Origin: a virus
IMG/VR virus record: IMGVR_UViG_3300029305_006219
Length of the DNA stretch: 64,000 nt
Direction: 5' to 3' (one strand)
Shown here: positions 1 to 64,000 of the stretch, piece after piece
How positions within the stretch are numbered: position 1 is the first letter of the stretch
How the letters are laid out: each line of letters starts with the position of its first letter
Translations under genes and position numbers: made by a program
Notes under the pieces: generated by a model
What the model was told of the DNA's origin: nothing
Database searches by the model: none
What the model saw: the letters and a program-made list of their open reading frames with translations, nothing else

Positions 1-306
1 GTTTCTAAAATAATATGCTCAAACTAGTCCCAGCCATATTTATTAATTGCGTGAAAAAAATGAGGACAGTTTTCATATCGTTTTCCATTGTCTCCCCAAC
101 GATATTCAGGTTTCTAATTTGTCTATCCAATATAAACCTTACCATTAACCTTATTTTTGTGCATATAAATACAATAATTATTTGTCATAAATTTTCTCCT
201 TTAATATGTTTATTTAAGCCTTATTGACTTCATTAATATATTATTTTTGTATTAAATAATTTATATAACTTTAACCTGAATTTTTTCACTATTCAACTAC
301 TTTAAA

Positions 307-1128
307 TCAATTATTCTTTTTCTTTTTAATGACAAGATTCTTTTGTTTTAGCTTTTCACTGATATTAAGAACTCGATCACAGATAGAACAATGTTCGCCT
401 TTCATACATTTTCGTCCACAACTTTTACGCAATTGCGCAAACCCTGGTACGATGCGACTAGAGTCAAAAGATAAATCAAAATCAAGAATAATTTGATTTA
501 AATCTCCAAGCCAAACTCCTTTTTTATAGATTCTATATAAAATCTCTTGTCTATTGGTTGGGCCCCAGAATTCAAGAGTCGAAATGCAATCTTCATATTC
601 TACTACATCTTCTGGACGAATAAAGAATTTTTTGAGCGCCGGTCCAGATTGAATGCTTCCTTGAGCTACATTTGGAAATGCTCTAATCTGCACCCCATAA
701 TTGTCACATACCTTCTTTGCGCGCTTCAGATCAAAGCAAATATCTTCTGCAAGATAAACTTCCGAAACACCTTGTTCTACAAGATAATGTAGTTGGTCAA
801 AATTGACTACTGTATCTCCAGTAAAATAAGGTATCTCTAAACTTTGTATACATTCTACCATCATTTCAGACATTACAGTAAAATATCCTACTTCTTTAAA
901 ACATACTGTAAAACCTAGCTCAGGATATTTTTGATGAATTGCATTAAGTTTTTTCCATTCTTTTGCTTCATAGAAATCTTGAAGATTTGTTATCCTTAAA
1001 ATAATTTTCTTGTTTGAATACTTTTGCATAAAAGGAACAAGCTCTTTATCTTGTCTATCATAAAGAATCGCAATTTCATCAAAGGCATTTAAGTTTATTT
1101 TATTGGAAAATAAAGCACAATATTTCAT
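307..1128 (-). CDS. hypothetical protein (273 aa) with a C-terminal Cys cluster (C-x3-C-x5-C-x2-C)
   Basis: Intact ORF in the track with a TGA stop. No motif recognised apart from the Cys cluster. Lies at the left edge of the early leftward region. Confidence 0.5.
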   Translation of the reverse strand: MKYCALFSNKINLNAFDEIAILYDRQDKELVPFMQKYSNKKIILRITNLQDFYEAKEWKKLNAIHQKYPELGFTVCFKEVGYFTVMSEMMVECIQSLEIPYFTGDTVVNFDQLHYLVEQGVSEVYLAEDICFDLKRAKKVCDNYGVQIRAFPNVAQGSIQSGPALKKFFIRPEDVVEYEDCISTLEFWGPTNRQEILYRIYKKGVWLGDLNQIILDFDLSFDSSRIVPGFAQLRKSCGRKCMKGEHCSICDRVLNISEKLKQKNLVIKKKKNN

Positions 1129-1156
1129 ATTATTAATCTCCTTTTACGAGTAAAAA

Positions 1157-1190
1157 ACAGGCGGCGATAATCAATCCCGCCGCCTGTTTT
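1157..1190. terminator. bidirectional intrinsic terminator
   Basis: GC-rich hairpin caggcggcg...cgccgcctg. An A-run precedes it and a T-run follows it. It sits between two minus-strand genes. Confidence 0.6.
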
Positions 1191-1224
1191 AAGTCTTAAG
1201 TTCAAATATTACGTTCTATTGCTA

Positions 1225-1614
1225 TTACTCAGCATCAGTATCAACGGGAAGAGTGTAAGCTGTCTTTGTCTTACCATCCTCAGTCTTTACCTTGCACTTT
1301 GCAATTGCGCCAGACTCAACAAGGTTGTTAAGCTTAGCCTGAATCTTATGAACAGTAAGCTCGCCGCTCTCGTCATTCATTGCAACAAGAATGTCGTCTC
1401 TTGTCTGAGGCTCGTTAGTAATTACTGCAAAGACGTTGCCTTGAAGCTCGTCGCCTTCAGCTCTCTTAGCGGCTGCGCGCTCTCTGTTCTTTGCATTTTT
1501 CTTGTCAAGCTTTGCAAGCTCGTTCTCTGCGTACTCTACGAATTCTGCGTTGTCTGCATAAAGCTCCTTCCACTCGGTGAGCTTCATAGCTGTTGTTCTC
1601 TTTGTGTCTGCCAT
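1225..1614 (-). CDS. small protein, paralog family member 1 (129 aa), possible winged-helix C-terminus
   Basis: Intact ORF with a TAA stop. It shares its architecture with the ORFs at 9817..10227 and 10799..11203: a K/R/A-rich segment in the N-terminal half (KKNAKNRERAAAKRAE in this member) and a conserved C-terminal block ending ..K..Y.L. Confidence 0.55.
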   Translation of the reverse strand: MADTKRTTAMKLTEWKELYADNAEFVEYAENELAKLDKKNAKNRERAAAKRAEGDELQGNVFAVITNEPQTRDDILVAMNDESGELTVHKIQAKLNNLVESGAIAKCKVKTEDGKTKTAYTLPVDTDAE

Positions 1615-1654
1615 TGTTTTTTTCTCCTTAAAAATTAAATTATTTTTTTTATTT

Positions 1655-1795
1655 GGTGTTATTATTATACCAAAAATTTTTTATTTTTTCAACTTTGGGT
1701 ATATTGCCCACGAATAATTTTTATTATTACTCGTTTCTGCTTTTCCCATTCTTTACATTTATATTATACCAAAAATTTTTGGATTTTTCAAGTGA
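1655..1795 (-). promoter_or_regulatory. two tandem leftward sigma-70-like promoters (TTGAAA-N17-TATAAT each)
   Basis: Reverse complement of ggtgttattattatacc..ttcaac and of tacatttatattatacc..tttcaag. Each gives TTGAAA, a 17-nt spacer and TGgTATAAT upstream of the gene starting at 1614. Confidence 0.45.
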
Positions 1796-1987
1796 AGCCT
1801 TTGAACTAACTTTAAATCCTCGTAATACAAGAAATATGAATCCTGTAATTAAACAGCTTGTGATAGTACCTAGAACTGCGATCCCTATACCTGCGGCTAT
1901 TGGCGCAGTAGGAACAGCTATGATACATGCTGCTAGTCCAAGCCAAAACATTGCGATAGTTATTAAATAGATAATTGCAACTGCCAT
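1727..1987 (-). CDS. small hydrophobic/membrane protein (86 aa)
   Basis: Strong RBS (gaaaggaggttaaaaaATG on the minus strand) and a hydrophobic N-terminus. The 3' end of the ORF runs into promoter DNA. Confidence 0.45.
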   Translation of the reverse strand: MAVAIIYLITIAMFWLGLAACIIAVPTAPIAAGIGIAVLGTITSCLITGFIFLVLRGFKVSSKASLEKSKNFWYNINVKNGKSRNE

Positions 1988-2004
1988 TTTTTAACCTCCT
2001 TTCT

Positions 2005-2871
2005 TTACCATTCTCTATATCCAGAGTAATCGAAAAGGATTGGCGCCCCATTAAGATATCCTATATTTGCGGCTCTTAAATCTCCTATTCGATATTCATC
2101 AAGGAAGTCATATAGTCTTTTTAGTTCCTCTTGTCCATAACAAGCAATAAAATCTGCTACCCATATATCGTTAAAAGCGATAATATCTAGCTCCTGACAA
2201 ACTTTATCTGATATTTTCTTTTTCTTTTTATAGTCATCACTATTGTAATCAATTCCCATTTCATCAAGAGGAATACATCTTTGCTGATAATAAATAGGTG
2301 TTTCATCTATCATACCAAGGAAACCTTCTTCAGCGAAATAGGCGCCCAAACCTGCCTCAAGCGCGTGTTCATAAAGTATAGTTTCCAGCGCGCAATAGTT
2401 CCAAGGTTCAATATATTGTTCTTCATCATGAGGCAGTTCGATATCATTTGCGTATTCAAGATCTGTATACCATATCCTATCTCCTTCATCTGGCTCAGGA
2501 TATTTGGTATCATAGTCTTTCATTTTTTCGTCCATTTTTTGACGAGCAAGTTGTATATCACCGTTACATTTGATAAGCATTTGTTGCGCCCATTCTTCAT
2601 AATAGTCATCTCTTGCTGATTCCCAATCACAATAGGCATCGTCATAACTATCCTGCTCAAATACGCAATGAAAAGGAATTTTAATAACATAAGGCTCACC
2701 TTTAATAAGCAATACAGCTTTCGATATTCCTCCATCAAGAGAAAATTCAAAAGGCGGTTGAGCTTCACGTATAGGATCTTCAAGATAAGCCTCTGTATCT
2801 TTTAAGTTAAATCCAGAATCAAGTACTGGGATTGTATTTTTTAAGAAATTTAGTATTTCTTGTTTTGTCAT
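2005..2871 (-). CDS. hypothetical acidic protein (288 aa)
   Basis: Intact ORF with a TAA stop. An upstream extended -10 promoter (TTGATT-N17-TgtTATAAT at about 2885-2925) and a terminator at 2941-2975 bracket it. Confidence 0.55.
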   Translation of the reverse strand: MTKQEILNFLKNTIPVLDSGFNLKDTEAYLEDPIREAQPPFEFSLDGGISKAVLLIKGEPYVIKIPFHCVFEQDSYDDAYCDWESARDDYYEEWAQQMLIKCNGDIQLARQKMDEKMKDYDTKYPEPDEGDRIWYTDLEYANDIELPHDEEQYIEPWNYCALETILYEHALEAGLGAYFAEEGFLGMIDETPIYYQQRCIPLDEMGIDYNSDDYKKKKKISDKVCQELDIIAFNDIWVADFIACYGQEELKRLYDFLDEYRIGDLRAANIGYLNGAPILFDYSGYREW

Positions 2872-2940
2872 TTATATATTTATTTCCTCTCTGATTTTTT
2901 CTTATACTTAATTATAACATAAATTAAATAAAAAATCAAT

Positions 2941-2975
2941 AAAAAACAGAGCGGCGCGAATGCGTCGCTCTGAGA
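2941..2975 (-). terminator. intrinsic terminator for the leftward transcript
   Basis: Hairpin cagagcg..cgctctg followed on the minus strand by TTTTTT. Confidence 0.55.
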
Positions 2976-3010
2976 GGCGTAAAGTGATTATTCGGCGCCG
3001 TCATAAACTG

Positions 3011-3229
3011 TTATCGTTGGTTTATCTTTTTCGATACCTGTTGAATAATATATTCCTGTTCTGATTCAAATCCATCATCGAGCAATCCATACTGCTTCAT
3101 AACCTCGTCAAAAATTTTTTTATCTGCAATATCGACATCATCGTAATATAAATCTACAAGATAATTAATTGCTTTTTCAACATTTTCATAATGCTGAGCT
3201 ATTGCTATATTTAAAGGATTAAAGTTCAT
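3011..3229 (-). CDS. hypothetical small acidic protein (72 aa)
   Basis: ORF from the track. It overlaps the start/stop of 3219..3506, consistent with an operon. Confidence 0.45.
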   Translation of the reverse strand: MNFNPLNIAIAQHYENVEKAINYLVDLYYDDVDIADKKIFDEVMKQYGLLDDGFESEQEYIIQQVSKKINQR

Positions 3230-3506
3230 TAGGCGTAACCTCCTCTATGGTATAATAACAAGCATCATAGATTTCGTCTGAATTCACGTCGGGAAGTTTA
3301 GCAAAAATGACATCTGCGTGCATATCAAGATAAGCTCCAACACACTCTTCTGCGCAGTATTCCATTTCCTCTTTATTTGTAATATCGACGCGGTCACAGA
3401 TAAATTCTTCGATAAGTCCATGTAGATAAGAATTTCCAATAGTAACTTTAATAGCGTTCATTTTATTTCCTCTCTTTTCTTTTTTATTACATATATATTT
3501 TATCAT
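3219..3506 (-). CDS. hypothetical small protein (95 aa)
   Basis: ORF from the track. An upstream promoter TTGATT-N17-TAAAAT lies at about 3515-3545 on the minus strand. Confidence 0.45.
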   Translation of the reverse strand: MIKYICNKKEKRGNKMNAIKVTIGNSYLHGLIEEFICDRVDITNKEEMEYCAEECVGAYLDMHADVIFAKLPDVNSDEIYDACYYTIEEVTPNEL

Positions 3507-3574
3507 ATTTTTTGAAAAAAATCAATTAGAAAGCAAAAGGTGGTGATAATATAGCAGATAAGAAGTTAAATTTG

Positions 3575-3605
3575 ACTTTATTTTAATTTTATATTATAAT
3601 TAATA
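3575..3605 (+). promoter_or_regulatory. rightward promoter TTGACT-N17-TATAAT
   Basis: aaatTTGACTttattttaattttatatTATAAT lies upstream of the RBS aaaggaga and the GTG start at 3636. Confidence 0.5.
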
Positions 3606-3635
3606 TGAATAAAAGAAATAAAAGGAGAAAGATAC

Positions 3636-4115
3636 GTGGAAATAATTGGATTAATTATTTTAATAGCTGGATTAATATTTATTGGATTTGACTATGGACG
3701 TATGTTAATTAAGAATCGGCGCCTATAGGCAAAATTAGGTGATGATTCGGCGCCTTACACACCTACAAGGAATATTATGGTAATGGATGAATATTGCCCT
3801 TATTTAGTTAAATTAACGACACTATGTATTAAAGCTCATGGAGATGCTAATATTAAAATTACAAAATATGATAGTAGTCAAGAGAATGTTGGTGTGATTA
3901 AAGTGTATTTTGATAATGATGATGAACTATTGGTTTATTAGTATGGTAAAGCAAAGATTAAAGAGTTAACAAATAGAGAAAAGAAGAATTATGCTAATAA
4001 AATTTTTCTTGACTATAAGTTACCAGAGGGTGCGGCCGGCGCAGTAATAAAAGATTTAGGATTAATGAATCACATGGTTTATTTCGGCTTTTGTGATGAA
4101 AGGAGTGTAAAATGA
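3636..4115 (+). CDS. membrane protein (about 159 aa, N-terminal TM helix) with 2 in-frame TAG codons
   Basis: GTG start after the RBS AGGAGA. The frame is open to the TGA at 4113-4115 when the two TAGs are read through. The ATGA overlap with the next gene suggests translational coupling. The gene is absent from the ORF track because of the TAGs. Confidence 0.5.
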
Positions 4116-4519
4116 GTAATTGGGCAAAAACAGGTGAAGCTTATTTTGGAGATTCTTTTGATAGAAAAATAACTCTTGGACCTGGGGAATTGAGTTTTAG
4201 CGCTAATAATTGCGTGATAGATCAAGATGCTTTATCTTCTATAGTAGGATATGATAGTGCTAATACTTATGCAATGGCAACTAGTTATGAAAAGCCAATA
4301 AGTATAGGCTACTGTGGAGATATAAGTGCTAAGGCAGATTCTGTTAGCGCTTTACAAGTGGATATTTCAGCAAGAGTAGATCAGCTTGAAGAGAAGCTTG
4401 ATACAGTAATGGCGCGCATTGATGAGTTAAAGCAGTCTGTTTCACGTACTTCAAGATTGCGTTCGTTATTAAGAACGTTGCATTATAATAGCGAAGTTGA
4501 AAGTGGCGCCAACTTTTGA
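4112..4519 (+). CDS. hypothetical coiled-coil protein (135 aa)
   Basis: ORF from the track with an RBS gaaaggag and no in-frame TAG. Confidence 0.55.
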   Translation: MSNWAKTGEAYFGDSFDRKITLGPGELSFSANNCVIDQDALSSIVGYDSANTYAMATSYEKPISIGYCGDISAKADSVSALQVDISARVDQLEEKLDTVMARIDELKQSVSRTSRLRSLLRTLHYNSEVESGANF

Positions 4520-4776
4520 TGTAAGCTGCTAAGGGTGCAGATTGGCGCATGAACCAACACGATTTTGCTACGATTTTAATTGAACTTGCTTTTGATAAAA
4601 GGCGGCATGACAACAGATTGTTGCAAAACTATTAAAGATGATGCGATAAGGAAAATATAGAAAAGAGTATATCGTCGAAAAATTGGCAAATTAAGGTAGT
4701 ATTATGGAAAAAATTTTGGACAAAAATAGATACAATTACTACCTTAATTTTTATATAATAGTGAAAGGAGTTAGTA

Positions 4777-4974
4777 ATGACTCGTGAAGAAATAATATTT
4801 TAGTTAAAGGAGATGCGCGCAAAAGGTTATACGTATAAGTTGATTGCGAAAGAGGCAAAATTAGATAATCCTGATTAGCTTTATAAGTTTATCAATAGAG
4901 ATGCTCCTGCTATTTGGGTGAAGCAGCAATTAGAGAACTATTTGCGCCGAGTAAACGGAAATGGGTCAAATTAA
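4777..4974 (+). CDS. small HTH-like protein (65 aa) with 2 in-frame TAG codons
   Basis: RBS gaaaggag plus ATG at 4777. With TAG read as sense the protein is MTREEIIF(Q)LKEMRAKGYTYKLIAKEAKLDNPD(Q)LYKF..., ending on TAA at 4972-4974. Confidence 0.4.
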
Positions 4975-5162
4975 AGAAAGAGTGATTTACACTCGAAAAA
5001 TGGCGTACGAATTACGCAAGTTGGGTTTTAAGATTATTAGAGTGATACCTGATGAGAAGAAACCTTATTTTGATAATTATGTATTTGAAGATAGTCTTGA
5101 GTTACAAGAGGCTATGCGCAAATTATCTTAGGTTTAAAATAAGGAATCGGAGGTATCGGATA

Positions 5163-5846
5163 ATGATTAAAGAATTTAAGAATAATCCTGTAAGAGATTT
5201 TGGTAACGTATATCAGACTATGTTGTCACAGATAAAAAAGAGATATGAGAAAGATCCTGTACAAGCTGGAGAATTAGCTATTAGTTTTATTGAATATGTA
5301 TTAACAGGTGATATTAGTAGTGACGATGATATTATTGAAGGCTTTGTTGAAGGATATAAGGTTACGACTAAAAAGAATCAAGATAAATATGATGCTAAGG
5401 TCGCTGCAACAAGAGACGCGCTAAAGCCAATTGCAGATATGTATAATAGGGGTATGACACAGGCGGCGATTGCGCGTGAGCTAGGTGTTCAGCCGCCCGC
5501 TATTTCAAAGAAAATGTCTACCATTCGTACACAGTTTCCAGAGTTGTTAGATAATGAAGGAAAATTAAAGAAAGTTTCCGAAAATTCTGGAAATAATGGA
5601 AAGTTTCCAAAAAATGAGGAAAGTATAGAAAAAGTTTCTGAAAATTCTGGAAATATTAAGAAAGAAGAAGAAAGTTTAGAAACGTTTCCAAGTTTCCAAA
5701 GTTTCCACAATAATAATAACTATAATAACAATAATAACTAGAATAATAATAATGAAGTTTCCATTTCGCCTCGCGGCGAGTCAGGGCTTCGCCCCGACAC
5801 CCCTGCGGCTTCGCCGATAAAGAAGATTGGAGGGTTTGAGTTTTGA
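5163..5846 (+). CDS. HTH DNA-binding protein (sigma-70 region-4 / ArpU-RinA-like helix-turn-helix), with a possible C-terminal extension past the TAG at 5739
   Basis: RBS ggaggt plus ATG at 5163. HTH motif GMTQAAIARELGVQPPAISKKMSTIR. The track ORF stops at the TAG at 5739-5741, and the frame then stays open to the TGA at 5844-5846. The 3' end is built from repeated KVSENSGN / GTTTCCA units. Confidence 0.5.
5571..5770. repeat. iteron-like direct repeats (A)AAGTTTCC(A/G)AAA, at least 7 copies including three tandem copies, followed by an AT-rich (AAT)n tract and a GC-rich segment
   Basis: aaagtttccgaaaa, aaagtttccaaaaa, aaagtttctgaaaa, cgtttccaa-gtttccaaa-gtttccacaa and agtttccattt, all inside the 3' end of the HTH gene. 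Confidence 0.5.
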
Positions 5847-6124
5847 GGGGAGTATATGTAATTGCTGATGATATGGGAAGAGTTTACTATGTGGGACAGA
5901 GTGAATAGTTGGAAAATAGAACATGGGGACATTTAGCTAAAATAAAACAAGATGAGAATAAATATAAGAAAAATAAATTATATTGGATATTGGGTAGATT
6001 GAATGATTTAAAAGTTGGGCTTCATTGTTATTTATTAGAAGAGTATCCGTCATGGAATAGAATCGATATTAAGACAAGAGAAAAAGAAAATATTCGATTG
6101 TTAAAACCTGTATTAAATACTTAG
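5843..6124 (+). CDS. small GIY-YIG nuclease (about 93 aa) containing 1 in-frame TAG
   Basis: RBS GGAGGG plus a TTG start. The motif GVYVIADDMGRVYYVGQSE(TAG)LENRTWGHL matches GIY...YIG...R...H. The TAG lies inside the conserved block, at a position that is D/N-like in I-TevI and UvrC. Confidence 0.55.
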
Positions 6125-6315
6125 GTTCCTACTGATTGCATTTGTTATATGAAGAATATTTGGAATGCGGTAACAGCGGCAGTTCAGGCAGATGAAAATG
6201 GAAGATGGGATTTTAAAGGATGTAGGAAAATATGGTGAAGATGTGGAGAAATTATAGTAGAGTGGAGAGTTGTCCTGCGACCGAATCCAGAACCACTTCC
6301 ACTCATCTCTCGTCT

Positions 6316-6350
6316 TCGTTATCCCTATTGATTTATAATAAAATATATGA
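6316..6350 (+). promoter_or_regulatory. promoter TTGATT-N17-TATAAT
   Basis: attgatttataataaaatatatgatataat lies upstream of the RBS and the ATG at 6391. Confidence 0.45.
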
Positions 6351-6390
6351 TATAATAATTATAGAAAATATAAGAAAGGAAATAATACCA

Positions 6391-6762
6391 ATGAATATTG
6401 AAGATATGATCATGAATGGTGCATCTGAAGAAGAGATTGCAGAAGCTATAGACCAGATTCGCGCCAAGAGAACCTTGAAAATGGAAGAAGAGCGTCAGGC
6501 GCGCGAATCTCAAAAGAAGAAAGATGAAGAGCAGACCGCGAAAGAGGCGCTTAAGGCAGAGGCTCGCGCGCATTTCATCAATGCTGTACTTGCATATAGT
6601 GAGGCTTTTGACCTTTTGGAAGAGGGAGAGAGCTGGACTGAAGAAGATCTAAAAGAGGTGGAAGAGTACCTTATTCAGATTGAAGGAATAATTCCTATGT
6701 ATGCTAAGATGATGAAGAAGAAAAAGGAATTCGGATTTGGAGATCTTTTTGGATTGATATAA
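6391..6762 (+). CDS. hypothetical acidic coiled-coil protein (about 123 aa)
   Basis: The most plausible start is the ATG at 6391 (RBS aagaaaggaa) inside track ORF 6232..6762. Confidence 0.5.
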   Translation: MNIEDMIMNGASEEEIAEAIDQIRAKRTLKMEEERQARESQKKKDEEQTAKEALKAEARAHFINAVLAYSEAFDLLEEGESWTEEDLKEVEEYLIQIEGIIPMYAKMMKKKKEFGFGDLFGLI

Positions 6763-6974
6763 GCGCCGGTCCAGGTTATAGAAGTATAAATATAGAGAAT
6801 AGAGCGTTGGGTAAAACCCGGCGCTCTTATTGTTTTACCTCTTGACGCGACGAAGGCGCATTGGCGCCGAGGAGCGAAAGTTAAAAATTTTTCAAAAGTA
6901 GATAATTGTATTACCTTAATTTTAATATAACAATGACAAAGAAATACATTGTCACTAAGAAAGATTGTAACGAA

Positions 6975-7040
6975 TTATTAAACTACTTAATTTTATAGTC
7001 ATTATAAAAGTCATTACAATCTTTCCAATACTAAAAGAAA
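6975..7040 (+). promoter_or_regulatory. structured 5' leader of the HTH regulator gene, with a 10-bp inverted repeat AAGATTGTAA...TTACAATCTT
   Basis: A perfect 10-bp inverted repeat separated by about 50 nt, together with the direct repeat tcattataaaag/tcattacaat, lies immediately upstream of the RBS and the GTG at 7055. Confidence 0.4.
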
Positions 7041-7054
7041 GGAGATGAATTATA

Positions 7055-7762
7055 GTGAAACTTGTTGAAGGTAAAATAACTTTAGCTAATTTGGCTACTT
7101 GGCTAGGAGTATCTGCAGGCACCCTGCGCAATAATAAAAGTAAGTATTTAAATATTTTAGCTCGCTATTGCCGATATCATGAAGAAGGAACTACCAAAAA
7201 GACTCTTTATATTGATGAAGTATACGAAGCAGAATATTCGGCGCTATAGGGTCCAAAACCTTATCAAAGAGTAAAAGAGTTAACAAGAGAGGGTTGGAGC
7301 GCAGAAGGGCTAGATAGTTGTGCTCTTGTTGCAAGTCGTAATTTTCCTATTCTATAGCAAGAGGGATACACAATTACAGAAAATACCAATTATAATTATA
7401 CTTGTTAGAGCAGAACGGAACTTTGGGGCAGTCCTATGAAGCGCACAAATGGTGAGCTTGGCTATTGTCGTTATGAGTATTGTAAAATTGGACCTTAGGG
7501 CAAGCTTGTTCCGCTTAATGAGGAAGAATAGAAGATTAAGCGCTAGATCACAGAGAAATACTTTGGTAATTTAGAAGATTTTACTCTTGGGATAGCTGAT
7601 GATATTAAAACTGGTAAGATTACTGCGGAAGAGGCTGGTATTGCATTAGCTAATTTAGGTAGTCATGGAGAATATTTAGCTTGGAAGAATGAACTTGAGG
7701 CTAGACTAGGTTGTAAGATTTATAAAGGAACAAGAATACATAATGAAGAGAGTGCGTTTTAA
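7055..7762 (+). CDS. Xre-like HTH transcriptional regulator (about 235 aa) with 6 in-frame TAG codons
   Basis: N-terminal HTH motif ITLANLATWLGVSAGTLRNNKSKYL. The track ORF ends at the TAG at 7247. The same frame then continues for about 170 codons with five more TAGs and no TAA/TGA until the TAA at 7760-7762. A terminator follows directly. Confidence 0.55.
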
Positions 7763-7777
7763 TGCGCACTCTTTTTG
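7749..7777 (+). terminator. intrinsic terminator
   Basis: Hairpin agagtgcg-ttttaat-cgcactct followed by TTTTT. Confidence 0.6.
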
Positions 7778-8374
7778 CCGTGTATTTATTTTTACTATGC
7801 ATTTCTAGCAAAAGTACTACACGTAGTAAAATCAATACACGATGAATGTGGTAATTTGCTAAGTTTTTTAATCATACTCAGCCTATACTTCGCTTGATAA
7901 TAAATAATATTAGGTACATTTGCAACCTTTCTGCGTTACCCTTTTTTAAGGCAACGGCAACTATAAGTAAGGAGTATGAGAAGTTGTTGCCTTGTTTTAA
8001 GGTAACAGAAGCGCCTTTCCATTTTATTACATTTTTACCAAATTTTGGTAATACGCATCTATACTACCCTCAAGTCACGGCCTCCCCTTAACTCATTAAC
8101 CAATAGTAGCTCCTTTCTTCTTTACTATTGTCATCTTTTATTCTTTTCACTATAATTATACCATAATTTTCACTAAAATTCAACTTTTTCTCTTGGATCT
8201 AGGCGGCAATCATCATATTTTTCATTTCTGCGACCAAATTTTAGCATTATTGAAAGAACAAAAACAAGGAAAATACATTAGAAATATGAGTTTTTGATAA
8301 AATATTCATATATTATGCGAAAAAATTGATAAAAATGCTAATTATAGGAAAAAATAATGAAAATGAAACAACCA

Positions 8375-8600
8375 AAAATCGCGGGCGTTATAGTGGAAAG
8401 CACTGGACTAGAGCGATGACGGCTCTTTGCGATTGTCCGCGGCCCGAGCATATGCGCGTGCGCGCTATAGAGGTAGAATTAAGGGAAAACAGTGACTGCG
8501 CCAAACAACTATTTTTCGGTCGGTATAATATGGAAGAGATGGTAGATTCTGGAAACGGGGCTAGCCGGTGGCTAGCGACCCGCGCAATTATGAACAAAGT
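8375..8600. other. GC-rich structured island (candidate ncRNA or DNA recognition element)
   Basis: A sharp local rise in GC content. A CGCGGG...CCCGCG helix closes the element. Inside it are the hairpin AGAGCG..GCTCT, the palindrome GCGCGtgCGCGC and a tandem palindromic GGCTAGCC-ggt-GGCTAGC. Track ORF 8326..8604 is unconvincing as protein. Confidence 0.35.
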
Positions 8601-8618
8601 GTGAACAAGGGCGCAGAT

Positions 8619-8655
8619 AAAAAAAACAGAAGGCTTTACCCTCTGTTTTCTTTTA
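8619..8655. terminator. bidirectional intrinsic terminator (ends the leftward early operon)
   Basis: An A8 run, then hairpin acagaagg..cctctgt, then a T-rich run. Confidence 0.6.
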
Positions 8656-8669
8656 GTGACATTTGGCGC

Positions 8670-8912
8670 TCAATCCTCTGTCACCTCTTCCTCTCCGTTT
8701 TTATCATACAATTTTCCGTCTGTACAACAGCCGTCATAGGTCAGGCGCATATATTCTATCCAATGATGACCGCAGTTATGACATCTGCGCTCTATTGAGA
8801 TTATCTCGTATAAGTCACCATTCTGTTCGGTGACATCTATCTCGGGGTCACTTGAATTATAGACCTTTTCAAACTCGCCGCATTTCGGACATTCGTATTC
8901 TCTTGTTTTCAT
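8670..8912 (-). CDS. small zinc-ribbon protein (80 aa)
   Basis: CPKCG...CHNCGH motifs. Intact ORF. Confidence 0.5.
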   Translation of the reverse strand: MKTREYECPKCGEFEKVYNSSDPEIDVTEQNGDLYEIISIERRCHNCGHHWIEYMRLTYDGCCTDGKLYDKNGEEEVTED

Positions 8913-9196
8913 TCTTCTTCCTCGCTTTCTTCGGGAATATCATAAGATAGGATTGTTCCATAGTATATGGCAGTATACAAATTGCGCCATCGTTTTTCGC
9001 AATTAAGACATTGATAAGTTTCCTCAACGAAGCCGTTGTTGTCATTTGGATATTCAAATGGATTTACTCCACTTCCATCATTCCAAACGATATTATCAGA
9101 TTTGCAAAAAGGACACACAATCCCTGCTTTGGGAAGTCTTACCATAGTATTATTGGCGGTATAGTTTCCTGTTTGTAATTTCTTATATATATTCAT
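8909..9196 (-). CDS. small zinc-ribbon protein (95 aa)
   Basis: CPFC...CLNC motifs and a TGA stop. It overlaps the neighbouring genes. Confidence 0.5.
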   Translation of the reverse strand: MNIYKKLQTGNYTANNTMVRLPKAGIVCPFCKSDNIVWNDGSGVNPFEYPNDNNGFVEETYQCLNCEKRWRNLYTAIYYGTILSYDIPEESEEEE

Positions 9197-9232
9197 TCCT
9201 CTTCCTCGCTTTCGTAGTGGGGGTGACTTTCG

Positions 9233-9703
9233 TCACCCCTCGGTAAAGTAGGTGTCAAATTCGCCTTTAGTTTTAAGCGATTCAAGACCTTTCTTCGTGT
9301 ATCTCGTCAAGTCAAGCTTAAAGTATTCACCGCCTTGCTTGAACACTATCATTTTACCCGCCTTGACGATTTTACAGTAGTCTGCATTTTCCGATATAGC
9401 GGTTTCGATTGCTTGGATAATTCCGTTCTTAGTTTTATCCTCTTTCACTACCCTCTCGCGCTGTGTCTTTTGCTTATACTCGGTTGATTTAGCTTTATGA
9501 ACCGTTGCGCTAACTCGATTCTCTTTAGCTTTTGCGGTGAGTGCTTGTTCTTCTTCGTTGTCGATATAATCGTTATCAAAGAGCCAAAGGTCAACCGCCT
9601 CTTGCCGTGAGCATTTAAGCATACGCATATTCAGCTCTATTGCCTCATTCGGTACTCGCACTGTGCGCCCGTTCTCAAGGGTATAAAGGCTATAATCTGC
9701 CAT
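9233..9703 (-). CDS. hypothetical protein (156 aa)
   Basis: Intact ORF with a TGA stop. A class-A promoter lies directly upstream. Confidence 0.55.
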   Translation of the reverse strand: MADYSLYTLENGRTVRVPNEAIELNMRMLKCSRQEAVDLWLFDNDYIDNEEEQALTAKAKENRVSATVHKAKSTEYKQKTQRERVVKEDKTKNGIIQAIETAISENADYCKIVKAGKMIVFKQGGEYFKLDLTRYTKKGLESLKTKGEFDTYFTEG

Positions 9704-9730
9704 TGGTTTTTACCTCTCTTTCTGTCCTCT

Positions 9731-9759
9731 TGACATATATATTATACCACACTCTTGGT
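9731..9759 (-). promoter_or_regulatory. early leftward promoter (class A: TTGACA-N17-TGgTATAAT plus an upstream A/T tract)
   Basis: The reverse complement reads cTTGACAaatgaccaagagtgtggTATAAT. On the minus strand an A-tract aaaaaatttttcaaaaac lies upstream of the -35. Confidence 0.55.
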
Positions 9760-9816
9760 CATTTGTCAAGAGGTTTGGTAAAAGTTTTTGAAAAATTTTT
9801 TTGGTATGAGGGAGAA

Positions 9817-10227
9817 TTACTCTCCCTCTACCTCGTCTACTACCCCGTAATTAAGGGAGTAGTATGCAACTTTCTTTTCAAGGGTGCGCTTAAAGTCTGC
9901 GCTCTTGGACACGATAGCGGTAATCATCTGTGACGATACGTTATCTCCGTTAGCTCTCTTATACTCTTTGATAGAATCGACCTTGAGGAGTGAGCCAACG
10001 GTCATTCCCTTTTCATCTACACACTCGGCGAGAGCGTCCTTGATAAGTTCGGTTACTGCGAGAGCGTCTTTCTGCGCAGGAGTGAGAGAAGCGGACTTTG
10101 AGTTCTTACGGGAGAGAAGCTCTATCTCGTGAGCCATAACATCTGCCCACTCGGTTTTGCCGTTCTCTATGAGGAACGCTTTGATGTTCTCAAAATTCTC
10201 TCTCTTGGTGATTTTCTTTTCTGCCAT
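9817..10227 (-). CDS. small protein, paralog family member 2 (136 aa)
   Basis: Similar in length and blocks to 1225..1614 and 10799..11203, e.g. ...SSQMITAIVSKSADFKRTLEKKVAYYSL. Confidence 0.55.
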   Translation of the reverse strand: MAEKKITKRENFENIKAFLIENGKTEWADVMAHEIELLSRKNSKSASLTPAQKDALAVTELIKDALAECVDEKGMTVGSLLKVDSIKEYKRANGDNVSSQMITAIVSKSADFKRTLEKKVAYYSLNYGVVDEVEGE

Positions 10228-10306
10228 AGTTTTCTACCTTTGCGATCTGTGACCGCCCTTTCAAAATTTTTTATTTCAAGAGGATTTTCCTCTTGATTAC
10301 ATATAT

Positions 10307-10335
10307 ATTATATCACAAGTTTGTGATTTTGTCAA
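10307..10335 (-). promoter_or_regulatory. early leftward promoter (class A)
   Basis: The minus strand reads TTGACA-N17-TATAAT (plus-strand attatatc...ttgtcaagggg). Confidence 0.5.
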
Positions 10336-10429
10336 GGGGTTTTTGAAAAGTTTTTCAAAAATTTTTTATTTTTTTCAGTGGTTGCAACTACGGGACGATG
10401 CCTCGCAAGGTCGTTCTATCCGTCACCGC

Positions 10430-10476
10430 CCCTTGACTACGATAATATTATATCATAAAAAGATAAATTTGTCAAT
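10430..10476 (-). promoter_or_regulatory. early leftward promoter (class B, with upstream TGCACAA operators)
   Basis: The minus strand reads TTGACAaatttatctttttatgaTATAAT. It lies about 80 nt upstream of the class-A promoter, a tandem arrangement. Confidence 0.45.
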
Positions 10477-10491
10477 AGAAAATGGGAAAAT

Positions 10492-10545
10492 AATTTGCAC
10501 AAATTTGAGAGGAATTTTGGTGAGAAAATTGTGCAACTTGCACAA
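10492..10545. promoter_or_regulatory. operator-like palindromes AATTTGCACAAATT and TTGTGCAAcTTGCACAA
   Basis: A perfect 8-1-8 inverted repeat at 10529-10545. The same 17-mer recurs at 12857-12873 and 16958-16974, and related half-sites occur upstream of other class-B promoters. Confidence 0.5.
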
Positions 10546-10557
10546 AAACGCACAAAT

Positions 10558-10625
10558 CGGCCCAGCGGCGGCCGCCGTTGGGCCGGTCAAAAAAAGACCT
10601 CTGCCGTCGCAGAGGTCTATCCTCG
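10558..10625 (-). terminator. tandem terminator: a GC-rich palindrome plus a hairpin with T7
   Basis: ggcccagcggcggccgccgttgggcc, then hairpin agacctctg..cagaggtct followed on the minus strand by T7. Confidence 0.5.
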
Positions 10626-10798
10626 AGGTTGACCATTCTCGCTTTCTCGCCACTCCTTGCGCATAGGGGACTTTGGTTTTAATGGTCTGCAAAGGCGTGT
10701 GATTTGAACACACATCTGTTGGAAACGAAACCAACTGTTCTTCCATTAAACTACCCTTTGTTATGTATGAGGGGCGCATTTGCGCCCCTGTGCCTCAC

Positions 10799-11203
10799 TC
10801 ACGCAAGGCGAAAGTAAGTGACCTTTTTGTCAATGGTCTTGACTACATCACCGCAGTCAACGAGCTTTTTAAGCATAGAGGAAACTCGCTGTGAAGATGT
10901 TTCCTTACCATCTGCCCACTCAAACTCTGCGATACGAGAATCCTTTGCTATCGCACCGCACTGCATACCCTTTACATCGGTTGCTTCTGCGAGAACATCA
11001 TGAATGAGGTCAAGGAAAGTATCAACTTCCTCTGCGCGCTTTGCGCTGACCTTACCACTCTTGCTTTCAAGCTGACCGAGCTTCTTTTCGGCAAACTCGA
11101 TTACTTTATCCATAGGGATTGTGGTCGGCTCTCCGCTTGCCATCTTGATGATTTCCTCATACATCTGCTTCTGTGTGTACTTGATTTCCTTGATTTCTGC
11201 CAT
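10799..11203 (-). CDS. small protein, paralog family member 3 (134 aa)
   Basis: Third member of the family, e.g. ...SSQRVSSMLKKLVDCGDVVKTIDKKVTYFRLA. TGA stop. Confidence 0.55.
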   Translation of the reverse strand: MAEIKEIKYTQKQMYEEIIKMASGEPTTIPMDKVIEFAEKKLGQLESKSGKVSAKRAEEVDTFLDLIHDVLAEATDVKGMQCGAIAKDSRIAEFEWADGKETSSQRVSSMLKKLVDCGDVVKTIDKKVTYFRLA

Positions 11204-11354
11204 AATTTTTTTCCTCTCTTGCTATTAGGTTGCAACCCTTTAATTTTATTTATCAGAGGTATTCCCTCTTGATTACATATATATTATACCATACTTTTTG
11301 GTATTTGTCAATAGGTTTTTGAAAAATTTTTTATTTTTTTTCTTGGGTAGAGGG

Positions 11355-12074
11355 TTATTCACCCTCTACCTCTTTGCGCTTATGAAAGGGATATACCCAT
11401 TCACCCTCTGGAGTTAAGCAACCGAGTTTCGTGCGCTCTTGGAAGATATTACAACCTCTTTTTCCAAGTTCACAAAGAATACGGAGTTCCCATTGAACAT
11501 CGGAAAGTGCGGTATGTTCCTCAACAAAATCTTTATCTTGGTTAAGAAATGCGGTTACACCCTCAACAGAGGTCGGTATATATTTACCACTTGGAGTGCG
11601 GAGTTCGTGTTCGTTGCAAAATGCGATATAATCTGCGGTAGAGCATATGTCGTATTGTGCATTACACCATATATCTATAACCTCGATTTTGTCAAGTGGA
11701 TTCAAAATACCGAGCGCAGTTGCGGTTCTGCGGAATTTGTCCTCGTCAAACTCGGAGTTATAGGCAAAGCCATACTGTATGCCATATCGGTCAATATCTC
11801 TTGCTATTTGCTCAAATATCTGTTTTTCGGTACGGAGTATTGCCGTTCCGTTCTCAACATTCAAGTCAAACTTTGCGAGTTTTTCTGCTTTGACGAACAT
11901 ATCATTCAAGAGCCAAATGCGGTTGTGATAATGTTTGCCTACAAGATAGTCTTTGCCTTTGAGTATCTTATACTTAAAGGTTGTTAAGTCAACATCTGCT
12001 ATACAATAGCCTATGTTAAGTAGTGTTTGGGTACAACACCCTGCGGTTTCGGTATCAAATACCATAATGTTCAT
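11355..12074 (-). CDS. DEDDh-family 3'-5' exonuclease (DnaQ / RNase T-like), 239 aa
   Basis: Exo I motif MVFDTETAG, a later FDxxF block and the Exo III motif H-TALSDVQWE. Intact ORF with a TAA stop. Confidence 0.7.
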   Translation of the reverse strand: MNIMVFDTETAGCCTQTLLNIGYCIADVDLTTFKYKILKGKDYLVGKHYHNRIWLLNDMFVKAEKLAKFDLNVENGTAILRTEKQIFEQIARDIDRYGIQYGFAYNSEFDEDKFRRTATALGILNPLDKIEVIDIWCNAQYDICSTADYIAFCNEHELRTPSGKYIPTSVEGVTAFLNQDKDFVEEHTALSDVQWELRILCELGKRGCNIFQERTKLGCLTPEGEWVYPFHKRKEVEGE

Positions 12075-12159
12075 TTTTTCTTTTCCTCTCTTTCTGTCAT
12101 AGGGAGTAGCCCTCGCTCTCCACTCGACATATATATTATATCACATCTTGACGAATTTG

Positions 12160-12606
12160 TCAAGAGGTTTTACAAAATTTTTTCAAAATTTCAAAAATTT
12201 TTTCGGGCGGAAATGCGTCACCCTTAGTCCACTCAAGGCGGTTGCGCTCTTCATCGTCAAACAGTATGCCCTCACTCTTGGCTACGGACGATTTGGGTGT
12301 GCCATATGGAACGATATGCAATTCATCAAAAATAACGGACTTCAAGTGCTTTTTGAGCCATTTGCGCTTGGCTTTAGTGACCGCCTTGTTATAGTCCTCA
12401 GTTGCGGCTTTAGACAGCCACGATATAACACCTATATGAACGCCATTGCGCTGAGCCTTATTCAATGCTCTTGCAAGTGCAGACATATTGTGCATAGGTC
12501 TTGCTTCTTCATATGGGCGCGTTCGCTTGGCTTCAAGGTCATCGAGCCAGCCTTCGACCGCATAAAGGTCAGCAACGGTGCCGTCAAGGTCTAAATAAAT
12601 TGTCAT
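12160..12606 (-). CDS. HAD-superfamily 5'(3')-deoxyribonucleotidase-like phosphatase (NT5C-like), 148 aa
   Basis: HAD motif I LDLDGTVADL at the N-terminus. Size and layout are typical of phage NT5C-like enzymes. Confidence 0.6.
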   Translation of the reverse strand: MTIYLDLDGTVADLYAVEGWLDDLEAKRTRPYEEARPMHNMSALARALNKAQRNGVHIGVISWLSKAATEDYNKAVTKAKRKWLKKHLKSVIFDELHIVPYGTPKSSVAKSEGILFDDEERNRLEWTKGDAFPPEKIFEILKKFCKTS

Positions 12607-12640
12607 TTGGTTTAGTTCCTTTCTTCCTTACTGCTCTTAT

Positions 12641-12669
12641 ATTATACCATACTTTGAGCGATTTGTCAA
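12641..12669 (-). promoter_or_regulatory. early leftward promoter (class A)
   Basis: Plus-strand attatacc...ttgtcaagggg with a 17-nt spacer. A second, class-B promoter lies at about 12745-12795. Confidence 0.5.
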
Positions 12670-12856
12670 GGGGTTTTTGAAAAATTTTTTCAAAAATTTT
12701 TGAGTGTCCACTGATTAGCAAGTCCATTTCACTGCTTTTGTTTCTCACCCCTTGACTACGATAATATTATACCACAAAGGGCGCAAAAAGTCAAGCGGTT
12801 TTGGGAATTTTCTTTTCGTCAATTTGCACAAACTTTTGGCGAAAAAATGCGTGGAA

Positions 12857-12935
12857 TTGTGCAATTTGCACAAAAACGGCGCCACACCGATCGGTGGCGC
12901 GCCGACCAAAAAGAGGGAGATTAATCTCCCTCTAT
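12857..12935 (-). promoter_or_regulatory. regulatory/insulator cassette: TTGTGCAAtTTGCACAA, then the GC palindrome ggcgccaCACCGATCGGTGgcgcgcc, then a terminator hairpin
   Basis: Same element order as at 10492-10625. The terminator hairpin agagggagattaatctccctct overlaps the TAA stop of gene 12921..13130. Confidence 0.5.
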
Positions 12936-13130
12936 TATGATTTTATTGATAACTTTTGCATAGTCTTCTTGCGCTCTTCGGAATGCTTGTGCCGCAGTAT
13001 GCAAAGGGCATTCTTCGCAATCAATTTCGCCGCACTGTATATGAATGCAGGGGTCAATCATTATAGCTTCAAGAGTGTCGTGCTGTTCTGTTGCGGTTAT
13101 TGTGACTATGATTTTCATATTTACCTCCAA
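12921..13130 (-). CDS. small Cys-containing protein (69 aa)
   Basis: ORF from the track with a TAA stop. Confidence 0.45.
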   Translation of the reverse strand: MEVNMKIIVTITATEQHDTLEAIMIDPCIHIQCGEIDCEECPLHTAAQAFRRAQEDYAKVINKIIIEGD

Positions 13131-13381
13131 ATTAAATTGATAAGATAATAAGTATTCATCGCAAATAATGCGACATTAAGTATTACAAGATTTATGCGCC
13201 TTGCGCTAAAGCAAAATGCGGTTGCGATTGCCGAGCCGATGAAGAATAATACTGTCATATCGGCGCCACACATAACACCTATTGCGCAAGCGGTATAGAT
13301 TAGTGCGGTGATATCGGTGATATCAAATTCATAGGGGCGGTCAAGGCTGAAATAGGTTTTTAGTTTACCAATCAAAGTCAT
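13121..13381 (-). CDS. small membrane protein (86 aa)
   Basis: Two hydrophobic segments. TAA stop. Confidence 0.5.
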   Translation of the reverse strand: MTLIGKLKTYFSLDRPYEFDITDITALIYTACAIGVMCGADMTVLFFIGSAIATAFCFSARRINLVILNVALFAMNTYYLINLIWR

Positions 13382-13553
13382 CTACCTCTTCTTCCTCATA
13401 ATCATTAGTATAATAATATTGCGTGGTTTTGAACTCTTTACCACAACCGCATTTATATTTGCGACTTGCGACAATTTGCTCTCCGTCCTCTTCATATTTT
13501 GCCGATAAATATTTAACTTGGGCGGTGCTACCGCAATTTGGACATTTAATCAT
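13365..13553 (-). CDS. small zinc-ribbon protein (62 aa)
   Basis: CPNCG...CGCGKEF motifs. Confidence 0.5.
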   Translation of the reverse strand: MIKCPNCGSTAQVKYLSAKYEEDGEQIVASRKYKCGCGKEFKTTQYYYTNDYEEEEVDDFDW

Positions 13554-13753
13554 TTTAATTTAAGCTCCTTTCTAATATTGATAATTCCACGAAATTCTGC
13601 GGTATAGATTGCTTCACAGTGAGGGCAACAAACTTTAGCCTCAAAATCTGCTTCATACCCGTCAAAATTCCATATCTTTGCATCCACATCTCCACAGAAC
13701 AAGTCATCTCTGGTTATAAGTTTATCGCAATTTGGGCATTTAATCATTTTCAA
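13550..13753 (-). CDS. small zinc-ribbon protein (67 aa)
   Basis: CPNC...CCPHC motifs. Confidence 0.5.
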   Translation of the reverse strand: MKMIKCPNCDKLITRDDLFCGDVDAKIWNFDGYEADFEAKVCCPHCEAIYTAEFRGIINIRKELKLK

Positions 13754-13945
13754 ATTCTCCTTGATATTCTCTTATTGTGCAATATCCACTCCAACGCCAT
13801 TCAAGGCATTGTTGATTGATATATTCTTGTGCCTGTTCTTGACTATCAAAGATAGGCGGTTTATTATCTCCTATGAATCCTTTATGCAAGAAGCCGTTTG
13901 GACAAGAGCGAGTATGAATATAAATTACATATTGCATAAGTATTA
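13740..13945 (-). CDS. small protein (about 68 aa); the longer track ORF 13740..14273 is rejected because it runs through the tRNA
   Basis: An internal ATG with RBS aagaggtaatacttATG lies just downstream of the tRNA. Upstream of it, the ORF translates tRNA and promoter DNA (..GSIPIRF.. matches the T-arm). Confidence 0.35.
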
Positions 13946-13957
13946 CCTCTCTTTTTT

Positions 13958-14032
13958 TGGTGAAGCGAATGGGAATTGAACCCACAACGCAGTTGAATAG
14001 TGTCAACCTCATTACCTTTGTGATACCGCTTC
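13958..14032 (-). tRNA. tRNA with CTA in the anticodon loop: candidate amber (UAG) suppressor tRNA
   Basis: Minus-strand sequence GAAGCGGTATCACAAAGGTAATGAGGTTGACACTATTCAACTGCGTTGTGGGTTCAATTCCCATTCGCTTCACCA. The 7-bp acceptor stem has one G.U pair. U8, A14 and GG are in the D-loop. The T-arm is GTGGG/CCCAT with loop TTCAATT. CCA is encoded. The anticodon stem GTTGA/TCAAC is perfect but the loop CACTAT has 6 nt, which is atypical, so the fold needs software confirmation. Confidence 0.6.
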
Positions 14033-14045
14033 TTATTACATTTAT

Positions 14046-14074
14046 ATTATACCATATAATCTTGCTTTTGTCAA
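14046..14074 (-). promoter_or_regulatory. consensus promoter driving the tRNA (TTGACA-N17-TGgTATAAT)
   Basis: The reverse complement reads cTTGACAaaagcaagattatatggTATAAT. The predicted transcription start is about 7 nt before the tRNA 5' end. Confidence 0.55.
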
Positions 14075-14217
14075 GAGGTTTTCGAAAAATATTTGCAACT
14101 ATTTTTCTTATCTCCGATACTTTCCTACTCAAAGCTTTCGTGTCCGTTCTCTTGTTGTACACCAAGTTTCTGATTTCCATTCCTTGCAAGTTAATTTCTC
14201 CGCACGAGGTTCCCCCT

Positions 14218-14258
14218 CTTGACATTATTATTATATCATACAATCGGGAAAATGTCAA
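14218..14258 (-). promoter_or_regulatory. second (class-B) promoter upstream of the tRNA
   Basis: The reverse complement reads cTTGACAttttcccgattgtatgaTATAAT. TGCACAA-type sites lie at 14275-14319, a GC palindrome at 14321-14347 and a terminator at about 14350-14385 further upstream. Confidence 0.5.
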
Positions 14259-14461
14259 GTGGTAATGTTGCACAAAGTTTCAACAAAAAAATGGCGGGAA
14301 GTGTACAAAATGCACAAAACGGAACGCGCCGGCCGGGCTCGTTCCGCTCGGATTTCAGGCAAAAAAGAAAAAACCCAGAACTCATGAAAAGCTCTGGAAA
14401 TTTGTTGAGAGGTCTACTTCGTGGAAATTCGGACTTGGCGCGACCGCCTTCGTCCGTCAGC

Positions 14462-14764
14462 TTAATGGCTGAAGTGTTTCAACACGTCTTGTACATTGTA
14501 CTCATTTTCATCATCACTCATAATTATAATTTTATTTTCCCATTCAGCAGGAATGCTTAAAATTTTAAATGTTTCCTTTAAGAATGAAATCATATTCGTA
14601 CAATCATTTTTTTGATTGTCAGAATGAAAGAGAAGGGCGCCCAACTCTTCACAATAAAGTGCATGAAGTGGATAGTCTTGCGCCGAGAGGGTTTCCCAAT
14701 CAAGGGGAGTAAGTGATGATTCAAAAGAAGTGATGACAAGAGCGTGGATGAAGTGATACTTCAT
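14462..14764 (-). CDS. hypothetical protein (100 aa)
   Basis: ORF from the track with a TAA stop. Confidence 0.5.
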   Translation of the reverse strand: MKYHFIHALVITSFESSLTPLDWETLSAQDYPLHALYCEELGALLFHSDNQKNDCTNMISFLKETFKILSIPAEWENKIIIMSDDENEYNVQDVLKHFSH

Positions 14765-14846
14765 ACCGCGTGACCTCCTTGTATCTCTTATTTCTTTTTA
14801 CATTTATATTATAATATAAAATTTTATAAAAATCAATGGGTGTGGA

Positions 14847-15055
14847 TTATTCCACACCCAAGAGTTCCTTTATTTTATTGACTACTTGCTCTTGTGCTTG
14901 TTTCAGAATGTAATAATCACAATTATCAAGTGTTGCAATATAATCATCTACCGCTATGCGGATTTCAATTTCATTACTATTATGATTAAGATCATACTCC
15001 TTAATGATTTCTTTTTCATTGATTTCTACGCCCGTAGTAATCTCTATATACATAT
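14847..15055 (-). CDS. small protein (about 68 aa, starting MYIEITTGVEINEKE)
   Basis: A strong RBS aaaaggagaaaacaatATG lies inside track ORF 14847..15173. A class-A promoter at 15386-15414 serves the operon. Confidence 0.45.
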
Positions 15056-15096
15056 TGTTTTCTCCTTTTGCGAATTTCCAAATTTTTCCAATGCGC

Positions 15097-15354
15097 CTAC
15101 CAAGCGACTCGGATATGATATCTACCTTCAAAAAGGTTTTTTTCAATCTCAGCCTTGTAGCCAAATTTTTCAAGATTCGCTCTTATGAGTTCGACCTCAT
15201 CTTTGGAAACCTCTTTTACTCCACTGAAATAACCTTGTGAAGCCCTTTTTTTGATGAAGCGCAACATCTCTTTCATTGCCCACGAATGCATGAATTGGTT
15301 TTGATTATTTTCTGCCATCTCTCTTGCTTCCTTTGCGGTCATAGGGTTTTTCAT
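15097..15354 (-). CDS. hypothetical protein (85 aa); the only early gene found that ends on TAG
   Basis: The stop codon is cta on the plus strand at 15097-15099, which is TAG on the minus strand. The frame stays open for about 22 more codons. Confidence 0.5.
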   Translation of the reverse strand: MKNPMTAKEAREMAENNQNQFMHSWAMKEMLRFIKKRASQGYFSGVKEVSKDEVELIRANLEKFGYKAEIEKNLFEGRYHIRVAW

Positions 15355-15428
15355 AAGTATTTCCTCTCTTTCTTTTAGTATATATATTATACCATACTTT
15401 TATATATTTGTCAAGTAGTTTTTGAAAA

Positions 15429-15653
15429 TTATTTGAAAAAAATTTCAAGCACAATTACATCGTCGCAACAACCCTCAATAGTTATTTCCATACTATCTAT
15501 CTTGCGGTTAGCATACTCTTTAATATGCTCACATTCTTTAACATACCAATCGATTGATTGAGCACCAAGCCATTGTTCTGCTTTGAGTAAGAAGTTGTCA
15601 TAAATGCGGATTTTATCTATGTTGTAGATAAGCGGAAGTTGTGCAAGTGTCAT
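15429..15653 (-). CDS. hypothetical protein (74 aa)
   Basis: RBS AGAGAGG. A class-B promoter lies at 15686-15714. Confidence 0.5.
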   Translation of the reverse strand: MTLAQLPLIYNIDKIRIYDNFLLKAEQWLGAQSIDWYVKECEHIKEYANRKIDSMEITIEGCCDDVIVLEIFFK

Positions 15654-15832
15654 AAGTCATTTTCCTCTCTTTCTTTTACACTTATATTATACCACAAATA
15701 TCGGGAATTGTCAATAGGTAATAATCAACAAAGTTTTGCGCCGATTTTTGTGCAAAATGCCAGCCCACAGATAAAACGGCTCGGCGCGCCCGATGCCGAG
15801 CCGCCAAAAAACAAAAGAGGGCAATCGCCCTC

Positions 15833-16213
15833 TTAGGTTTGATATTTAGTTATCTCTGTGGAAGAGCTTTGCGCCACCATTAGCGAAATACACCTTTGCA
15901 TTGTATCGAGTTCAACCACTCTGATGACTTTGCCTTTAGCATACGCATATCCGCACTCCCAAGCTGATCCAAGGTCACCATTGGCGCCTTCGCAAAAATA
16001 GAGAATTTCATCACATTCATCTATTGCTTGAACGTCGTGTTGGAATACCTTGCGCGCCCATTCGGAGTTAGGTAAAGCTTTAGCATTAGGTATCTCTAAT
16101 TCGTGGGGAACGTAAACTTTATATCCTAACTGTCGTAAGAGTTTTGCGTGCTTGTTTATTCTGTCCTTTTGGCTTTCGGTAAACATAGCACTTGCTATAT
16201 AAAACTTTTTCAT
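15833..16213 (-). CDS. nucleoside 2-deoxyribosyltransferase-like protein (NDT / Rcl-DNPH1 fold), 126 aa
   Basis: N-terminal FYIASAMFTE and catalytic-region DLGSAWECGYAYAKGKVI match the NDT family pattern (YxAGxxF ... D.G...E.GyA.a.gK). Confidence 0.55.
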   Translation of the reverse strand: MKKFYIASAMFTESQKDRINKHAKLLRQLGYKVYVPHELEIPNAKALPNSEWARKVFQHDVQAIDECDEILYFCEGANGDLGSAWECGYAYAKGKVIRVVELDTMQRCISLMVAQSSSTEITKYQT

Positions 16214-16238
16214 ATCTCACCTCTTGATAGTGGATAGA

Positions 16239-16457
16239 TTATTCATCTATCCACTCTTTTACTTTATAGGCTGTAACCTCGACAATATCAGCGGTGAATT
16301 TTATCTCTCCCGTAAAGTTATAGATTACGTAAGTATTACCTCTGTTATTTGTCGTAAACTCTCTTGCAAACTGAATTGCCATACTAAGATCGTCAAAATC
16401 AGCAATATGTTTGCCGTCCGCATAGACGCCATAGTCAAGAATGTCAAATTTTACCAT
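16239..16457 (-). CDS. hypothetical protein (72 aa)
   Basis: RBS AAGGAAGG. A class-B promoter lies at about 16486-16522, directly preceded by ATTTTGCACAAAATT. Confidence 0.5.
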   Translation of the reverse strand: MVKFDILDYGVYADGKHIADFDDLSMAIQFAREFTTNNRGNTYVIYNFTGEIKFTADIVEVTAYKVKEWIDE

Positions 16458-16555
16458 AATATTAATACCTTCCTTCCTTTACTGTGCCTATATTATATCA
16501 TATTACTTGCCTCTTGTCAATAGGCATTTTGCACAAAATTTTGCGGCGGGTCTTG

Positions 16556-16864
16556 TTAACAATATACAAGACCCATATCACGCCAACGGAGAATAGAAAT
16601 TTGAGAGCAGGCGCGCCCGACCTCAAGCGCTTTTTTCAAGGTACTTTCGCGATGGCTCTTGTCTATGTAATAAACTCCAGAACTATACCATATACCACAG
16701 TTGCCTTCGTATGCCTTAACGGCGTTGATTGCTTCGCGCGGGTCACGGGTTTCGATACCTTCGGTGGCTACTTGGTAGCCTGTTTTGAACGTGACGCGCT
16801 GACCCTTTTTGAGAGTTAAGCCGTCATTATCTTTAAGTTTGAGAATCGAGCGAATGTTAATCAT
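16556..16864 (-). CDS. hypothetical protein (102 aa)
   Basis: A class-B promoter at about 16895-16925, with TTGTGCAAcTTGCACAA at 16958-16974 upstream of it. Confidence 0.5.
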   Translation of the reverse strand: MINIRSILKLKDNDGLTLKKGQRVTFKTGYQVATEGIETRDPREAINAVKAYEGNCGIWYSSGVYYIDKSHRESTLKKALEVGRACSQISILRWRDMGLVYC

Positions 16865-17041
16865 AGGTGTTTCCCCTTCCTTTATCTTACGTACTTATTA
16901 TACCATAAAAGCGGGAATTTGTCAATAGGCAAAAGTAACAAAGTTTTGATAGTAAATTTGTGCAACTTGCACAACTATGCGTAAAGCGTCACGCCGCGGC
17001 CCTTGGCGTGACGGCGAAAAAAAAAGAGGGCGCAAGCGCCC

Positions 17042-17242
17042 TCATATGAAGTCGGCAAATTGGTCTTCCACCCAAGCCATTATAAGAGGATTAAAGGTTT
17101 GTATCTCAACCTCTACGCATGAGGGATGGACTTGGAGAAGAATTGCCTCTCCTGCGTTATTAGCGGCGAGGAATGAGCAGACTTTTTGCACCGCCATACC
17201 GCTTTCAAAAGTTTTATTAAGCATAAAATTCTTATACTGCAT
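17042..17242 (-). CDS. small protein (about 66 aa)
   Basis: RBS ataagaaaggagatatatATG. It is the C-terminal part of track ORF 17042..17443, whose 5' part overlaps gene 17271..17558 out of frame. Confidence 0.4.
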   Translation of the reverse strand: MQYKNFMLNKTFESGMAVQKVCSFLAANNAGEAILLQVHPSCVEVEIQTFNPLIMAWVEDQFADFI

Positions 17243-17270
17243 ATATATCTCCTTTCTTATGGGGATTGCC

Positions 17271-17558
17271 TTAGCAATCCCCCGTATAGCAACCCATATA
17301 GGGGTCAAAGCCGTTTTCATCAGGCTCTTCTTCCTCATAGTCATACCAGTCGTCATTATAATAGAGGGTCTCAGAGCCGTGATGGTAAATGATGCGCGCC
17401 ATATCTGTCGCCTCTGCTTCAGTAAGATAGCCATTAGCAACAAGCTCTATAAGTCTGCCTATTGCAAGAGAATGAGTATCTTCAAGTCCAAATTCCGTAC
17501 AAGCAAGATTGAAGCAAGTCTGCAAGTCGAGTTTTGTGTAATCCATAATGCACCTCAT
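17271..17558 (-). CDS. hypothetical acidic protein (95 aa)
   Basis: ORF from the track. A class-B promoter lies at about 17596-17632. Confidence 0.5.
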   Translation of the reverse strand: MRCIMDYTKLDLQTCFNLACTEFGLEDTHSLAIGRLIELVANGYLTEAEATDMARIIYHHGSETLYYNDDWYDYEEEEPDENGFDPYMGCYTGDC

Positions 17559-17832
17559 AGTATTTATTTGAGAGTCTATTCCCTCTCTTCTTGCCTATAT
17601 TATATCATATATTCTTGCATTTGTCAATGAATAAAATGTAAACAATATATGAATTATGGGACGGGATCCAATCATAGTTTATTCAATCAATTGAAATAAA
17701 AAATTTACAAATTGTTCACAAATTGCTTTAACGGTGCGCGCCGACCGTGCCCGCACCGAGCGATATAAAAAGGCGCGCCAAAGGTCACCCTAAGGCGCGT
17801 TATAGTGTTGATATGAGATGCTAAGGGCGCGC

Positions 17833-18126
17833 TCAGGCGCCCTCATCATCAAGCTGACTCTCTATAAATGGTATGATGATATTGAATATTTCAACTTCTT
17901 TATTGGTTAAGCCTATAATATCGCAATATGCTATTGGCTCTGCTATATCTTTATATACCGTGCGTACTGAGGGGCTTAAATGGTATGGGTCAATATAAGG
18001 GTCGCTATCACTATCACCCCACATTCTGTCACCTTTGACATCGTATATTGCCAATACATCGCCGAAGTAGCGGGCAAGATATTCTGCCCATTGTGTAAAC
18101 TCATTTTGTATGCTTATTCTTTTCAT
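17833..18126 (-). CDS. hypothetical protein (97 aa)
   Basis: ORF from the track. Confidence 0.45.
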   Translation of the reverse strand: MKRISIQNEFTQWAEYLARYFGDVLAIYDVKGDRMWGDSDSDPYIDPYHLSPSVRTVYKDIAEPIAYCDIIGLTNKEVEIFNIIIPFIESQLDDEGA

Positions 18127-18130
18127 TATA

Positions 18131-18346
18131 TTATTCCCCCATTATCTCCGCTATTGTGTTATCATATATTCTTTTTGCTTTAGTAACGCCATATTGAAAC
18201 GATATAATACCCTTACGATAGTCATCTAATATATGCCCTATGGCGATAGTTGTAGGGTGTTCAAGTCCTAACTCTTTACACGCTTTATTAAAGTATCTTC
18301 TTATGCTCATAATATTCTCCCTTCTTGAGAGGTGGATTATCTCCAC
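18131..18346 (-). CDS. hypothetical protein (71 aa)
   Basis: ORF from the track. Confidence 0.45.
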   Translation of the reverse strand: MEIIHLSRRENIMSIRRYFNKACKELGLEHPTTIAIGHILDDYRKGIISFQYGVTKAKRIYDNTIAEIMGE

Positions 18347-18681
18347 CTCTCACCTCTCTCTATATCAAAGTAATATATAATTTCATCAGCGTCAATGAAT
18401 TTATTTAAGTCAAGACCGCTATTGTAAAACAAGTCATTTAATTCATCAAGATTATTATAGTCATAAGGGTCAAACTCATAAAGTTCATCTTCATTATTGC
18501 AAAATGGGCAAGGGTCATTGTATTCCATAGCATACTGAGGAAGAGTCACTTTATGACACTTGCTACAATAAAGTAAATCTGTTAAACGGGCAGGGCGAGT
18601 AACTATTTTGTTATTAAGATAAAACGTCGCAAGATATTTGTTATTGTATTCATTGTGCTTTGTGTTAATAGTAATTTTCAT
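18337..18681 (-). CDS. Cys-containing small protein (114 aa)
   Basis: CSKCHK...CPFC motifs. Confidence 0.45.
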   Translation of the reverse strand: MKITINTKHNEYNNKYLATFYLNNKIVTRPARLTDLLYCSKCHKVTLPQYAMEYNDPCPFCNNEDELYEFDPYDYNNLDELNDLFYNSGLDLNKFIDADEIIYYFDIERGERWR

Positions 18682-19269
18682 TATTATATACCTCTCTTTT
18701 CTTTATCTTGACGGGGCTATTATATAGCCCCGTATAATTTCATAGGGTTACTTATATTGATTTTCTCTTGAGTGTTTTCTAACTGTTGTATTAAAGCTTT
18801 TTCCTCTAACTCTTGTAAAGCAAGTTCAAACTCATACTCTCGACGGTTATCAATGTGCTTGTCGACCACTATTTTATTTTTCATTATCTTCACCCCCTTT
18901 GTCTATAATGGTAATAGCAATTTTTGCAACAAGTGCAATTAAACCTATTACTAACCAAGTGCCAATAAATTCACCTAACATTTTTTTACCTCTCTGTTTT
19001 GATTTTTTGTTTGCGCTCTCTCTCTTGGAGCATACTCATTGTATCACTTCTTTTTGAACTCCAAGTTTCGAAATTATGAACTTTTTGTAAATCCGACGGG
19101 ATTTTTCAAATTTTTTTTGTTAACAACTACACAACAATCTCGACATCTTTTGTTCATAATTTATTCATAACTTTTTTAGTTATTTTCGGGAAAAAAATTA
19201 TTCACAATTTGTTCACAATTCCGCTCACGACATCTCCCTCCTAGAATATTTCTTTTATTTCAAAAAACG

Positions 19270-19310
19270 AACTTCTAACAACAAAAGAGGGATTTTAACA
19301 AATCCCTCTT
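19270..19310 (-). terminator. intrinsic terminator (leftward)
   Basis: Hairpin agagggatt..atccctct followed on the minus strand by TTTTGTTGTT. Confidence 0.5.
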
Positions 19311-19346
19311 TGCTTCTCATATTCAATTGAAAATTACGCACACGTA

Positions 19347-19826
19347 TTATAGTTCCTTAAAACGCTCGTTTTCTATTTCTCCTAGACTCTTTCGAATCTC
19401 TTCAGGATAATGATGTTTTACGCATTTAAAAATATTCTTTTTACCCATTGGATATAATTCGCCAACATGGCGGAAAAAGAAGCATATAGGCGGCAAATGT
19501 GTAACTATATCACTTCCATTTCTAAACATGGTGAAATGTGCCCAGCGCTCTCTTAATTCTTTCTTAACGCGCCAGCCGCCATAGATTCTAGGTCCATCAA
19601 ATCCAATACCGGTTAACCCCTCTGCGCGCAAGTCTTCTCTATGAAACCACACAGCTTCATGACATAATGCGGCAAGAGCTGCGCCATGACTATAACCAAC
19701 TACTACAATACGTTTCCACCTATAATCGCCGCTAAATCCTTTCTCGGTTGCGCGCCTAATAACAATATCTTCTATTGTTTTCCAGCACTTTAAGAAGCCT
19801 CCATGTACCCTATATTTTATCTTCAT
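19347..19826 (-). CDS. class-3 lipase-like alpha/beta-hydrolase fragment (159 aa), possibly N-terminally truncated
   Basis: GxSxG nucleophile elbow GYSHGAALA. The protein is shorter than typical Lipase_3 family members. No start codon is available further upstream in frame. Confidence 0.4.
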   Translation of the reverse strand: MKIKYRVHGGFLKCWKTIEDIVIRRATEKGFSGDYRWKRIVVVGYSHGAALAALCHEAVWFHREDLRAEGLTGIGFDGPRIYGGWRVKKELRERWAHFTMFRNGSDIVTHLPPICFFFRHVGELYPMGKKNIFKCVKHHYPEEIRKSLGEIENERFKEL

Positions 19827-20167
19827 ATCTTTATAGGGGCGGCGCCAGTAGGCGAAGTTAGCGCACCAATCTAGCTTACCGCGACTTGGCTAGAAAAAGA
19901 TGTAAAGTGTCTTATCGCTCTCCAAAAATGCATAATTTACTTTGCCCTCTGCCTCTTGGTACTCAATCCAATTATTGCACCAATTAAATAACTATACTAA
20001 ATTCATGGCGCGCCCACCCTTAGCCGCTTAAGGTAACTGTCTAAGGAAGATATAACCTAGACCGGCGCTCTCTTAAAATAATAATCATCTCTTTTCTCCT
20101 TTCATATGATGATACTATTATTATAACAGATTTTTTTATAAAGTCAAGTACTTATTTCATTAACCTC

Positions 20168-20196
20168 TTGACATAGTAAAAATTTTTTGGTATAAT
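20168..20196 (+). promoter_or_regulatory. consensus sigma-70 promoter at the head of the rightward structural operon (TTGACA-N17-TATAAT)
   Basis: ctcTTGACAtagtaaaaattttttggTATAATttat, then the RBS aaaggag and the ATG at 20227. Confidence 0.6.
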
Positions 20197-20226
20197 TTAT
20201 TTAAAGATAGATGAAAGGAGTTTTGA

Positions 20227-21399
20227 ATGGATACATTACAAACTTTAGACGACCTTTTGTCTGATGAGGATTTAGATATTGAAGACTCTTCTGAACAAGA
20301 GGAAGAAAATATAGAAGAGAAAATTATCACTGAAGATATTGCGCAAACTATAAAATTAGATTATAAGTTAGCTACCTGCGAAGAGCGCTCGGCGTTGGTT
20401 AATAAGATTATAGCCCAAACCCCTGCCGCCTCTTTAACAAATCGTTATTTAGAAATTTTAGGCGATTATATTATGGGAGGTATCACAAAAGAAGAACGTA
20501 AATCGCACCTATACCTTACTGACAATAGAATGATTACTGTTGCAAGGCGCGAAACGTCTTTTGAAGGTTTGGCAGAAAAATTTGAAAATGGAGAAGATGG
20601 TATTTATAATTTAATGACAAATGATAAAAATATTATCTTTGCACCAAAAAATACAATCACTGAAGAAGATATAGAAAATGTTCCTGGTCTTAAGCAATTG
20701 CGCGAGGCTATTATTCAAATTGAAGAGGAGGGGAAACGTGCTATAGGAAAGCGCAAATACCTTCTCAAAAAGCAACTCATAGAAATGCGTAAAGACCAAT
20801 ATATCTTAAAGAATTCATATTAGGCCCCCATGGTTTGCACTCCTTGTGCAAAAGGAGCAAATAAAATTGATTTAAGTGAAAAAAAATATGTAGATGAAAA
20901 TGGAGATCCACAAAGCACAGGTTTAATTTCTTTTTTTAAACCAGAGCATATTCAAGCAATTTTAAATAATTATAATGCTTTAAAAATAGAGACTAAAGGT
21001 AAATATTCTAGTGACTTTTTTTATTTGATGGAAGATTTTGATAAATTATTACATAAGGCATTAGATAATTATCCTATGTATTTTGATATTGTAAAAATGA
21101 AAGTAAATGGAAAAACAAATATTGAAATTCAAAAAATGTTAAAAGAAAAACATAATACAAGTTTTACTGTGTAGTACATTTCCAGTCTATGGTGTAAAAA
21201 AATTCCTAAAATTATAGCTGAGAAAGAACAGCATGACTTCTTAATCTGGTATTATCGTAATGAACAAAAAGGCCCATGGAAGCGTTGCTCTTGTTGTAAA
21301 GAATTTAAACCAGCTAATTCGCGCTTTTTCTCTAAGAATCGCACAAGTAAAGATGGATTTTATAGCATTTGCAAAATGTGCCGCAATAAGAAAAAATAA
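20227..21399 (+). CDS. hypothetical protein (about 390 aa, 2 in-frame TAG) with an acidic N-terminus and a C-terminal CxxC..CxxC motif
   Basis: Track ORFs 20227..20823 and 20830..21174 plus a further segment share frame 1. They are separated only by TAG codons and end on TAA at 21397-21399. Confidence 0.5.
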
Positions 21400-21480
21400 G
21401 GACAAAAATAATTATATATATACGCTTAATTTTATAAATCAATAAAGGCAAGCAAAATATAATTAAGAAAGGAGATTCTA

Positions 21481-22692
21481 ATGGCTAAATATCATTGTAA
21501 TAAATGCAATAAAGAATTAGAAGAAATTAATTTTTATAAGTATAGAGATGGTAGTTATGTAGAACTTTGTAAAAAATGTTTGACAATGCATGTTGATGTT
21601 TTTGATCCTAGCACTTTTACATGGCTATTAGAAAAATTAGACGTTCCTTATATCCCTCAAGAGTGGAACGCAGTAATTGAAAATAAAATGGCGAAAAAGC
21701 CAGATAAGCCTATTTCACATTCTGCTGTATTTGGATCTTATTTATCGAAGACTAAATTAAAACAGTGGAAGGATTATTATTGGGCAGATAATGAGCGTAT
21801 TCAAGAATTATATTATCAACAAAGCGCGCAGGCTTCTGCGGAAAAGGCTGAACTTGATGCGATGTATCAGGAGTAGTTTGAAGCGGGTCAGATTTCAGAA
21901 GCATAGTATAAAACTCTTACCTCCCCAAAGGCGCGCAATGATTCTATGATGGCGGCGCTTAGCGCAGGTGGCCCTTATTTAGGAGAAAATAACTCTTTTA
22001 ATGAGAATGATTTTATTGATGACTCTGCATTACCCGATTTATCTGCGCAAATGACACAAGAAGAAAAGATTACCTATGCAATGAAATGGGGTAAGTTATA
22101 TAAGCCTAGTGAATGGATAGAGCTTGAAACAGATTATCAAAAGATGAAAAAATCATTTGATATTCAAGATGCAGACTCTGAAAATACATTAATTCTTTTA
22201 TGTAAAACAAATTTAAAAGCTAACCAAGCTATTGACTGTGGCGATATCGAAGGCTTTTAGAAATTATCAAAAGTATCTGAATCATTGCGTAAATCAGCTA
22301 AGTTTACAGCAGCGCAAAATAAAGAACAAAAAGATGATTATGTAGATTCTATTGGATAGCTTATCGCTATTTGCGAAAAAGATGGTTTTATTCCAAGGTT
22401 TGCGACAGATATACCTCAAGATAAAGTTGATATGACTTTACGAGATATGAATGAATATGTGCGTAAGCTAGTTACCCAAGATTTAGGCTTTGGACAACAA
22501 ATTGAAGACTCTTTAAAGAAAATTATGATTCAAAATGAAATGAATCGTGAGGCGGAAGCGCGCCAGGCAGAAGAGGGTGATGACTTTGACCCTTATGCGC
22601 CAACGGAACTCGAGGATGAAGATATTGTTGCGCATTATGACAATTTACTAGAGATGAGACAAAAAGATCGAGATTTACTCGAGAAAGAGTGA
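21481..22692 (+). CDS. hypothetical protein (about 403 aa, 4 in-frame TAG) with an N-terminal zinc ribbon; candidate small terminase subunit by position
   Basis: Track ORFs 21481, 21946 and 22432 are all in frame 1 and joined through TAG only. The N-terminus carries CNKCNK...CKKC. The gene lies immediately upstream of the large terminase. Confidence 0.45.
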
Positions 22693-22696
22693 AGCT

Positions 22697-24445
22697 ATGG
22701 CAGTTCAAGATCTAATTAATCTCGCCCTTTGTGGAGACCAGAAAAAAATAGGGTTGTCAAAAGAACGCATTATGAAATAGATACCAATAGTGCGGTAGTA
22801 TGTTGCCTATTGGCGCGAATATCCTGATATGTTTGTAGAATTCTTATGCGGTCCAGAGAACAAAGAAAATTTTTAGTTATTTTTTTATTAGCGTTTATTT
22901 TTACGCGCAGTTATGCGTCATAGATATGCCTATGCAACGTTTCCTCGTGCGTATTCAAAAAGTTTTCTCTCAGTACTTGTATTAATGCTAAGATGTATAC
23001 TATATCCTGGTAGCCATTTATTCGTTACCACAGGGGGTAAAGAGCAAGCGGCAGGTATTGCTAAAGAAAAATCAGACGAGCTTTGCAAATTAATACCTGG
23101 ATTAAAGAATGAGCTCGATATGACAAGAGGTAAGACTAAAACAAGTAAAGATAATATTGAATTAATATTTAAAAATGGTTCAAAATTAGATATTATGGCG
23201 GCGCGCCAGTCGTCTCGTGGTAAACGTGCTACCGGTGGTCTAATGGAAGAGTGTATTCTTATAGACTAGACCTTGCTGAACGAAGTTATTATTCCTACAA
23301 TGAACGTAGATCGAAGATTATCAGACGGTTCCCGCGTAGAGGAGGAAACTGTTAACAAGAGTCAGATTTATGTGACGACCGCAGGATGGAAGAATAGCTT
23401 TGCTTATGAAAAACTTATAGAGTTGCTAATTCGTCAAATTATTTATCCTGATGAAGCAGTTGTTATGGGTGGAACCTGGCGTATTCCAGTTATGGAAAAA
23501 TTACTAAAAAAGAGCTTTATTGAAGAACTAAAATTAGACGGAACTTACAATGATGCTTCCTTTAGTCGAGAATATGAATCAGAATGGAGTGGAGATGCTG
23601 AAAATGCCTTCTTCTCTGCTGAAAAATTTGATAAGCATCGTCAATTATTACAACCAGAATACGAGTATTCCGGACGTACGTCAAAGAGTGGATATTACGT
23701 ACTTGGCGTCGATGTGGGTCGTCTTAAGTGTACAACTGAAGTTTGTATTTTCAAAGTCACTCCTTAGGCGCAAGGCGCAGCTTTAAAATCTTTAGTCAAT
23801 CTCTATTCCTATGAAGCCGAGGACTTTGAAGCACAAGCTATTAAAATTAAAAAGTTATTTTATAAATACAAGGCTCGTATGATCGCAATTGACGCCAATG
23901 GACTTGGAGTTGGTTTAATAGACTTCATGACCAAAGGACAAGAGGATCCAGAAACAGGTGAATATTTGCCGCCTTTTGGAGTTGATGGAGGCACATCTGA
24001 TGAGTTTAATGAGCAGTATAAGAAAGTTAAAGGCGCCGGAGTGGAAGAAAATGCAATGTATTTAATTAAAGCTAATGCGCCTATTAATACAGAAGCTCAT
24101 ACTTACGTACAAACTCAATTGGTTGGAGGTAAAATTAAACTTTTAATTGATGAAACTTAGGCTAAAACAAAATTAATGGCAACAAAGATGGGACAAGAAA
24201 TGGATGCGTCCAAGCGCGCCGATTATTTAATGCCATTTACACAAACTACAATTTTGCGTGAGTAGCTTTTGAATCTTGTAGAAGATAACGAAGGTACAAA
24301 TATTATTCTTAAGCAATCATCTCGCGGGATTCCAAAAGATAAGTTTTCTGCTTTTGAATATGGATTATATTATATTAAGCAAGAAGAAGACCGTAGTCGA
24401 AAACGTAAAAAGAGAAATATATCAGAGATGATGTTCTTCTCTTGA
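22697..24445 (+). CDS. terL: terminase large subunit (about 582 aa) with at least 8 in-frame TAG codons
   Basis: Frame-2 ORFs 22913, 23273 and 23879 and their flanking segments are contiguous through TAG. The N-terminal ATPase-like block is ..ATFPRAYSKSF..VTTGGKEQA... The gene ends with TGA at 24443-24445 followed by TAA. The position before the portal gene supports the call. Confidence 0.6.
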
Positions 24446-24518
24446 TAAAAATTAGGACAATTTTAAATAAATTATAACTTATAATTTTTATATAACAATA
24501 GTAAAGGAGTGAAGAGAT

Positions 24519-24875
24519 ATGAAAGCAAGTCGAGGCGAAATTAAAATTTGTGATATTTTAACCGAGGCTGGCGTCTCTTTTACAGAAGAGTATTCATTTT
24601 CCGATCTTGTTGGTTATACTAAAACCCCTTTAAGATTTGATTTTGCAGTATTAGACGATGATGGAGAGGTTGATTTTTTAATTGAATATTAGGGTATTCA
24701 ACATTATGAACCTAAGTCTAAATTTGGCGGAGTGGCTGGATTGCGCCAATAGCAATACTACGATATGTTAAAAAGGGAGTATTGTAAAAAACATAATATT
24801 CCCTTGGTTTTAATTCCTTATTATGATGAAGGAAGAATAAACTACGATTATATCTTTAAGGCCGCTGGCTATTGA
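24519..24875 (+). CDS. DUF559/Vsr-like PD-(D/E)xK endonuclease (about 118 aa, 2 in-frame TAG), likely a homing endonuclease between terL and the portal gene
   Basis: Motif RFDFAVLDDDGEVDFLIEY(Q)GIQHY matches the DUF559 pattern. An upstream motif-B promoter and the RBS aaaggag are present. TGA stop. Confidence 0.5.
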
Positions 24876-24917
24876 CAAGATTGAAAATTTTGAATATAAT
24901 ATTTAGAGAAAGAAGAG

Positions 24918-26522
24918 GTGCTTAGTTTGGACGAAAGAATAGAGCAAATTCATAAAAAAGGCTTTAACATGAGCACCCCAAGAAGTATCCCAACAGAAGG
25001 GAATGTAATTCCTGAATTAGATTATTCACGAATAAAAATAGGAATTAAGGCGCTTGATGATGCAGTTATAAATCTAGGAGCATATAAAAAACTAAATCCT
25101 AATATGACAAAAGAAAGGATTTAGAAGGCAATTGTAACTGGAGATATAGAATTTATGCGTGAAGCATCTAATTTTTATTTTAAAATAAGTGGTATCTATT
25201 CAAGACTATGTAAACACTTAGCTAATTTTTATAGATATGATTGGTTTATTACTCCTTATGTTAAAAATGCTACTCCAGAAAAGGTTATTGATGGCTTTAA
25301 TAAATGGAATGAGTATTTAGATAATTTTGGAGTAAAAGAGAATTTAGGCGATATAGCTTTGAAAGTATTGCGTAATGGATGCTATTATGGATATATTATA
25401 AAAACAGACAATGGCGCTTACCTTTAGGAGCTATTACCAAAGTATTGCCGCAGCCGCTTTAGTGTCAAAGGGCGCCCGGCGGTTGAATTTAATATGAAAT
25501 TCTTTAATGACTATTATAGAGATGAAGATTATCGTATTCAAGTGTTGAAAATGTTCCCTAAGGACTTTCAAAAAGGTTATACTGCTTTTATAAATGGAAA
25601 GCTGCCACCTGTTGAGCCGGGGGATACTGCGGGATGGTATCTACTTGATCCAGAATGTGCTATTAAGTTTAATATTAATGGCGAAGATTATCCTCCTTTT
25701 ATTTCAGTTATTCCACATATTATTGATTTGGATGCTGCGCAAGAGTTGGATAGAAAGAAAATGGCGCAAAAACTTCTAAAAATTATTATTTAGAAAATGC
25801 CATTAGACAAAAATGGTGATTTAATATTTGATGTTGAGGAAGCACAAGAGCTTCACAATAATGCAGTTAAAATGTTGGGCAAGGCTATTGGTATTGATGT
25901 ATTAACGACTTTTGCAGATGTAGAAGTCGCTGACATGGCTGATAAAAATACTGCTACTACTATTGATGAATTAGAAAAGGTTGAAAGAACCGTGTATAAT
26001 GAGTCAGGTACGGCATAGAATTTATTTAATACTGATGGTAATATTGCTCTTGAAAAAAGTATTCTTGATGACGAAGCTAATTTATATAATCTTATTCTTT
26101 AGTTTCAATCATTTTTGAATTAGCTTATTGAAGATAAGAAAAATAAAAAATTGTATTATAAAGTTCAAATATTACCAACTACAATTTATAATTATAAAGA
26201 TATGTCAAAAATTTATAGAGAGCAAAGCGCGCAAGGAGGTTGTTCTAAGGTTCTTGCAAGTGTTGCACTTGGGCAATCTTATGCTTCAGTAATAGCCACA
26301 GCGAAATTTGAAAATGAAATTCTTGATGTATCTAACCTTTTCCAATCGAAATAGTAGAGGGAAGAGGCAAAAGCAAAAATGAAAACAGATAATAACAAAA
26401 CTACTAATCCTGCAAATAAACAGGAAGAAGTTGTTGTTGAAAAGAAAAAAGTCGGGCGCCAAGAGAAGCCTGATGATCAAAAGTCAGAAAAGACAATTAA
26501 AAATCGCGAAGCCATGAGCTGA
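24918..26522 (+). CDS. portal protein (about 534 aa, about 8 in-frame TAG)
   Basis: Five track ORFs (24918, 25155, 25494, 25797, 26151) are all in frame 0 and joined only through TAG, with a TGA at 26520-26522. The position between terL and the scaffold/capsid genes supports the call. Confidence 0.55.
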
Positions 26523-26539
26523 GGAGAGGAGAAACGGAA

Positions 26540-27901
26540 ATGCACAAATCAGTTGCTACGATAAACTCTCCTGAGTTTATCAATTTAAAACCACTTGATA
26601 TTAATCCTTTAATGTCTGCATGTGAAATTAAAGTTTTGTATGTTGGCGAAAATCGTAATAGGTCATATATAACCAAGGATGTTGCAACCGAAATGGCTAA
26701 GACATTACGAGGTGCGCCTATTGTAGGTTATTATAAAGAAGACATTGGAGACTTTAGAGACCACGGACAAGAAGTTATTATTGATAACGATGGGATTAAA
26801 TTTAATTGCAAAACTGTTCCTTATGGTTTTGTAGCTCCAGATGCAAAGGTATGGTTTAAAGAATTTGAAGATACTAATGACTTTGGAGAAACTATTTTGA
26901 GAGAATATCTTATGACTACAGGATATTTGTGGACTGGCCAATTTGAGGAATGTAAATCTGCTGTTGAGGGCGATGGCAAGCCGCACTCGATGGAATTAGA
27001 TGAAGCAACCGTTAAAGGACATTGGGAAACAAATACCAAAGGCATGGATTTCTTTATTATAAATGACGCAATTTTTTCAAAACTTTGCATTTTGGGCGAC
27101 GATGTTGAACCTTGTTTTGAAGGCTCAAGCATAAAAGCACCAAATGTTAGTGCGTCTTTTACGAAAGTAGATGATACTTTCAGACAAACATTATTTACTA
27201 TGATGCAGGATTTAAAGACTGCATTAGGAGGAGGTCAGCAAATGATAGACGCTATCGTCGATAATGCTGTAGTTGAAGAGCCTATTGTAGCGCCTGCGGC
27301 AGAACCTGCTGCGGAACCTATTATCGAGCCTGAAACTCCAGTAGAACCTTCTTTTGCTGCATCACAAGAGCCAGCTGTTGATACACCTGCAGTGGTTGAA
27401 GAGCCTGCGGCAGAACCTGTCGTAAATCCTGAAGACCCTGCTCCTGTAGATCCTGAACCGGCGCCCGCGCCTTCAATAGAAGAGCAGTTTACTGCACTTC
27501 AGCAGGAACTTGAGGAAGAAAGAACTGCACACTCTGCGCTTGCAGAACAGTATGCGCTACTTCAATCTCAGTATAATACCCTTTCAGCTGAGCACCTAGA
27601 ACTTGTTGAATTTAAAAGACAAAGTGACGATGCAAAGAAAGACGAAATGATTGGAAAATTCTATATGCTTAGCGATGAAGATAAGGCAGAGGTCTTATTT
27701 AATAAAGCTAATTACACTGTAGAAGAAATTGAAGAAAAACTTTCTGTAATTTGTTTCAGAAAAAAGGTCAATTTTGAATTAGAGGATAACTCTAAAAATA
27801 ATAATAAAGTAGAGCAACCACCTGTGACATTTAATATGTCCAACCCTGGTGCTTCAATGCCTGCTTGGTTACAAGCAGTTGAAAATGCAAAAAATAAATA
27901 A
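26540..27901 (+). CDS. scaffolding protein with a P/A/E-rich linker and a coiled coil (453 aa), possibly fused to a prohead protease domain; no in-frame TAG
   Basis: Intact track ORF. The central repeat region is AAEPAAEPIIEPETP..., followed by a C-terminal coiled coil. The position supports the call. Confidence 0.45.
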   Translation: MHKSVATINSPEFINLKPLDINPLMSACEIKVLYVGENRNRSYITKDVATEMAKTLRGAPIVGYYKEDIGDFRDHGQEVIIDNDGIKFNCKTVPYGFVAPDAKVWFKEFEDTNDFGETILREYLMTTGYLWTGQFEECKSAVEGDGKPHSMELDEATVKGHWETNTKGMDFFIINDAIFSKLCILGDDVEPCFEGSSIKAPNVSASFTKVDDTFRQTLFTMMQDLKTALGGGQQMIDAIVDNAVVEEPIVAPAAEPAAEPIIEPETPVEPSFAASQEPAVDTPAVVEEPAAEPVVNPEDPAPVDPEPAPAPSIEEQFTALQQELEEERTAHSALAEQYALLQSQYNTLSAEHLELVEFKRQSDDAKKDEMIGKFYMLSDEDKAEVLFNKANYTVEEIEEKLSVICFRKKVNFELEDNSKNNNKVEQPPVTFNMSNPGASMPAWLQAVENAKNK

Positions 27902-27921
27902 TTTTAAGGAGGACATATAAC

Positions 27922-28446
27922 ATGGCTACTATTAAGCGTGTTGGATTTGGTCAAGTCGAGCCTAATCATCTTTCCGCTCAAAGAAATGGTCAAGTTTACG
28001 CTTCTCTTCCTTGCAATAAGGATATTGCAATCCTTGAAAATGGTCAGTTTGTAAAATATGACTATGCAAAGAATGAAGTTAACTTTACTGGCGAAGGCGA
28101 GTGGATGCTCGTTATGAATGAAGTCAAGCTTTATGATGACTTCTGGAGAGAGTCTTACAAAGATTTTGCTCTTATTAAAGATAATTATAATAATGGTGTT
28201 ATGGCGCCTAGAGTTTTAAAGACTATGCCTGGCGACATTTACACAACAAACTGCCTTGAGGACGCTAATACCTCTGGCAAAGCTACTTTCACTGGCACAG
28301 AGGAAATTGAGGTTGGCACTGAGCTCAAGATCAATGCTAAAGGTTTCCTTTCTACTAATGGAACTAGCGATATTGTATTCCAAGTTGTAAAAGTTTACAC
28401 AATGCCTGATGGCCAATAGGGCGTCAAGGTTATGCGTATTAAATAA
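27922..28446 (+). CDS. head protein, possibly a decoration protein (165 aa, or 174 aa if the terminal TAG is read through)
   Basis: Strong RBS aaggagg. The ORF ends on the TAG at 28417-28419, and a TAA lies in frame 9 codons later. Confidence 0.45.
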
Positions 28447-28464
28447 TAAGGGAGGGATATAGTA

Positions 28465-29517
28465 ATGGCATTAGATAGAAATAGTTTATTTACATTAGGT
28501 CACCGCGTTGCTGACGCTAATCCTTCTGCTCCCGTTGCTTATTCTTTTGAGGATAAGAGTTATAGCTATGCAGATTTAAATAATGCTTTCCGTGCAGAGC
28601 TTAAGGATCTTATTGGTACATATGCTCTTTGGAGAGAGAACCATAATACAGTTTATACTCTTATGGAGGAAATTATCACTGATAAGCTTCCTGCTAAAGT
28701 AATGCAACAATATGGCGCATTTGCTGAAGTTAAGACATATCGTCAAGGCGAAAAGCCTGTATTCGTTCAGAGAATTACCGAGGCTTCCAAGAGACGTGCA
28801 AAGCAGTTTATTGCAATGCCTGCAGGTCTTGCTGGTCGTTATGAGGTCTTTAAGCTTGATGGACGTAGCTACGAAGTAAAGACTTCTGCAATGGGTGCAG
28901 CATGTCAGATCGCTATTGAGGAATTCCTTGATGGTAGAATTGATATGGCTACAGTTCTTGATATTGTTATGGAAGGTATGGATGATAAGATCTATGCTGA
29001 AATCGCAAATGTTCTTATCGCTGCTGTTGAGAATATTCAAGATGCTAACAAGGTTCTTGCTGATAGCTTCGTTGAGGCTGAAATGGACGCTCTTCTTGCA
29101 GTTGCGGACACTTATGGAAACGGTAGATCGACGATTTATTGTACATTTGAGTTTGCTTCTCAAATGCTTCCTGACAATGCTTGGGATCAAGGAAGAATGT
29201 CTGATAGTATGAAGGATGAGTACTGGAGAAATGGTCGTCTTGCAAACTACAAGAACCATCAAGTCATCGTTCTTCGTCAATCTTTTGTTGATGAAACAAA
29301 TACTGAAAAGGTTATCGATCCTTCATATGCTTGGATTATTCCTGGCGGCGCTGAGAAGCCAATCAAGATCGCTTTCGAAGGTGATACAATGATTAAAGAA
29401 GAAGATAATGAAGACTGGTCTAAGAGCATCCACTTCTATAAGAAGGTTGGCGTTGCGGCTATGATCAACAATGATATCTGTGTTTATAAGAACAGATCTC
29501 TTAAGAAAACCAGATAA
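28465..29517 (+). CDS. major capsid protein (350 aa, no in-frame TAG)
   Basis: Strong RBS aagggaggg. Size and position downstream of the scaffold gene fit a major capsid protein. A stem-loop follows at 29535-29569. Confidence 0.55.
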   Translation: MALDRNSLFTLGHRVADANPSAPVAYSFEDKSYSYADLNNAFRAELKDLIGTYALWRENHNTVYTLMEEIITDKLPAKVMQQYGAFAEVKTYRQGEKPVFVQRITEASKRRAKQFIAMPAGLAGRYEVFKLDGRSYEVKTSAMGAACQIAIEEFLDGRIDMATVLDIVMEGMDDKIYAEIANVLIAAVENIQDANKVLADSFVEAEMDALLAVADTYGNGRSTIYCTFEFASQMLPDNAWDQGRMSDSMKDEYWRNGRLANYKNHQVIVLRQSFVDETNTEKVIDPSYAWIIPGGAEKPIKIAFEGDTMIKEEDNEDWSKSIHFYKKVGVAAMINNDICVYKNRSLKKTR

Positions 29518-29603
29518 TTAAACTTGAACTTTCAGAGGGAAGAGAAGAAGGTGGGTCTTCCTTCCCTCTTAAATTCTAAATGGAGATAAAAGGAGATATA
29601 ATT

Positions 29604-30182
29604 ATGTTAAATAATACTGATAAAATCAGAGTAGAAAATCGCGCAAATGCGATTGTTTGTTACAGAGTACCAGAATCTAAGGTTATTAGACGTTTTGAGC
29701 CAAAAGAAACAAAAGAAATTCCTATGGGCGAATTGCGTCAAGCAGTACAAATCCCAGGTACTTATAATCTAATAGCTAGTGATTTGATTCTGCATAGTAA
29801 AGAAGCTGTTGAAGAACTAATTCCAGATGCAGAACCTGAGTATTTTTATGATAAAAATGATGTTCTTTTTCTTCTTGAAAAAGGCACTTTAGATCAACTT
29901 AAAGATGCATTAGATTTTGCGCCTGAGGGTGTTATTGATCTAATTAAAGAAGAGGCTGTTCTTACAGAACTTAACGACATGAAGAAAAGAACTGCAATTT
30001 TTGAAGCTACTAATTTTAATGTAACTAAAGCAATTGAGCTTAGACATGAAGCGCAAAAGGAAACTAAAGTTGAAACTAAGACCAGACGTGCGGCGCCAAT
30101 CGGTGAAGCAGAGACTGAAGAAACAACTCAAGCGCCTGTGCGCAGAACGGCTATGCCCAATAAATACACTATTGTAAAGTAA
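29604..30182 (+). CDS. hypothetical head-completion or connector-region protein (192 aa)
   Basis: RBS aaaggagatataattATG inside track ORF 29580..30182. Confidence 0.45.
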   Translation: MLNNTDKIRVENRANAIVCYRVPESKVIRRFEPKETKEIPMGELRQAVQIPGTYNLIASDLILHSKEAVEELIPDAEPEYFYDKNDVLFLLEKGTLDQLKDALDFAPEGVIDLIKEEAVLTELNDMKKRTAIFEATNFNVTKAIELRHEAQKETKVETKTRRAAPIGEAETEETTQAPVRRTAMPNKYTIVK

Positions 30183-30200
30183 TATTAAGGAGGTGTTCGT

Positions 30201-30677
30201 ATGCCAGTAACATCAACACCTTTTTCCGTAGTGCATGATAGATTTTTATCGAAAATAACTGACGATATGTATATGGAAATTACTCCAGAAGAAACCGCCG
30301 CAGCATTGAATGAGCTTCTTGATAGCGCAATACCGTGGTTTGAATTTCCTAGGGTTAATTTAAACGATAAAACAAATGAAGTATTTAATGCTTCATTAAG
30401 TGATGAAGAAATTAATATTCTTGCTATATATATGATAGTCGAATGGATTGGATATCAATTGGCTAATATTGAATTGATTCGTATGAAGTATAGTGGAAGT
30501 GATTTTAAATTTACTTCTCAAGCTAATCATATGCACAAGCTTAAAGATATGCAAAAGGAATATGAAAGAAAAGGATTCCATTTGCAAAGACTTTATAAAC
30601 GGAGAAAAGCAGATAGTAAAGGTATTATGAAATCTACTTTTGGAAGTATTATGGAATCTTCTTTTAAGGAGGACTAA
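30201..30677 (+). CDS. hypothetical structural protein (158 aa)
   Basis: RBS taaggagg. ORF from the track. Confidence 0.45.
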   Translation: MPVTSTPFSVVHDRFLSKITDDMYMEITPEETAAALNELLDSAIPWFEFPRVNLNDKTNEVFNASLSDEEINILAIYMIVEWIGYQLANIELIRMKYSGSDFKFTSQANHMHKLKDMQKEYERKGFHLQRLYKRRKADSKGIMKSTFGSIMESSFKED

Positions 30678-30679
30678 AT

Positions 30680-30991
30680 ATGCTTTTAAAGTATGATTAT
30701 AATATAGGTAAAGAAGCAATAAAAATTAGTTTTACTCGATTAACTAATTAGATATATAAGCTTCTCCCATTGCGTGAAGAAGGGAGCGATTGGCGCAAAC
30801 CTTTAATCACAATTATGGAAGAGCTTTAGGGTATGAATAGGTTATTTCTCGATCAATAGCCTAATCTATATAAATTACTTTGTAAATTAGAAGGACTATT
30901 TACTCTTGATTCTGAAGAAGATTTTATGACTTATCGTGGAATCATTTTTGAGTGTCTGAGTATTTTAAGTGAATTACAACAATGTCTTTAA
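30680..30991 (+). CDS. hypothetical protein (about 103 aa, 3 in-frame TAG)
   Basis: ATG at 30680. Frame 2 is open through three TAGs to the TAA at 30989-30991. Confidence 0.4.
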
Positions 30992-31971
30992 ATAATTTAA
31001 AAACAAGATTACAATATCATGGCGGCGCCAAGTAGATTGATCGAATGACGGAAGATAAGAAAAGAAGTTTGAATAAAGCTTTATTATATTCTTATTAGTC
31101 AGCTACTGCAATCCTTGAAGATGGGCGCGAATTTAGATGTCTTATTAATCCAAATAAAATTAGTATGGAAGCAGATGATAAAATGTTATCTATTCCATTT
31201 GAAGATATTTGTTTAAATAAAGAAAGGCCAGAAGGAGAAAAAACTTCTGAAGGAAAAGAGATTATTGGAGTTAAAAGTGGAAGTCTTATTCAATGGAAAG
31301 AGAATGGAACCTATTGGTTAGTATATTCACAGTATCTCCAAGAAACTGCTTATTTTAGAGGCTTGATGCGCCAATGTGATGCCGAAGTAGAATGGGAAGA
31401 TGATAATGGTAATAAACATCGTCGTCGAGTATATCTTAAAGGCCCTGATGAAAAAGGTATCGATTGGCAAAAAACTAAGAATTTTATTTTTAACGATTTA
31501 AATTATACTGTAGAAATTTATATTTCTAATATATAGGAAACAAATGAGTTCTTTCATAGATTTAAAAAAGTAAAAATTCAAGGAAGACCATTTGAAGTAC
31601 AAGCAGTCGATGATTTATCAACAGATGGTATCTTGACTGTTTATCTAAAAGAAGACTATACGAATGTCTGGGAAGAGGTTGCGCCCGAGGCTAAAGAAGA
31701 AAATGCTGATGCCTTAAAGGGAAATGATGTAACAACTCCCGTAATCGAAGGTCCTACTGAGGTATATCCATACGATATTGTTGAATATAAGGTGCGCAAT
31801 AGTGCGCCTGGCGCGTGGGTATTGAGTAATCATAGGGCGCAGATTATCGAATCGAATGAGTCTTCTGTTAAAGTTGAAATCACTACAGGTAAAAGTGGTA
31901 GTGTTAGTTTAATATATAAAATTGATGGTATTAATGATATTATTCACAATATCGAGATATTGTCATTATGA
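30982..31971 (+). CDS. structural protein with a C-terminal Ig-like (Big_2-like) domain (about 329 aa, 3 in-frame TAG); candidate major tail or head-tail protein
   Basis: Track ORFs 31165 and 31633 share frame 1 and are joined through TAG. The ATG at 30982 overlaps the end of the previous gene. The C-terminus reads ..VEYKVRNSAPGAWVLSNHRAQIIESNESSVKVEITTGKSGSVSLIYKIDG. Confidence 0.45.
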
Positions 31972-31988
31972 GATAAAAGGAGTACACT

Positions 31989-32579
31989 ATGAAGAGAGAT
32001 ACAATTGCTAAACCTTTAGAATCATCCTTTCTTTCATGTGAACGTGATACGGAAACTATATTAAAAAAATTATTTATTGATAGCCGCCAGCACAGTAAGA
32101 TTTTAAAACGATTACTTGTTGTTACAAATAACGATTGCTTAATTGATACGAGTGCAAAATATCAAGATGCTGAAAATATGAGTATTAAATAGCTTATTGA
32201 TCAAGGATATATTATTACGTCTCCAGTAATAAAGCAAAATGAGCATGAATAGTTAAAGGCGGCATTGGTGATTAGTTTTGACAATTTCTTGCCAAATGGA
32301 ACTAATCCAGAGTTTAGAGATTGCTCAGTAAATATTGATGTATTATGTCCTCTTGATTGTTGGGATTTAACTGATTATCAACAGCGACCTTTTAAAATTG
32401 CGGGTTATGTTGATGGTATTTTAAATAAGGCAAAATTATCTGGAATAGGAGAACTAAATTTCTTGGGCGGCAATGGGCCAATTATAGATGGAAACGTAGG
32501 GATGTTTTCTTTAATCTATCGTGCTGTGCATGGAACCGATGATATCCTTCCAGATGATGAATATCATGGCACTGAATAA
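31989..32579 (+). CDS. hypothetical protein (about 196 aa, 2 in-frame TAG)
   Basis: Track ORFs 31989 and 32265 are in the same frame and joined through TAG. TAA at 32577-32579. Confidence 0.45.
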
Positions 32580-33327
32580 TGAGTTGCTCTTACTCTCTGG
32601 AGCAGATATTCCTTTTGTCGAAGGCACGGTAACAATTCATTAGCCTACGATATATGAAATCTCTTTAATTGGAGAGGAAACATTATTTACTGGTTGTGAG
32701 TTGTTGAGGTTTTCAAAAGATATGTTAAATTCTGAGGACAAAATTAAATTATCTAATTATACTGATTTTAATATATTAATGTCAATAATGAATGATAAAA
32801 GTGGGTCAATGATATTTAATATATCTTGTGCTAAATAGGTGTTAGATTTAATCTTTCCCTTTTATACTGTTGAATTGGCGCCCAATGCGATACTGCTTGT
32901 TGACGCTAATGATAAATTTACACAATGCGGTGAAATTAATGATACTAATTTCCTTGTATTTAAAGATGTTCTGACTCAAATGTTTTGTTTGAAAAGGGCA
33001 TCGTCTACACAAGATTATAATGTGTAGGGTGAGTTAGCGAAGAAAATTGCAGACAAATTTAAACGCAGACAAAAATAGCTTGCCGAACTATCTGCGAAAC
33101 CAAACAAGATTGCAATTTTTAGTAGATATATTTCAATATTAACAGTTGGAGAGCATAAAGATATGAATTCTTTTATGAAATACACTGTTTATCAATTATT
33201 TGATGAGTTTTAGCGCTATGAACTTAAAACGGGATATGATATTTATTTCAAAGCTCGTACGGCTGGCGCTAAAGACATAAAAGAGCCTGAAGATTGGATG
33301 AAAGATCTCCATAATGAAGGCGCTTAA
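32566..33327 (+). CDS. hypothetical protein (about 253 aa, about 5 in-frame TAG)
   Basis: ATG at 32566 in frame 1. The gene contains track ORF 32839..33027 and ends on TAA at 33325-33327. Confidence 0.4.
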
Positions 33328-33362
33328 TAAAAAACTTAAAATATTTTAAGGAGGACAACTCT

Positions 33363-34286
33363 ATGCAATTTGGTATTAGAGAAATATGCGACGTCGTATT
33401 TAAGGCTAAAAATGCTGGAAACCTTGGTTCCTTTAAGTATGTTGCAGGACAGCCTGTTCTTTATATTGACAGCGCAAAAACTTCCACAATGGAAGGCGCA
33501 GCTACCACTGTTTATGCTCAGGGTGGTAAGGGTAATGCGCGTTTGATCGCTTGGGAAGGTGAGAGAACTCTTACTTTCACGGTTGAAGACGCACTTCTTT
33601 CTGAGCTTGGATTTGCTATTCTTTCTGGCGCTGGTCTTTTAAAGGCTGGTGAAAAAGTTGGAGAGAATACTCATGTTGCTCATGTTCATTCTACTTCTAG
33701 AACTGTTATTGGTACAGATGGAAAAATCGATCTTAGTGATGTTCTCGGTGAGAATGAAACTATCGATGAAGCTTCTCCTGTTTTTGTTATGCTAATGGAG
33801 CATGGTTCGCTTAAGAATATTCTTACTGGTTGCACTATTGCAGAAGATGGTAAATCAATTACTGGACCCATCCAAATGGACGGTGAGACGGCGGTTGAAG
33901 CAGATGTCTTTGTTGACTTCTATATTCAAAAGACAGCTGGTGTTACAGAAATGACTATTGATATGGAGAACTTTGCAGGTTATTATTATGTTGAAGCATC
34001 TACTCTCTTTAGACGTCAATCTGACGGTAGAGACTTACCTGCTGAGCTTATTTTCCCGAACGTTAAAATTCAATCTAACTTCACATTCTCAATGGCTTCT
34101 ACTGGTGATCCTTCTACATTTACATTCACAATGGATGCAATGCCTGGATACACTCGTTTTGATCGTTCTAAGAAAGTTCTTTGCGCAATGCAAGTTGTTG
34201 ACGAAGATACTAGCGATGACAAGGATCCTGATAAAGATTCTGCTGATTTGATAGCAGATGCAGAAAAACTTTATCCTATTGCTTAA
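33363..34286 (+). CDS. abundant tail protein (307 aa, no in-frame TAG); candidate tail tube protein
   Basis: Strong RBS taaggagg. Intact ORF followed by a strong terminator. The position upstream of the chaperone/tape-measure genes supports the call. Confidence 0.45.
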   Translation: MQFGIREICDVVFKAKNAGNLGSFKYVAGQPVLYIDSAKTSTMEGAATTVYAQGGKGNARLIAWEGERTLTFTVEDALLSELGFAILSGAGLLKAGEKVGENTHVAHVHSTSRTVIGTDGKIDLSDVLGENETIDEASPVFVMLMEHGSLKNILTGCTIAEDGKSITGPIQMDGETAVEADVFVDFYIQKTAGVTEMTIDMENFAGYYYVEASTLFRRQSDGRDLPAELIFPNVKIQSNFTFSMASTGDPSTFTFTMDAMPGYTRFDRSKKVLCAMQVVDEDTSDDKDPDKDSADLIADAEKLYPIA

Positions 34287-34310
34287 GCAGTAAGTAATTA
34301 AATAGTATTT

Positions 34311-34341
34311 AAAAGGCGGTGGGTGGTCCACCGCCTTTTTA
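34311..34341 (+). terminator. intrinsic terminator
   Basis: Hairpin aaggcggtgg-gtggt-ccaccgcctt followed by TTTTT. Confidence 0.6.
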
Positions 34342-34363
34342 TTATGAGTAAAAGGAGGTATGT

Positions 34364-36124
34364 ATGAGTAAGCTTGGAGATTATATTCATGTTAGCTGGA
34401 AAAATTATCGATTATATGGTACTACTAAACAAGGCCCTAGTAATTTTGATCCTATGATTTTTGCTCATCATAGAACAGAGGTTGCGCGCGAAATTTTAAA
34501 AACTAAAGAAATAAATAATATTGCAAAATTAGAATAGCAATACAATAGTGGAGCAAAAAAGTTAAATTCATTTATATCTAATGTTATTGCACATAAAAAT
34601 GATAATAAAGATTTTTTAACTTAGCTTTTAAGTATTATTAGTAAAAATTATAAATCTATTTCAGATTATATTATAAAAGGATTAAAATGGGATCCTCATA
34701 GAGAATGCATTATTTATGATCCTGAAATTACTACTGAAGCATTAAAAGCGGATGAAGTAAATGCGCAAAAAACAATGCAAAATTTTCAACGACAATCTGG
34801 TATACATATCGACCCATTGGTAACGCATCTATAGTCAATAAAAAGTAAATTATCAAAATTAAATGAAAGTTCTTTAAAAATTGGATTATTAGCTACTTGT
34901 CAAAGTTACATTTTATCTTTGCAACAAGCGAAAGGTGAAGATAGTTTATTAGCAGATTCAATTAGGGTAATTACTCGTGGTAAGGTACAAGGCGGTTTTT
35001 TATCAATAGCAGAAGAAACAAAATAGGGGAAAAAAGGTTTTTTAAATGGATTTTTAGCTGATATTTAGAAGCTAACTGCATAGTCATTGAGCGCAATTAG
35101 AATTTAGAATAATATTGGAGCAGAATTAGCAGAAATTATGGGTACTGTTATTAGTGAAAATCTTAATAATCTTTCTAGAACTGCGCTGGAAGAATATTTT
35201 AAGTCATTCGTTAATTCTAATAAAACTACTATGGGGCGCGCAATGACGAAAGCTTGGACAAAAAAAGTAAATGGAAATATGACGGGCGCAGGTATTGGAT
35301 CTATTGAATTAAATTTAGATAATATTGATTTAGGAACTTTATTTGATGATAAAAACTCTCATAGAAAAGCTATTCAAAAATATGAGTCTAAAAAAACGGG
35401 AGAAATTAGTTACTCAATTGAATCTTTTTCTGATACAGTTTAGCAAAAAGCGGATTTCATTGTTACTTTAAAAGATAATACACAATTTGGAGTGTCTATG
35501 AAAAATTATGATATGTCTGATATTTCAGCTATTGAAACAAAAGTTGGAACAAAAATTCCTAATAGCATTGCTTTACAGGATTCTAGTTTAGCTTTATATC
35601 TAGGAGCATTAGAATTGAAACACAAACCTGGAAACTTAGGCAATCATTATTTATAGATTTTAAGCCAATAGAGAGGATATGAGAATGGAAAATATGCGGC
35701 TGAAATATAGCGAATGCGTACGTAGGCTAATCAAGCTTTATCTTTATATATTTTATGGAGCGCAATGACTGGGCGCGGTCAGGGTAGAGGTTTTAGTAAT
35801 TAGTTTGCTGATATTTTAGCTATTTATGATAAAGCAGATAAATTTGCTGCTATAACTGGTTTTAGAAGAATTCGTTTATATAGCATGAGAGATATTTTAA
35901 AAGATATTATGACTATGACTCAGGATTCTTTTAATTAGGTGGCAATATTTACACCTCGTATTTCTCAAATTCTATTAGATAATAAAAGGGTAGGTGATAA
36001 ACCTGATTTTGCATTGGCAAAAGAGCGTATTTCTAAATTAGTTATTCATGCAAAATCATAGAATATAGCGGTTTCTTTATCTAAAATATATCTTAATACT
36101 ATTGCAGGTATTTCTTATAAATAA
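34364..36124 (+). CDS. hypothetical tail-region protein (about 586 aa, about 17 in-frame TAG)
   Basis: RBS aaaggagg plus ATG at 34364. Frame 2 is open to the TAA at 36122-36124 and contains track ORF 35138..35443. Confidence 0.45.
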
Positions 36125-36133
36125 TATTTAAAC

Positions 36134-36162
36134 TTGACTTTTTAAAAATTTTTTCTTATAAT
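36134..36162 (+). promoter_or_regulatory. internal consensus promoter TTGACT-N17-TATAAT
   Basis: aacTTGACTttttaaaaattttttctTATAAT lies upstream of the chaperone and tape measure genes. Confidence 0.5.
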
Positions 36163-36205
36163 ATATATGTAAGAACTAAGTAAGAGTAAAAGGAGATTAA
36201 AGAAT

Positions 36206-36733
36206 ATGAATTATTCTAATTTTAATATTCATCTTAATAAAGATGTAAAAACTATTGAATATAATAATAATACTATTAATATATTATAGTATCTTCCTAT
36301 TGAAGAAAAAAATAGTATTATTCAACTCGCACTTCAAAATAGTGAAGAAAATGGTATTTATAATGTATTAATGTTAGATATGTATTTTAAACTTTATATT
36401 GTATATTCTTATACAGATATTGAATTTACAGAAGATGAAAAAGATAATCCTGTTAAGCTATATGATGAGTTGTATAGCGAGGGATTAATACAAGCAATTA
36501 TATCGGCGATTCCTATTCATGAATATGAATATCTTTGCGATAACCTTAAACATATGATGGATCTTAAACTTCAATATCGCAATACTATTGCATCTGTAAT
36601 TAATAATTTTGTAGAGAATCTACCTATTAATGCAAATGCGGCAAAGGACATTATTGAGAAGTTTAATCCTGAGGATTTTCAAGAGGTATTAAAGTTTGCA
36701 CAAGCTGCAAATGGCAATCGTCCAATTAATTAA
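36206..36733 (+). CDS. tail assembly chaperone-like protein (about 175 aa, 1 in-frame TAG)
   Basis: RBS aaaggag plus ATG at 36206, in frame with track ORF 36371..36733. The position immediately upstream of the tape measure gene supports the call. Confidence 0.4.
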
Positions 36734-36828
36734 GGTCAAAATAAGATAAATTTAATACCCTAACTATTATATATTAGTAGTATAGGGTATTTTATTTTAC
36801 CTAAAACGAGAAACAAGGAGGATATATA

Positions 36829-39800
36829 ATGGCTAATTAGGAAAGAATTAATTTCTAGGTTGGTTTTAATGTAGATTAGTCTGGTTTAAATTAGTTAAAA
36901 ACAAGTTTATCTAATTTATAGAATATGAAACCAGCGGACTTAACTAATATTAAAAATTTGGCTGAGGCTAAAAAAGAATTATCTATTATTCAACAAGAGG
37001 CTAAGAAAGTATAGAATGCACTTGAAGCTAGTTTTAATCCTACGTTAGGCACGCATAACATTGATATTTTTAAACAAAAATTAATAGAAAATGGTGCTTC
37101 TATTTAGGATATAAAAAATAAATTTGCATCTGCGGGTGCCGAAGGTACAACTGCATTTAGAAATTTAGCAACAGCAATTTCATCAACTAAATTACCGCTT
37201 CAAGAGACACATAATTTATTGCGCTCTATGGGCACTACATTGATGAATACTATTAAATGGTCTATTGCATCTTCAGCTTTATAGACGATCACTTCTTCTG
37301 TTCAATAGGCATGGAATTATACTAAATAGCTAGATAAATCATTAAACAATATTATGCTTGTTACTGATAAAAGCGCAGAGTCAATGGAGAAATTTGCGCG
37401 TCAAGCAAATAAAGCGGCTAGGGAATTAGGTAAAAGTACTAAAGATTATGCCAATGCTGCTTTAATATATTACCAACAAGGTTTATCTGAAGAAGAGGTA
37501 AGAGCTAGAACAGAAACAACGCTGAAAGTTGCAAATGTTACGAAACAAAGCACAGAAATGGTTTCTGAACAATTAACCGCGGTTTGGAATGGTTATAAGG
37601 TATAGGCGCAAGAAGCTGAAGCTTATATCGATAAAATTGCAGTTGTAGCAGCAACAACCGCAGCCGACTTAGAAGAGCTCTCTACTGGTATGTCTAAAGT
37701 TGCTTCTGCGGCTAGCAATATGGGAGTTAATATTGATTAGTTAAATGCAATGTTAGCAACTGTTATTTCCGTTACGCGCCAGGCGCCTGAGTCTGTTGGT
37801 ACAGCATTTAAAACCATTTTTGCTCGTATTAGTGATATTGAAGCGGGCTTAGATGCAGAAGCTACTCTTGGAGAATACACAAAACAAATGTCGCAATTGG
37901 GCTTTGATGTTTTAGATGCGAATAATAAACTACGCGATATGGGTAGCGTTGTTGAGGAAATTGGTAGTAAATGGAATACATTGTCGCGTGAACAATAGAT
38001 TTCATTGGCATAGACAATGGCTGGTACTCGTCAGTATAATAATCTTTTAGCGTTATTTGAAAACTGGAGTATGTATGAGAAGTCTGTACGAGATTCTGCT
38101 ACTGCAACCGGATTTTTACAAGAACAACAAGAAAAATATTTAGATTCTGTTGAAGCTCATTTAGAACAATTAAGCGCGGCAGGTGAGCGTGTATATGATG
38201 CTTTGTTTGATTCAAAAAGTACTAATAATCTTATTGATATTTTAACTGATTTTGTTACATTTTTTGGTAATGCTATTGAATCAATAGGGGGCGGCGGTAC
38301 TTTATTAATGGCTATTTTACCAGTAATGACTAAATTATTTTCTGGTAGTTTAGCATCTGGCATGGCTACATTTGTTACTAACATTCAAAATGCATAGCAG
38401 TCTGCTCAATCGCTGCGTGGATTATTAGAGAATATTAAAGAAATTCGTTTAAATGGGGATACTTTGACTTCTGATTATGATGAAAAAATTAGCGCTTTAA
38501 GAGAAAATTTAGTATTATTAAAGCAATAGGGTATTATTACAAATGAAACTTTTAATAATTTAACAGATACTATTAATGCTTTTGCAAATGCAGCTAATGA
38601 ATACGAGAAATCTATAGAAGCTTATGATCCTACTACAATAGGAGATTAGTATACAAAAATTTTATAGCGTGGCTTTAATATGCCTCCTGCTGGAAGTAAA
38701 TCCTCTGTCACAGAAGAGTCTGCATAGCTTTATATAAATCGTTTATCTGAATATGCTCGTGAAAATCCATTTTCAAATGAAGATTTTATAAGAATGGAAA
38801 ATTCAAGTGTTGAATATATGGATGCTTCTGCTGAAAATTCTTATAAGAGATTATATTTTGAGTTAGAGAATGTTTAGGCTGCATATAACGAAACTATAAA
38901 ACGTGCATAGAATTTAACAAAAATTATTAACAATACATCATGGGATAAATTTAAGCAAGAAGGAAGCCCTGCGGTTAAAAAGTTTAATGACGAACTTCAG
39001 CATACGTTAAATGATGTTAATAAAATTTCATAGTCTGGATTACTTTCTGGATAGGACTTAACTCATTTTAATAAATATGCGTCAGTATTAAAAGGATTTA
39101 ATAAAGATACAAAAATTACTCAAGAATAGTTTGATCAAATATAGACAGCCGTGTCTGAAATTGAGCGTTTAACTAAACGCGCAATGGGCAAGGGCAATAC
39201 AGAAGCTAAAAAGATGTAGCAATCTTTACGTGAGCTTGGCGCAGCGGGGGTTGAGGCAAAATCTACTATGGATTAGTTTGGTGTGGCTGCTGAAATGGCA
39301 TTGCGTAAAGCTAACCTTGAAAAGCAAATTAATTCATTTATTCAATTAACATCTAATATTAGTATGGCAATTTCTGCGTTGACAATATTGTCTAATTTAG
39401 GTTCTATTTGGAAAAATGAAGATTTAACTGTTGGAGAAAAACTGTTATAGACATTATAGAATACTGTTACTACAATATCATTATTAAGTCCATTGATTAC
39501 AGGTCTAATTAAATTATATAGTACCCATAATGCTAAACTTGCAGAAAAAAATATTTAGACTGCTCAAGAAATTGCTTTAACACAAATTTTAACAACATTA
39601 AAAGATAAAGAAGCTAATGCAGAAACTAAACTGTGGGCAGCCAAATGTTTAGTAGATTTAGCCGGGGATGAAATAAATGATGAACTACGCGAAGAAATTA
39701 ATAATCATATTTTAAACGGTGAAGCATTAGATAATGAAACTATAGCAATTTTAAAAAATGCTGCTGCTAAAAAAATTGCTAATAATACTGATAATCCTTC

Positions 39801-42800
39801 TTTTAAAGATACAACGAAAGATATTTTTGATAGTGGGAAAAATAAATTTAAAGATTTTGGTAGTGGATTCAAAGAAGGCTGGAAAGGCACTGATTTAAAA
39901 GGCGTTAAAGGATGGAAAGCAGGTGGCGCAGGAGCCAAGGCAGGCGCAGCAAAAGGTGGCGCTGCTGGTATTGGACAAGCTATTGGAGCGGTGGCGCCTT
40001 ATATTGCAGCATTTGCAGCAGTGGCCGCGATTATTACAGGAACTGCAGCAATCGGCATTGCTGTTTAGAATAAAGAGCAAAAAGCTTTTGAGCAAGCAAC
40101 AGAAGCTGCAAAAGCTCAATAGGCACAATTACAAGCCACACAACAAGAATGGGATAATTTATAGTCTTCTATTTCAAATCTAGAAAATGCTAAAACTGCT
40201 TTAGAAGATTTAACTGAAGGAACGGTTGAATGGAATAAGGCTTTAACAGATATTAATAATCAAGTCTTAGATTTATTAACTAAATATCCTGAATTAGCAT
40301 CATATATGGAGCGCGATCCTATTACTGGAGAATTATCTATTGATCCAGAAGGCTTAGAGCTAATATAGCAGAAATAGTATGAAGAACTACAACGTGCTAC
40401 ATCTCGTACCTTACTTACAGATATGGCTGCCGATCGCAAGGAATATGAGTATGCTCGTAAAGAATATGTAGAAGGTTCTAGTTTTGGAGGTCAAGCAGGT
40501 GCAGATTTAGCAGCGGGAGCAGGTGCCATTGGCGCCACAGCAGGAGCTGGTATTGGCGCAATTTTTGGACCGTTAGGTATGGTTATCGGCGCAGCTATTG
40601 GTGGAGTTGGCGGCTTAATTGTTACAGCGATTACGGATGCAAATGAAGATACTAAAGCTCAAAACTTAGAATCTGATGAATCTTATCGCAAAGCTATGGA
40701 TGCCTATACCGCTGGTAACACAGCTGTTTTTAATTCTTATGAAACATTAGCAAAGGTTTTAGGTAAAACAACGAATGAGTTAACGGATACTGAAAGAGCA
40801 TTGGTTGATAATACTGCAGAGACTAAGGCTTTAGCTGAAGCTTATCGTGCAAATGAAGCAGGAAAATAGGATAAATATATTGAGCTTGGTAAATCTATAT
40901 TAGGAGAAGGCTATTCTTTAGGTGAGTATTATGCAGCAGGAGAAAAGGCTGATACAGAATACTAGGCCTCATTAGAATAGGTTAAATCTCAATATGCTGG
41001 TTTTGATCAAGCAGACAAAAAAGCAGGAATAGATTATTTAAAAACATTAGGGTTAGATGAGAGTAATTTTGTAGGCACTAAAGGTTCTAATAGATTTTAG
41101 TATATCGATGCGGAAGGCAATGAACAAGATATATCGATGACTTAGATATATGCGGCTTTAGCTTCAGATATGGCTTCAGATTTAGCCAAATCGACTAAAG
41201 GCATTACGACAATGGCATTGGCGCCAATTGTAAATAAATTTCAAGATGAAACTGCAAAATCTGCTGTATCATTATTAAGATCTGGTAATGCAAATTATGA
41301 AAAGTTAAATAAGGCTGCCTTAAAAGAATTAACATCAGTTACATTAACCGCCGAAGAATTAACTAAATTAAGTGAAGCAACTGGTAAATCTGCAGATGAT
41401 TTATTGAGTGTTCATGAGGCTGCTGTGACGGCAGCTAACGCCTCATGGGATAAAGTAACTTTAGATATGCCTATTCATATGCAAGCTGCTTTTACTACAT
41501 TAGAAAACTCAATTACAACTGATTTATTAAGTCCTGAGCAGTGGGCTGCATTTAGTGGATATTTTACTGAATTATGGGAGCGCTATGGCGCAGAATCAGC
41601 TAATAAATTTGCTGCCGTATTTACTTCTATGGGTGAAGCATCAGATGATGTTATCGTAGCAATATAGGAAATAGATTGGTCTTCTATTGATAATGTTGAA
41701 AATGAAATTAAGAGAATTTTTACAGATTTAAATGTTACAGTTCCTAATGATGTTTTTGATGATTTTACGGCACAATGGCGTGCTTTGTGGGGCCAGGCCA
41801 TTACTCTTGAAGAGCTTCAAGATAGTTATGCTAATTTTCAATCTATTATGCAAAAAGTTGCAAAAGAGAGTAAGATTGCATAGGATGAATATGATAAGTT
41901 ATCAGATAAACAAAAAGAGTATTTTACCGTTTTAGCTGACGGTACAGCATTATTAATTGGTAATGCTAATGAATTATACTAGCAAGGTAAAAAAGACGAG
42001 AGAGAAAAGTTTTTTAATAGTTTAAATATTAGTCAAGGTAATTTACAAAATTATACATAGAAAAATATTGAAGCAAATAAAGCAAGAGATGACCTAAATA
42101 ACCTTGATAGAGTATCAAAGTTTATTGATGTATCAAATTTAAATATTCCAAACACAATAACAGTTTCAAATATACCTAATTTGACAAGTGGAGAGGCTTC
42201 TTTTGATACAATTGTTGCTGCATTTACAGGAAATAAAACTGGAGATCTAACATGGTCTAAAAATTAGACACAAATTATAAATGCAGCTTGGGAAAAAATA
42301 AATAATGCTTCAGCATCAGATTTATATTATAATAAGGATAAATTTTTACTTTCTGGAGGTTTTGGCCATTGGGGGTAGAGCCGAGTAAAGGAACAAAATG
42401 CCTTACAAGGGTTTAATACTTTATTTTCAGATTATATAGATATATTAATAAAGAAAAAAGTAGCAGCCGGAGATTTAATTGAAAATAAAGATTATGACAC
42501 TTATGAAAAAGAATATAATGAGCTGCAAGGTAAAATTGAAAGTGAAGTAAGTAACACGACTATAAATGAAGAACAAAGAAAGTATGATGGTGTAATGCAT
42601 CAGCTGCTTACTACTTATGATTCTGTCACAGAGCTTGAAAATGCATTAATTAATGGAACAGCAATTAAAGATTTTGTAAAGGGAGATATTTATACTGTTA
42701 CAGAAGACTAGAAAAAATAGGCTATTGAAGCTATTGAACTTCGTACTGTCATTAATTCGTTATAGGGACAAGAAAATGAATTAAATTTAGATAGTTTTAA

Positions 42801-45800
42801 TATTTTTAAAAAGAATTTTTCATCTCAGGAAGAAGCTTTAAAACAGCTAATTTTAGGACATAAAGATTTATCGCATTTAATTACTGATAATACTAATGAA
42901 CTTGAATATTTATAGAAAGCTTATGAGTCTTTAGGTAAAAGTGAATAGCTTGATAATTTAATAAAATAGTCATCTTTATTGTCAAAAAATATTAATTTAA
43001 CTCGGTAGTCATTAGGACGTGATGTTCAGCTTGATAAGACAATTATTGAAGCTAATTTACAAAATGTTGCTACAAATATGCAAGCAACTGGCATTAAAGT
43101 TGACGCAGCTTTGTTTAGAAAAATGTTTGCTGCAGATGGAACTTTTGATGCGAGTAGTTTAGTAGCGTTAGAAACATATTATGCTGAAAATGTATCAGAA
43201 ATTATAAATAATCCTATTTTAAAAGAGAGTTGGAATAATTTATTTGAAGCGATAGAAAAATCATAGTCTAATTATGAAGAAAACTATAATGCATGGCTTG
43301 ATAGTATTTATAATTCATTTGATAAAAATCTTGAAGTATTAGAAATAAAACTAGAATTAGCTTTTGATAAAACAGATTTTGAAAGAGCTTATAATGATTA
43401 TATTAAAACTATTTATGATGATGATTATGTAAAAATAGGAGAAGTTTTATTAGGAGATATTAATACTTATGCAGATGATATTAACAATATTAACGAAGCA
43501 ATTAAGGGCCTCAATGAGGGATTAATAATTTCAGAGGAGACTTTTGAGAAATTTTCATAGCTACCTGCTGAAATTACTTAGGCTACTTATGATGCTATGG
43601 ATGACAGTGCCAAAAAGTTTTATGATGAAGATACCTTAAAACTTCGTACAGACATTTATACGTTAAAAGGTGCTGAAGAGAAAAAATAGGAACTTTTAAA
43701 CCAGTTAATGGAAAAAGGTCTGTCCCTTGAAGAGGCGCGCGCCGCAGTTTATGACCATATTAATTCGTACTTAGATGATGTATCTAGTGCATATGAAACT
43801 TATATTGGATACCTTGAAGATATTTCAGAGATATTGGAACAATAGGTTTCTTTAAATGAATTACTTTATGGAGATAAAGCATTTAAATATTTAGATGGTT
43901 ATTATAAATCTGCTTTAAGCAATCAAACGAAAATAACAGAAAAGCGTAGAGAAGATTATGAGACTTAGCTTAAAGAATATGAATTAGTAAAAGATAGCGA
44001 AGAATTGAGCCCAGAATAGGCTGAAAGATATTTAACTGCTCGCTCTAATTATTTAAGTGAATTGGTTAATAAAGCTACTCTTATTACTGAACAATTTGCA
44101 AATGATGTCAAAGTAACCATTGCAAACTTTGAAGAAGAGGTATTTGGTAATACTGTTGCATCTCTTAAAGAAGAGTGGGAATGGTTCAAAGATATGAGTG
44201 ATGATTATCTGGATTAGATTGATGCTGGCTATGGTATTGATGCTATTGAAATAGCTTTTGAAAAGGCATTATAGTCTACTAAATTATCTGTTAATGCGCA
44301 ACAAAAACTAAATGATTTAAGAAATCTTGAATTAAAGGCTTTGCGCAAAAAGGATAAATTAACTCAATATGATTTAGATAGGGCGCAAAAGCGTTTAGAC
44401 TTATTACAAGCAGAAATTGCTCTTCAAGAAGCTCAAGAAAACAAAACTCAAATGCGCCTAATGCGCGGAGCAGATGGTACTTATAGTTATCAATATGTTG
44501 CTGATTAGAGTAAAATTTTAGAATAGCAAGAAGCTTTAAATAAGGCGCAATAGGAACTAGTTAACTTAGACGAGGAAGAGTTGAAAAAGACTTTGGACAA
44601 TGTAGCTTCTCTTTGGGAAGATTGGCAATAGACTGTCTCTGAAAAGATTACTAGTGGCGAATGGGATAAGGAAGAAGATGCTCAAGAGTATACAGATAAA
44701 TAGTTAGCGCGATTTAAAGATAGTTAGCTTCGAACAAAAGAGTTACTCGATAAGCTTGGCTGGAGTGCAGAAGATGCATAGATTAATTTAGGTTTAGATT
44801 ATGAGTTAAGTGAAATTTTTACCTGGTTATAGTCAGATTGGGCCGAAAGTATGACCACTGCAGAAAGTACTTTTGCAGATAAGTCGCAAGAGATTATAGC
44901 TGAAATTTTTGCATCTAAAAAAGAAGCCGATGAACAACTAAATAATATAAATATGGCTTTTAAAGGTATTTCGGATAATTTATTATCTGACACAGATGGT
45001 ATTTTATCAAAATAGGAATAGGTTATTGAAAAATTAGAGGCAATACGTAAGGGTATATTAGGAGACGGAGAAGAAAAAACTGAAAGTCTACTATCTAGTA
45101 TAAAAGGGTTAGAAGGTGCAATTTCAGAATACACTGGTACAATCGCTCAGACGGTTCAAGGGGCTATTAATAATGGATTAGGACTTTAGGGCGGTGGATC
45201 TCCTGATACCAATCTTAGTCTTAGTAAAAGTGATATTGAAGATGCTCAATATTTTCTTAATAATAAAGGATTTACAGTTACAGATACAGTATCGACTTCT
45301 GGTGGTGCAAAACCTGGAGACACTAGCTTAACAATAACTGGAGAATTGGACTCAGGTACCGAAGAAGCGATTAAAGAGTATTAGCTCCGAATGGGATTAG
45401 CTCCTACTGGTAAATTAGACGCTCAAACTTGGGAGGCAATGAAGAAAGATCCAGAATGGGAAAAATCCAGTGGAATTAATGATGCAGGTTCCGATCATCT
45501 TGATTTTATTGACAATGAATAGAATATAAAAGATTTGGCGCGTACTTTAACTGAGATGGGTCATGGTTTGTTTTACGAGGATTTAACAACATATACGGGC
45601 GCTCTTAGAGACATGGTGGCAAAGATTCAAGAAAGAGCTGGTTTACCTGTCACTGGTTTAATGGATAAAAATACCTAGTAGTTAATTGAAAGAATAGGCT
45701 CTTATTAGACTGCTACTAGATTAAAATAGTATAATGAAATGTTTAATAAGAATTATTCATCATGGGCAGCTCTCAATCAAAGTGGAGATTTATCTAAAAA

Positions 45801-46257
45801 CATAACGCAAAACCAAAACTCAAATGATAGAAGTGGAGTATATTTAGATAATGCTGAAGAGGTTCTCAATTTTACAGAACTTTATAATAATTATAGACGA
45901 TTATCTAAGTTTGATACTGGTGGTTACACAGGAGACTGGGGCGCCGAGGGCCGACTTGCGATGCTTCATGAGAAAGAAATAGTTCTCAATAAACAAGACT
46001 CTTCGAATTTCCTTGATGCACTTGATATTCTCCGCACTTTAAATCTTTCGATGGTTGATTAGATGGCGAATTACAATTTTGGTTTTACGCATTCTCAAGC
46101 GGCATGGGAAGCGCTTAATAGTTCGACTATTGAATAGATTGTTAATATTAATGCGGAGTTCCCGAATGCTACTGACAAGGACGAAATTAAAGAAGCTTTT
46201 GAAGACTTGGTTAATTTAGCATTGTAGTATACAGGTAAGAATTCTCGAGTTAAATAA
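36829..46257 (+). CDS. tail tape measure protein (about 3142 aa, many tens of in-frame TAG codons)
   Basis: Track ORFs 37354, 37750, 38017, 40423, 41170, 43078 and 45739 are all in frame 1. Hand translation of the intervening stretches meets only TAG, never TAA or TGA, until the TAA at 46255-46257. Gly/Ala-rich glycine-zipper TM-like segments (GWKAGGAGAKAGAAKGGAAGIGQAIGA..) are present. The TP901-type region EELSTGMSKVASAASNMGVNID and the C-terminal FDTGGYTGDWG block are recognisable. A hairpin terminator follows at 46261-46295. Confidence 0.6.
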
Positions 46258-46363
46258 AATAAGGCGGCTAAGGGCAACTTTAGCCGCCTTTGGGCATTTC
46301 TATTTAATTTATTTATTATAATTTTTATATTTTTAGAAGAGAAAAAAGGAGGTATAATAATTT

Positions 46364-49300
46364 ATGAGTAATAAATATGCTGATAATTTATTTCAAGCTA
46401 TTGAAAAAATAGCCAATACTAATTCAACTTGGAGAGTTGTTACTGGTGAAATCGTAAATTGCACTGCATATATTGATGGACAATACGTTTATAAAGTGCG
46501 GTATGAAGGAAATATAAGAACCGTTAATACTCCTTTGAGTTTGGCAGAAGGCGATTTAGTTAGACTAGGAGTAGATAATACTAATACAATAAGCGGAGAG
46601 CAATGTTTTATTTTAGAGAAAATTATTTCTAATACATTGACAGAAACTCAAAAAATATCAAAATCATATACTAGAAAAGGAACTGTGCTTTCTATTGATG
46701 AAGAATTTGATTATTCCCCGCAAGAATTAGTATTATATGATATAGAGGTGCCTGATGATTCGATTATTTCTAAAGAAGAAATAAATAATTTAAATGTTAG
46801 TTTAAACGAAGAAGATTTTGACCATATAGTTTTAAGTTTAAATTATACTTCGGCAATAGCTTCTACGAAAAATAGAGCATTGGTGGTTACTATAAAAGAT
46901 GACTCAAAGCCCGCGAAAGAGATTCTAATAACTCTATCATTTTTATAGACTTCTTTAATTCAAAAAGAAGTTGCTTAGGTTAGTGAATTTATAAAAACAG
47001 AAGGTAGAATCTATACTATTACCAAAGTTGTGTTAAAGGGTCTTGAGGAAGGAGACAAAGTATCTAATATCAACATTTATTGCGCCAAAAAGAAAGAAAC
47101 TTCTGATTTGTTTGAGGTTATTATCAAGGCGCGTGATGGGTTAACTTTTGTCTAGAATGATGTTGATTCAATCTAGGTCAGCGCCTATTTATAGTTTAAA
47201 GATGCAGGTTTTAGCTAGGCTTTTGATAATAGTAATGTAACGTATGCACTTTATGCATATAATGGTGCAGACACTTGGATTCAAAAAATAGCTCCAGGTA
47301 CAGAAACTACATTTAGTATTCAACGCGATTGGATTTTTAATCAAACAAGAAAATTTAAAGTTGTTATTAGATACAATGGAGAGGATTTCGAAAAAGAGTT
47401 TACTGTTCGTAATTTAGCGGCGTCAAAGATTGACGTTATTGTTAGCTCTTCTCAATAGAATAAGGATTATTATCTTGATGATAATGTTATATTAATAGGT
47501 AGTCCTGGAGAGGGTTATACTTACTCTTGGTATAAAGCCGATACATTAGGTGGAGAATGGAGCGAATAGTTTGGTAAGACGGATGCTTCACTTATAGTTC
47601 AGAATGCAGATATTGTGGATCAAGATGAGTATTTATTTGTCGTTTATAAGAATGTTGAATATGTGGGTGAAGCTTCGATATCAGTCTTTAACAAGTAGGC
47701 GCTTGAAAAAAGTATGATTTCTTTTAGTATTTAGTATTTATCTTCAAAAAAAGAGCCTAAAGAAGATACTGACGGTTGGCAAAATGAAATGCCAGAAAAA
47801 GAAAATGATAAATATATTTGGCAAAAAATAGAGCGAATTTATATTAACGGATTAAAGTTGGTTTCTATTATTAATATAAGTGGCGCAGACGGAACACCTG
47901 GCGCGCCGGCGATTTCAATACAATCTAATGTTGAGACTTTAACTTTTATTAAGTCAAGCATTGGCAATATAAGTCCTGCCTCAATAGGCTCTATTATAAT
48001 TACAGTCAATAAAGGCGGGGTTGCAGATACAGTCACAAATTATTTTTGTAAATGGTATAAAGGTACTGATTCTAATATAATAAATTCTAATTTATCTTCT
48101 AATAAGAATATTGAAAATGGTATATTTACTTTGGATATTGAAAATATGGCTATTGGATAGGTTGTTTATAAAGTTGAGGTTTATCAAGGTGAAACCACCG
48201 CTACAGATCCTCCATTGATAGGAACTAAAACTATTACAATAATTTGTAATGCAGCTCAAGTTAGTTATACTTTAGTTCCTGATAAGAAATAGATTACTAT
48301 TACTTCTGAAATGCTAATTGATTCGTCTAAACTTCCAAAAGTGCGTTTAGACGTTTATAAAAATGAAGCCGGAATATCAACTCCTATTTTAATACAAGAT
48401 ATCAATAACTCAAAGATAGCGCCTAGTATCGAAATAAATGGTAGTAGAACAATAACATCATTAGTCGAGGGTGAAACAGACTAGACTAAAATACGTTATT
48501 TTCAATACTCTATTACAGAAAATGATTTGAAAACTGCCGAAAATATAATCTTTACTTTAAAAGTAGCTGACCAATTAAATACAACTGCTAAAGAATGGGA
48601 TACCGAAACTTTAAGTTTTATTATTACAGTTGATAAAATAGAGCCATAGTACGCAGGAACTTTAACTTCAGCTTAGCCGGATATAGAATCAGATGCTATT
48701 GAGAACAGTGAGACAGAAAAGAGTTTAGTTCCAGGTGGTTGGTCTACATCTCTTGATAAAGTCGTTCAACTTTCAGGTATTTTATATATTTGGTATCGAG
48801 AAAAAATATATTTTAGTAATGGAACATATGATTTTACCGATCCAAGAGTTGATAGTTCTGAAATGGCTTTAAGAGACTGGGCAGTAAGTGAAAATAAAAC
48901 TTTAATTGATGGTTCAAAAATTTATACTGGATCCATTAGCGCTGATAAAATAAATGTTGATAATCTTAATGCGCTTGCCGCCGAAATTGGCGGTTGGAGT
49001 ATAAATGACTATGGCATTTACAAAGACGATGGAGATAGTAAATCAGCAATGGTTTCTACCTCTGGAGAATAGCGTTTTGCTTCTGGAGGTACTATAGCTT
49101 GGGAAAATATTATAAGTGGAATAGAGTGGGATAGCGATAGGGAAAATGTTATTATTACAACAGACGATACTCATAAATTTAAATTTTCTTTTAGATTTAA
49201 AGGTAGACCATATTCAATGCCTTATGAAGGTAAAATTGGAGAATAGGTGTTTTCTTATACTAATTTTCAAACTTGGTTATCTAACGTGTTTAATCCATAG

Positions 49301-51328
49301 TTAACACTATATTATAAATAGATTAATATTAATAATGGTGAACAAGAAGCTTCTTGGTAGTTATTAAATAAAAATGTATATAGCTTTGAATGGAAAGAGC
49401 CAAAACAAAATAAAATTGAATGCACTGGTTAGATAAATAATACAGCTGGTTTAAGCGGCGGTCTGATTTTAAAAGTAGTAGTCATATATAAGAATTATGA
49501 TTTCTCTGGAATGACAAAGCCTACGTATGAAGTAACAGCAGATGGTAGTATGTCAGCAAAGTTAGGCTATATTGGTGGTTGGAAAATTGATGAAAATAGT
49601 ATTAGTGTTGAGAATGAGAGTTTCTCCCTTATATCAGACGATAGTAGTATGGGAATATCACTTTTAGGTGGAGGAAACTCACCGCACCGTATAGTTGTAG
49701 GCGGAAGCGGTGGAGGTGGCAGCGGTGATGGTGATAATAGCGGTGGCGATGATAATGGTGGTAGTGGAGATTCTACTACTATAACAGTTTTAGTTTCGAA
49801 AGAGAAAAGCATAACTCTGTCAGCTTAGAAGACTGAAGCAAAACAATTTTTACATGAAGGTGTAGATAGTACGTTTATATTAAACTCAATAGAAGGAGAA
49901 GGGGGTTCTTATATTACTTCTATTGAATATAATCCTGATACTAAGTAGATTACTGTCTATTATAGTAATCCAACCTCTTCAGATGCTTAGATAACTATTG
50001 GATATACTGTTCATACTTATTAGACTATACCAAATACAACTACGAGTAGTGCTAATTTAACTGCAAGTAGTAGTACTAGCTCAAGCAACTATACTTTTTA
50101 GTTATTAGCAGACGGTAGCCTGTATGCGAGCGCCGTAGATATTAAAGGTACTATTACTACAGAAAATGGATATATTGGTGGTTGGAATATCGGTCCAAAT
50201 GGATTATACAGTCCCAAATTAGCATCTGGCTCAATATTTAGTTTAAATAGTACTGGCATTGGTAGTTATGATTATCCTTTATTATAGTTACTTAGCTCTT
50301 TTAATATTCCTTCAGATATTAAAGATAGCATAAAATTAGAAGATTTGGGAGTACTTATAGAAAAGGAAGAATATATGTTAAAAGCATCAGCAAGATTTTC
50401 GTTCAATGGTCTTTCGGTAGACGAGTTTAATGCGCAGTATGGTTACAATTTTACAGTTAGTATACGTAATGAAGGAGATTTTTAGTATATAACATTTACA
50501 TATGGAGCGGAACTAAATGTTAAAACAGTAAAAATTGACATATTTGTTGATAATGTTTTTTCTACTTATTCTTTTGCCGTACTTCCTCGACATTTATATT
50601 ATTCTACTGGAAATTTATCTGGTGACATCTACTATGGTGACTGGATTATATTCGATGGCTTATATTTTCAAAACGGTTCTGACAATGGCGCGACTCCCTT
50701 TGGTACAAGTTTAAAATATATTGAAAGTGGTTATCCAACCATATTTTCTACAGCTACTGCTTTAAAAGAAGATCCTAACAGTGGAAATATAATAATATAG
50801 CCAGGGGAATATTTTACAGTTATTCTTAATCAAACAGTTTATTCTTCATGGTCATGGACGCTTATTAAAAGGAAAGCTGATGAAAAGACAGTTTTTTTAC
50901 TTACAGGTTCAAATGGCGATCCTCTTGCCTTTTTAGACTATAATGGTAATTTATTTGCTCAAACTGTAAATTCAACAGGTAGTGACTAGAGAATAAAAAA
51001 TTCGATTCAAGCTATTCCTTTTTAGTACGAAGAAGCTTATGATAATTTTGAACCTGTTATTTATAAATATAATGATGGAACCTCAGACAGATATCATACT
51101 GGTTTTATTGCACAACCAATGGCACAGGCGATCGAAGATGCAGGCTTAACATTGCAAGATTTTGCTGCAGTATGCAAGCCAGCCTATGACGGTGGTACTT
51201 GGGGTATTCGTTATGGAGAAATTGTTTCGCTGAATACATGGCAAATTCAAAAAGCTAAAAAACGTATCACGGCACTTGAACAAGAAGTTTAGAATTTAAA
51301 AGATATAATTACTTCATTGGTTAAATAA
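46364..51328 (+). CDS. giant tail fibre / host-specificity protein (about 1654 aa, many in-frame TAG) with a C-terminal peptidase S74 intramolecular-chaperone domain
   Basis: Track ORFs 46364, 47789, 48863 and 49511 are all in frame 2 and joined through TAG. A Gly-rich linker GGSGGGGSGDGDNSGG is present. The C-terminus SD(TAG)RIKNSIQAIPF...HTGFIAQPMAQAIEDAG...YGEIVSLNTWQIQKAKKRITALEQEV matches the auto-cleaving chaperone domain of phage tailspikes and fibres. TAA at 51326-51328. Confidence 0.55.
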
Positions 51329-51362
51329 CCAATGAAGTAATTATCTGAAAGGAGAATTAATA

Positions 51363-51650
51363 ATGGCTTTACAAAAACCAATAATTTAGCAGAATGGAGT
51401 AGTAACGCACTATCATCGTATTAGTAATTTGCATTTAAGCTCATAGGAAGAAAAACAGCATATTTTTTCTGTAGTTGTTGATTCCTATCTCTCAGAAGAG
51501 TCGCGTCGAGCAGATATTCATGATATATATGCAAGTGCTAGTTTTATTATTTAGGCTGAATGGTATGAAGTTGACCATTATGGCGCCTTAATTCTCATTT
51601 ATCAAAAGTTAAAAGAACTTAAATTCTTTGAAGGCGCTACAGATTGCTGA
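51363..51650 (+). CDS. small protein (about 95 aa, 4 in-frame TAG)
   Basis: RBS gaaaggag plus ATG at 51363. TGA at 51648-51650. A hairpin terminator follows at about 51710-51745. Confidence 0.4.
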
Positions 51651-51765
51651 TTAAAATTCTTATCAAAATGATTTAATCGAATTATTTTAGTTTTTATATA
51701 TTTATAGACAAAGAGAGAAATAATTTATTTCTCTCTTTGAATTTTAAGATAGGAGGTTATTGAAT

Positions 51766-52098
51766 ATGGTTATTCAACAAAATTGTAATTTTATTGAAAA
51801 TGCCAGTGCTCCTATTGTATCAAAAACATTTTCTAATGCGGCAAGCGACACCTTAACGCTGCAAATAAGTGGCGCTAATGGTAAGTATTATCTTGAAGGA
51901 CGCAATAATTCTATGGGTGACTGGTTTGCGCTCGCAGGTATTAGCTTAAGTGACTTCTCTGCCCACCGAGGAGTGTTTACAAAAGCTGGTATCTATGAGA
52001 TTGGCGTAGTCGGTATTCGTGAAGTACGCGTACGAATAGAATCAGTAGAAGGAAATGTTTCTATTTTTGGACAAATGATAAGCACGGAGGAGACGTAA
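51766..52098 (+). CDS. hypothetical structural protein (about 110 aa)
   Basis: RBS ataggagg plus ATG at 51766, inside track ORF 51760..52098. Confidence 0.45.
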   Translation: MVIQQNCNFIENASAPIVSKTFSNAASDTLTLQISGANGKYYLEGRNNSMGDWFALAGISLSDFSAHRGVFTKAGIYEIGVVGIREVRVRIESVEGNVSIFGQMISTEET

Positions 52099-52099
52099 G

Positions 52100-52987
52100 A
52101 TGGCGATAGATATTATTGCAAGAGGTCTTGCGACTTCGCTTATTGGTTCAGATGGACGAATTTCTTCAGATAAACTACCTGTGATGGGCGCAGTCCCAGA
52201 AGGCGCGACATTTTATCCAGTTGGCGCCATTACGGACCCTAAGCAGCTTGAAGGCAAAACATCTGAAGAGATTCTTTTAATGATGCTTTACGGCGTAGTA
52301 AGTCCCACCCTTACGAATCCTAGTTTAGCAGTTGAAGTTACCTCAGGATTAACAGCTGTTGCTGGAAAACCCGTTACTATTAATGGAACTCTAGTTTTTG
52401 ATCGAGGCGCAATATCGCCTGCCTATGGTACCTCAGGGTATCGCGCGGGCGCCCCATTATCATATACAATAAATGATATTGAAGTCCCTTCTGCTACTTT
52501 CACCATTGATTTAATACCTATTGCAGGTGAAAATATAATAAACTGCACTGTTTATTATGCAGAAGGAGAACAGCCATTAAACAGTATTGGATAGCCTTTT
52601 GATTTACCTTTATCTGCAGGTTATTTAACGACAAGCTTTACTATTGTCGGTACCCATCAAATATATACTGCTGATGGTAAAGAGTTAGATTTTACTTGGT
52701 TTGAAGATGAAAATGGCGCCGGATACGAAGTTGAATTATTAATAGAAACAGGAAATACAAAGCAATCTTTTGCAGTTAATGCTAATTTAAAAGTTATTGG
52801 TATTAAACAATTTGAGACAATGACTCAAACATGGCAATGGATTGGAGGTAGTCCTGAAGCATCATTAGCTACTTTTGATACATCTTTAATTGAAGGAGAC
52901 TCCTTAGATTAGTCTGATGACTATATGGTATATACTCATAATGGTTCTAAGACTGGTAATAGAGAATTGCGTATTTACGTAGAGTGA
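52100..52987 (+). CDS. hypothetical tail protein (about 295 aa, 2 in-frame TAG)
   Basis: Track ORF 52100..52594 continues in frame past the TAG to the TGA at 52985-52987. Confidence 0.45.
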
Positions 52988-53005
52988 AAGGGGTATAGAT
53001 AAGAT

Positions 53006-53872
53006 ATGGCAAGAGAAAAAGGTACATTTCTAGTCTCAGCTAATTATGAGCCGCAAAAAGCTGCCCCATTCGATGCGCGGGCTTTGGTTGAAACTAAAGC
53101 AGATTTATTTGCGGCAAATACATGGGCTATAAATAACGAATTGTGGATTTATAAAGGTATGATAGTTGCAGTTGCAACTGACATTGAGCCTAAAAACAAT
53201 GGTATTTATATGCTCTTAGACGATGTAAATTATTTTAATGAAGATGCTTGGCTTAAAATGTCTGACTCAACCATGGACGGCGAGTCTGCTGGTGAGGTTC
53301 TAGGTCAATTAAATTCTTATAAAGAGACTAACGATGCGGTAGTTGCTGCTATCAATGGTAAGATTGGAACTCCTGGTGAGGGACAAAATGATGAAGGCGA
53401 TACGCTTTATAGCTTAATTGCAGAAGCGCAAACTCAGGCTAATAAAGGTGTTGCCGATGCGAAGACAGCGAATGACGCAATTGCAGCGTTAACCAATGGC
53501 GCAATTGCTACTAATACATCTGACATTAGCGCAATTAAAGGTAGACTTACTACTCTTGAGACAGAAGTTCTTCCTATTATCAATAAGCATAGTGATATTC
53601 TTGCAGGCATTGGCGGCGATGGTGAAAAAGCAACAGTTAAGGCATATGTTGATGATGCTATTGCAGCAATTCCTACTTATGAACTTCCTGCAGCTACTGC
53701 TGAAACTCTTGGTGGAGTTAAGTCTGCGGCTGATGTTGACGGGAAAGCAGTTACAAATGCAGTTTATGTTGATGCAACTAGCAATGTTGGTAGTGTAAAA
53801 ACTATAAGCACAGATATATTAGTCCAAGGGGTCGAAGAGCTTATTCTTAATGGCGGTAGCGCCAAGGCTTAA
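53006..53872 (+). CDS. fibre-like structural protein (288 aa, no TAG)
   Basis: Intact ORF with an Ala/Thr-rich repetitive C-terminus. A GC hairpin at 53903-53926 carries the same 23-mer as 17775-17797, in inverted orientation. Confidence 0.45.
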   Translation: MAREKGTFLVSANYEPQKAAPFDARALVETKADLFAANTWAINNELWIYKGMIVAVATDIEPKNNGIYMLLDDVNYFNEDAWLKMSDSTMDGESAGEVLGQLNSYKETNDAVVAAINGKIGTPGEGQNDEGDTLYSLIAEAQTQANKGVADAKTANDAIAALTNGAIATNTSDISAIKGRLTTLETEVLPIINKHSDILAGIGGDGEKATVKAYVDDAIAAIPTYELPAATAETLGGVKSAADVDGKAVTNAVYVDATSNVGSVKTISTDILVQGVEELILNGGSAKA

Positions 53873-53966
53873 TTATAAGCCACTTAATATATAAAATATA
53901 AGACGCCTTAGGGTGACCTTTGGCGCCGATTAAATAAATTCATAATTTAAAGGAGATTTTAAAATT

Positions 53967-55481
53967 ATGGCGAAACAAATTAATACTCGTATCATGCTTA
54001 AGCATGATAGCTTAACTAATTGGAATGAATCCTCTATAGTTCTTAAGCCAGGTGAAGTTGGTATAGCATATGTAGATGTTACAACCACTGATGCCAAGGG
54101 CAATATTATTCATGTTCCTACTGCTCTTTTAAAAGTAGGTGAAAATGTAGAGAATTCTACCAAAACTTTTAAAGAGCTTCCCTTTATGTCTGCTATTGCA
54201 GCTGATGTTTATGCATGGGCAAAGAAGAGCGGAATTGAAGTAGTAGACGAAGGAGAGGGAGAGGTTCTTTCTGATGTAACTTGGGAGAATGACAAACTCG
54301 TTCTTCATAGATTAGATGTTGTAACTCCAGCAGAACTTACAACGGCTCTTGGAAGTTACTATACAAAAGATGAAATTGATGGCAAGATTGAGGAAATCAG
54401 TCAGTCTATTTCGGACCTTGACGTATCTGCTCTTGAAGGTAGAGTTGATGCAGTAGAGACTGCTGTCGAAACAACACTCCCTGGTCAAATCAGCGCAGTA
54501 GATGCAAAATTTGCAAGCTATACAACAACAGCTGCGCAACAAGCAATTGATGCGGAACAGGATCGTAGACTTGGCGTTATCGAGGGTGATTATGTAAAAT
54601 CTGCTGATATTGCCAACTTTGAAACAAAAGAGAATGTTCAGAAGGTTGCAAACGATCTTGCAGGATATCAAACTTCTAATGACGCAGCTCTTGCAGCAGT
54701 AAAAGCAACAGCTGATGCGGCTGCAGTTAAGACTGAGGTTGAGACAGCTCTTGCTGATAGATATACTAAAACCGAGGCAGATGCTGCTTTTGATGCAAAA
54801 GGCAGTGCTGATCAAGCATTAACCGATGCTAAGGACTATACTGATACCCAAATTCAAGCTATCATGGGTGGAGAAGTCGATGAAGCTTATAACTCTTTCT
54901 TAGAGATTCAGAATTTCTTAAAGGCTGATGAAACTGCTACTGCTCAGCTTGTTGAAAAGGTAAATGCGAATGAGGCGGCCGCAGCTGCAGCTCAGGCAAA
55001 GGCTGATGCTGCACTTCCTACAGCTACCGCGGAGGCAGATTACTTAAAGAAAACAGATGCATCTACCATTTACGAGCCTATTGGTGCACAAGCTGCTGCA
55101 GAGGCTACTGCTAAAGGTTATACCGATACAGAGATTGCAAAGCTTAGCAATGTTTATGATGCTAAGGGTGCTGCTGCTGATGCACAGGCGGCTGCTATCG
55201 CAGATGCTGCGGGCAAGTATGAGACAAAAGGTACTGCTCAAGGTATTGTTGACGCTTTAAACCTTGCTCAAACTTATGAGCCTATTGGCGCAGAAGGTAG
55301 AGCTATTGCTGCGGCAAAGACTGAAACTGAGAACCAGATTGCAGCTCTTGGTATTGAAGATTATGCAAAGAGCGCAGATGTGGCTACTACATATCGCGCA
55401 AAGGCAGATAAGATTACTTCTGATGATCTCTCTGACGAAGTTTTCATCTTTAATTGCGGAACAGCATCTACTGTTATATAA
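53967..55481 (+). CDS. coiled-coil, alanine-rich tail fibre protein (504 aa, no TAG)
   Basis: Strong RBS taaaggag. Long Ala/Glu/Thr-rich repeats are typical of fibre shafts. A strong terminator follows. Confidence 0.5.
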   Translation: MAKQINTRIMLKHDSLTNWNESSIVLKPGEVGIAYVDVTTTDAKGNIIHVPTALLKVGENVENSTKTFKELPFMSAIAADVYAWAKKSGIEVVDEGEGEVLSDVTWENDKLVLHRLDVVTPAELTTALGSYYTKDEIDGKIEEISQSISDLDVSALEGRVDAVETAVETTLPGQISAVDAKFASYTTTAAQQAIDAEQDRRLGVIEGDYVKSADIANFETKENVQKVANDLAGYQTSNDAALAAVKATADAAAVKTEVETALADRYTKTEADAAFDAKGSADQALTDAKDYTDTQIQAIMGGEVDEAYNSFLEIQNFLKADETATAQLVEKVNANEAAAAAAQAKADAALPTATAEADYLKKTDASTIYEPIGAQAAAEATAKGYTDTEIAKLSNVYDAKGAAADAQAAAIADAAGKYETKGTAQGIVDALNLAQTYEPIGAEGRAIAAAKTETENQIAALGIEDYAKSADVATTYRAKADKITSDDLSDEVFIFNCGTASTVI

Positions 55482-55500
55482 TAAATTAAACAGATATTTG

Positions 55501-55534
55501 AAAGGCGCTAATAGTTAGCGCCTTTCTTTTTTTG
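55501..55534 (+). terminator. intrinsic terminator
   Basis: Hairpin aaaggcgctaa-tag-ttagcgccttt followed by T8. Confidence 0.65.
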
Positions 55535-55609
55535 GTCATTTTAAGTTAATCTCATTTAATGAATTTTAATATATAATTAGAGAATTACTGGGAAAGGAGG
55601 AATTCCTAC

Positions 55610-56116
55610 ATGGCTGAATTAATTGGAACATTTGGTGCTGGTACTGTAATTATTATTTTATTAATTGCGATTCCAGCCATTGTTAATTTTATCTCTTGGT
55701 GTAAAAAAATATGGTCTACAAGAGAGAAGTTTAAAGAAGAAAATATCCAAAAAGGTAAAAAGATAGAAGCGGAAACTGAGCAAAAAGAGGCGCGTCTCGT
55801 GAAGCATGAAGACAGAATTAAGTTATTAGAAGATAACTTAATTGAAATGAAAAAAATTAATGAAGCGCAAAGTAAAGAGTTAACTCGTTTGCGTAAATCT
55901 GATAGATTAGCAATCAAAACATGGATAAAAGAATAGCATGAAAAGTGGATTAGATTAGGATGTATTGATAACTACACTTTAGATTTACTTGAAGAAAGAT
56001 ATGCTATTTATAAAGAAGAAGGCGGCAACAGTTGGGCTAAGAAGCTTATGGACGAGCTTCGCGCCCTTCCCACAGTAACCGTAGTTGCTATATCAGATAT
56101 TCATGAATAGGAATAA
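55610..56116 (+). CDS. membrane-anchored coiled-coil protein (about 168 aa, 2 in-frame TAG); possible holin or lysis-associated protein
   Basis: An N-terminal TM helix GAGTVIIILLIAIPAIVNFISW is followed by a coiled coil. Track ORF 55610..55936 continues through the TAG to the TAA at 56114-56116. Confidence 0.35.
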
Positions 56117-56146
56117 GATATATGGAGATAAAAGGAGAAAAAGATT

Positions 56147-57502
56147 ATGGCAACACAAACACTTTATCCACCTATTATTGATACTGCAAAAGGAACAGTT
56201 TTCACTAATTAGGGTATAACTGTTTATTTTAATTTAATAAACAAAATAATCTCTAACAAAGATAAAATTTTAATAAAACAAGAAGACATTGAAACTGGCA
56301 ACATAGATTGGCAACTTTTAACCAGTTCTAATAATAGTATTAAAGCTAATTATATAGATGGTTTTAAAGATATACTTATTTATCTATATTTAATAGACAC
56401 TTCTGTTTCTACTACTCCTGTAGAAGGATGGAAGGATTGGTTAAAAAATACTAATAATAAATCTTTACACTCAGAAGCGAGTACTGGAGTGAGATTTAAT
56501 TATTTGACTCAAATTCCTAGTTTAGATATAAGTTGGACGAATATTGGTCGTAATAATACAATATCTATAACAGGACAAGATAGTTTATCTGAGGAAGATT
56601 TTATTACTTATTTTGCATTTACTTGTGCGGGAAAAACTTAGGAATTTTATTCTTCTCTACCTACAGATTTTAAGTTTATTTTATCATATAATTTAGTTGG
56701 AACCGCTATTAATTATCAATATACTTATAAAACTTTTAAAGGATATGTATATTCTGGATCTGGCTTAAGAGAATGGACGGCATCAAACGAATCTTTGGCG
56801 CCCATTACTTATTCTTTTGAAAAAGAATATAGTATTAAAATATCTAATCCTAATGGTTATGAGATATATAAGAAAATAGACGAACAAGAACACAGTTTAG
56901 GCACTGATACTGATATAACCGATTATCTTTTAGAAGGTTCTCATGATGTTTATTACTATAATAACCCTGATGCCTCTGTTATAAATGAACCTCATATCGT
57001 GATAAATAAAGTCTTTGATGATATGTTTTTATTGTCTAAAAATAAAACATTACGTATTAGATTTAATCCAGATATATCTAGCTATAAACGCAACGTAGCA
57101 GATGTAATCACTGCCACATTAGGGGGCGCCTATCCATTTGTAAGACGCAACGGCGCACAAAAATATCGCACTTTTACTATTAATGGTATGATTTCCTACG
57201 AAGGCGAAGATTTAACTGATGATAGATCTTTACTTAATGAAATTACATTATTATCCGATGATTCATATGATAATCATGTAATTAATGAACGTAAATATCG
57301 CGATAAGGTTTTAGACTTTCTTTATACACCAGATATTAAATTGTTTAAATCAACTCAAGAGGGTAATATTTTTGTTTATTTATCTAACATTTCATTGACC
57401 CCTGAGAAGACGCTTTGGCGCTCAATTTACTCCTTTTCTTGCACTGCGACAGAAGTTGCTCCTTAGTATGACATGTTTAAGTTGGAGTCAATAGGAGGTT
57501 GA
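56147..57502 (+). CDS. hypothetical structural protein (about 451 aa, 3 in-frame TAG)
   Basis: RBS aaaggag plus ATG at 56147, in frame with track ORF 56795..57466. TGA at 57500-57502. Confidence 0.45.
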
Positions 57503-57504
57503 TT

Positions 57505-59715
57505 ATGGCAAAATATAGCTACTTATCTAATCCTTAGATATTAAGATATGTTGATAATTTAATAGTAAAAGAACAATATGTTAAAATTATTTTATTCAAC
57601 ATGAATGACGAACCTCTTGAATCTATTGAAGGGTTTGCCACTACCGGTAGTATTTCAGTAAATGGTTAGTCTTCAATGCGTAGAACTGGCTCTTTAACAA
57701 TGTTAACTTATACGGATAAAGATATTTGTAAAAATCCTAATTTTATAATGAATAAAGTAACTGATATTAATAATAAATTATCAATGAATAAAAAGATTGA
57801 AATTGAAGTTGGTATTAAAAATACTGGCGCATAGTATTTAGAATATTCTATCTTTTGGTTCCCTGTTGGAGTTTATGGAATTACAGATGCTTCTGTGAGT
57901 TCAAATAATTCGGGTATTCAAATATCTTTAAAATTTAATGATAAAATGGCATTTTTGAATGGCTCTTTAGGAGGTACTTTTTCAGTTAAGACAACGCATT
58001 CTCCTATTTATGTAGAGGGCGGTGATCCTGAGCCTGTTTTAAATCGTAAATTAATTGAATCTCTGGTACATGATGCAGGTGGTATTCCTAAAGAAAAAAT
58101 TATTATTGAAGATGTTCCCTTTTAGATTAAAAATGCAATTCGATGGACATCAAATTATCCAGCTTATTTAAAGCATATAGATGGTAACAAATATGAGTTA
58201 ACATTAGGATAGGCGCCAAATGATGGAGCTATTGATGAATATATTTTTGGAGATGCTATTGGATATCAAATGACTAATTTTACTTATGGCGCAGGTGATA
58301 GTCAAGCAGAGTTAACTTCTAATGCAGGTGAAACTATTGAATCTGTCTTAAACAAGATAAAAAATACTATGGGTAATTATGAGTTTTTCTTTGATTTAGA
58401 TGGGAACTTTAGATTTAGAGAAATTAAAAATTATCTTAATGAAGGTAGTGCTATTAACAATCTTGTAGATGCTATTAATGATAAATATTTTATTAATTAG
58501 TCGCGAGGTAAATCAATCTACTCTTTTGATAATACTAATTGTACTGTTTCCTATTCTAATAATCCACGTTATAGTGAAATTAAAAATGATATTATTGTAT
58601 GGGGGTAGACTGCTAAAAATAAAACCCCAATTTGTTATCATTTAATTATTGACACACCGCCTTAGTCTGGTAACGAATACTGGGTTGTGTTTTAGATGGA
58701 TGCAGATGGTACATAGAGAGCTAAAGCAGTATGGGATGTGTAGCCTGAGAATGATAAACTTAGTGCAAAAAAAGTAAGGACTTAGGACTGGCGCCAAGAA
58801 CTCTATATGTAGTATATTAGAGATGGAGTTCAAACTCCTTTGGCTAAAGAGTTAATTTAGAATTTGCCTTTGATTTATAATGTTCAATATGGAATAGAAG
58901 CCGATAATATTAAGCCTGGTGATAACGGCTTCTTTTATGATAATTAGCCTGATGCAACACCTTATTTTATAGATATGATAGACCCTAATCTTTTTGGCGG
59001 AGATAATATTATACCAATTTTAGCCAAAAAAACAGCAACGGTAATTATACCTGCCACATAGAGCGGAACGGAAAAAATTCCATATGAAGGGATGGATAGT
59101 ATACTTAAATTACATTCTATTGAAGGCGAAGAAACAGCTTGCATTACTTCTATTGAACATGATGCTAATTATATTATTATAAAATATAACAACACAACCG
59201 ATACATTACTTTCTATAATTATTAATTATTCTGTTGTTACTGGTTATTAGACTATACAATCAAATACAATAGGTGTTACAGGTTTAGAATCAATAAAATA
59301 GTTTGGAGTTTAGACTATAGGCCGCCGACAAAAAGTTATTAATGATTCAAAAGTAAACTGTGTCTTTGCGCCAGTGCTAAAAGATATTTTATATGTTGAA
59401 AAAGCAGAAGATGCATCTGCTAATCAAAAGTATATTATTGCAGATACTTCGATTCAATCAGCTATTGGAATAGGCGTAGCAACTAATTCAGCATATGATT
59501 TAGTACGCAGTGCATTACATTAGTACACTAGTTACAATAATAGTATTAGTTTATCTTGTATGCCTATTTATCATTTAGAGCCAAATACTCGTATTACAGT
59601 AAATGATGATGATAGTGATATTCATGGAGACTATATTATAAATAGTTTAACAGTTCCACTTACAGCGAATGGAACAATGAGTATAAGCGCAAGTCGTGCG
59701 ATTGAAAGAATATAA
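57505..59715 (+). CDS. hypothetical large structural protein (about 736 aa, many in-frame TAG)
   Basis: Frame 1 contains track ORFs 57895 and 58270 and is joined through TAG. TAA at 59713-59715. Two tandem terminators follow at 59723-59751 and 59802-59829. Confidence 0.45.
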
Positions 59716-59930
59716 TAAAAATAAAGGAACTCATTTTGAGTTCCTTTTTTATTGAAAGAAATAATTTAATACGATTTTAATTGATTACTGTTAAAATGAT
59801 TTCCTCATCATATGGATGAGGATTTTTTTATTCTCCTGTTAAATTTCAAAATTTATATCAAAATTTATTAAAGCGATTAAGTAAATTTTAATATAAATTT
59901 GAACAAGAGTGAAAGGAGAAATAAACTCGA

Positions 59931-60416
59931 ATGAATATGTATAATAATCTAACTCAACAGACACCCTATATGTATGGATATGGGATGCAACCACAGTATC
60001 AGAGAATGATGCAGACTCAACAGACAGATTAGAGTGCGCCTAGCGTTGCTCCATAGCAGCAATATACCGCGCCTATAATGATGTCACAAGGCAATTACAT
60101 TAAAGGTCGTCCAGTAGTCTCGATTGATGAAGCAAGAGCTAGTCAAATCGATTTAGATGGATCGCTCTATGTTTTCCCAGACTTAGGAAATAAGAAGATT
60201 TATACCAAACAGATTAACATGGATGGCACTGCCGCTTTTAATGTATTTGAATTAAGCACTCCAAGTGAAGCTGCGCCGGCGCCGGTGTATGTTACTAAGG
60301 ATGAGCTTGATGAAATTTTGGCAAGTTTTAAGGCAAGTTTGGTTTAGGAAAAATCACAAGAACCTGGACCGGCGCGCAATGTAAAAGCGCAAGTAAATGC
60401 GCCATTTAATCTATAA
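59931..60416 (+). CDS. hypothetical protein with a Q/M/Y-rich N-terminus (about 161 aa, 4 in-frame TAG)
   Basis: RBS gaaaggag plus ATG at 59931. Track ORF 60078..60347 is in the same frame. TAA at 60414-60416. Confidence 0.45.
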
Positions 60417-60427
60417 GGAGGTAAAAT

Positions 60428-60676
60428 ATGGCTTACAATGTAGACCCCGCATATTTATTAATGCAAATGCGTTAGGGCAAAAATCCAGAACAATTAATGA
60501 TTGATATTCTTGAAGGAGAAGCGTCACAAAATCCTATTATGGGTAATCTCTTGTCAATGGCAAAAGATAATCGTACAGCAGATATTGAAAAATTCGCACG
60601 TAATCTTGCCAAAGAACAAGGAATTGATTTTGATAAAGAGTTCAGTAGGTTCAAAAAGCAGTATTTTGGACTCTGA
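60428..60676 (+). CDS. small protein (about 82 aa, 1 in-frame TAG)
   Basis: RBS ggaggt plus ATG at 60428. TGA at 60674-60676. Confidence 0.4.
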
Positions 60677-60709
60677 ATCTAAATATATTTTTATAAAGGA
60701 GGACATAAT

Positions 60710-61159
60710 ATGTTCAACACTTCAAATGGATATTCTTTATCCGACATCGCCGCAGTAACAGGCGGCAACAGAGGAAATGGAGGTTTCGGTGACGGCTTTG
60801 GTGAGAACGGTTGGTGGATCATCTTATTGTTTCTTTTCACTGGATGGGGAAGAAATGGTTGGGGCAACAACGGAGGCTCTGAAGGAGGCGCAGGTTACAT
60901 TTTAAATCCTTACTTCTATGGAGCTAACTTTGGTGGATCAGCTTGTGCAACTAAAGATGATGTTCGCGCTGCAGTCGATCAGCAAACTTTAATTTCTAAA
61001 CTTGATAACCAAACTTATGGTTTAGCTGATAGCACATACGCATTAAGTAATGCTATCACAACAGGATTCCACGGAGTAGATAACGCTATCTGTACTCTTG
61101 GATATCAAAACCAAGCTGGATTTACAGCCCTTGGTAACCAGATCGCAGAATGCTGCTAA
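60710..61159 (+). CDS. glycine-rich membrane protein (149 aa) with a YjcZ-like Gly/Trp-flanked hydrophobic core
   Basis: Strong RBS aaaggagg. Core GGNRGNGGFGDGFGENGWWIILLFLFTGWGRNGWGNNGG. No TAG. Confidence 0.5.
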   Translation: MFNTSNGYSLSDIAAVTGGNRGNGGFGDGFGENGWWIILLFLFTGWGRNGWGNNGGSEGGAGYILNPYFYGANFGGSACATKDDVRAAVDQQTLISKLDNQTYGLADSTYALSNAITTGFHGVDNAICTLGYQNQAGFTALGNQIAECC

Positions 61160-61335
61160 AGTCATTGGCAGCCTAATAGGTAACTATTAGAAAACAATTC
61201 GGAGAATTGCTGGAAGGCTAATTTCACAAAATAAAAAATTAAGGACAAAAATTATTCATCCATTAAACTCAATTTTAAATATATATTGAACAATGAAGTT
61301 CATAATTCAATATAGAATAATAAAGGAGATTAAAA

Positions 61336-62136
61336 ATGGAAGAAAATAAGTTTTATGTATATGAATGGTATAATGTTGATACCAATTATGTCTTTTATGT
61401 AGGCAAAGGCTGCGGGAAACGATATCGAGAGATGGCGCGCAGAAATCAATTATTCAAATAGTATTGTATGGATTATAATGTAGATTCAAGAATTGTTAAA
61501 GATCAGCTCACAGAAGAACAAGCTTTTAAATATGAAGCAGAGTTAACTTATTACTACAAAGAAAAAGGTGAATGTCATTGTAGTTTAGCTAAACCTGGAA
61601 CTGGAGGCTACTCTTTTGTATGGACAGAGGATATGAAACAATATTGGTCTAAATATAACCCAATGAAAGCTCAAGAATAGAGAGAAAGAATGTCTAAGAA
61701 TAATCCTATGAAAAATCCAGAATTTGCAAAAAAAGCTGGAGATAAACATAAGCGACCTATTATAATAAACAAAACCCGATATGATGGTCTAGTTGATGCA
61801 GCAAGAGCATATGGAGTAGCAGAGACAACTGTCGTAGGATGGTGTAAAAAAGGAGGCAATCCTCAAGGAGAATTATGTTATTATGAGGATGAAGGACCCA
61901 AACCATTCACTCCTAGTTTAAGTACAAAAGTTCCTATTATTGTAAATGGAATATGGTATGAGAGCAAAGGAGCCGCAGCGAAAGCTATTGGTGCGCCAAA
62001 TGGTTCTTGTTTCAATAGCGCGTTAAAAAATGGGATTTTATATAAAGGACAATATAAATGTGAATATGCTAATCAGCAGCCGAGCCAAGGGAATTCCAAT
62101 AACAGTACCTTGGAAGGTTCAACGACTAACGAGTGA
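61336..62136 (+). CDS. GIY-YIG homing endonuclease with NUMOD-like C-terminal repeats (about 266 aa, 2 in-frame TAG)
   Basis: RBS aaaggag plus ATG at 61336. GIY-YIG motif FYVYEWYNVDTNYVFYVGKGCGKRYREMARRN. Track ORFs 61468 and 61690 are in the same frame. The C-terminus repeats NPMK... Confidence 0.55.
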
Positions 62137-62366
62137 GGATGGATACCAATAATCTCGACACGAGTACCGAACTCCTATTTAGATAGGATGAAGATATAGT
62201 CTGATCTTATAGGAAACTATAAGAAATACAAGATAAAGAGCTTGTATGATAACATAATGGTGACACTCGCGCCGCAATTGCTGATGTAAAAACTCAAGGC
62301 GTTATAAATACTAACGCTCTTGCTTCACAATTAGCTGCTTGCTGCTGCGACATTGAGAAGGCTAAC

Positions 62367-62687
62367 ATGGAAAATCGTTTTGCCGCTCAAACTTATAACT
62401 GCAATACGCTTCAAGCTATTGACAAACTTGGTGATAGAATCATCGATTTCATGACGCAAGATAAGATCGCTTCTCTTACTGCAGAGAATCAGTCTCTTAA
62501 ATTCGCGGCATCACAAGCAAATCAAAATGCATTTATCACTGCAAATCAAGAAGCTCAGACTGCAGAACTTATTCGCAGACTTTCGACTCCATGTCCCGTT
62601 CCTGCGTATGTAGTTCCTAACCCCAACTGCTGCTACGATTATCAAGTAACTCGTAACTGCGGTTGCGGTAATTGCGTAAGCTTCTAA
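62367..62687 (+). CDS. small protein with a Cys-rich C-terminus (106 aa)
   Basis: ORF from the track. The C-terminus is CPVPAYVVPNPNCCYDYQVTRNCGCGNCVSF. Confidence 0.45.
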   Translation: MENRFAAQTYNCNTLQAIDKLGDRIIDFMTQDKIASLTAENQSLKFAASQANQNAFITANQEAQTAELIRRLSTPCPVPAYVVPNPNCCYDYQVTRNCGCGNCVSF

Positions 62688-62715
62688 TTAATTTTAAACG
62701 GAGGCTTAGATAAGA

Positions 62716-63135
62716 ATGGAAATTACAGCAAATGCTCTGCAGACGGTAGAGCTTAATCAAAATGTTCAGTTTACCGACACTGCGGTTTGCGGCAGCTGCT
62801 CCATTATGCATCGTGATGGTAGTGGTTTAGTAACTCTTCGTGGTCTTACTAACCAATGTCGTGCGAGATTTAAGGCGTTCTTCAGCGGGAATATAGCCAT
62901 TCCCGCTGACGGAACTGTTGAAGCGATCTCTCTTGCGATTGCTATTAACGGAGAGGCTGTGGCTACAACCACAATGATCCAAACTCCAGCGGCAGTAGAA
63001 GAATTCGCTAATGTAGCTAGCGCAGTATATATTGACGTTCCTGCTAATTGCTGCATCACAGTTAGCGTAAGAAATACTAGTACGCAAGCTATTGATGTTC
63101 AAAATGCAAACTTAATTATAGAAAGGGTGGCGTAA
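62716..63135 (+). CDS. BclA-C-terminal / C1q-TNF-like jelly-roll domain protein (139 aa)
   Basis: The pattern ..LAIAINGEAVA....SAVYIDVPANCCITVSVRNTSTQAIDVQNANLIIERV resembles the exosporium BclA C-terminal domain and phage receptor-binding C1q-like domains. RBS acggagg. Confidence 0.4.
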   Translation: MEITANALQTVELNQNVQFTDTAVCGSCSIMHRDGSGLVTLRGLTNQCRARFKAFFSGNIAIPADGTVEAISLAIAINGEAVATTTMIQTPAAVEEFANVASAVYIDVPANCCITVSVRNTSTQAIDVQNANLIIERVA

Positions 63136-63136
63136 T

Positions 63137-63856
63137 ATGGAAAAATTAAAATAGATGAAAGAGGCGCTCGTCGGTTGTGTTCAAGGCCAGGTCTATGGCA
63201 ACATGGAGAAGGTCGACGCTCAAGAGCTTGGCGCCGCCATTGATATGATTAAGGATCTTAGTGAAGCTATCTATTATTGTACAATTACTGAGGCTATGGA
63301 GGAAGAAGGCGAAGATAAAGAAGGTAAAGGCAAGCACGGAATGATGTATTATTCTCGTACAACTCCTATGTATCATATGCCTTATCCTGTTGAGATGTAT
63401 GACCCTCGCAATAGAGAAAGATATTATTCACCAATGTATGCGCAAAGTGGCGAAAATAGTGGTGGCTATTCTAGCTCGTCTAATGGCAATAGTTCGAACT
63501 CCTCAGGTGGTAATGATGCGCGCGGAGGCGGCACTCGTGGCTACCATGAGGGAATGATTCCAGGTGAACATTATCCAATGTATAACGATGGTATGTATTC
63601 AATGTACGAACGCGGCGGTAATCGAGGATATATGGAAGCTATGAGTCGTGACCCTAAAGAAGGAAGAAGCGGCGAACGCCGCAAGATGTATATGGACGGT
63701 AAAGGTATGAAAGATAAAGCTCATCAAATGAAAGAGCTTGAATCTTATATGCAAGAACTTTCCAGTGATCTCACAGAGATGATTCAAGACGCATCTCCTG
63801 AAGAAAAACAACTTCTACAACAAAAGATAAGCATGCTCGCTACTAAAATTAAATAA
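63137..63856 (+). CDS. Tyr/Met/Gly-rich low-complexity protein (about 239 aa, 1 in-frame TAG near the N-terminus)
   Basis: RBS gggtgg plus ATG at 63137, in frame with track ORF 63155..63856. Repeats MYxxMY, GYSSSSNGNSS and GGNRGYMEAM are present. Confidence 0.45.
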
Positions 63857-64000
63857 TGTTTACCATTAATGGAGAACAATGGTGGATTGTTTTAGTTATG
63901 CCATACGACGTTGCGCTTTTAATGCCTGACGGTAACTTTGCTATTGGGGCGTGTAATGATGCAACTAAAACTATCTATATTAGTAACGAACTTTATGGTG
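63856..64000 (+). CDS. partial ORF (5' end only) running off the window
   Basis: ATG at 63856 overlaps the previous stop. The frame is open to the end of the window. Confidence 0.3.
   Translation, partial: MFTINGEQWWIVLVMPYDVALLMPDGNFAIGACNDATKTIYISNELYG

Follow-up and report, generated by a model that had tools for sequence, protein, structure and literature searches.

The 64,000-nt stretch of viral DNA analysed here (the window), about half of the 135,189-bp contig Ga0318466_10002543, belongs to a phage that probably decodes TAG as glutamine, pairs an early module compatible with the host code with a TAG-rich virion module, and may pass from one to the other by a temporal switch. The partition of the code follows modules rather than strands, and it is retained in recoded relatives.

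To judge from its proteins, the phage is a phAss-1-like siphovirus of ~135 kb, probably infecting gut Firmicutes and falling in the NCBI "Caudoviricetes code 15 clade". The capsid, portal and protease homology that marks the broad, monophyletic phAss-1-like group is present, with the capsid 46% and the protease 41% identical to the phAss-1 proteins; the tape measure has 3,142 aa versus ~3,150 aa in the phAss-1 group, and the genome 135,189 bp versus ~130-140 kb. Best protein matches are to large siphoviruses of Enterococcus, Bacillus, Clostridioides and Brevibacillus, and to phAss-1, which rules out Crassvirales, with their crAss-type virion proteins and Bacteroidota host. Membership of the proposed genus Phassvirus, which calls for synteny with phAss-1 at >80% nucleotide identity, is ruled out by the low identity of the capsid protein, and is disfavoured also by the absence, at that site in the present lineage, of the suppressor tRNAs that adjoin nrdD in phAss-1. 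Hosts of the relatives have been placed in Clostridia/Eubacteriales, as far as the account of Babkin et al. (2023; PMC10607447) goes. The JGI gene calls for the present phage are broken into fragments.

With TAG no longer a stop, the open reading frames total 22.9k aa instead of 11.9k and the longest has 3,142 aa instead of 504, and read-through restores homolog-length TerL, portal and other virion proteins, all of which supports a TAG-recoded genome. Alignments support glutamine (code 15) as the residue that TAG would specify in part of the genome. Of 99 positions aligned to TAGs of the window, close recoded relatives have Gln or TAG in 80, and standard-code relatives have Gln at 101 of 208, compared with 317 of 768 where the window itself has CAA/CAG; against EF1 the figure is 13 of 73, over a background of 4.9%. 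In the NrdD gene, to the right of the window, a TAG aligns with the Gln of the motif N-x-E-Q-x-P-x-E in Thermotoga maritima structures and in 9 of 9 phage homologs retrieved. Neither a release factor nor an aminoacyl-tRNA synthetase gene turned up in the window, in 9.7 kb on its left side or in ~6 kb on its right.

Within this recoded genome, two leftward blocks are free of TAG as a sense codon. Since genes were called with TAA and TGA as the sole stops, its absence there is not an artefact of the gene calls. The blocks and the members discussed below are as follows.

307..3506, minus strand: second TAG-free leftward block, 6 genes, leading into a tRNA array immediately outside the window's left end
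8670..18981, minus strand: main TAG-free block, ~26 small genes with no in-frame TAG under TAA/TGA-only calling
11355-12074, minus strand: exonuclease-like gene, weak PHROG match (E = 6e-5)
12160-12606, minus strand: NT5C-like gene, with a PHROG match to 5'-3' deoxyribonucleotidase (E = 5e-12) as its one support
15833-16213, minus strand: NDT gene (Pfam, E = 2e-19)
15097..15099, minus strand: the only TAG stop of the early block, terminating gene 15097-15354

The 32 curated genes of these blocks hold no in-frame TAG in 3,408 codons, where position-specific base composition predicts ~41 and the late-gene rate 34-50, while the same genes contain 111 off-frame TAGs (85 in frame +1 and 26 in frame +2). 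They end in 22 TAA, 9 TGA and 1 TAG. Read-through of that single TAG would add 27 codons, up to a TGA at 15016; the gene it closes starts at an ATG at 15354, with an upstream RBS and a promoter at 15414-15386. The earlier note, which had described the leftward early genes as lacking in-frame TAG and as stopping at TAA or TGA save at 15097, is thus confirmed in both respects; its count of roughly 40 minus-strand genes comes down to 32-38 on recounting, and of the domain proteins it named, NDT is secure, NT5C-like has PHROG backing alone and the exonuclease just the weak match listed. A need for TAG was also considered, and rejected, for the minus-strand frames 3011-3268, 17271-17675, 17679-17894, 18720-18938, 13121-13495 and 15016-15354, whose TAG-containing extensions overlap promoters or precede RBS-preceded starts and have no family match. 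The leftward module avoids TAG as a sense codon and nearly does so as a stop, and therefore reads identically under the standard and the recoded code.

The rightward genes, and a plus-strand island lying between the two leftward blocks, differ in their use of TAG.

3636..7762, plus strand: island of ~8 genes, 16 in-frame TAGs in 1,167 codons, at least one in 6 of 8 genes
5052-5846, plus strand: HTH protein gene, within the island
5843-6238, plus strand: GIY-YIG gene, within the island
20227..21399, plus strand: first rightward gene, 390 aa, 2 in-frame TAGs, matching phrog_5767 'sigma factor' (E = 3e-44)
21481..63856, plus strand: virion (late) module, including tail genes and the five members that follow
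22697-24445, plus strand: TerL, 582 aa, 8 TAGs
24918-26522, plus strand: portal, 534 aa, 8 TAGs
26540-27901, plus strand: protease/scaffold, 453 aa, TAG-free
28465-29517, plus strand: capsid-like, 350 aa, TAG-free
36829-46257, plus strand: tape measure, 3,142 aa, 82 TAGs

Across the late plus-strand block (20227-63856; 34 genes) there are 205 in-frame TAGs in 13,915 codons, or 1 per 68, rising to 1 per 52 in a 1,654-aa gene and 1 per 38 in the tape measure, and no gene ends in TAG, either here (0 of 34) or in the island (0 of 8). Early and late blocks differ sharply whether codons (0 of 3,408 vs 205 of 13,915; Fisher, P = 4e-20) or TAG-bearing genes (0 of 32 vs 23 of 34; P = 9e-10) are counted, with P about 1e-15 to 1e-22 for the contrast overall. 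The TAG richness of plus-strand genes, also claimed earlier, holds for late block and island alike, with 11 of the 34 late genes as TAG-free members.

On the minus strand, too, there are genes that carry TAG.

1..188, minus strand: GIY-YIG/NUMOD3 homing endonuclease gene, N-terminal part, the rest lying left of the window; 6 in-frame TAGs, 3 of them inside the window
19347..20006, minus strand: class-3 lipase-like gene, 219 aa, in-frame TAGs at codons 5 and 39 (19992-19994 and 19890-19892)

The lipase-like gene needs TAG read-through. Its standard-code start is residue 61, upstream of which the Pfam Lipase_3 match (residues 36-174) and the alignments to PDB lipases (from residue 28) both begin, spanning the TAG at codon 39, and its N-terminus is conserved in the relative L043. 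The 159-aa standard-code frame 19347-19826, at the right edge of the range given in the earlier note, is a shortened reading of this gene. Together with the left-edge GIY-YIG gene and the NrdD gene, which lies on the minus strand with 2 TAGs, it contradicts the view that the split is strand-specific and that no minus-strand gene requires read-through. The same genes bear on whether a strand-linked mutational or compositional bias, with no selection related to decoding, might have made TAG rare in minus-strand frames. GC and AT skews do change sign between the early and late blocks, as such a bias would have it, but the frame-specific counts (111 TAGs off frame in genes where ~41 were expected in frame) effectively refute it, TAG-bearing minus-strand genes exist, and the plus-strand capsid genes lack TAG; this explanation is extremely improbable.

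The code partition is supported in recoded relatives as well. In the eight that have leftward genes in view (portal 48-78% identical), leftward genes hold 13 TAGs in 9,477 codons vs 673 in 36,329 for rightward ones, and the early genes are orthologous, the exonuclease being 86-88% identical. These figures weigh against a mosaic origin, under which the leftward block would be a recent acquisition from a standard-code phage or host that had yet to gain TAG sense codons. The higher G+C content of the early block (38.4% vs 34.5% in the late block) would agree with an acquisition of this kind, but the shared partition and orthology do not. Nor does the finding that just 1 of the 32 genes stops at TAG, a scarcity consistent with the block having long been part of a TAG-suppressing genome; moreover, TAG occurs in the lipase-like and homing endonuclease genes that lie within the block or beside it. 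We regard mosaic origin as very unlikely.

Promoter-like sequences set the leftward block apart without reference to codons.

9741..17627, minus strand: 13 perfect sigma-A-type promoters (TTGACA, 17 nt, TG-n-TATAAT), all pointing leftward
1664-1692, 1763-1791 and 12766-12794, minus strand: near-perfect sigma-A-type promoters, by motif match
3572-3600 and 6328-6356, at the plus-strand island: sigma-A-like promoters, by motif match
20120..20196, divergent: two sigma-A-type promoters, placed in the gap that separates the lipase-like gene from the first rightward one

Outside the TAG-free block, a scan of the window gave just two perfect motifs, at plus-strand positions 20168 and 24872. When the late intergenic regions were searched by simple k-mer counts for a common late-promoter motif, nothing but the RBS emerged. 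The divergent pair matches at 11 of 12 positions on the minus strand and 12 of 12 on the plus strand, with the TG extension on both. This array independently supports an "early" status for the TAG-free block, its timing being suggested by promoters and gene content, and 307-3506 plus 8670-18981 are thereby supported as a genuine TAG-free module that the promoters mark, independently, as probably host-transcribed.

Absence of TAG does not by itself signify early expression, as had been supposed. The 11 TAG-free late genes (2,766 codons, where ~40 TAGs would be expected) include those for the protease/scaffold, capsid-like and major tail proteins, the virion protein 33363-34286 and gene 53006-55481, so avoidance of TAG is not exclusive to early genes; and because the most abundant virion proteins avoid it, TAG density would be shaped by expression level too. 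Taken further, selection on expression level could account for the whole pattern with no temporal switch, suppression being constant but inefficient and efficiently translated genes purging TAG, so that the early block would lack TAG for being highly expressed and not for being translated before a change of code. The late genes just listed and the perfect consensus promoters ahead of early genes favour such selection. Yet 32 of 32 consecutive early genes are TAG-free, many of them tiny and with no assigned function, while among late genes of at most 300 aa just 7 of 20 are; homing endonuclease genes within TAG-free regions carry TAG; and genes preceding the suppressor tRNA of the relatives are largely TAG-free, which fits a constraint set by order of expression. 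As a full explanation, expression level is unlikely.

The suppressor itself was sought with ARAGORN (default, with introns allowed, and at low threshold), Rfam (gathering and E-value thresholds) and a regular expression for CUA anticodon stem-loops, and no tRNA(CUA) was found in the ~80 kb covered (the window, 9.7 kb to its left and ~6 kb to its right) of the 135-kb genome. One tRNA-like gene lies in the window.

10689..10760, minus strand: tRNA-like gene (ARAGORN; Rfam tRNA, 44.6 bits), with an 8-nt anticodon loop, TTTCGTTT

As a CUA suppressor this gene was rejected on the grounds of its 8-nt loop and of its alignment with relatives. The four closest relatives do possess a tRNA(CUA) (Rfam, 48-56 bits), situated ~8 kb beyond the tRNA array, where it follows an RNase H gene and a largely TAG-free series of genes oriented in the early direction. 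In phAss-1, by contrast, two tRNA-Sup-CTA genes stand directly upstream of nrdD, where the closest relatives have none.

A temporal code switch is plausible in this phage. Once infection has begun, the host's RNA polymerase and its unmodified ribosomes would express the TAG-free module together with the tRNA array that shares its orientation; phage tRNA(CUA), charged with glutamine, would then build up and compete with RF1, and full-length products of TAG-containing genes would appear only after it had accumulated. Some TAG genes have host-type promoters, namely the 390-aa putative regulator, the island gene at 3636 and the lipase-like gene, and these would be blocked at translation, not at transcription. 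The putative regulator (20227-21399) sits behind a perfect host-type promoter, and its orthologs have 3-13 TAGs in recoded relatives and 0 in standard-code ones; Pfam, PDB and profile comparison with the relatives' sigma-70 proteins gave no support to its 'sigma factor' label. It is conceivable, if doubtful, that the code switch lies upstream of the late transcription switch, with suppressor tRNA accumulation as a master timer releasing the late regulator and the virion module. This gene and the lipase-like gene would then be transcribed from host sigma-A promoters right after infection and, having in-frame TAGs nonetheless, would be timed by the suppressor tRNA and not by a transcription factor cascade.

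A TAG-free early and TAG-rich late pattern is already described for recoded gut phages, to which the present phage adds a lineage. Borges et al. (doi 10.1101/2021.08.26.457843) described gut phages whose early or replication genes keep the standard code while their structural and lysis genes are recoded, and already stated the model of an early standard code followed by a late recoded one; such phages also figure in earlier reports on crAss-like and Lak phages, and alternatively coded gut phages are also treated by Yutin et al. (2021; PMC7886860). The present phage shares with those of Borges et al. the concentration of TAG in the virion module, a gene subset compatible with the host code, suppressor tRNAs (in its relatives), recoded homing endonuclease genes and depletion of TAG as a stop. 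It differs from them in being a phAss-1-like Firmicutes siphovirus, in the unusually dense array of perfect sigma-A promoters in its TAG-free block, in having several TAG-bearing genes with host-type promoters, and in that no suppressor was found in the ~80 kb covered. For phAss-1 (GenBank OQ749652), Babkin et al. (2023) describe TAG as glutamine and three tRNA-Sup-CTA genes; going by their description, the two phages are alike in a ~135-kb genome, a ~3,150-aa tape measure, large tRNA arrays and capsid and protease homology, and in TAG as glutamine in TerL, portal, tape measure and some DNA-metabolism genes. The Results and Discussion of that paper report neither a TAG-free early block nor its promoters for phAss-1. 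Code-15 crAss-like phages, in which proteomics proved TAG to be read as glutamine (Peters et al., 2022; PMC9523058), have the identical reassignment, supported here by sequence alignments, but a Bacteroidota host and unrelated virion genes. Kienbeck et al. (2024; PMC10879173) describe theta (HDV-like) ribozymes adjoining the tRNAs of recoded gut phages, and an HDV-like match was likewise seen beside a phage tRNA left of the window, directly 3' of tRNA-Gln(UUG) in the tRNA array; unlike those ribozymes, it scores below the Rfam gathering threshold (37 bits vs 44) and follows a normal tRNA, not a suppressor.

The established picture is left unchanged by these results. Perfect host-type promoters mark the "early" class independently and from sequence alone, a kind of evidence that arguments for a code switch usually lack, and TAG-bearing genes behind such promoters would provide a simple experimental handle on translational gating. 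Annotation of such contigs needs mixed or code-15 gene calling. One more lineage of large Firmicutes siphoviruses is seen to use a reassigned stop in part of its genome, module by module, with the partition conserved across independently recoded relatives.

The sequence, with a G+C content of 35%, matches about positions 9,742-73,741 of JGI contig Ga0318466_10002543 (135,189 bp) exactly, and identical copies are contained in many samples. Gene calling divides it into four parts:

307-3506, minus strand: leftward gene block
3636-7762, plus strand: island between the two leftward blocks
about 8670-20006, minus strand: leftward gene block
20227 to window end, plus strand: single long rightward block

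The ~900 bases between the island and the second leftward block (7763-8669) hold no convincing gene on either strand, and have a leftward promoter (8183-8155) and hairpins. When TAG is dropped as a stop, residues in ORFs of at least 100 aa go from 11.9k to 22.9k and the longest ORF from 504 to 3,142 aa, and the rightward block then encodes a full-length TerL (582 aa), a portal (534 aa), a 3,142-aa tape measure, a prohead protease/scaffold protein, a capsid-like protein and tail proteins. The nearest named relatives are Enterococcus phage EF1 and other large siphoviruses of Firmicutes, and phAss-1 (OQ749652, 135,976 bp), a member of the NCBI "Caudoviricetes code 15 clade" with 46% capsid identity to this phage, for which the published description reports TAG-to-Gln recoding, three tRNA-Sup-CTA genes and a tape measure of 3,149 aa (PMC10607447), close to the 3,142 aa found here.

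Alignments indicate that TAG is glutamine in this phage as well. Its TAG positions face glutamine (41) or TAG (39) in 80 of 99 cases among close recoded relatives, and glutamine in 101 of 208 among standard-code relatives, where the figure for its own CAA/CAG codons is 317 of 768. Relative to EF1, glutamine is the most frequent partner of TAG (13 of 73; background 4.9%), and one TAG of the NrdD gene, right of the window, aligns to the glutamine of the motif N-x-E-Q-x-P-x-E in T. maritima NrdD structures and in 9/9 retrieved phage homologs.

To count in-frame TAG, ORFs were ended at TAA or TGA only and chosen by a codon model blind to TAG.

In-frame TAG codons and TAG stops by block
Leftward blocks: 32 genes, 3,408 codons; in-frame TAG 0; stops 22 TAA, 9 TGA, 1 TAG (15097)
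Plus-strand island 3636-7762: 8 genes, 1,167 codons; in-frame TAG 16; no TAG stops
Rightward block: 34 genes, 13,915 codons; in-frame TAG 205; no TAG stops

The absence of in-frame TAG from the early genes, put forward in an earlier note together with TAG-bearing plus-strand genes and a lone TAG stop at 15097, is thus confirmed, with none in 32 leftward genes versus 205 in the rightward block, and one TAG among 32 leftward stops. The same leftward genes contain 85 TAG in frame +1 and 26 in frame +2, versus none in frame, where about 41 would be expected from position-specific composition and 34-50 from the late-gene rate (P(0) about 1e-15 to 1e-22). By gene, TAG occurs in 0/32 leftward versus 23/34 rightward ORFs (P = 9e-10), and in 13/20 late genes of matched size (<=300 aa). 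Suppression of the TAG stop of the sole early gene to have one (15016-15354, minus strand) would add a basic C-terminal extension of 27 residues, overlapping the next gene.

Eleven late genes, among them those for the protease/scaffold, the capsid-like protein, a major virion protein (33363-34286) and the product of 53006-55481, are also TAG-free over 2,766 codons; since about 40 TAG would be expected there, this points to an extra constraint from expression level. The main rival explanation, in which suppression is constant but inefficient and TAG has been purged from highly expressed genes, accounts for the absence of TAG from the capsid genes and may play a part, but explains less well why 32/32 consecutive early genes lack TAG, or why, in relatives, most of the genes that precede the suppressor do so.

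The split, which the earlier note called specific to both strand and module, follows modules and not strands, for three minus-strand genes carry TAG:

19347-20006, minus strand: class-3 lipase-like gene (219 aa), the rightmost gene on the leftward side; codons 5 and 39 are TAG
1-188, minus strand: window part of a GIY-YIG/NUMOD3 endonuclease gene spanning the left window edge; 6 TAG in the whole gene, 3 of these within the window
4737-7700 of the right flank (L009), minus strand: NrdD gene; 2 TAG

The lipase-like gene, whose TAG codons lie beyond the limit (19830) of the region considered in the note, needs read-through upstream of its standard-code start: the Pfam Lipase_3 alignment spans residues 36-174 and that of Rhizomucor lipase structures begins at residue 28, in each case N-terminal to that start at residue 61, and the first 60 residues are kept in one relative, whose own TAG sits elsewhere. 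Strand bias as the cause of TAG absence is poorly supported. The NrdD gene also has an intein-like LAGLIDADG insertion, absent from close relatives of 645 aa. Homing-endonuclease-type genes bear TAG in any module (4/4: 1-188, 5843-6238, 24519-24875 and 61336-62136; two GIY-YIG, one HNH and one other homing endonuclease), and a recoded homing endonuclease inside an early gene has been described (Borges et al., doi 10.1101/2021.08.26.457843).

Promoters bear on the timing of the blocks. The promoters, with a uORF at the junction, are listed here, the perfect motif occurring fifteen times in 64 kb and, outside the leftward array, just at the two plus-strand sites:

9741-17627, minus strand: 13 perfect TTGACA-17-TATAAT promoters with TG extension
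1664-1692, 1763-1791 and 12766-12794, minus strand: near-perfect promoters
20147-20120, minus strand: leftward junction promoter of a divergent pair, 11/12 match
20168-20196, plus strand: rightward junction promoter of that pair, perfect (12/12), ahead of the first rightward gene
24872-24900, plus strand: perfect promoter at the end of the HNH endonuclease gene, directly before the portal gene
20043-20087, minus strand: 15-codon uORF (MIIILRERRSRLYLP) with a TAG stop, between the leftward junction promoter with RBS and the lipase-like start

All leftward-block promoters point left, each with an RBS and start codon downstream, the pattern expected of genes transcribed by unmodified host sigma-A polymerase, which would independently support their "early" status. 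Several TAG-containing N-terminal ORF extensions in this region (e.g. 17271-17675) were rejected as promoters translated as protein, their repeated "YDII" string being a translation of TATGATATAAT.

At the junction, the leftward promoter drives the uORF and then the lipase-like gene; the uORF may act as a leader that terminates or not according to code state. The rightward promoter drives a 390-aa gene (20227-21399, plus strand) with 2 TAG, whose product matches the PHROGs "sigma factor" family phrog_5767 (E = 3e-44), a putative label that gained no support from Pfam, PDB or a comparison of profiles between it and sigma-70 proteins from relatives. Its orthologs have 3-13 TAG in recoded relatives and none in standard-code ones, and closer relatives retain the consensus promoter ahead of it. 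TAG genes behind host-type promoters would be gated at translation, not transcription, and a TAG-gated regulator linking the code switch to late transcription is a possibility.

Candidate suppressors were sought among tRNA genes:

10689-10760, minus strand: sole tRNA-like gene of the window, in the early block, with an 8-nt anticodon loop (TTTCGTTT)
13945-20010 of the left flank (L001): tRNA array (at least 14 genes) running in the direction of the early genes

The first is ruled out as a CUA suppressor, its anticodon loop having no CUA; orthologs in two relatives (L036 11322-11391, L037 11294-11363) retain the acceptor, D and T arms and differ strongly in the anticodon arm (AGG and AGT), which seems to be evolving unusually fast. 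No CUA anticodon was found among the at least 14 array tRNAs, and no tRNA in the right flank. The array has one tRNA carrying a 78-nt insert (L001 19030-19180), a second with an expanded anticodon loop (L001 16926-17016) and, directly 3' of tRNA-Gln(UUG), an HDV-like ribozyme match of F. prausnitzii type (37 bits; gathering score 44) that resembles published theta ribozymes (PMC10879173). A close relative has a ROOL RNA (Rfam RF03087, 175 bits) within its tRNA array (L120 2118-2732), with no match in the readable part of the array of this phage. The array of a TAG-recoded close relative (L026 3945-4020 / L119 3640-3715) contains a UCA-anticodon tRNA that could read UGA, in a genome where TGA is still stop-like.

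Each of the four closest relatives (4/4) encodes a tRNA(CUA) (Rfam 48-56 bits) whose anticodon loop is the 7-nt CUCUAAN and whose gene includes the CCA end. It lies downstream of an RNase H gene, roughly 8 kb past the tRNA array, with which it shares its orientation. Genes ahead of it are largely TAG-free (MVP-shoulder protein, sigma-70-family protein, RNA ligase, kinase, phosphatase). Synteny would predict the same tRNA in the remaining part of this genome, outside the window and its flanks.

Among 77 related loci retrieved by portal-based search, rightward TAG per about 5,000 codons is 43-126 in recoded lineages versus 2-10 in others, a mixture that agrees with repeated gain of recoding. Eight recoded loci with leftward genes in view have 13 leftward TAG in 9,477 codons versus 673 rightward in 36,329, and early-region relatives, found via the exonuclease gene, follow the same pattern; recent acquisition of the leftward block is poorly supported. 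On ENA scaffold_189 (L018, 86.5 kb), the neighbours of a related NrdD/dUTPase/ligase/helicase module are an integrase and sporulation genes of Clostridia (SigE-like, SpoIIGA, CspB), which suggests a prophage relative in a Clostridia genome.

Alternatively coded phages can use the host standard code for early genes and then switch, with structural and lysis genes recoded and replication genes variably so (Borges et al., doi 10.1101/2021.08.26.457843), and the observations made here are consistent with that model. The temporal code switch proposed in the earlier note, shorn of strand-specificity, is a reasonable rather than a demonstrated interpretation. Both the phenomenon and the phage group have been described before; what is new is the evidence from promoters, the genes that depart from the split, the place where relatives encode the suppressor, and a possible TAG-gated regulator linking the code switch to late transcription.

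What the first reader, a model, noticed from the sequence alone, without database searches (positions are those of the whole stretch)
3636..7762. Transcription regulators themselves contain TAG codons, suggesting a translation-gated regulatory cascade
In the rightward module at 3.6 to 7.8 kb, the Xre-like HTH regulator (6 TAG), a small HTH protein (2 TAG), the sigma-region-4/ArpU-like HTH protein (TAG before its C-terminal tail) and a membrane protein (2 TAG) all need suppression. Genes 4112..4519 and 6391..6762 do not. Regulators that can only be completed once the suppressor tRNA accumulates would act as a built-in timer or checkpoint linking early and late programs. The HTH domain of the Xre-like protein (residues 1 to 64) lies entirely before its first TAG. 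Without suppression a truncated, DNA-binding-only form could therefore be made, with a different activity from the full-length protein.
Basis: inference. Interest (0 to 1): 0.7.

Follow-up and report, generated by a model that had tools for sequence, protein, structure and literature searches.

The report
TAG-as-glutamine genes in a recoded phage
The in-frame TAG codons in these small phage genes are real glutamine codons, as expected in a phage that reads TAG as sense in its later-expressed genes, but there is no good evidence that they form a special regulator-based timer or produce a purposeful truncated DNA-binding protein.

Summary
The sequence facts hold: every TAG count and coordinate is correct, and the TAGs are sense codons. 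Orthologues continue past them and carry CAA/CAG (Gln) at the same columns.

The window is part of a ~135-kb SPbeta/EF1-like phage that reads TAG as Gln. TAG makes up 0/107 Gln codons in the early minus-strand genes, 204/638 in the late block and 14/41 in this module, so the module looks late-like.

- "Xre-like" and "ArpU-like" are not confirmed. The first protein has winged-helix folds of unknown function. The second is a DUF6291/HTH-type protein.
- TAG positions are not conserved. The first TAG of the 7055 family falls at codon 2, 18, 20 or 33 in four of eight relatives, which argues against a designed DNA-binding-only truncation.
- The DUF6291/HTH gene has no TAG in two of three orthologues.
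- The TAG-bearing units at 4777 and 7055 carry a promoter-like motif that also occurs upstream of late genes. The TAG-free gene 6391 has a conserved host-type promoter.

No canonical suppressor tRNA was found. An early tRNA-like gene with CUA in a 6-nt loop is an untested candidate.

Verdict: an ordinary instance of known late-gene recoding.

The parts
3572..3600 (+). Host sigma-A/sigma-70-type promoter-like site, TTGACT-N17-TATAAT, upstream of 3636-4115
   Evidence: 11 of 12 consensus matches. The same TTGACT-N17-TATAAT site is conserved upstream of the orthologue in 5 of 5 genomes.
3636..4115 (+). 159-aa protein with a hydrophobic N-terminal segment (probable single-pass membrane protein). 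TAG at codons 31 and 102.
   Evidence: Translation. No significant family hit. Orthologues carry 1, 1, 1 and 0 TAG.
4112..4519 (+). 135-aa protein with a coiled-coil C-terminus, TAG-free. Its start overlaps the stop of the previous gene (ATGA).
   Evidence: Orthologues are TAG-free in L001, L003, L007 and L020: 0 of about 22 Gln codons.
4719..4758 (+). 'Class B' promoter-like motif, GACAAAA-N~22-TTTTTATATA, upstream of the 4777-6238 gene string
   Evidence: Repeat families D6/D8/D13. Similar motif upstream of late genes 21481, 24519, 36829, 51760, 55610, 59931 and 61336. Present at the same place in L007 and L001.
4777..4974 (+). 65-aa protein with a weak HTH signal. TAG at codons 9 and 34.
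   Evidence: Pfam HTH_28 at 15.6 bits, below the cut-off of 25. Translation.
4961..5137 (+). 58-aa DUF5659-like protein. TAG (5129-5131) is the penultimate codon, followed by GTT then TAA.
   Evidence: Pfam DUF5659 at 19.7 bits, below the cut-off of 23.6. Translation. Positional analogues in L007 and L020 have a mid-gene TAG.
5163..5846 (+). Single TAG at codon 193 (5739-5741) in an Asn-rich linker, followed by a conserved C-terminal motif.
   Evidence: Only sub-threshold HTH hits. No NCBIfam hit. Profile hit to PDB 2lvs at E = 8e-6 plus weak HTH regulators. 206 homologues; the tail SISPxGESGLRPDTPxASP..KFxF is conserved down to 42% identity. Orthologues in L007 and L020 have 0 TAG.
5843..6238 (+). 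131-aa GIY-YIG nuclease-domain protein. TAG at codons 22 and 94.
   Evidence: Pfam GIY-YIG at 29.3 bits, above the cut-off of 22.6.
6328..6356 (+). Sigma-A-type promoter-like site with extended -10 (TTGATT-N17-TGnTATAAT), upstream of TAG-free gene 6391-6762
   Evidence: The same arrangement is conserved in 5 of 5 genomes.
6391..6762 (+). 123-aa acidic protein, TAG-free
   Evidence: Six orthologues are all TAG-free: 0 of 23 Gln codons in all, P about 1e-4 at the window's late-gene TAG share.
6801..6837 (+). Intrinsic-terminator-like hairpin plus T-run after 6391-6762
6893..6930 (+). 'Class B' promoter-like motif, about 125 nt upstream of 7055-7762
   Evidence: Conserved upstream of the orthologue in 7 of 7 genomes.
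6940..7054 (+). Long 5' leader with two inverted repeats. The long-range helix pairs 6962-6972 with 7012-7022.
   Evidence: RNAalifold on 7 orthologues: 11 pairs, each with at least one compensatory double change. It could instead be a pair of DNA operator half-sites.
7055..7762 (+). TAG at codons 65, 101, 118, 148, 159 and 164.
7744..7777 (+). Intrinsic-terminator-like hairpin plus T-run closing the module
13961..14032 (-). tRNA-like gene in the TAG-free early block, with a 6-nt anticodon loop CACUAU that contains CUA. Candidate non-canonical amber suppressor, unproven.
   Evidence: Rfam tRNA at 38.9 bits, above the gathering score of 29. Sequence. Identical in three other assemblies. ARAGORN reports it only at a lowered threshold.
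14046..14074 (-). Consensus sigma-A promoter (TTGACA-N17-TGGTATAAT) directly upstream of the tRNA-like gene
20168..20196 (+). Consensus sigma-A promoter (TTGACA-N17-TGGTATAAT) upstream of the first gene of the late block
   Evidence: Conserved in L015 and in MT836163.
20227..21399 (+). 390-aa protein named 'sigma factor' in PHROGs and in GenBank records of relatives (unverified). TAG at codons 199 and 316.

Best explanation
The window is part of a ~135-kb SPbeta/EF1-like phage, probably of a Firmicutes host, that reads TAG as glutamine (genetic code 15) in part of its genes.

The genome has two coding regimes:
- Early regime: small minus-strand genes, each behind a near-consensus host sigma-A promoter, with no TAG at all.
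- Recoded regime: the virion/late block, with TAG as about one third of all Gln codons.

The 3.6-7.8 kb rightward module is a mosaic of four transcription units whose layout is conserved in relatives:
- Two units have host-type promoters: 3636-4519, and the TAG-free 6391-6762.
- Two units (4777-6238 and 7055-7762) sit behind a 'class B' motif that also lies upstream of late genes.

The TAGs in the putative DNA-binding proteins are ordinary Gln codons of genes in the recoded, later-expressed class. They drift in number and position between relatives.

Inferred consequence: like all recoded genes, these cannot be completed until TAG decoding is available. This is a property of the whole class, not a dedicated regulator checkpoint.

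Shown: TAG is a sense codon and most often corresponds to Gln; the two-regime partition; TAG positions are not conserved; the promoter-like motifs are conserved.
Inferred: the timing, the function of the class B motif, and the source of suppression.
For: Recoding:
- ORF coverage is 0.47 under the standard code and 0.87 with TAG as sense.
- Terminase, portal and the 3142-aa ORF are restored when TAG is read through.

Partition:
- TAG share of Gln codons is 0/107 (early), 14/41 (this module) and 204/638 (late). Module versus early, p = 2e-9. Module versus late, p = 0.86.
- The same partition is seen in relatives L001 (28 minus-strand genes, 3474 codons, 1 TAG) and L015.

TAG corresponds to Gln.

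Non-conserved TAG sites.

Promoters:
- At least 15 TTGACA-N17-TGnTATAAT sites lie on the minus strand.
- Host-type promoters are conserved upstream of 3636-like and 6391-like genes in 5 of 5 genomes.
- The class B motif lies upstream of 4777, 7055 and many late genes. It is conserved upstream of the 7055 orthologue in 7 of 7 genomes.

Lineage:
- The window is identical to JGI contig Ga0318466_10002543 (135,189 bp) over 11,128 bases.
- YonG/YonD/YonB/YomX Pfam families are found in a relative. Enterococcus phage EF1-type relatives are found by protein search.

Literature:
- Stop-codon recoding as a post-transcriptional block on late genes has been proposed (bioRxiv 10.1101/2021.08.26.457843).
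- In-frame TAG content changes over years within a phage population (bioRxiv 10.1101/2023.08.07.552389).
Against: - No expression data exist. 'Early' and 'late' rest on promoter-like motifs and gene content.
- The class B motif is degenerate. The core TTTTWATATA has 9 matches against 4.1 expected.
- No canonical tRNA-Sup(CUA), RF2 or aminoacyl-tRNA synthetase was found in the window or in the 10 kb to its left. The means of TAG decoding is therefore not shown. About 61 kb of the genome could not be read.
- Two genes with host-type promoters do contain TAG (3636-4115 and 20227-21399), so promoter class does not fully predict TAG use.
- The 7055 family is always TAG-rich, and in the window it lies above the late-gene mean (6/8 versus 204/638, p = 0.017). 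This leaves room for selection on that gene.
Confidence: 0.7

Rival explanations
1. The TAGs in DNA-binding proteins are a selected checkpoint. The regulators are transcribed but completed only once a suppressor tRNA has accumulated, which couples the early and late programmes. The 7055 protein also yields a functional truncated DNA-binding form that ends at codon 64.
For: - All eight 7055-type genes carry 2-7 TAG, and the window copy lies above the late-gene mean.
- Two genes with conserved host-type promoters contain TAG: 3636-4115, and the 'sigma factor'-annotated 20227-21399 at the head of the late block.
- A tRNA-like gene containing CUA sits behind its own consensus early promoter.
Against: - The first TAG falls inside the N-terminal domain in 4 of 8 relatives (codons 2, 18, 20 and 33), so no conserved truncated isoform exists.
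- The DUF6291/HTH gene is TAG-poor: 1 of 29 Gln codons across three genomes.
- The module's TAG share equals the late-gene background.
- The named genes carry the late-type promoter-like motif.
- Regulator identity is unproven.
- The 20227 orthologue in the weakly recoded MT836163 has 0 TAG.
Confidence: 0.12
2. TAG content reflects expression level and mutational drift, not timing. TAG is decoded inefficiently, so it is purged from genes that need high or immediate output. It drifts in freely in low-abundance proteins such as small DNA-binding proteins, nucleases and tail proteins.
For: - Inside the recoded late block, several structural or scaffold-type genes, probably among the most abundant virion proteins, have 0 TAG (26540-27901, 28465-29517, 33363-34286, 53967-55481). 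Large tail-type genes have 44-65% TAG.
- TAG sites differ between close relatives, and TAG alternates with its single-step neighbours Lys, Glu and Tyr as well as Gln.
- TAG counts change within years in other phages.
Against: - The complete absence of TAG from 29 early genes (0/107 Gln codons) and the same pattern in relatives is sharper than an expression gradient would predict.
- Small early genes are unlikely all to be highly expressed.
- This reading is compatible with, rather than exclusive of, the best explanation.
Confidence: 0.25
3. The TAGs are genuine stops, and the genes are fragmented or decaying.
For: Under the standard code the ORFs are short, and no canonical suppressor tRNA was detected in the sequence available.
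Against: - Protein sequence after the TAGs is strongly conserved. In the 7055 family, 29 invariant columns are spread over the whole length. In the 5163 family, a C-terminal motif is conserved down to 42% identity.
- TAG alternates with CAA/CAG.
- Essential terminase and portal genes also carry 8 TAG each.
- No homologue ends at a TAG position.
Confidence: 0.01

Closest known systems
Stop-codon recoding (code 15, TAG to Gln) in gut phages as a post-transcriptional block on late and lysis genes (Borges et al., bioRxiv 10.1101/2021.08.26.457843; crAss-like, Lak, Agate and other clades)
   Same: - Standard-code-compatible early genes alongside recoded structural genes.
- TAG corresponds to Gln.
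- TAG is essentially absent as a stop codon.
- A nuclease gene of a homing-endonuclease type (GIY-YIG) is recoded.
- Suppressor tRNAs are not detected in many such genomes.
   Different: - Here the recoded set also includes small putative DNA-binding proteins in a separate rightward module.
- That paper stresses lysis and structural genes and does not discuss recoded transcription factors.
- No canonical suppressor tRNA was seen in the 74 kb examined.
phAss-1 / proposed Phassvirus and the Enterococcus phage EF1 group (PMC10607447); Bacillus prophage SPbeta
   Same: - Genomes of about 135 kb with large tRNA sets.
- TAG-interrupted terminase, portal and tail genes.
- Probable Clostridia or other Firmicutes hosts.
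- SPbeta-type virion gene families (YonG, YonD, YonB, YomX).
- EF1-type protein relatives at 27-51% identity.
   Different: - No nucleotide similarity to any GenBank phage record, apart from one 261-base match to an unverified metagenome clone.
- phAss-1 has three canonical tRNA-Sup(CTA) genes; none was found here.
[quoted passage not shown] No YonO-sized gene lies in this window.
bldA tRNA-Leu(UAA) and TTA-containing regulatory genes in Streptomyces (from my own knowledge, not tested here)
   Different: - In Streptomyces the rare codon is conserved in specific regulators such as adpA, and the tRNA dependence has been shown genetically.
- Here the TAG sites are not conserved. One putative regulator family is TAG-poor. 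The decoding tRNA is unidentified.
Programmed stop-codon readthrough isoforms (Qbeta A1 protein, retroviral gag-pol; from my own knowledge)
   Same: The idea that one gene gives a short form ending at a stop codon and a long readthrough form, each with a different activity.
   Different: Those systems have a fixed, conserved stop at a domain boundary. In the 7055 family the first TAG moves between codon 2 and codon 79.

Membership tests
Code-15 (TAG to Gln) recoded phage | Coding density and essential genes are restored when TAG is read as sense | tested here: met
   ORF coverage rises from 0.47 to 0.87. Terminase, portal and the 3142-aa ORF are restored.
Code-15 (TAG to Gln) recoded phage | In-frame TAG aligns with Gln in homologues | tested here: met
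   TAG alternates with CAA/CAG in the same columns of the 7055 family. 9 of 31 residues opposite TAG in the standard-code phage EF1 are Gln, against a 4% background (p = 3e-6).
Code-15 (TAG to Gln) recoded phage | A standard-code-compatible gene set next to a recoded set | tested here: met
   0/107 versus 204/638 TAG among Gln codons. The same pattern holds in L001 and L015.
Code-15 (TAG to Gln) recoded phage | Phage-encoded suppressor tRNA with anticodon CUA (found in about 40% of such genomes, so typical rather than obligatory) | tested here: inconclusive
   No canonical tRNA-Sup in the window or in L009. A tRNA-like gene at 13961-14032 has CUA in a 6-nt loop.
Xre / Cro-C1-type HTH regulators (Pfam HTH_3 and relatives) | Significant match to an Xre-type HTH profile, or the five-helix Cro/C1 fold | tested here: not met
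ArpU family phage transcriptional regulators / sigma-70 region 4 | Match to the ArpU model (NCBIfam) or to Sigma70_r4 (Pfam) at or above the curated cut-off | tested here: not met
   For 5163-5846: no NCBIfam hit. The best Pfam hit is HTH_38 at 19.5 bits, below 27. No Sigma70_r4 hit.
DUF6291 + HTH phage proteins | Pfam PF19808 in the N-terminal half followed by an HTH | tested here: inconclusive
   The query scores 15.5 bits, below the cut-off of 27.2. PF19808 and PF13936 are on record for several homologues. The profile hits PDB 2lvs at E = 8e-6 and weak HTH regulators.
GIY-YIG nucleases | Pfam GIY-YIG catalytic domain above the cut-off | tested here: met
   For 5843-6238: 29.3 bits, above 22.6.
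Bacterial or phage sigma factors (for 20227-21399) | Sigma region 2 and region 4 domains, or a sigma fold | tested here: not met
Programmed truncated/readthrough isoform genes | A stop codon at a conserved position at a domain boundary | tested here: not met
   The first TAG lies at codon 65, 79, 65, 20, 76, 2, 33 and 18 in eight genomes.

The most novel reading that the evidence does not exclude
A true translation gate may sit on a few genes that are transcribed early but contain TAG. The candidates are the membrane protein 3636-4115 and the 'sigma factor'-annotated 20227-21399 that heads the late block. The always TAG-rich 7055 protein with its structured leader may be a further candidate, although it lies behind the late-type motif rather than a host-type promoter.

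In this reading a non-canonical tRNA-like RNA (13961-14032, CUA in a 6-nt loop) is made from its own consensus early promoter and acts as the accumulating decoder. Class B (late) transcription would then start only after the genetic code of the cell has been switched.
Probability: 0.15. Interest if true: 0.65.

Novelty: new member of a known kind. Interest (0 to 1): 0.3.

Why it matters
That would be a viral counterpart of bldA/TTA control in Streptomyces.

The evidence instead shows an ordinary consequence of a phenomenon already described. In a TAG-recoded phage, genes outside the early set carry TAG-Gln codons, and these drift between relatives.

Three things are useful here:
- A clean, conserved map linking promoter type to codon regime in a little-studied ~135-kb phage group.
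- Two better candidates for translational gating: genes with host-type promoters that contain TAG.
- An odd early tRNA-like gene that could bear on the open question of how phages without a recognisable suppressor tRNA decode TAG.

Tried and rejected
- Nucleotide searches of the module and of 24 kb of the late block against GenBank phages found nothing useful.
- An IMG/VR scan with the 7055 protein found no relative.
- BFVD fold search of the 7055-family model gave no informative match.
- The AFDB50 library was unavailable.
The 94%-identical database protein P0001 was used instead.
- I looked for a canonical tRNA-Sup(CUA) with ARAGORN at several thresholds, with the intron option, and with Rfam. 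I searched the window, the 10 kb to its left and eight related loci. None was found.
- The tRNA-like gene 13961-14032 shows no particular similarity to the phage's own tRNA-Gln(UUG). No orthologue was found in the related loci held, and GenBank phages gave no useful match.
- I considered an assembly error as the cause of the 6-nt loop and rejected it. The sequence is identical in three other assemblies.
- A strict regular expression for the class B motif recovers only some of the sites seen by eye, so the motif is reported as putative.
- I considered TAGs as true stops and rejected it (see rivals).

Full report
**What is there**

The region 3636-7762 holds eight plus-strand genes:

| Gene | Size | TAG codons | Note |
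|---|---|---|---|
| 3636-4115 | 159 aa | 31, 102 | hydrophobic N-terminus |
| 4112-4519 | 135 aa | none | |
| 4777-4974 | 65 aa | 9, 34 | |
| 4961-5137 | 58 aa | penultimate codon | |
| 5163-5846 | 227 aa | 193 | |
| 5843-6238 | 131 aa | 22, 94 | GIY-YIG |
| 6391-6762 | 123 aa | none | |
| 7055-7762 | 235 aa | 65, 101, 118, 148, 159, 164 | |

It overlooked the GIY-YIG gene and the 58-aa gene.

**The phage is TAG-recoded**

- With TAG as a stop, ORFs of at least 100 aa cover 0.47 of the window. With TAG as sense they cover 0.87.
- The plus-strand block from 20.2 kb onward holds terminase (8 TAG), portal (8 TAG), a 3142-aa ORF (82 TAG) and other virion genes.
- The window is identical over 11,128 bases to a 135,189-bp JGI metagenome contig.
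- Relatives carry SPbeta-type virion families YonG, YonD, YonB and YomX.
- The closest cultured relatives by protein are Enterococcus phages of the EF1 type, about 140 kb.
- There is no nucleotide similarity to GenBank phages, apart from one 261-base match to an unverified metagenome clone.

**The TAGs are sense codons, most likely Gln**

- The 7055 protein has 14 full-length homologues of 235-248 aa, with 29 invariant columns spread over the whole length.
- I fetched the DNA of six orthologues. Each has 2-5 TAG at its own positions. Columns that hold TAG in one genome hold CAA/CAG-Gln in others, for example columns 76, 106, 164 and 169.
- The 5163 family has 206 homologues. The tail after the window's TAG (SISPxGESGLRPDTPxASP..KFxF) is conserved down to 42% identity.
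- Against the standard-code phage EF1, 9 of 31 residues opposite window TAGs are Gln, versus a 4% background (p = 3e-6).

**Two coding regimes**

| Gene set | TAG among Gln codons |
|---|---|
| 29 early minus-strand genes | 0/107 |
| This module | 14/41 (0.34) |
| Late block | 204/638 (0.32) |

- Module versus early gives p = 2e-9. Module versus late gives p = 0.86.
- The same partition holds in relatives. L001 has 28 minus-strand genes, 3474 codons and 1 TAG. L015 shows the same.
- Within the late block, several structural or scaffold-type genes (probably among the most abundant virion proteins) have no TAG, while large tail-type genes reach 44-65%.

**Promoter-like motifs**

- The early minus-strand genes each sit behind a near-perfect TTGACA-N17-TGnTATAAT site. 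There are at least 15 copies.
- Within the module:
  - 3636-4519 follows TTGACT-N17-TATAAT (3572-3600).
  - The TAG-free 6391-6762 follows TTGATT-N17-TGnTATAAT (6328-6356).
  - Both are conserved in five of five genomes.
- The units 4777-6238 and 7055-7762 follow a different motif, roughly GGACAAAA-N~22-TTTTWATATAA.
  - The same motif lies upstream of late genes at 21481, 24519, 36829, 51760, 55610, 59931 and 61336.
  - It is conserved upstream of the 7055 orthologue in seven of seven genomes, and upstream of the middle operon in three genomes.
- That this motif is a later-acting promoter is an inference. Its core occurs only about twice as often as expected.

**Are these regulators?**

- *5163-5846.* It shows only sub-threshold HTH matches, no ArpU model hit and no sigma region 4. 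Its family profile hits one uncharacterised PDB entry (2lvs) and weak HTH regulators. Homologues carry DUF6291 and HTH_38 on record.
- *4777-4974.* It has only a weak HTH_28 signal.

**Is TAG use in them a design?**

Comparison across relatives:

| Gene family | TAG use in relatives |
|---|---|
| 7055-type | 2-7 TAG in all eight genomes |
| 6391 | TAG-free in seven genomes (0 of 23 Gln codons) |
| 4112 | TAG-free (0 of about 22 Gln codons) |
| 5163 | 1 TAG in the window, 0 in L007 (89% identity) and L020 (79%): 1 of 29 Gln codons |

- In the 7055-type gene the first TAG lies at codon 65, 79, 65, 20, 76, 2, 33 and 18. It is inside the N-terminal domain in four of the eight genomes.
- The window's TAG in the 5163 gene sits in an Asn-rich linker where relatives have Tyr or Lys.
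- So which genes avoid TAG is conserved, but the sites are not. A conserved truncated DNA-binding form of the 7055 protein is not supported.
- The window's 7055 gene is somewhat TAG-richer than the late mean (6/8; p = 0.017), though within the range of tail genes.

**Source of suppression**

- No canonical tRNA-Sup(CUA) was found in the window, in the 10 kb to its left (which holds a tRNA array including tRNA-Gln UUG), or in the related loci.
- The early block holds two tRNA-like genes with abnormal anticodon loops:
  - 10689-10760 has an 8-nt loop.
  - 13961-14032 has a 6-nt loop, CACUAU, that contains CUA. It lies directly behind its own consensus promoter. Its sequence is identical in three other assemblies.
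- Whether the second one decodes TAG is unknown. Borges et al. note that non-canonical suppressor tRNAs may escape detection.
- About 61 kb of the genome could not be read.

**Conclusion**

The TAG codons are an instance of the known recoding of non-early genes in code-15 phages.
- The specific cascade and truncated-isoform ideas are not supported by comparative evidence.
- If translational gating of particular genes exists here, the better candidates are genes with conserved host-type promoters that still contain TAG. These are 3636-4115 and the first late-block gene 20227-21399.
- The 20227-21399 gene has a consensus promoter conserved in three genomes, with TAG counts of 2, 1 and 0. Its 'sigma factor' name is unverified.

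Noticed in passing
window 13961-14032 (-), promoter 14046-14074 (-); window 10689-10760 (-): Two tRNA-like genes with non-standard anticodon loops lie in the TAG-free early block. One has a 6-nt loop, CACUAU, that contains CUA, and sits behind its own consensus sigma-A promoter. The other has an 8-nt loop, UUUCGUUU. The orthologue of the second in L001 (13360-13430) has a different loop, GUAGUA. L003 (18953-19025) has another tRNA-like gene with an 8-nt loop. The first is identical in three independent assemblies.
   Followed up: partly
L009 13945-19943 (the 10 kb left of the window): A tRNA array of 12 or more genes, including tRNA-Gln(UUG) but no CUA suppressor. Several Rfam tRNA hits are 100-151 nt long, with insertions of about 78-171 nt after the anticodon (for example L009 19030-19180). 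One insertion itself contains a T-arm-like segment.
   Followed up: partly
window 9700-17650, minus strand (also 1664-1791): At least 15 near-perfect TTGACA-N17-TGnTATAAT promoters, about one per small early gene. They are embedded in an 88-105-nt repeat that also includes a conserved upstream segment (TTTGTCAAGAGGTTTTTGAAAAATTTTT on the plus strand).
   Followed up: partly
window 6940-7054: The ~115-nt leader of gene 7055 has a hairpin right after the class B motif. It also has a long-range helix (6962-6972 with 7012-7022) whose 11 pairs all show compensatory changes across seven orthologues. This could be an RNA leader structure or paired DNA operator half-sites.
   Followed up: partly
window 62027-62223 (+): Group I intron-like match (Rfam RF00028, 45.8 bits, just below the gathering score of 50, E = 2e-8). 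It starts within the 3' end of the ORF called at 61336-62136 and runs into the gap before 62367. GIY-YIG and NUMOD3 homing-endonuclease-type genes occur in this genome and its relatives.
   Followed up: no
window 26540-27901, 28465-29517, 33363-34286, 53967-55481: Several structural or scaffold-type genes, probably among the most abundant virion proteins, have no TAG at all although they lie inside the recoded late block. Large tail-type genes use TAG for 44-65% of Gln codons. This suggests TAG is avoided where high output is needed.
   Followed up: partly
window 5742-5843 (C-terminus of 5163-5846): A conserved C-terminal motif, SISPxGESGLRPDTPxASP..KFxF, follows a variable Asn-rich linker. 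It is kept down to 42% identity in a family of more than 200 phage proteins. Its function is unknown; it may be a docking peptide.
   Followed up: no
window 20168-21399: The first gene of the late block is named 'sigma factor' in PHROGs and GenBank. It belongs to a family of more than 5000 proteins. A consensus host-type promoter is conserved in three genomes, and the gene ends in a Cys-rich zinc-ribbon-like tail. No sigma domain or fold could be confirmed.
   Followed up: partly
window 15097-15354 (-): This is the only early-block ORF that ends at a TAG under the standard code. Read-through would add 26 codons and overlap the next ORF. It may be the one place where TAG acts as a true stop.
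   Followed up: no
L003 18012-18655; L015 5386-5730; L008 6125-6559: Early regions of related phages carry toxin-antitoxin-type genes: PemK toxin, MazE antitoxin and DUF8033.
   Followed up: no

What the first reader, a model, noticed from the sequence alone, without database searches (positions are those of the whole stretch)
7790..8330. About 500-bp AT-rich non-coding gap with a long imperfect hairpin and an orphan consensus promoter
No convincing ORF lies here; track ORF 7894..8091 has no RBS and a low-complexity translation. The region contains a long hairpin AAGGCAACGGCAACT...AGTTGTTGCCTTG at about 7935-7995. A minus-strand promoter TTGAAT-N17-TATAAT at about 8115-8150 is followed by an AGGAG but no usable ORF; ATG AGT TAA stops at once. 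This is a candidate small RNA gene or leader, or part of a replication or packaging region that abuts the GC-rich island.
Basis: seen in the sequence. Interest (0 to 1): 0.5.

Follow-up and report, generated by a model that had tools for sequence, protein, structure and literature searches.

The report
Candidate phage small RNA gene
The gap holds a conserved early-type promoter in a gut phage that reads the stop codon TAG as an amino acid. The promoter drives a short leftward transcript that does not code for protein, most likely a small regulatory RNA of unknown target. The long hairpin next to it is a local terminator-like feature, not part of the conserved unit.

Summary
The window is a TAG-recoded phage of Bacillota, distantly related to phAss-1 and Enterococcus phage EF1. 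The gap lies where rightward TAG-containing genes meet the leftward standard-code early gene cluster.

However, the minus-strand promoter sits at 8183-8155, not 8115-8150, and the region is only mildly AT-rich.

Comparison with 13 related metagenomic phages shows these parts:
- **Promoter:** TTGAAT-17-TGgTATAAT is kept in 10 of 14 genomes. It belongs to the same class as at least 13 early promoters in this window.
- **Transcript:** it is non-coding. Reading frames shift between relatives, there are 1-nt indels, and the window has an in-frame TGA.
- **Core:** a single-copy, G-rich 34-nt core (8060-8093) is kept in 10 genomes. Its distance from the promoter varies from about 10 to about 75 nt.
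- **End of the transcript:** it ends at hairpin terminators at the convergent junction.
it occurs only in this window and fits a plus-strand terminator better.
- **Right third of the gap (8184-8355):** this is a conserved spacer leading to a tandem two-domain structured element, the 'GC island'.

Best reading: a new phage early small RNA of unknown target. No transcript evidence could be obtained. Interest is moderate.

The parts
7744..7777 (+). Intrinsic terminator of the TAG-containing gene 7049-7762. It marks the left boundary of the gap.
   Evidence: 14-bp stem followed by a T-run. ORF 7049-7762 carries 6 in-frame TAG codons.
7778..7934 (.). Non-conserved filler with no detectable feature.
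   Evidence: No DNA match in any of the fetched relatives. No ORF.
7935..8006 (+). Long imperfect hairpin found only in this window. The outer stem is GTTACC/GGTAAC and the inner stem is 7947-7994. It is followed by GTTTT on the plus strand. It is probably a plus-strand or bidirectional terminator and may also mark the 3' end of the leftward RNA.
   Evidence: -25 kcal/mol, z -2.5. Two G.U pairs exist only on the plus strand. Relatives carry different terminator hairpins at the same position.
8011..8059 (-). A-rich 3' part of the leftward transcript. It is the reverse complement of the T-rich tail of the plus-strand terminator in relatives. It contains the palindrome TTACCAAATTTTGGTAA.
   Evidence: Conserved in the window, L001, L002, L009, L024, L012, L025 and L029. 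In L001 and L009 the scan calls hairpin plus this T-tract a terminator on the window-plus strand.
8060..8093 (-). Conserved G-rich core of the leftward transcript (UUAAGGGGAGGCCGUGACUUGAGGGUAGUAUAG). It is the candidate functional or seed segment.
   Evidence: Found once per genome in 10 non-redundant genomes. nhmmer E-values are 1.5e-7 to 7e-3 in relatives and 1.3e-6 in the window. Alignment A7 has 8 invariant and several nearly invariant columns.
8101..8130 (-). 5' hairpin CAAUAGU/ACUAUUG with a purine loop containing AGGAG. It is present only in the 'long' variants.
   Evidence: Predicted. Equivalent hairpins are CAAUAGG/CCUAUUG in L025 and CAAUAGCAA/UUGCUGUUG in L001. The last stem pair changes T-A, G-C, C-G. 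Only 4-5 sequences carry it.
8155..8183 (-). Sigma-A type promoter with an extended -10. The -35 TTGAAT is at 8183-8178, TG at 8163-8162, and the -10 TATAAT at 8160-8155. The predicted start is near 8148.
   Evidence: 10 of 12 matches, with TG. The full TTGnnn-N-TGnTATAAT pattern is kept in the window plus 9 relatives; L025 has TA in place of TG. It belongs to the same class as the early promoters.
8184..8355 (.). Conserved spacer between the leftward promoter and the GC island. Its motifs include AAGAGAAAAAG, GARCTARAA and TTTTGATAAAATATTCA. Its function and strand are undetermined.
   Evidence: Alignments A5 and A8. The motifs do not recur upstream of other genes. No conserved sigma-A promoter for the plus strand was found.
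8362..8600 (+). GC island, which lies outside the finding. It is a tandem duplication of a ~100-nt domain (AAACAAC ... CGCAUAUA ... GGAA ... ACGG-hairpin-CCG). The strand is probably plus but is not proven.
   Evidence: The fourth closing pair covaries GC:10, CG:7, AU:4, and 0 of 500 shuffles reach the observed score. All 25 domain copies fold into a hairpin. There is purine excess on the plus strand. No Rfam family matches.
8618..8650 (.). Bidirectional intrinsic terminator, with an A-run before it and a T-run after it. It sits between the island and the last early gene, 8670-8912 (minus strand).
   Evidence: Sequence. Inverted repeat I7.

Best explanation
The conserved part of the gap (8005-8183, minus strand) is a small non-coding RNA gene of the phage's early class.

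Host RNA polymerase with the primary sigma factor would start at the extended -10 promoter 8183-8155, near base 8148, and transcribe leftward for roughly 145-210 nt. The RNA would have four parts:
1. An optional 5' hairpin with a GGAGG-type loop.
2. A conserved, probably single-stranded G-rich core (8093-8060).
3. An A-rich stretch.
4. A stop at the hairpin or hairpins of the convergent junction.

The core is the likely working part. It could act as a seed that pairs with C/U-rich targets in host or phage RNAs, or as a protein-binding site.

**Shown by sequence comparison:** conservation of the promoter, the non-coding nature of the transcript, conservation and single-copy status of the core, and terminators in relatives.

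**Inferred only:** that the region is transcribed, where the RNA ends in this window, and what it does.
For: **Genome context.**
- TAG is recoded in the plus-strand genes; one 3150-codon ORF carries 82 in-frame TAGs.
- The gap lies between a plus-strand gene ending at 7762 and minus-strand standard-code early genes starting at 8670.

**Conservation pattern.**
- Window 8009-8670 aligns to L001 at 77.6% and 8011-8327 to L002 at 68.6%.
- The flanks 7000-8000 and 8670-9400 do not align at the DNA level.

**Promoter.**
- The promoter with TGnTATAAT is kept in 10 of 14 non-redundant genomes.
- It matches the family of at least 13 early promoters in the window.

**Non-coding.**
- The best small ORFs read the core in three different frames in the window, L001 and L025.
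- The block differs by 1-nt indels between relatives.
- The window has TGA where relatives have TGG.

**Core.**
- It is present once per genome in 10 genomes.
- It lies 10-15 nt from the start site in L012, L022, L027 and L031, and 60-75 nt from it in the others. Position-independent conservation fits an RNA module better than a promoter-linked DNA site.

**Terminator.** L031 has a canonical terminator on the small-RNA strand. Hairpins directly follow the block in L001, L009, L024, L022 and L027.

**Strand composition.** G and A are in excess on the minus strand across 7900-8200 (GC skew -0.29). The excess is on the plus strand from 8200 to 8650. This matches the purine loading of sense strands seen for the genes on both sides.
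Against: - No expression data exist.
- In this window no canonical minus-strand terminator follows the block. The long hairpin is weaker on the minus strand and is followed there by A's.
- No conserved secondary structure was found for the core. Single-sequence folds of the short variants are not better than shuffles.
- No complementary target in the 64-kb window beats shuffled controls.
- The element is dispensable or absent in some relatives. L029 has a deletion, and L016, L018 and L020 lack it.
- The layout (5' hairpin, AAGGG..GTGAC, G-run) resembles the 5' leaders of neighbouring early genes. It could therefore be a leader that lost its gene.
- Only about 10 independent sequences are available, and several of them are closely related.
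Confidence: 0.5

Rival explanations
1. **Orphan leader.** The promoter plus core would be the remnant of an early transcription unit (promoter, 5' UTR, ribosome-binding site) whose gene was lost at this recombination-prone junction. It might still fire but would have no function of its own.
For: - The core contains Shine-Dalgarno-like G-runs followed by a 7-codon mini-ORF in the window, L001 and L002 (sequences).
- Early-gene leaders in the window share the layout hairpin, then AAGGG..GGTCAC, then ribosome-binding site.
- The motif AAGGG-N0-6-[CG]GT[GC]AC occurs 5 times, all on the minus strand, against 0.24 expected.
- The gene to the left differs in nearly every relative.
- L029 lost the unit without obvious compensation.
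Against: - A dead leader should decay. Instead the promoter and core are kept in genomes whose neighbouring exonuclease is only 57-62% identical in protein, while the sequence between promoter and core is unalignable.
- The mini-ORF has no start codon in L025 or L012 and is absent from the short variants.
- Two of the five motif hits are a coding region and a terminator stem.
Confidence: 0.2
2. **Transcription-primed replication origin.** The orphan promoter would make a G-rich RNA that stays hybridised to its template (an R-loop) next to an A/T-rich segment that unwinds easily, and this RNA would prime DNA synthesis. T4 ori(uvsY)/ori(34), the T7 primary origin and ColE1 RNA II work this way (established knowledge, not tested here).
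For: - There is an orphan promoter with no gene.
- The transcript has a G-rich segment followed by a 45-nt A/T-rich tract with phased A-tracts.
- Cumulative GC skew peaks at about 7750-7900.
Against: - The skew turn coincides exactly with the change of coding strand, so it is uninformative.
- There are no iterons and no DnaA boxes in the gap.
- Relatives place an intrinsic terminator directly after the unit.
- The A/T tract is missing from the short variants.
- L029 and the L016/L018/L020 clade lack the unit.
Confidence: 0.1
3. **Control region for the GC island.** The gap would mainly be the regulatory or promoter region of the neighbouring two-domain structured element. The leftward promoter would then be a divergent partner that competes with or insulates transcription, rather than making a functional RNA.
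For: - Spacer 8184-8355 is conserved together with the island.
- In the window a near-consensus plus-strand promoter, TTGTCA-17-TATAAT at 8128-8156, overlaps the minus-strand -10 box back to back.
- Purine skew is positive from 8200 onward.
Against: - The plus-strand promoter 8128-8156 is not kept in L001, L009, L027 or L031.
- No conserved sigma-A promoter for the island was found.
- The island exists without the spacer, promoter or core in L016 and L018.
- This reading does not explain the conserved core downstream of the leftward promoter.
Confidence: 0.12

Closest known systems
Small non-coding RNAs of virulent phages, such as the T4 'species 1 and 2' stable RNAs and candidates from dRNA-seq or ONT-cappable-seq of Pseudomonas phages (PMC8244752, PMC9163698, PMC10914365)
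   Same: A short gene-less transcription unit inside a lytic-type phage genome, with its own promoter and a hairpin at its end. Its function is unknown. The comparison with T4 is from my own knowledge.
   Different: There is no sequence or Rfam relationship. The unit here is predicted from conservation only, whereas those were detected as transcripts. The host is a Bacillota gut bacterium and the phage uses genetic code 15.
Base-pairing small RNAs and 'sponge' RNAs encoded by prophages (DicF, IpeX, AgvB/AsxR; from my own knowledge)
   Same: The architecture matches: promoter, a short conserved unstructured segment, then a terminator. This is the usual layout of a seed-carrying small RNA.
   Different: No target was found. 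The seed is G-rich rather than the C/U-rich seeds common in Bacillota. Any dependence on a chaperone is unknown. Nothing shows membership of any of these families.
Host-takeover early promoter arrays of SPO1-like phages (large myoviruses of Bacillota)
   Same: The promoter belongs to a dense array of near-consensus TTGACA-17-TGnTATAAT promoters in front of small standard-code genes. The terminase is 42-46% identical to that of Geobacillus virus E3 and Enterococcus phage EF1.
   Different: This copy has a weaker -35 (TTGAAT), lacks the A/T UP-element repeats of the others, and has no gene behind it.
Promoter-type phage replication origins (T4 ori(uvsY)/ori(34), T7 primary origin)
   Same: An orphan promoter followed by an A/T-rich segment.
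   Different: A terminator follows in relatives, the A/T tract is not universal, and the unit is absent from some relatives. See the rival explanation on replication origins.

Membership tests
Any Rfam 15 RNA family | Covariance-model score at or above the family's gathering threshold | tested here: not met
   The only hit at gathering threshold in the window is the tRNA at 10689-10760. In 7700-8720 at E<=10 there are only sub-threshold chance hits, such as algC at 19.9 bits against a threshold of 33.8 and sraA, which matches only the terminator.
Sigma-70/sigma-A promoter with extended -10 | A -35 hexamer, a 17-bp spacer, TGn, and a -10 TATAAT | tested here: met
   TTGAAT-17-TGgTATAAT at 8183-8155. 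It is kept in 10 of 14 genomes. Activity itself cannot be tested with these tools.
Intrinsic (Rho-independent) terminator on the small-RNA strand | A G+C-rich hairpin followed directly by a U-tract | tested here: inconclusive
   The window has none on the minus strand between 7940 and 8010. L031 meets the feature on the small-RNA strand. In L001, L009 and L027 the scan calls the hairpins on the opposite strand only; on the small-RNA strand they are followed by shorter U-rich tails.
Trans-acting base-pairing small RNA | Non-coding transcript | tested here: met
   The frame is not conserved, there are 1-nt indels, and the window has an in-frame TGA.
Trans-acting base-pairing small RNA | A conserved accessible seed with complementary target sites | tested here: inconclusive
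   The core is conserved. No site in the window beats shuffled controls: the best non-self duplex is -37, while shuffles range from -34 to -40 kcal/mol. The rest of the phage genome and the host genome were not available.
Small protein-coding gene | A reading frame with start and stop kept across relatives | tested here: not met
   The core is read in three different frames in the window, L001 and L025. The 7-codon mini-ORF is kept only in the three closest genomes and has no start codon in L025 or L012.
Promoter-type phage replication origin | A promoter plus a downstream unwinding element, with initiation mapped there | not testable with these tools
   Only indirect data exist: no iterons or DnaA boxes, and the skew is confounded by gene orientation.
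Repeated phage promoter or operator motif | The core recurs upstream of other genes | tested here: not met
   The core occurs once in the window and once in each relative.

The most novel reading that the evidence does not exclude
The leftward small RNA may be one of three neighbouring RNA elements that together time the switch from standard code to TAG-as-glutamine decoding. The other two are the tandem two-domain GC-island element and the nearby tRNA-like gene, whose anticodon loop is 6-8 nt long and often carries UAG itself. The three could act, for example, by titrating the suppressor tRNA, release factor 1 or its mRNA early in infection.
Probability: 0.04. Interest if true: 0.85.

Novelty: new member of a known kind. 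Interest (0 to 1): 0.4.

Why it matters
Phages that reassign TAG are common in the gut, but how they take over the host early in infection is unknown. Almost no small RNAs are known from virulent phages of Bacillota.

This is a conserved early non-coding unit with a defined 34-nt core, and a naturally occurring deletion variant exists. That makes it a concrete target for metatranscriptome mapping and for target searches once a host is known.

On present evidence it is a prediction of a familiar kind of element. It is not a new mechanism.

Tried and rejected
**Coding under other genetic codes.** Translations with TAG, TGA or TAA marked as possibly recoded give no conserved ORF.

**Known RNA families.** None match.

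**DNA matches in public collections.**
- There are no matches in annotated phages.
- A pattern scan of metagenome contigs gave only a chance hit in unrelated high-GC DNA.
- The genome-contig scan gave nothing.
- Two viral-contig pattern scans found only the two contigs already held.
- Relatives were finally reached through the exonuclease protein.

**Target search.** No target in the window beats shuffled controls.

**Link between the small RNA and the GC island.** A 22-nt inverted repeat between core 8073-8094 and island 8476-8497 suggested pairing or shared ancestry. It is not reproduced in relatives and is not above shuffles.

**Core as a degenerate tRNA.** The core shares only GGGTAGTnTAG with the nearby tRNA-like gene, which is not significant.

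**Core as a repeated promoter or operator.** It is single-copy.

**Plus-strand promoter 8128-8156.** It is not conserved.

**Spacer motifs as a shared promoter for plus-strand genes.** They do not recur in a meaningful way.

**Strand of the island from hairpin energies.** The two strands are equal, at -356.8 against -354.9 kcal/mol summed.

**Full consensus structure of the island.** RNAalifold on MAFFT alignments recovers only the outer stems. I did not build a covariance model.

Full report
**Context**

The window is a phage genome that recodes TAG.
- With TAG read through, long plus-strand ORFs appear. One runs 36805-46257 (3150 codons, 82 in-frame TAGs).
- The terminase is 42-46% identical to those of Geobacillus virus E3, Enterococcus phage EF1 and the code-15 gut phage phAss-1 (PMC10607447).
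- Genes at 3609-7762 are on the plus strand and contain TAG.
- Genes from 8670 to about 20027 are on the minus strand, small, in standard code, and preceded by many near-consensus promoters.

The gap 7763-8669 is therefore where the two gene sets converge. The finding covers its left 60%.

**Checking the observation**

- **No ORF.** No convincing ORF exists under any stop-codon reassignment.
- **Hairpin.** It is real. The inner stem is 7947-7994 and the outer stem GTTACC/GGTAAC extends it to 7935-8006. It folds at -25 kcal/mol, z -2.5.
- **Promoter.** The sequence is right, but it lies at 8183-8155, not 8115-8150.
- **Downstream motifs.** AGGAG (8114-8110) and ATG AGT TAA (8096-8088) are as stated.
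- **Composition.** The region is only mildly AT-rich, at 30.7% GC against 35.1% for the window. The neighbouring island is exceptional at 49.6%.

**Finding relatives**

DNA searches of annotated phages and pattern scans of public collections gave almost nothing.

The exonuclease-like protein 11355-12074 brought in relatives at 34-88% protein identity, from IMG/VR, ENA, Logan and one NCBI metagenome-assembled genome.

A profile of the gap found the homologous region in 13 non-redundant relatives. It is always at the same place, after the last early gene. All loci are inverted relative to the window.

**Anatomy from the alignments**

Going right to left on the minus strand:

1. **Promoter.** Its form is TTGAWT/TGGATT-N17-TGnTATAAT.
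   - It is kept in the window, L001, L002, L009, L024, L012, L003, L022, L027 and L031.
   - L025 has TA in place of TG.
   - L029 lost it by a clean deletion.
   - L016, L018 and L020 lack it.
   - It belongs to the same class as the at least 13 early promoters of the window.
2. **Variable 5' segment.** It is 60-75 nt long in the window, L001, L002, L025, L009 and L024, and almost absent in L012, L022, L027 and L031.
   - In four or five genomes it forms a hairpin with a GGAGG-type loop (window 8101-8130).
   - The last stem pair changes T-A, G-C, C-G.
3. **Core.** It is 34 nt long and G-rich (window 8093-8060).
   - It is present in 10 genomes and single-copy in each.
4. **A-rich stretch and hairpin.**
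   - In L031 the hairpin is a canonical terminator on both strands.
   - In L001 and L009 the scan calls it on the opposite strand. There the T-rich equivalent of window 8011-8050 serves as its tail.
   - The 3' half of the conserved block therefore doubles as the tail of the terminator of the convergent gene.

**Non-coding status**

- The best small ORFs after the AGGAG read the core in three different frames in the window, L001 and L025.
- Between fixed points of the block, relatives have 34, 35 or 36 nt.
- The window has TGA where the others have TGG.
- A 7-codon mini-ORF after the G-run is kept only in the three closest genomes. It has no start codon in L025 or L012.

Nothing from 7000 to 8010 has a DNA homologue in any relative. 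The gene to the left is different in almost every genome.

The hairpin occupies the position where relatives have their junction terminators. Its two G.U pairs exist only on the plus strand, and it is followed there by GTTTT. It is best read as a plus-strand or bidirectional terminator, left at a junction that is often rearranged. It may also stop the leftward RNA, but that is not shown.

**Right part of the gap and the GC island**

- **Spacer.** 8184-8355 is conserved, but I could not assign it a function. Its motifs do not recur elsewhere. No sigma-A promoter for the plus strand is conserved.
- **Island layout.** The island is a tandem duplication of a ~100-nt domain found in 14 genomes.
- **Island hairpins.** Each domain ends in a hairpin closed by an invariant CGG/CCG. 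The next pair covaries GC:10, CG:7, AU:4, and 0 of 500 shuffles reach the observed score.
- **Island strand.** Purine skew, more G.U pairs on the plus strand and T-runs after the last hairpin suggest the plus strand. Hairpin energies do not discriminate between the strands.
- **Resemblance to terminator modules.** The domains weakly resemble the terminator modules between early genes.
- **Known families.** No Rfam family matches.
- **Independence from the small RNA.** The island occurs without the small-RNA unit in L016 and L018, so the two are separable.

**Mechanism**

The most economical reading is a divergent pair. One member is an early, host-polymerase-driven small RNA going left. The other is a structured element going right.

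For the small RNA, the core keeps its sequence while its distance from the promoter varies. That points to an RNA module rather than a DNA site tied to the promoter.

What the RNA acts on is unknown:
- No target in the window beats chance.
- It shows no relation to the island.
- It shows no relation to the tRNA-like gene.

The rival readings are an orphan leader, a promoter-type replication origin, and a control region for the island. Each is weighed in its own entry.

**Verdict**

The 'small RNA' interpretation is supported by comparative evidence but has no transcript data behind it. This is a new member of a known kind of element, in a little-studied phage clade, and of moderate interest.

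Noticed in passing
window 10689-10760 (-); L001 11322-11391, L002 11294-11363, L022 7181-7251, L027 7318-7388, L029 7292-7363: A conserved tRNA-like gene keeps normal acceptor, D and T arms and a covarying anticodon stem. Its anticodon loop, however, is 6-8 nt long and hypervariable: UUUCGUUU here, and GUAGGAA, GUAGUAA, UUAGUU and UUCGUU in relatives. Several loops contain UAG, which is the recoded codon itself and not its anticodon CUA. It is not a CUA suppressor.
   Followed up: partly
window 8362-8600 (+?): The GC island is a tandem duplication of a ~100-nt structured domain with covarying hairpins. It is conserved in 14 related phages, including some whose exonuclease is only 34-54% identical. 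No Rfam family matches, and its strand and promoter are unresolved.
   Followed up: partly
window 9700-17650 (-): At least 13 near-consensus promoters (TTGACA-17-TGnTATAAT with A/T-tract UP elements) precede small standard-code genes. The arrangement resembles the host-takeover module of SPO1-like phages.
   Followed up: partly
window 10475-10380 (-) and 12790-12700 (-): Two further promoters start transcripts with the same 5' end, AUUAUCGUAGUCAAGGGG. No ORF follows before the next promoter. These could be more small RNAs or tandem-promoter leaders.
   Followed up: no
window 12905-12860 (-), 10515-10559, 15727-15760, 16937-16988: Early intergenic modules carry a terminator hairpin closed by CGG...CCG, followed by the palindrome TTGTGCAAnnTGCACAA. 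The palindrome looks like an operator for a dimeric regulator.
   Followed up: no
whole window, for example 36805-46257 (+): TAG is read through in the plus-strand late genes, with up to 82 in-frame TAGs in one ORF. The minus-strand early genes are free of TAG. No CUA suppressor tRNA is present in these 64 kb.
   Followed up: partly
L029 about 9368-9421: This relative has a clean deletion that removes exactly the leftward promoter and the core. It keeps the upstream AAGAGAAAAAG motif and the 3' half of the block, so it is a natural knockout of the candidate small RNA.
   Followed up: partly
L003 13800-14250: The most distant relative keeps the orphan promoter (TTGAAA-17-TGtTATACT). It is followed by about 200 nt of unrelated non-coding sequence and a strong terminator. 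The position is conserved but the sequence is not.
   Followed up: no

Follow-up and report, generated by a model that had tools for sequence, protein, structure and literature searches.

A conserved non-coding module with a GC-rich island in a TAG-recoded phage, possibly expressed as a plus-strand RNA

Results

The GC-rich island and its genome setting

The window, i.e. the whole 64,000-nt stretch of DNA analysed here, belongs to a TAG-recoded phage that is a distant relative of Phass-1. At positions 8375-8600 it carries a GC-rich island, flanked by a rightward module and by the terminator that ends the leftward operon, the position at which a reading made from the sequence alone had already placed it. 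The island has a GC content of 0.509, compared to 0.351 in the window as a whole and 0.24 in the 225 nt that lie upstream; only 0.44% of 226-nt windows have a GC content this high. The sole other stretches that reach it are 16581-16807, 16971-17207, 27221-27597, 39901-40127 and 54971-55197. The strings singled out by the sequence-only reading are all present: CGCGGG (8380-8385), CCCGCG (8579-8584), AGAGC/GCTCT (8410-8426), GCGCGTGCGCGC (8454-8465), GCTAGCC-GGT-GGCTAGC (8560-8576) and TATAAT (8524-8529). Read on the plus strand, conserved blocks alternate with variable stretches along the island; the conserved blocks are GCGGCCCG (8439-8446), UAUAG (8466-8470), GGGAA (8483-8487), AAACA (8503-8507), UAUGGAAG (8529-8536) and GAAACGG (8552-8558). 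Richness in UAG was considered as a signal and set aside as not compelling (seven TAG against 4.1 expected, P = 0.11; three CTAG, P = 0.05).

TAG is a sense codon in the plus-strand late and structural genes (20227-64000), where reading it through merges fragmented frames into long ORFs, such as those of 3150 codons with 82 in-frame TAG (36805-46257) and of 1655 codons with 32 in-frame TAG (46361-51328). The minus-strand early genes (8.7-20 kb) contain almost no TAG, and a CUA suppressor tRNA was not found within the window. Gene callers that use the standard code fragment the recoded late genes. One structural protein shares 46% identity with a protein of Phass-1 (135,976 bp, "Caudoviricetes code 15 clade") and 37% identity with those of Enterococcus phages of 134-142 kb (PMC10607447). 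Metagenomic contigs as long as 135 kb contain the locus in identical form, and the proteins around it have almost no annotation.

The early region contains at least 14 promoters with a 12/12 match to the TTGACA-17-TATAAT consensus, nearly all with the extended TG (9741-17627 on the minus strand and 20168-20196 on the plus strand). Their density is far above chance and many have the string GGTATAATAT in common. Since the minus-strand region is this rich in perfect TTGACA-17-TGnTATAAT promoters, the host polymerase is of the sigma-70/sigma-A type. A 17-nt palindrome, TTGTGCAAGTTGCACAA, occurs in two identical copies (10529-10545 and 16958-16974), each about 35-55 nt upstream of the -35 box of a perfect early promoter, and looks like an operator. 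Half-sites related to it (TGCACAA, TGTGAACAA) are found in the tail of the element (8591-8608) and in relatives. The GC-rich stretches near 16.6-17.2 kb flank the second copy of TTGTGCAAGTTGCACAA, and further non-coding elements may lie there.

A second GC-rich island of the window, 10227-10690 on the minus strand, lies between two early genes and looks like a cluster of small RNA genes. At least two non-coding stretches in it start from promoters of their own (10475 and 10335), about 100 nt ending in a terminator come after a tRNA-like gene, and a GC hairpin of 12 bp is located at about 10558-10591. The tRNA-like gene (10689-10760, minus strand) scores 44.6 bits with Rfam and has an 8-nt anticodon loop, UUUCGUUU, and ARAGORN gives it no assignment. 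Its orthologues in relatives (L012 3493-3563, L014 7947-8016, L015 8018-8087 and L038 10100-10169) have differing, unusual anticodons or loop sizes (AGG, AGU and a 2-base call).

Relatives and conservation

Relatives were reached through the upstream 123-aa protein (6391-6762), whose family comprises about 140 clusters, by way of its contigs and IMG/VR; their genomes are of about 120-200 kb. Of the loci that cover the corresponding gap, all but L011, which gave no match, yielded the element in a nucleotide profile search. The comparison set amounts to 13 distinct sequences (14 with the near-identical L039), and as these are few and mosaic, the statistics given below are limited. Exact-pattern scans of viral, metagenome and genome collections yielded one chance match and no further relatives, and the element is absent from Phass-1.

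In the relatives the element always occupies the gap between the last plus-strand gene and the convergent minus-strand operon, and the island can be aligned in all 13 variants retrieved. Relatives share 50-81% nucleotide identity with it, compared to 60-68% in the 123-aa gene nearby; by this measure the island is conserved about as much as the protein gene next to it, and comparison of the variants shows it to be under selection. Within the subfamily of the window, four variants differ by 25-62 substitutions with zero indels over 267 nt. Conservation reaches beyond the island and extends over about 8008-8655, a non-coding module of about 650 bp of which the island is the 3' part.

The variants are mosaic, hairpin type, tail repeats, terminator type and upstream block type being reassorted among them. 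Thus L038 and L029 are almost identical elsewhere and have completely different hairpin stems. In L016 the module as a whole has the opposite orientation with respect to its neighbours, with the internal order of promoter, island and terminator kept. In L012 an HNH endonuclease gene interrupts the module between the promoters and the island; about 75 nt of the leader are left and the island persists. Homing-endonuclease genes (HNH, GIY-YIG) are found at varying places around the module in relatives (L012 679-1302; L022, L025, L027, L029-L031 and L038).

The ORF over the island

A 92-aa ORF (8326-8604, plus strand; 89 aa from the ATG at 8335) covers the island, and we conclude that it is not a gene. 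It had been judged implausible as a protein from its sequence, and the substitution pattern, the loss of the frame and the lack of a family match bear this out. An excess of third-codon-position substitutions, which would have spoken for a coding region, was not found: substitutions at codon positions 1/2/3 number 8/11/6 between the window and L001, 18/17/16 with L002, 24/19/19 with L043 and 36/35/35 with L004, and the corresponding ratios of synonymous to non-synonymous codons are 4:16, 1:27, 4:34 and 6:53. In L004 the frame is broken by insertions that are not multiples of three. Across the 13 variants none of the six frames over the island is conserved, even when TAG is read through, and the conserved nucleotide blocks fall in different frames in different lineages. 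On this substitution and frame pattern the island region is non-coding.

The ORF has no Pfam hit, its best PHROG match is at E = 0.07, and a large protein collection holds four clusters of homologues (P0001-P0004). At least 25 public contigs list an ORF over the island as a hypothetical protein; the gene calls are corrected here, and the island ORF should not be annotated as a gene in public collections. The opposite view, that the ORF at 8335-8604 encodes a small, fast-evolving protein of the lineage of the window which was lost or frame-shifted in other lineages, could appeal to the frame of 82-125 codons that stays open in the window, L001, L002/L003 and L043 despite their 25-62 substitutions, with no indels. 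We consider this very improbable, because those same comparisons yield the low synonymous share given above (4:16, 1:27, 4:34) with no third-position excess, no ribosome-binding site precedes the ATG at 8335, no protein family matches, and the nucleotide blocks are kept across lineages whose frame differs. A stretch of 13 residues is almost wholly different between the window and L002, while the DNA similarity is kept in a shifted register.

Promoters, leader and terminator of the module

At 8128-8183 two overlapping, divergent sigma-70 promoter-like sites are arranged back to back. P_R (8128-8156, plus strand; TTGTCA-17-TATAAT) is a candidate promoter that matches the consensus at 11 of 12 positions, has a predicted start near 8163 and is the best plus-strand promoter site in 6500-11500; TTGNNN-17/18-TATA(A/T)T is found at its position in most relatives, with a weaker equivalent in the inverted locus of L016. 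P_L (8155-8183, minus strand; TTGAAT-17-TGnTATAAT) points outward from the island and its -10 box overlaps that of P_R. Among relatives its -35 box varies (TTGATT, TTGAAT, TTGAAA or TGGATT), with the 17-nt spacing and TGnTATAAT (TATACT in L016), and wherever the region is intact it precedes GCGGCCCG by about 266-295 nt; in L012, the variant with the HNH insertion, the spacing is different (-149) and the TG is lacking. P_R is weaker and less conserved than the overlapping P_L. The TATAAT inside the island (8524-8529), which the sequence-only reading had listed, was rejected as a promoter, as it has no -35 element and is missing from most relatives.

Between P_R and the island lies an AT-rich leader (8163-8374, plus strand; about 210 nt, GC 0.24), which is well conserved, with 46-83% identity to relatives and a 29-mer (8327-8355) that does not vary. 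No ORF is conserved in it, and the relatives differ from one another by indels that break the frame. Two copies of a direct repeat, TTGATAAAA...ATTAT..GAAAAAAT, occur in it with a period of about 30 nt. At the other end of the island, the tail (8591-8608) contains TGAACAA twice, in place of which some relatives have ATGCACAAA or TTGTGCAT; the motif is related to the palindrome TTGTGCAAGTTGCACAA upstream of early promoters.

The two-way intrinsic terminator T2 (8619-8655) ends the leftward early operon and would also end a plus-strand transcript of the island. It folds at -18.3 kcal/mol (z -5.0) on the minus strand and at -11.4 kcal/mol (z -2.35) on the plus strand. Nearly all variants have an A-run before and a U-run after it, and the stems covary. 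The U-run of the plus side is retained though no plus-strand gene precedes T2.

On the far side of the promoters, downstream of P_L (leftward from 8183-8155), a second conserved non-coding block spans 8008-8150. At least two sequence types of it exist among relatives, in several of which it ends at a two-way terminator, GAAAGGCGC...GCGCCTTTC. No conserved ORF was found in it, and the block may be a second non-coding RNA.

Pairing within the island

The sequence-only reading had pictured the island as a structure of about 220 nt closed by a CGCGGG/CCCGCG helix. This helix proved to be neither conserved nor beyond chance. Its two arms occur together only in the window and in the closest relative, L001; the 5' arm is missing in L002, the 3' arm in L004, and other variants compared lack the pairing altogether. 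In 9% of shuffles the two terminal 30-nt segments of the island form a perfect helix of 6 bp or more, and the CCCG of the supposed 3' arm pairs locally, in the hairpin at 8556-8582. Nor does the island as a whole fold better than dinucleotide shuffles, its z being +1.0 on the plus strand and -0.36 on the minus strand.

We compared several approaches to the fold (RNAalifold, averaged pair probabilities, column covariation, segment duplex z-scores and an own-versus-cross duplex test); they agreed only on the 3' hairpin and the terminator, and a full multi-helix fold was rejected on this ground. The 3' hairpin (GGCTAGCC-ggt-GGCTAGC, 8556-8582), whose stem changes are compensatory, has an outer stem CGGG/CCCG (8556-8559/8579-8582), an inner stem (8560-8566/8570-8576), a loop at 8567-8569 and a GA bulge at 8577-8578. 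Its mean pairing probability across variants is about 0.9, and its duplex energy is -15.1 kcal/mol when a variant pairs with itself versus -10.2 kcal/mol in the cross combinations. In a plain MAFFT alignment 84% of the cells are paired, both sides have changed in 7 of the 12 pairs, and the covariation score is 0.246, compared to 0.117 in shuffled alignments, a score that none of 500 shuffles reached; slid registers pair at only 31-46%.

About six unrelated inner stems exist (GCUAGCC, GAGG, CGAC, GCCUACC, CACC and GCUGGC), along with variable loops of 3-4 nt (GGU, GAU, GGA, CGAG, GGAC and GAUA), while the outer stem CGGNN/NNCCG, the bulge on the 3' side and the flanks GAAACGG ... CCG are constant. 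This is the only helix of the island that is clearly supported by covariation. Among the internal hairpins that had been noted, the GCTAGCC one stood the comparison with relatives, whereas the AGAGC/GCTCT one is confined to the lineage of the window.

Two further pairings have a less distinct profile. A possible 5' hairpin, P1/P1a (8420-8446, plus strand; P1 8420-8424/8442-8446, P1a 8428-8432/8437-8441), has 81% of its cells paired; it is nearly invariant, only two pairs having changes in both strands of the stem. Its score is attained in 8 of 500 shuffles, and its stability in the window does not exceed that of shuffled sequence. We regard it as a weak candidate helix. A short variable hairpin (GCGCGtgCGCGC, 8447-8466, plus strand), between GCGGCCCG and UAUAG, has outer 3-bp stems that read AGC/GCU, CCA/UGG, CCG/CGG or CGC/GCG according to the variant, without one register; it does not stand out in the own-versus-cross test and its alternating stems are suggestive only.

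The covariance model of the 3' hairpin also matches the 5' region in L002 (27 bits) and in L016 (16.7 bits), and the flanks of the two regions are alike (UAU.UGGAAG ... CUGG..UAG ... ACGG-hairpin-CCG). This gives the island the appearance of a module present in two diverged copies with a spacer, an arrangement that is suggestive, the 5' copy of the window itself escaping the 3' hairpin model.

Several longer-range pairings were rejected. Those seen by eye in the segment alignment, between 8405-8411 and 8545-8551 and, in relatives, between CUAGACC and GGUCUAG, are copies of one near-palindromic motif in two related modules, and the 7-bp pairing 8474-8480/8545-8551 is present in the subfamily of the window and not beyond it. 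An inverted repeat (8073-8094/8476-8497) was dismissed because its two sides vary independently among relatives, with no co-variation. Repeats of the island or the hairpin elsewhere in the window, such as a diversity-generating-retroelement template or targets, were not found, and a search for antisense targets within the window returned only short AT-rich chance matches, none of which stands out.

The Rfam/Infernal comparison that the sequence-only reading had proposed matched no family, either in the window around the element or in seven relatives. Rfam 15 covariance models were run at gathering and at permissive thresholds: the sole family in the whole window was a tRNA, the best matches in 8100-8800 had E values of 0.1 or worse and were all terminator-like, and the element of the seven relatives gave no match. 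The element is, on these comparisons, a candidate new RNA family in an understudied phage clade, present in no curated family tested.

The strand of the 3' hairpin

The strand-diagnostic cells of P1/P1a (8 U.G versus about 4 A.C when read on the plus strand) lean slightly to the plus strand, the diagnostic pairs being too few to decide. For the 3' hairpin, analysis by hand found U.G in one type and, in another, a C-A mismatch that corresponds to G.U on the minus strand. The folding energy of the 3' hairpin is -17.5 kcal/mol on the plus strand (z -1.7) and -19.0 kcal/mol on the minus strand (z -3.05).

An alternative is that the hairpin works on the minus strand, as a second, back-up terminator or 3'-end hairpin of the leftward early operon, the rest of the island being DNA upstream of P_L. 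The slightly greater stability on the minus strand, where GUUUCC follows, is in line with this, as are the position of the hairpin 37 nt beyond T2, itself stronger on that strand, and the marginal model matches (E 0.03-0.2) at a second intergenic locus of three relatives, which read as minus-strand terminators of the form CCG-UUUUUCCAG. We nevertheless hold a minus-strand terminator to be improbable. The U-tract has only three U's, and in some variants it reads GAUUC or GACUU; the tail GUUUCCAG falls short of at least 5 U in 8 nt, and a terminator scan calls the hairpin on neither strand. About 180 nt of further conserved blocks would be left unexplained, and the related 5' module has no U-tract on either strand.

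Discussion

A putative plus-strand RNA

The island is non-coding and conserved, it contains one covarying hairpin, and a promoter-like site and a terminator are suitably placed on either side of it. We propose that it forms the 3', GC-rich part of a non-coding phage RNA some 490 nt long, read on the plus strand from P_R (8128-8156) to the terminator, and give this proposal an even chance of being right; the transcription, the strand and any function of such an RNA are what we infer from the arrangement of the signals. Host RNA polymerase would start the transcript at the sigma-70-type promoter at 8128-8156, cross the AT-rich leader (8163-8374) and then the island (8375-8600), and stop at the two-way terminator (8619-8655). 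The RNA would be mostly a string of conserved single-stranded blocks, with one firmly conserved stem-loop just upstream of the terminator (8556-8582) and perhaps a second, related one at 8420-8446. The stem-loop, which keeps its shape and flanks while the variants swap the sequence of the stem, may serve a protein or the 3' end of the RNA as a recognition or stabilising element, and the conserved linear blocks may carry the activity.

The proposal is favoured by the non-coding character of the island, selection, the covarying hairpin, transcription signals that fit, the order kept in L016, and the slight lean of P1/P1a to the plus strand. It is weakened by the lack of excess stability in the island as a whole, by there being one clear helix apart from the terminator, by a minus-strand folding of the hairpin and T2 that is equal or better, by the weaker and less conserved P_R, by the lack of an Rfam family, by the small and mosaic set of 13 sequences, and by the lack of a target match that stands out in the window. 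The idea of a structured ncRNA, put forward in the sequence-only reading, thus holds insofar as a conserved non-coding element sits in a promoter-to-terminator setting, but not as to the structure, since folding is not in excess and a single hairpin clearly covaries.

Alternatively, the module of about 650 bp might act as DNA, as a cis element that is either a replication origin or an extended regulatory region of the early promoters. The origin would be activated by the divergent promoters and have an AT-rich unwinding region beside a GC-rich part; the blocks would be protein-binding sites, and the hairpin a cruciform or a single-strand DNA signal. Such an element would account for the 210-bp AT-rich stretch (GC 0.24) flanked by strong overlapping divergent promoters, the two-copy direct repeats in the leader, the TATAG..GGAA-type motifs that recur through the island, the tail repeats with their relation to TTGTGCAAGTTGCACAA and hence to sites upstream of other early promoters, the conservation of length without conservation of frame, and the lack of excess RNA folding energy in the island. 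The compensatory change in the hairpin, however, points to a single-stranded nucleic acid, usually RNA, and in L012 the island persists while the leader is largely missing. No clear iteron array was identified, and no initiator gene was recognised, because the neighbouring proteins are without annotation. The GC-skew profile simply tracks transcription direction. The element is located mid-contig and not at an end in three IMG/VR contigs, which says nothing for a role as terminus or pac site. On balance we see a DNA-level element as possible and rather unlikely.

Returning to the RNA, a more specific and rather unlikely extension of the proposal is that the module makes up a new family of regulatory RNAs of phages, proper to the TAG-recoded clade of about 120-200 kb that is related to Phass-1, and that the stem-loop is its specificity determinant. 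In that case the targets of the blocks would be the host or the programme by which the phage expresses its own genes, and the swappable stem-loop would be read by a phage protein; the interchangeable stem-loop may be compared with immunity or incompatibility determinants. A stem-loop that determines specificity would explain the different stems in genomes as close as L038 and L029.

TAG-reassigning phages are known almost only from metagenomes, and their regulation is unexplored. An apparently autonomous non-coding module between the regulatory and the early regions is a handle on the programme of such a phage, a gain that is modest unless expression and function are demonstrated.

Comparison with known systems

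The phi29 pRNA (RF00044) is a structured phage RNA with paired 5' and 3' ends, which is how the sequence-only reading had imagined the island, and one head-fibre-like protein of the window has a weak match to the phi29 head fibre family. The element differs from pRNA in having no Rfam match and no conserved end-closing helix, and the genome is of about 135 kb here versus about 20 kb.

Origins that are primed or activated by transcription include ColE1 with its RNA II, T4 ori(uvsY) and ori(34), and the primary origin of T7. Like these, the element has strong promoters beside an AT-rich region, a conserved non-coding module and a G-rich segment (GC skew +0.16 to +0.25); unlike them, it has no overlapping antisense regulator, no initiator gene was identified, and the leader is dispensable in L012.

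Processive antitermination depends on RNA elements such as boxA and boxB of lambda nut and the put sites of HK022. The likeness consists in a non-coding module after an early promoter, made of linear boxes and a stem-loop, upstream of a terminator and possibly present twice, the transcript being putative in the present case. The differences are that the loop of the element varies while boxB loops are conserved, that no N-like protein was identified, and that beyond the terminator the plus strand holds only the antisense of the early operon for 11.5 kb. Same-strand genes that would need read-through of the terminator were not found in 8655-20227. Antitermination is weakened as an explanation because no plus-strand gene follows for these 11.5 kb and because the next operon, which begins at 20227, has its own promoter, a 12/12 match at 20168.

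Short terminated phage transcripts and stable RNAs are exemplified by lambda oop, the 6S transcript from P_R' of lambda, and the species 1 and 2 RNAs of T4. At about 490 nt the proposed RNA is longer than is typical of small RNAs, and it matches no described family in sequence or structure. It resembles lambda oop and 6S and the T4 species 1 and 2 RNAs in combining a promoter, a non-coding stretch and an intrinsic terminator in a stand-alone unit, in its position in the early or regulatory part of the genome, in the use that it would make of host RNA polymerase, and in having a stem-loop beside the terminator. By analogy, the element seems most like a stand-alone phage non-coding transcript.
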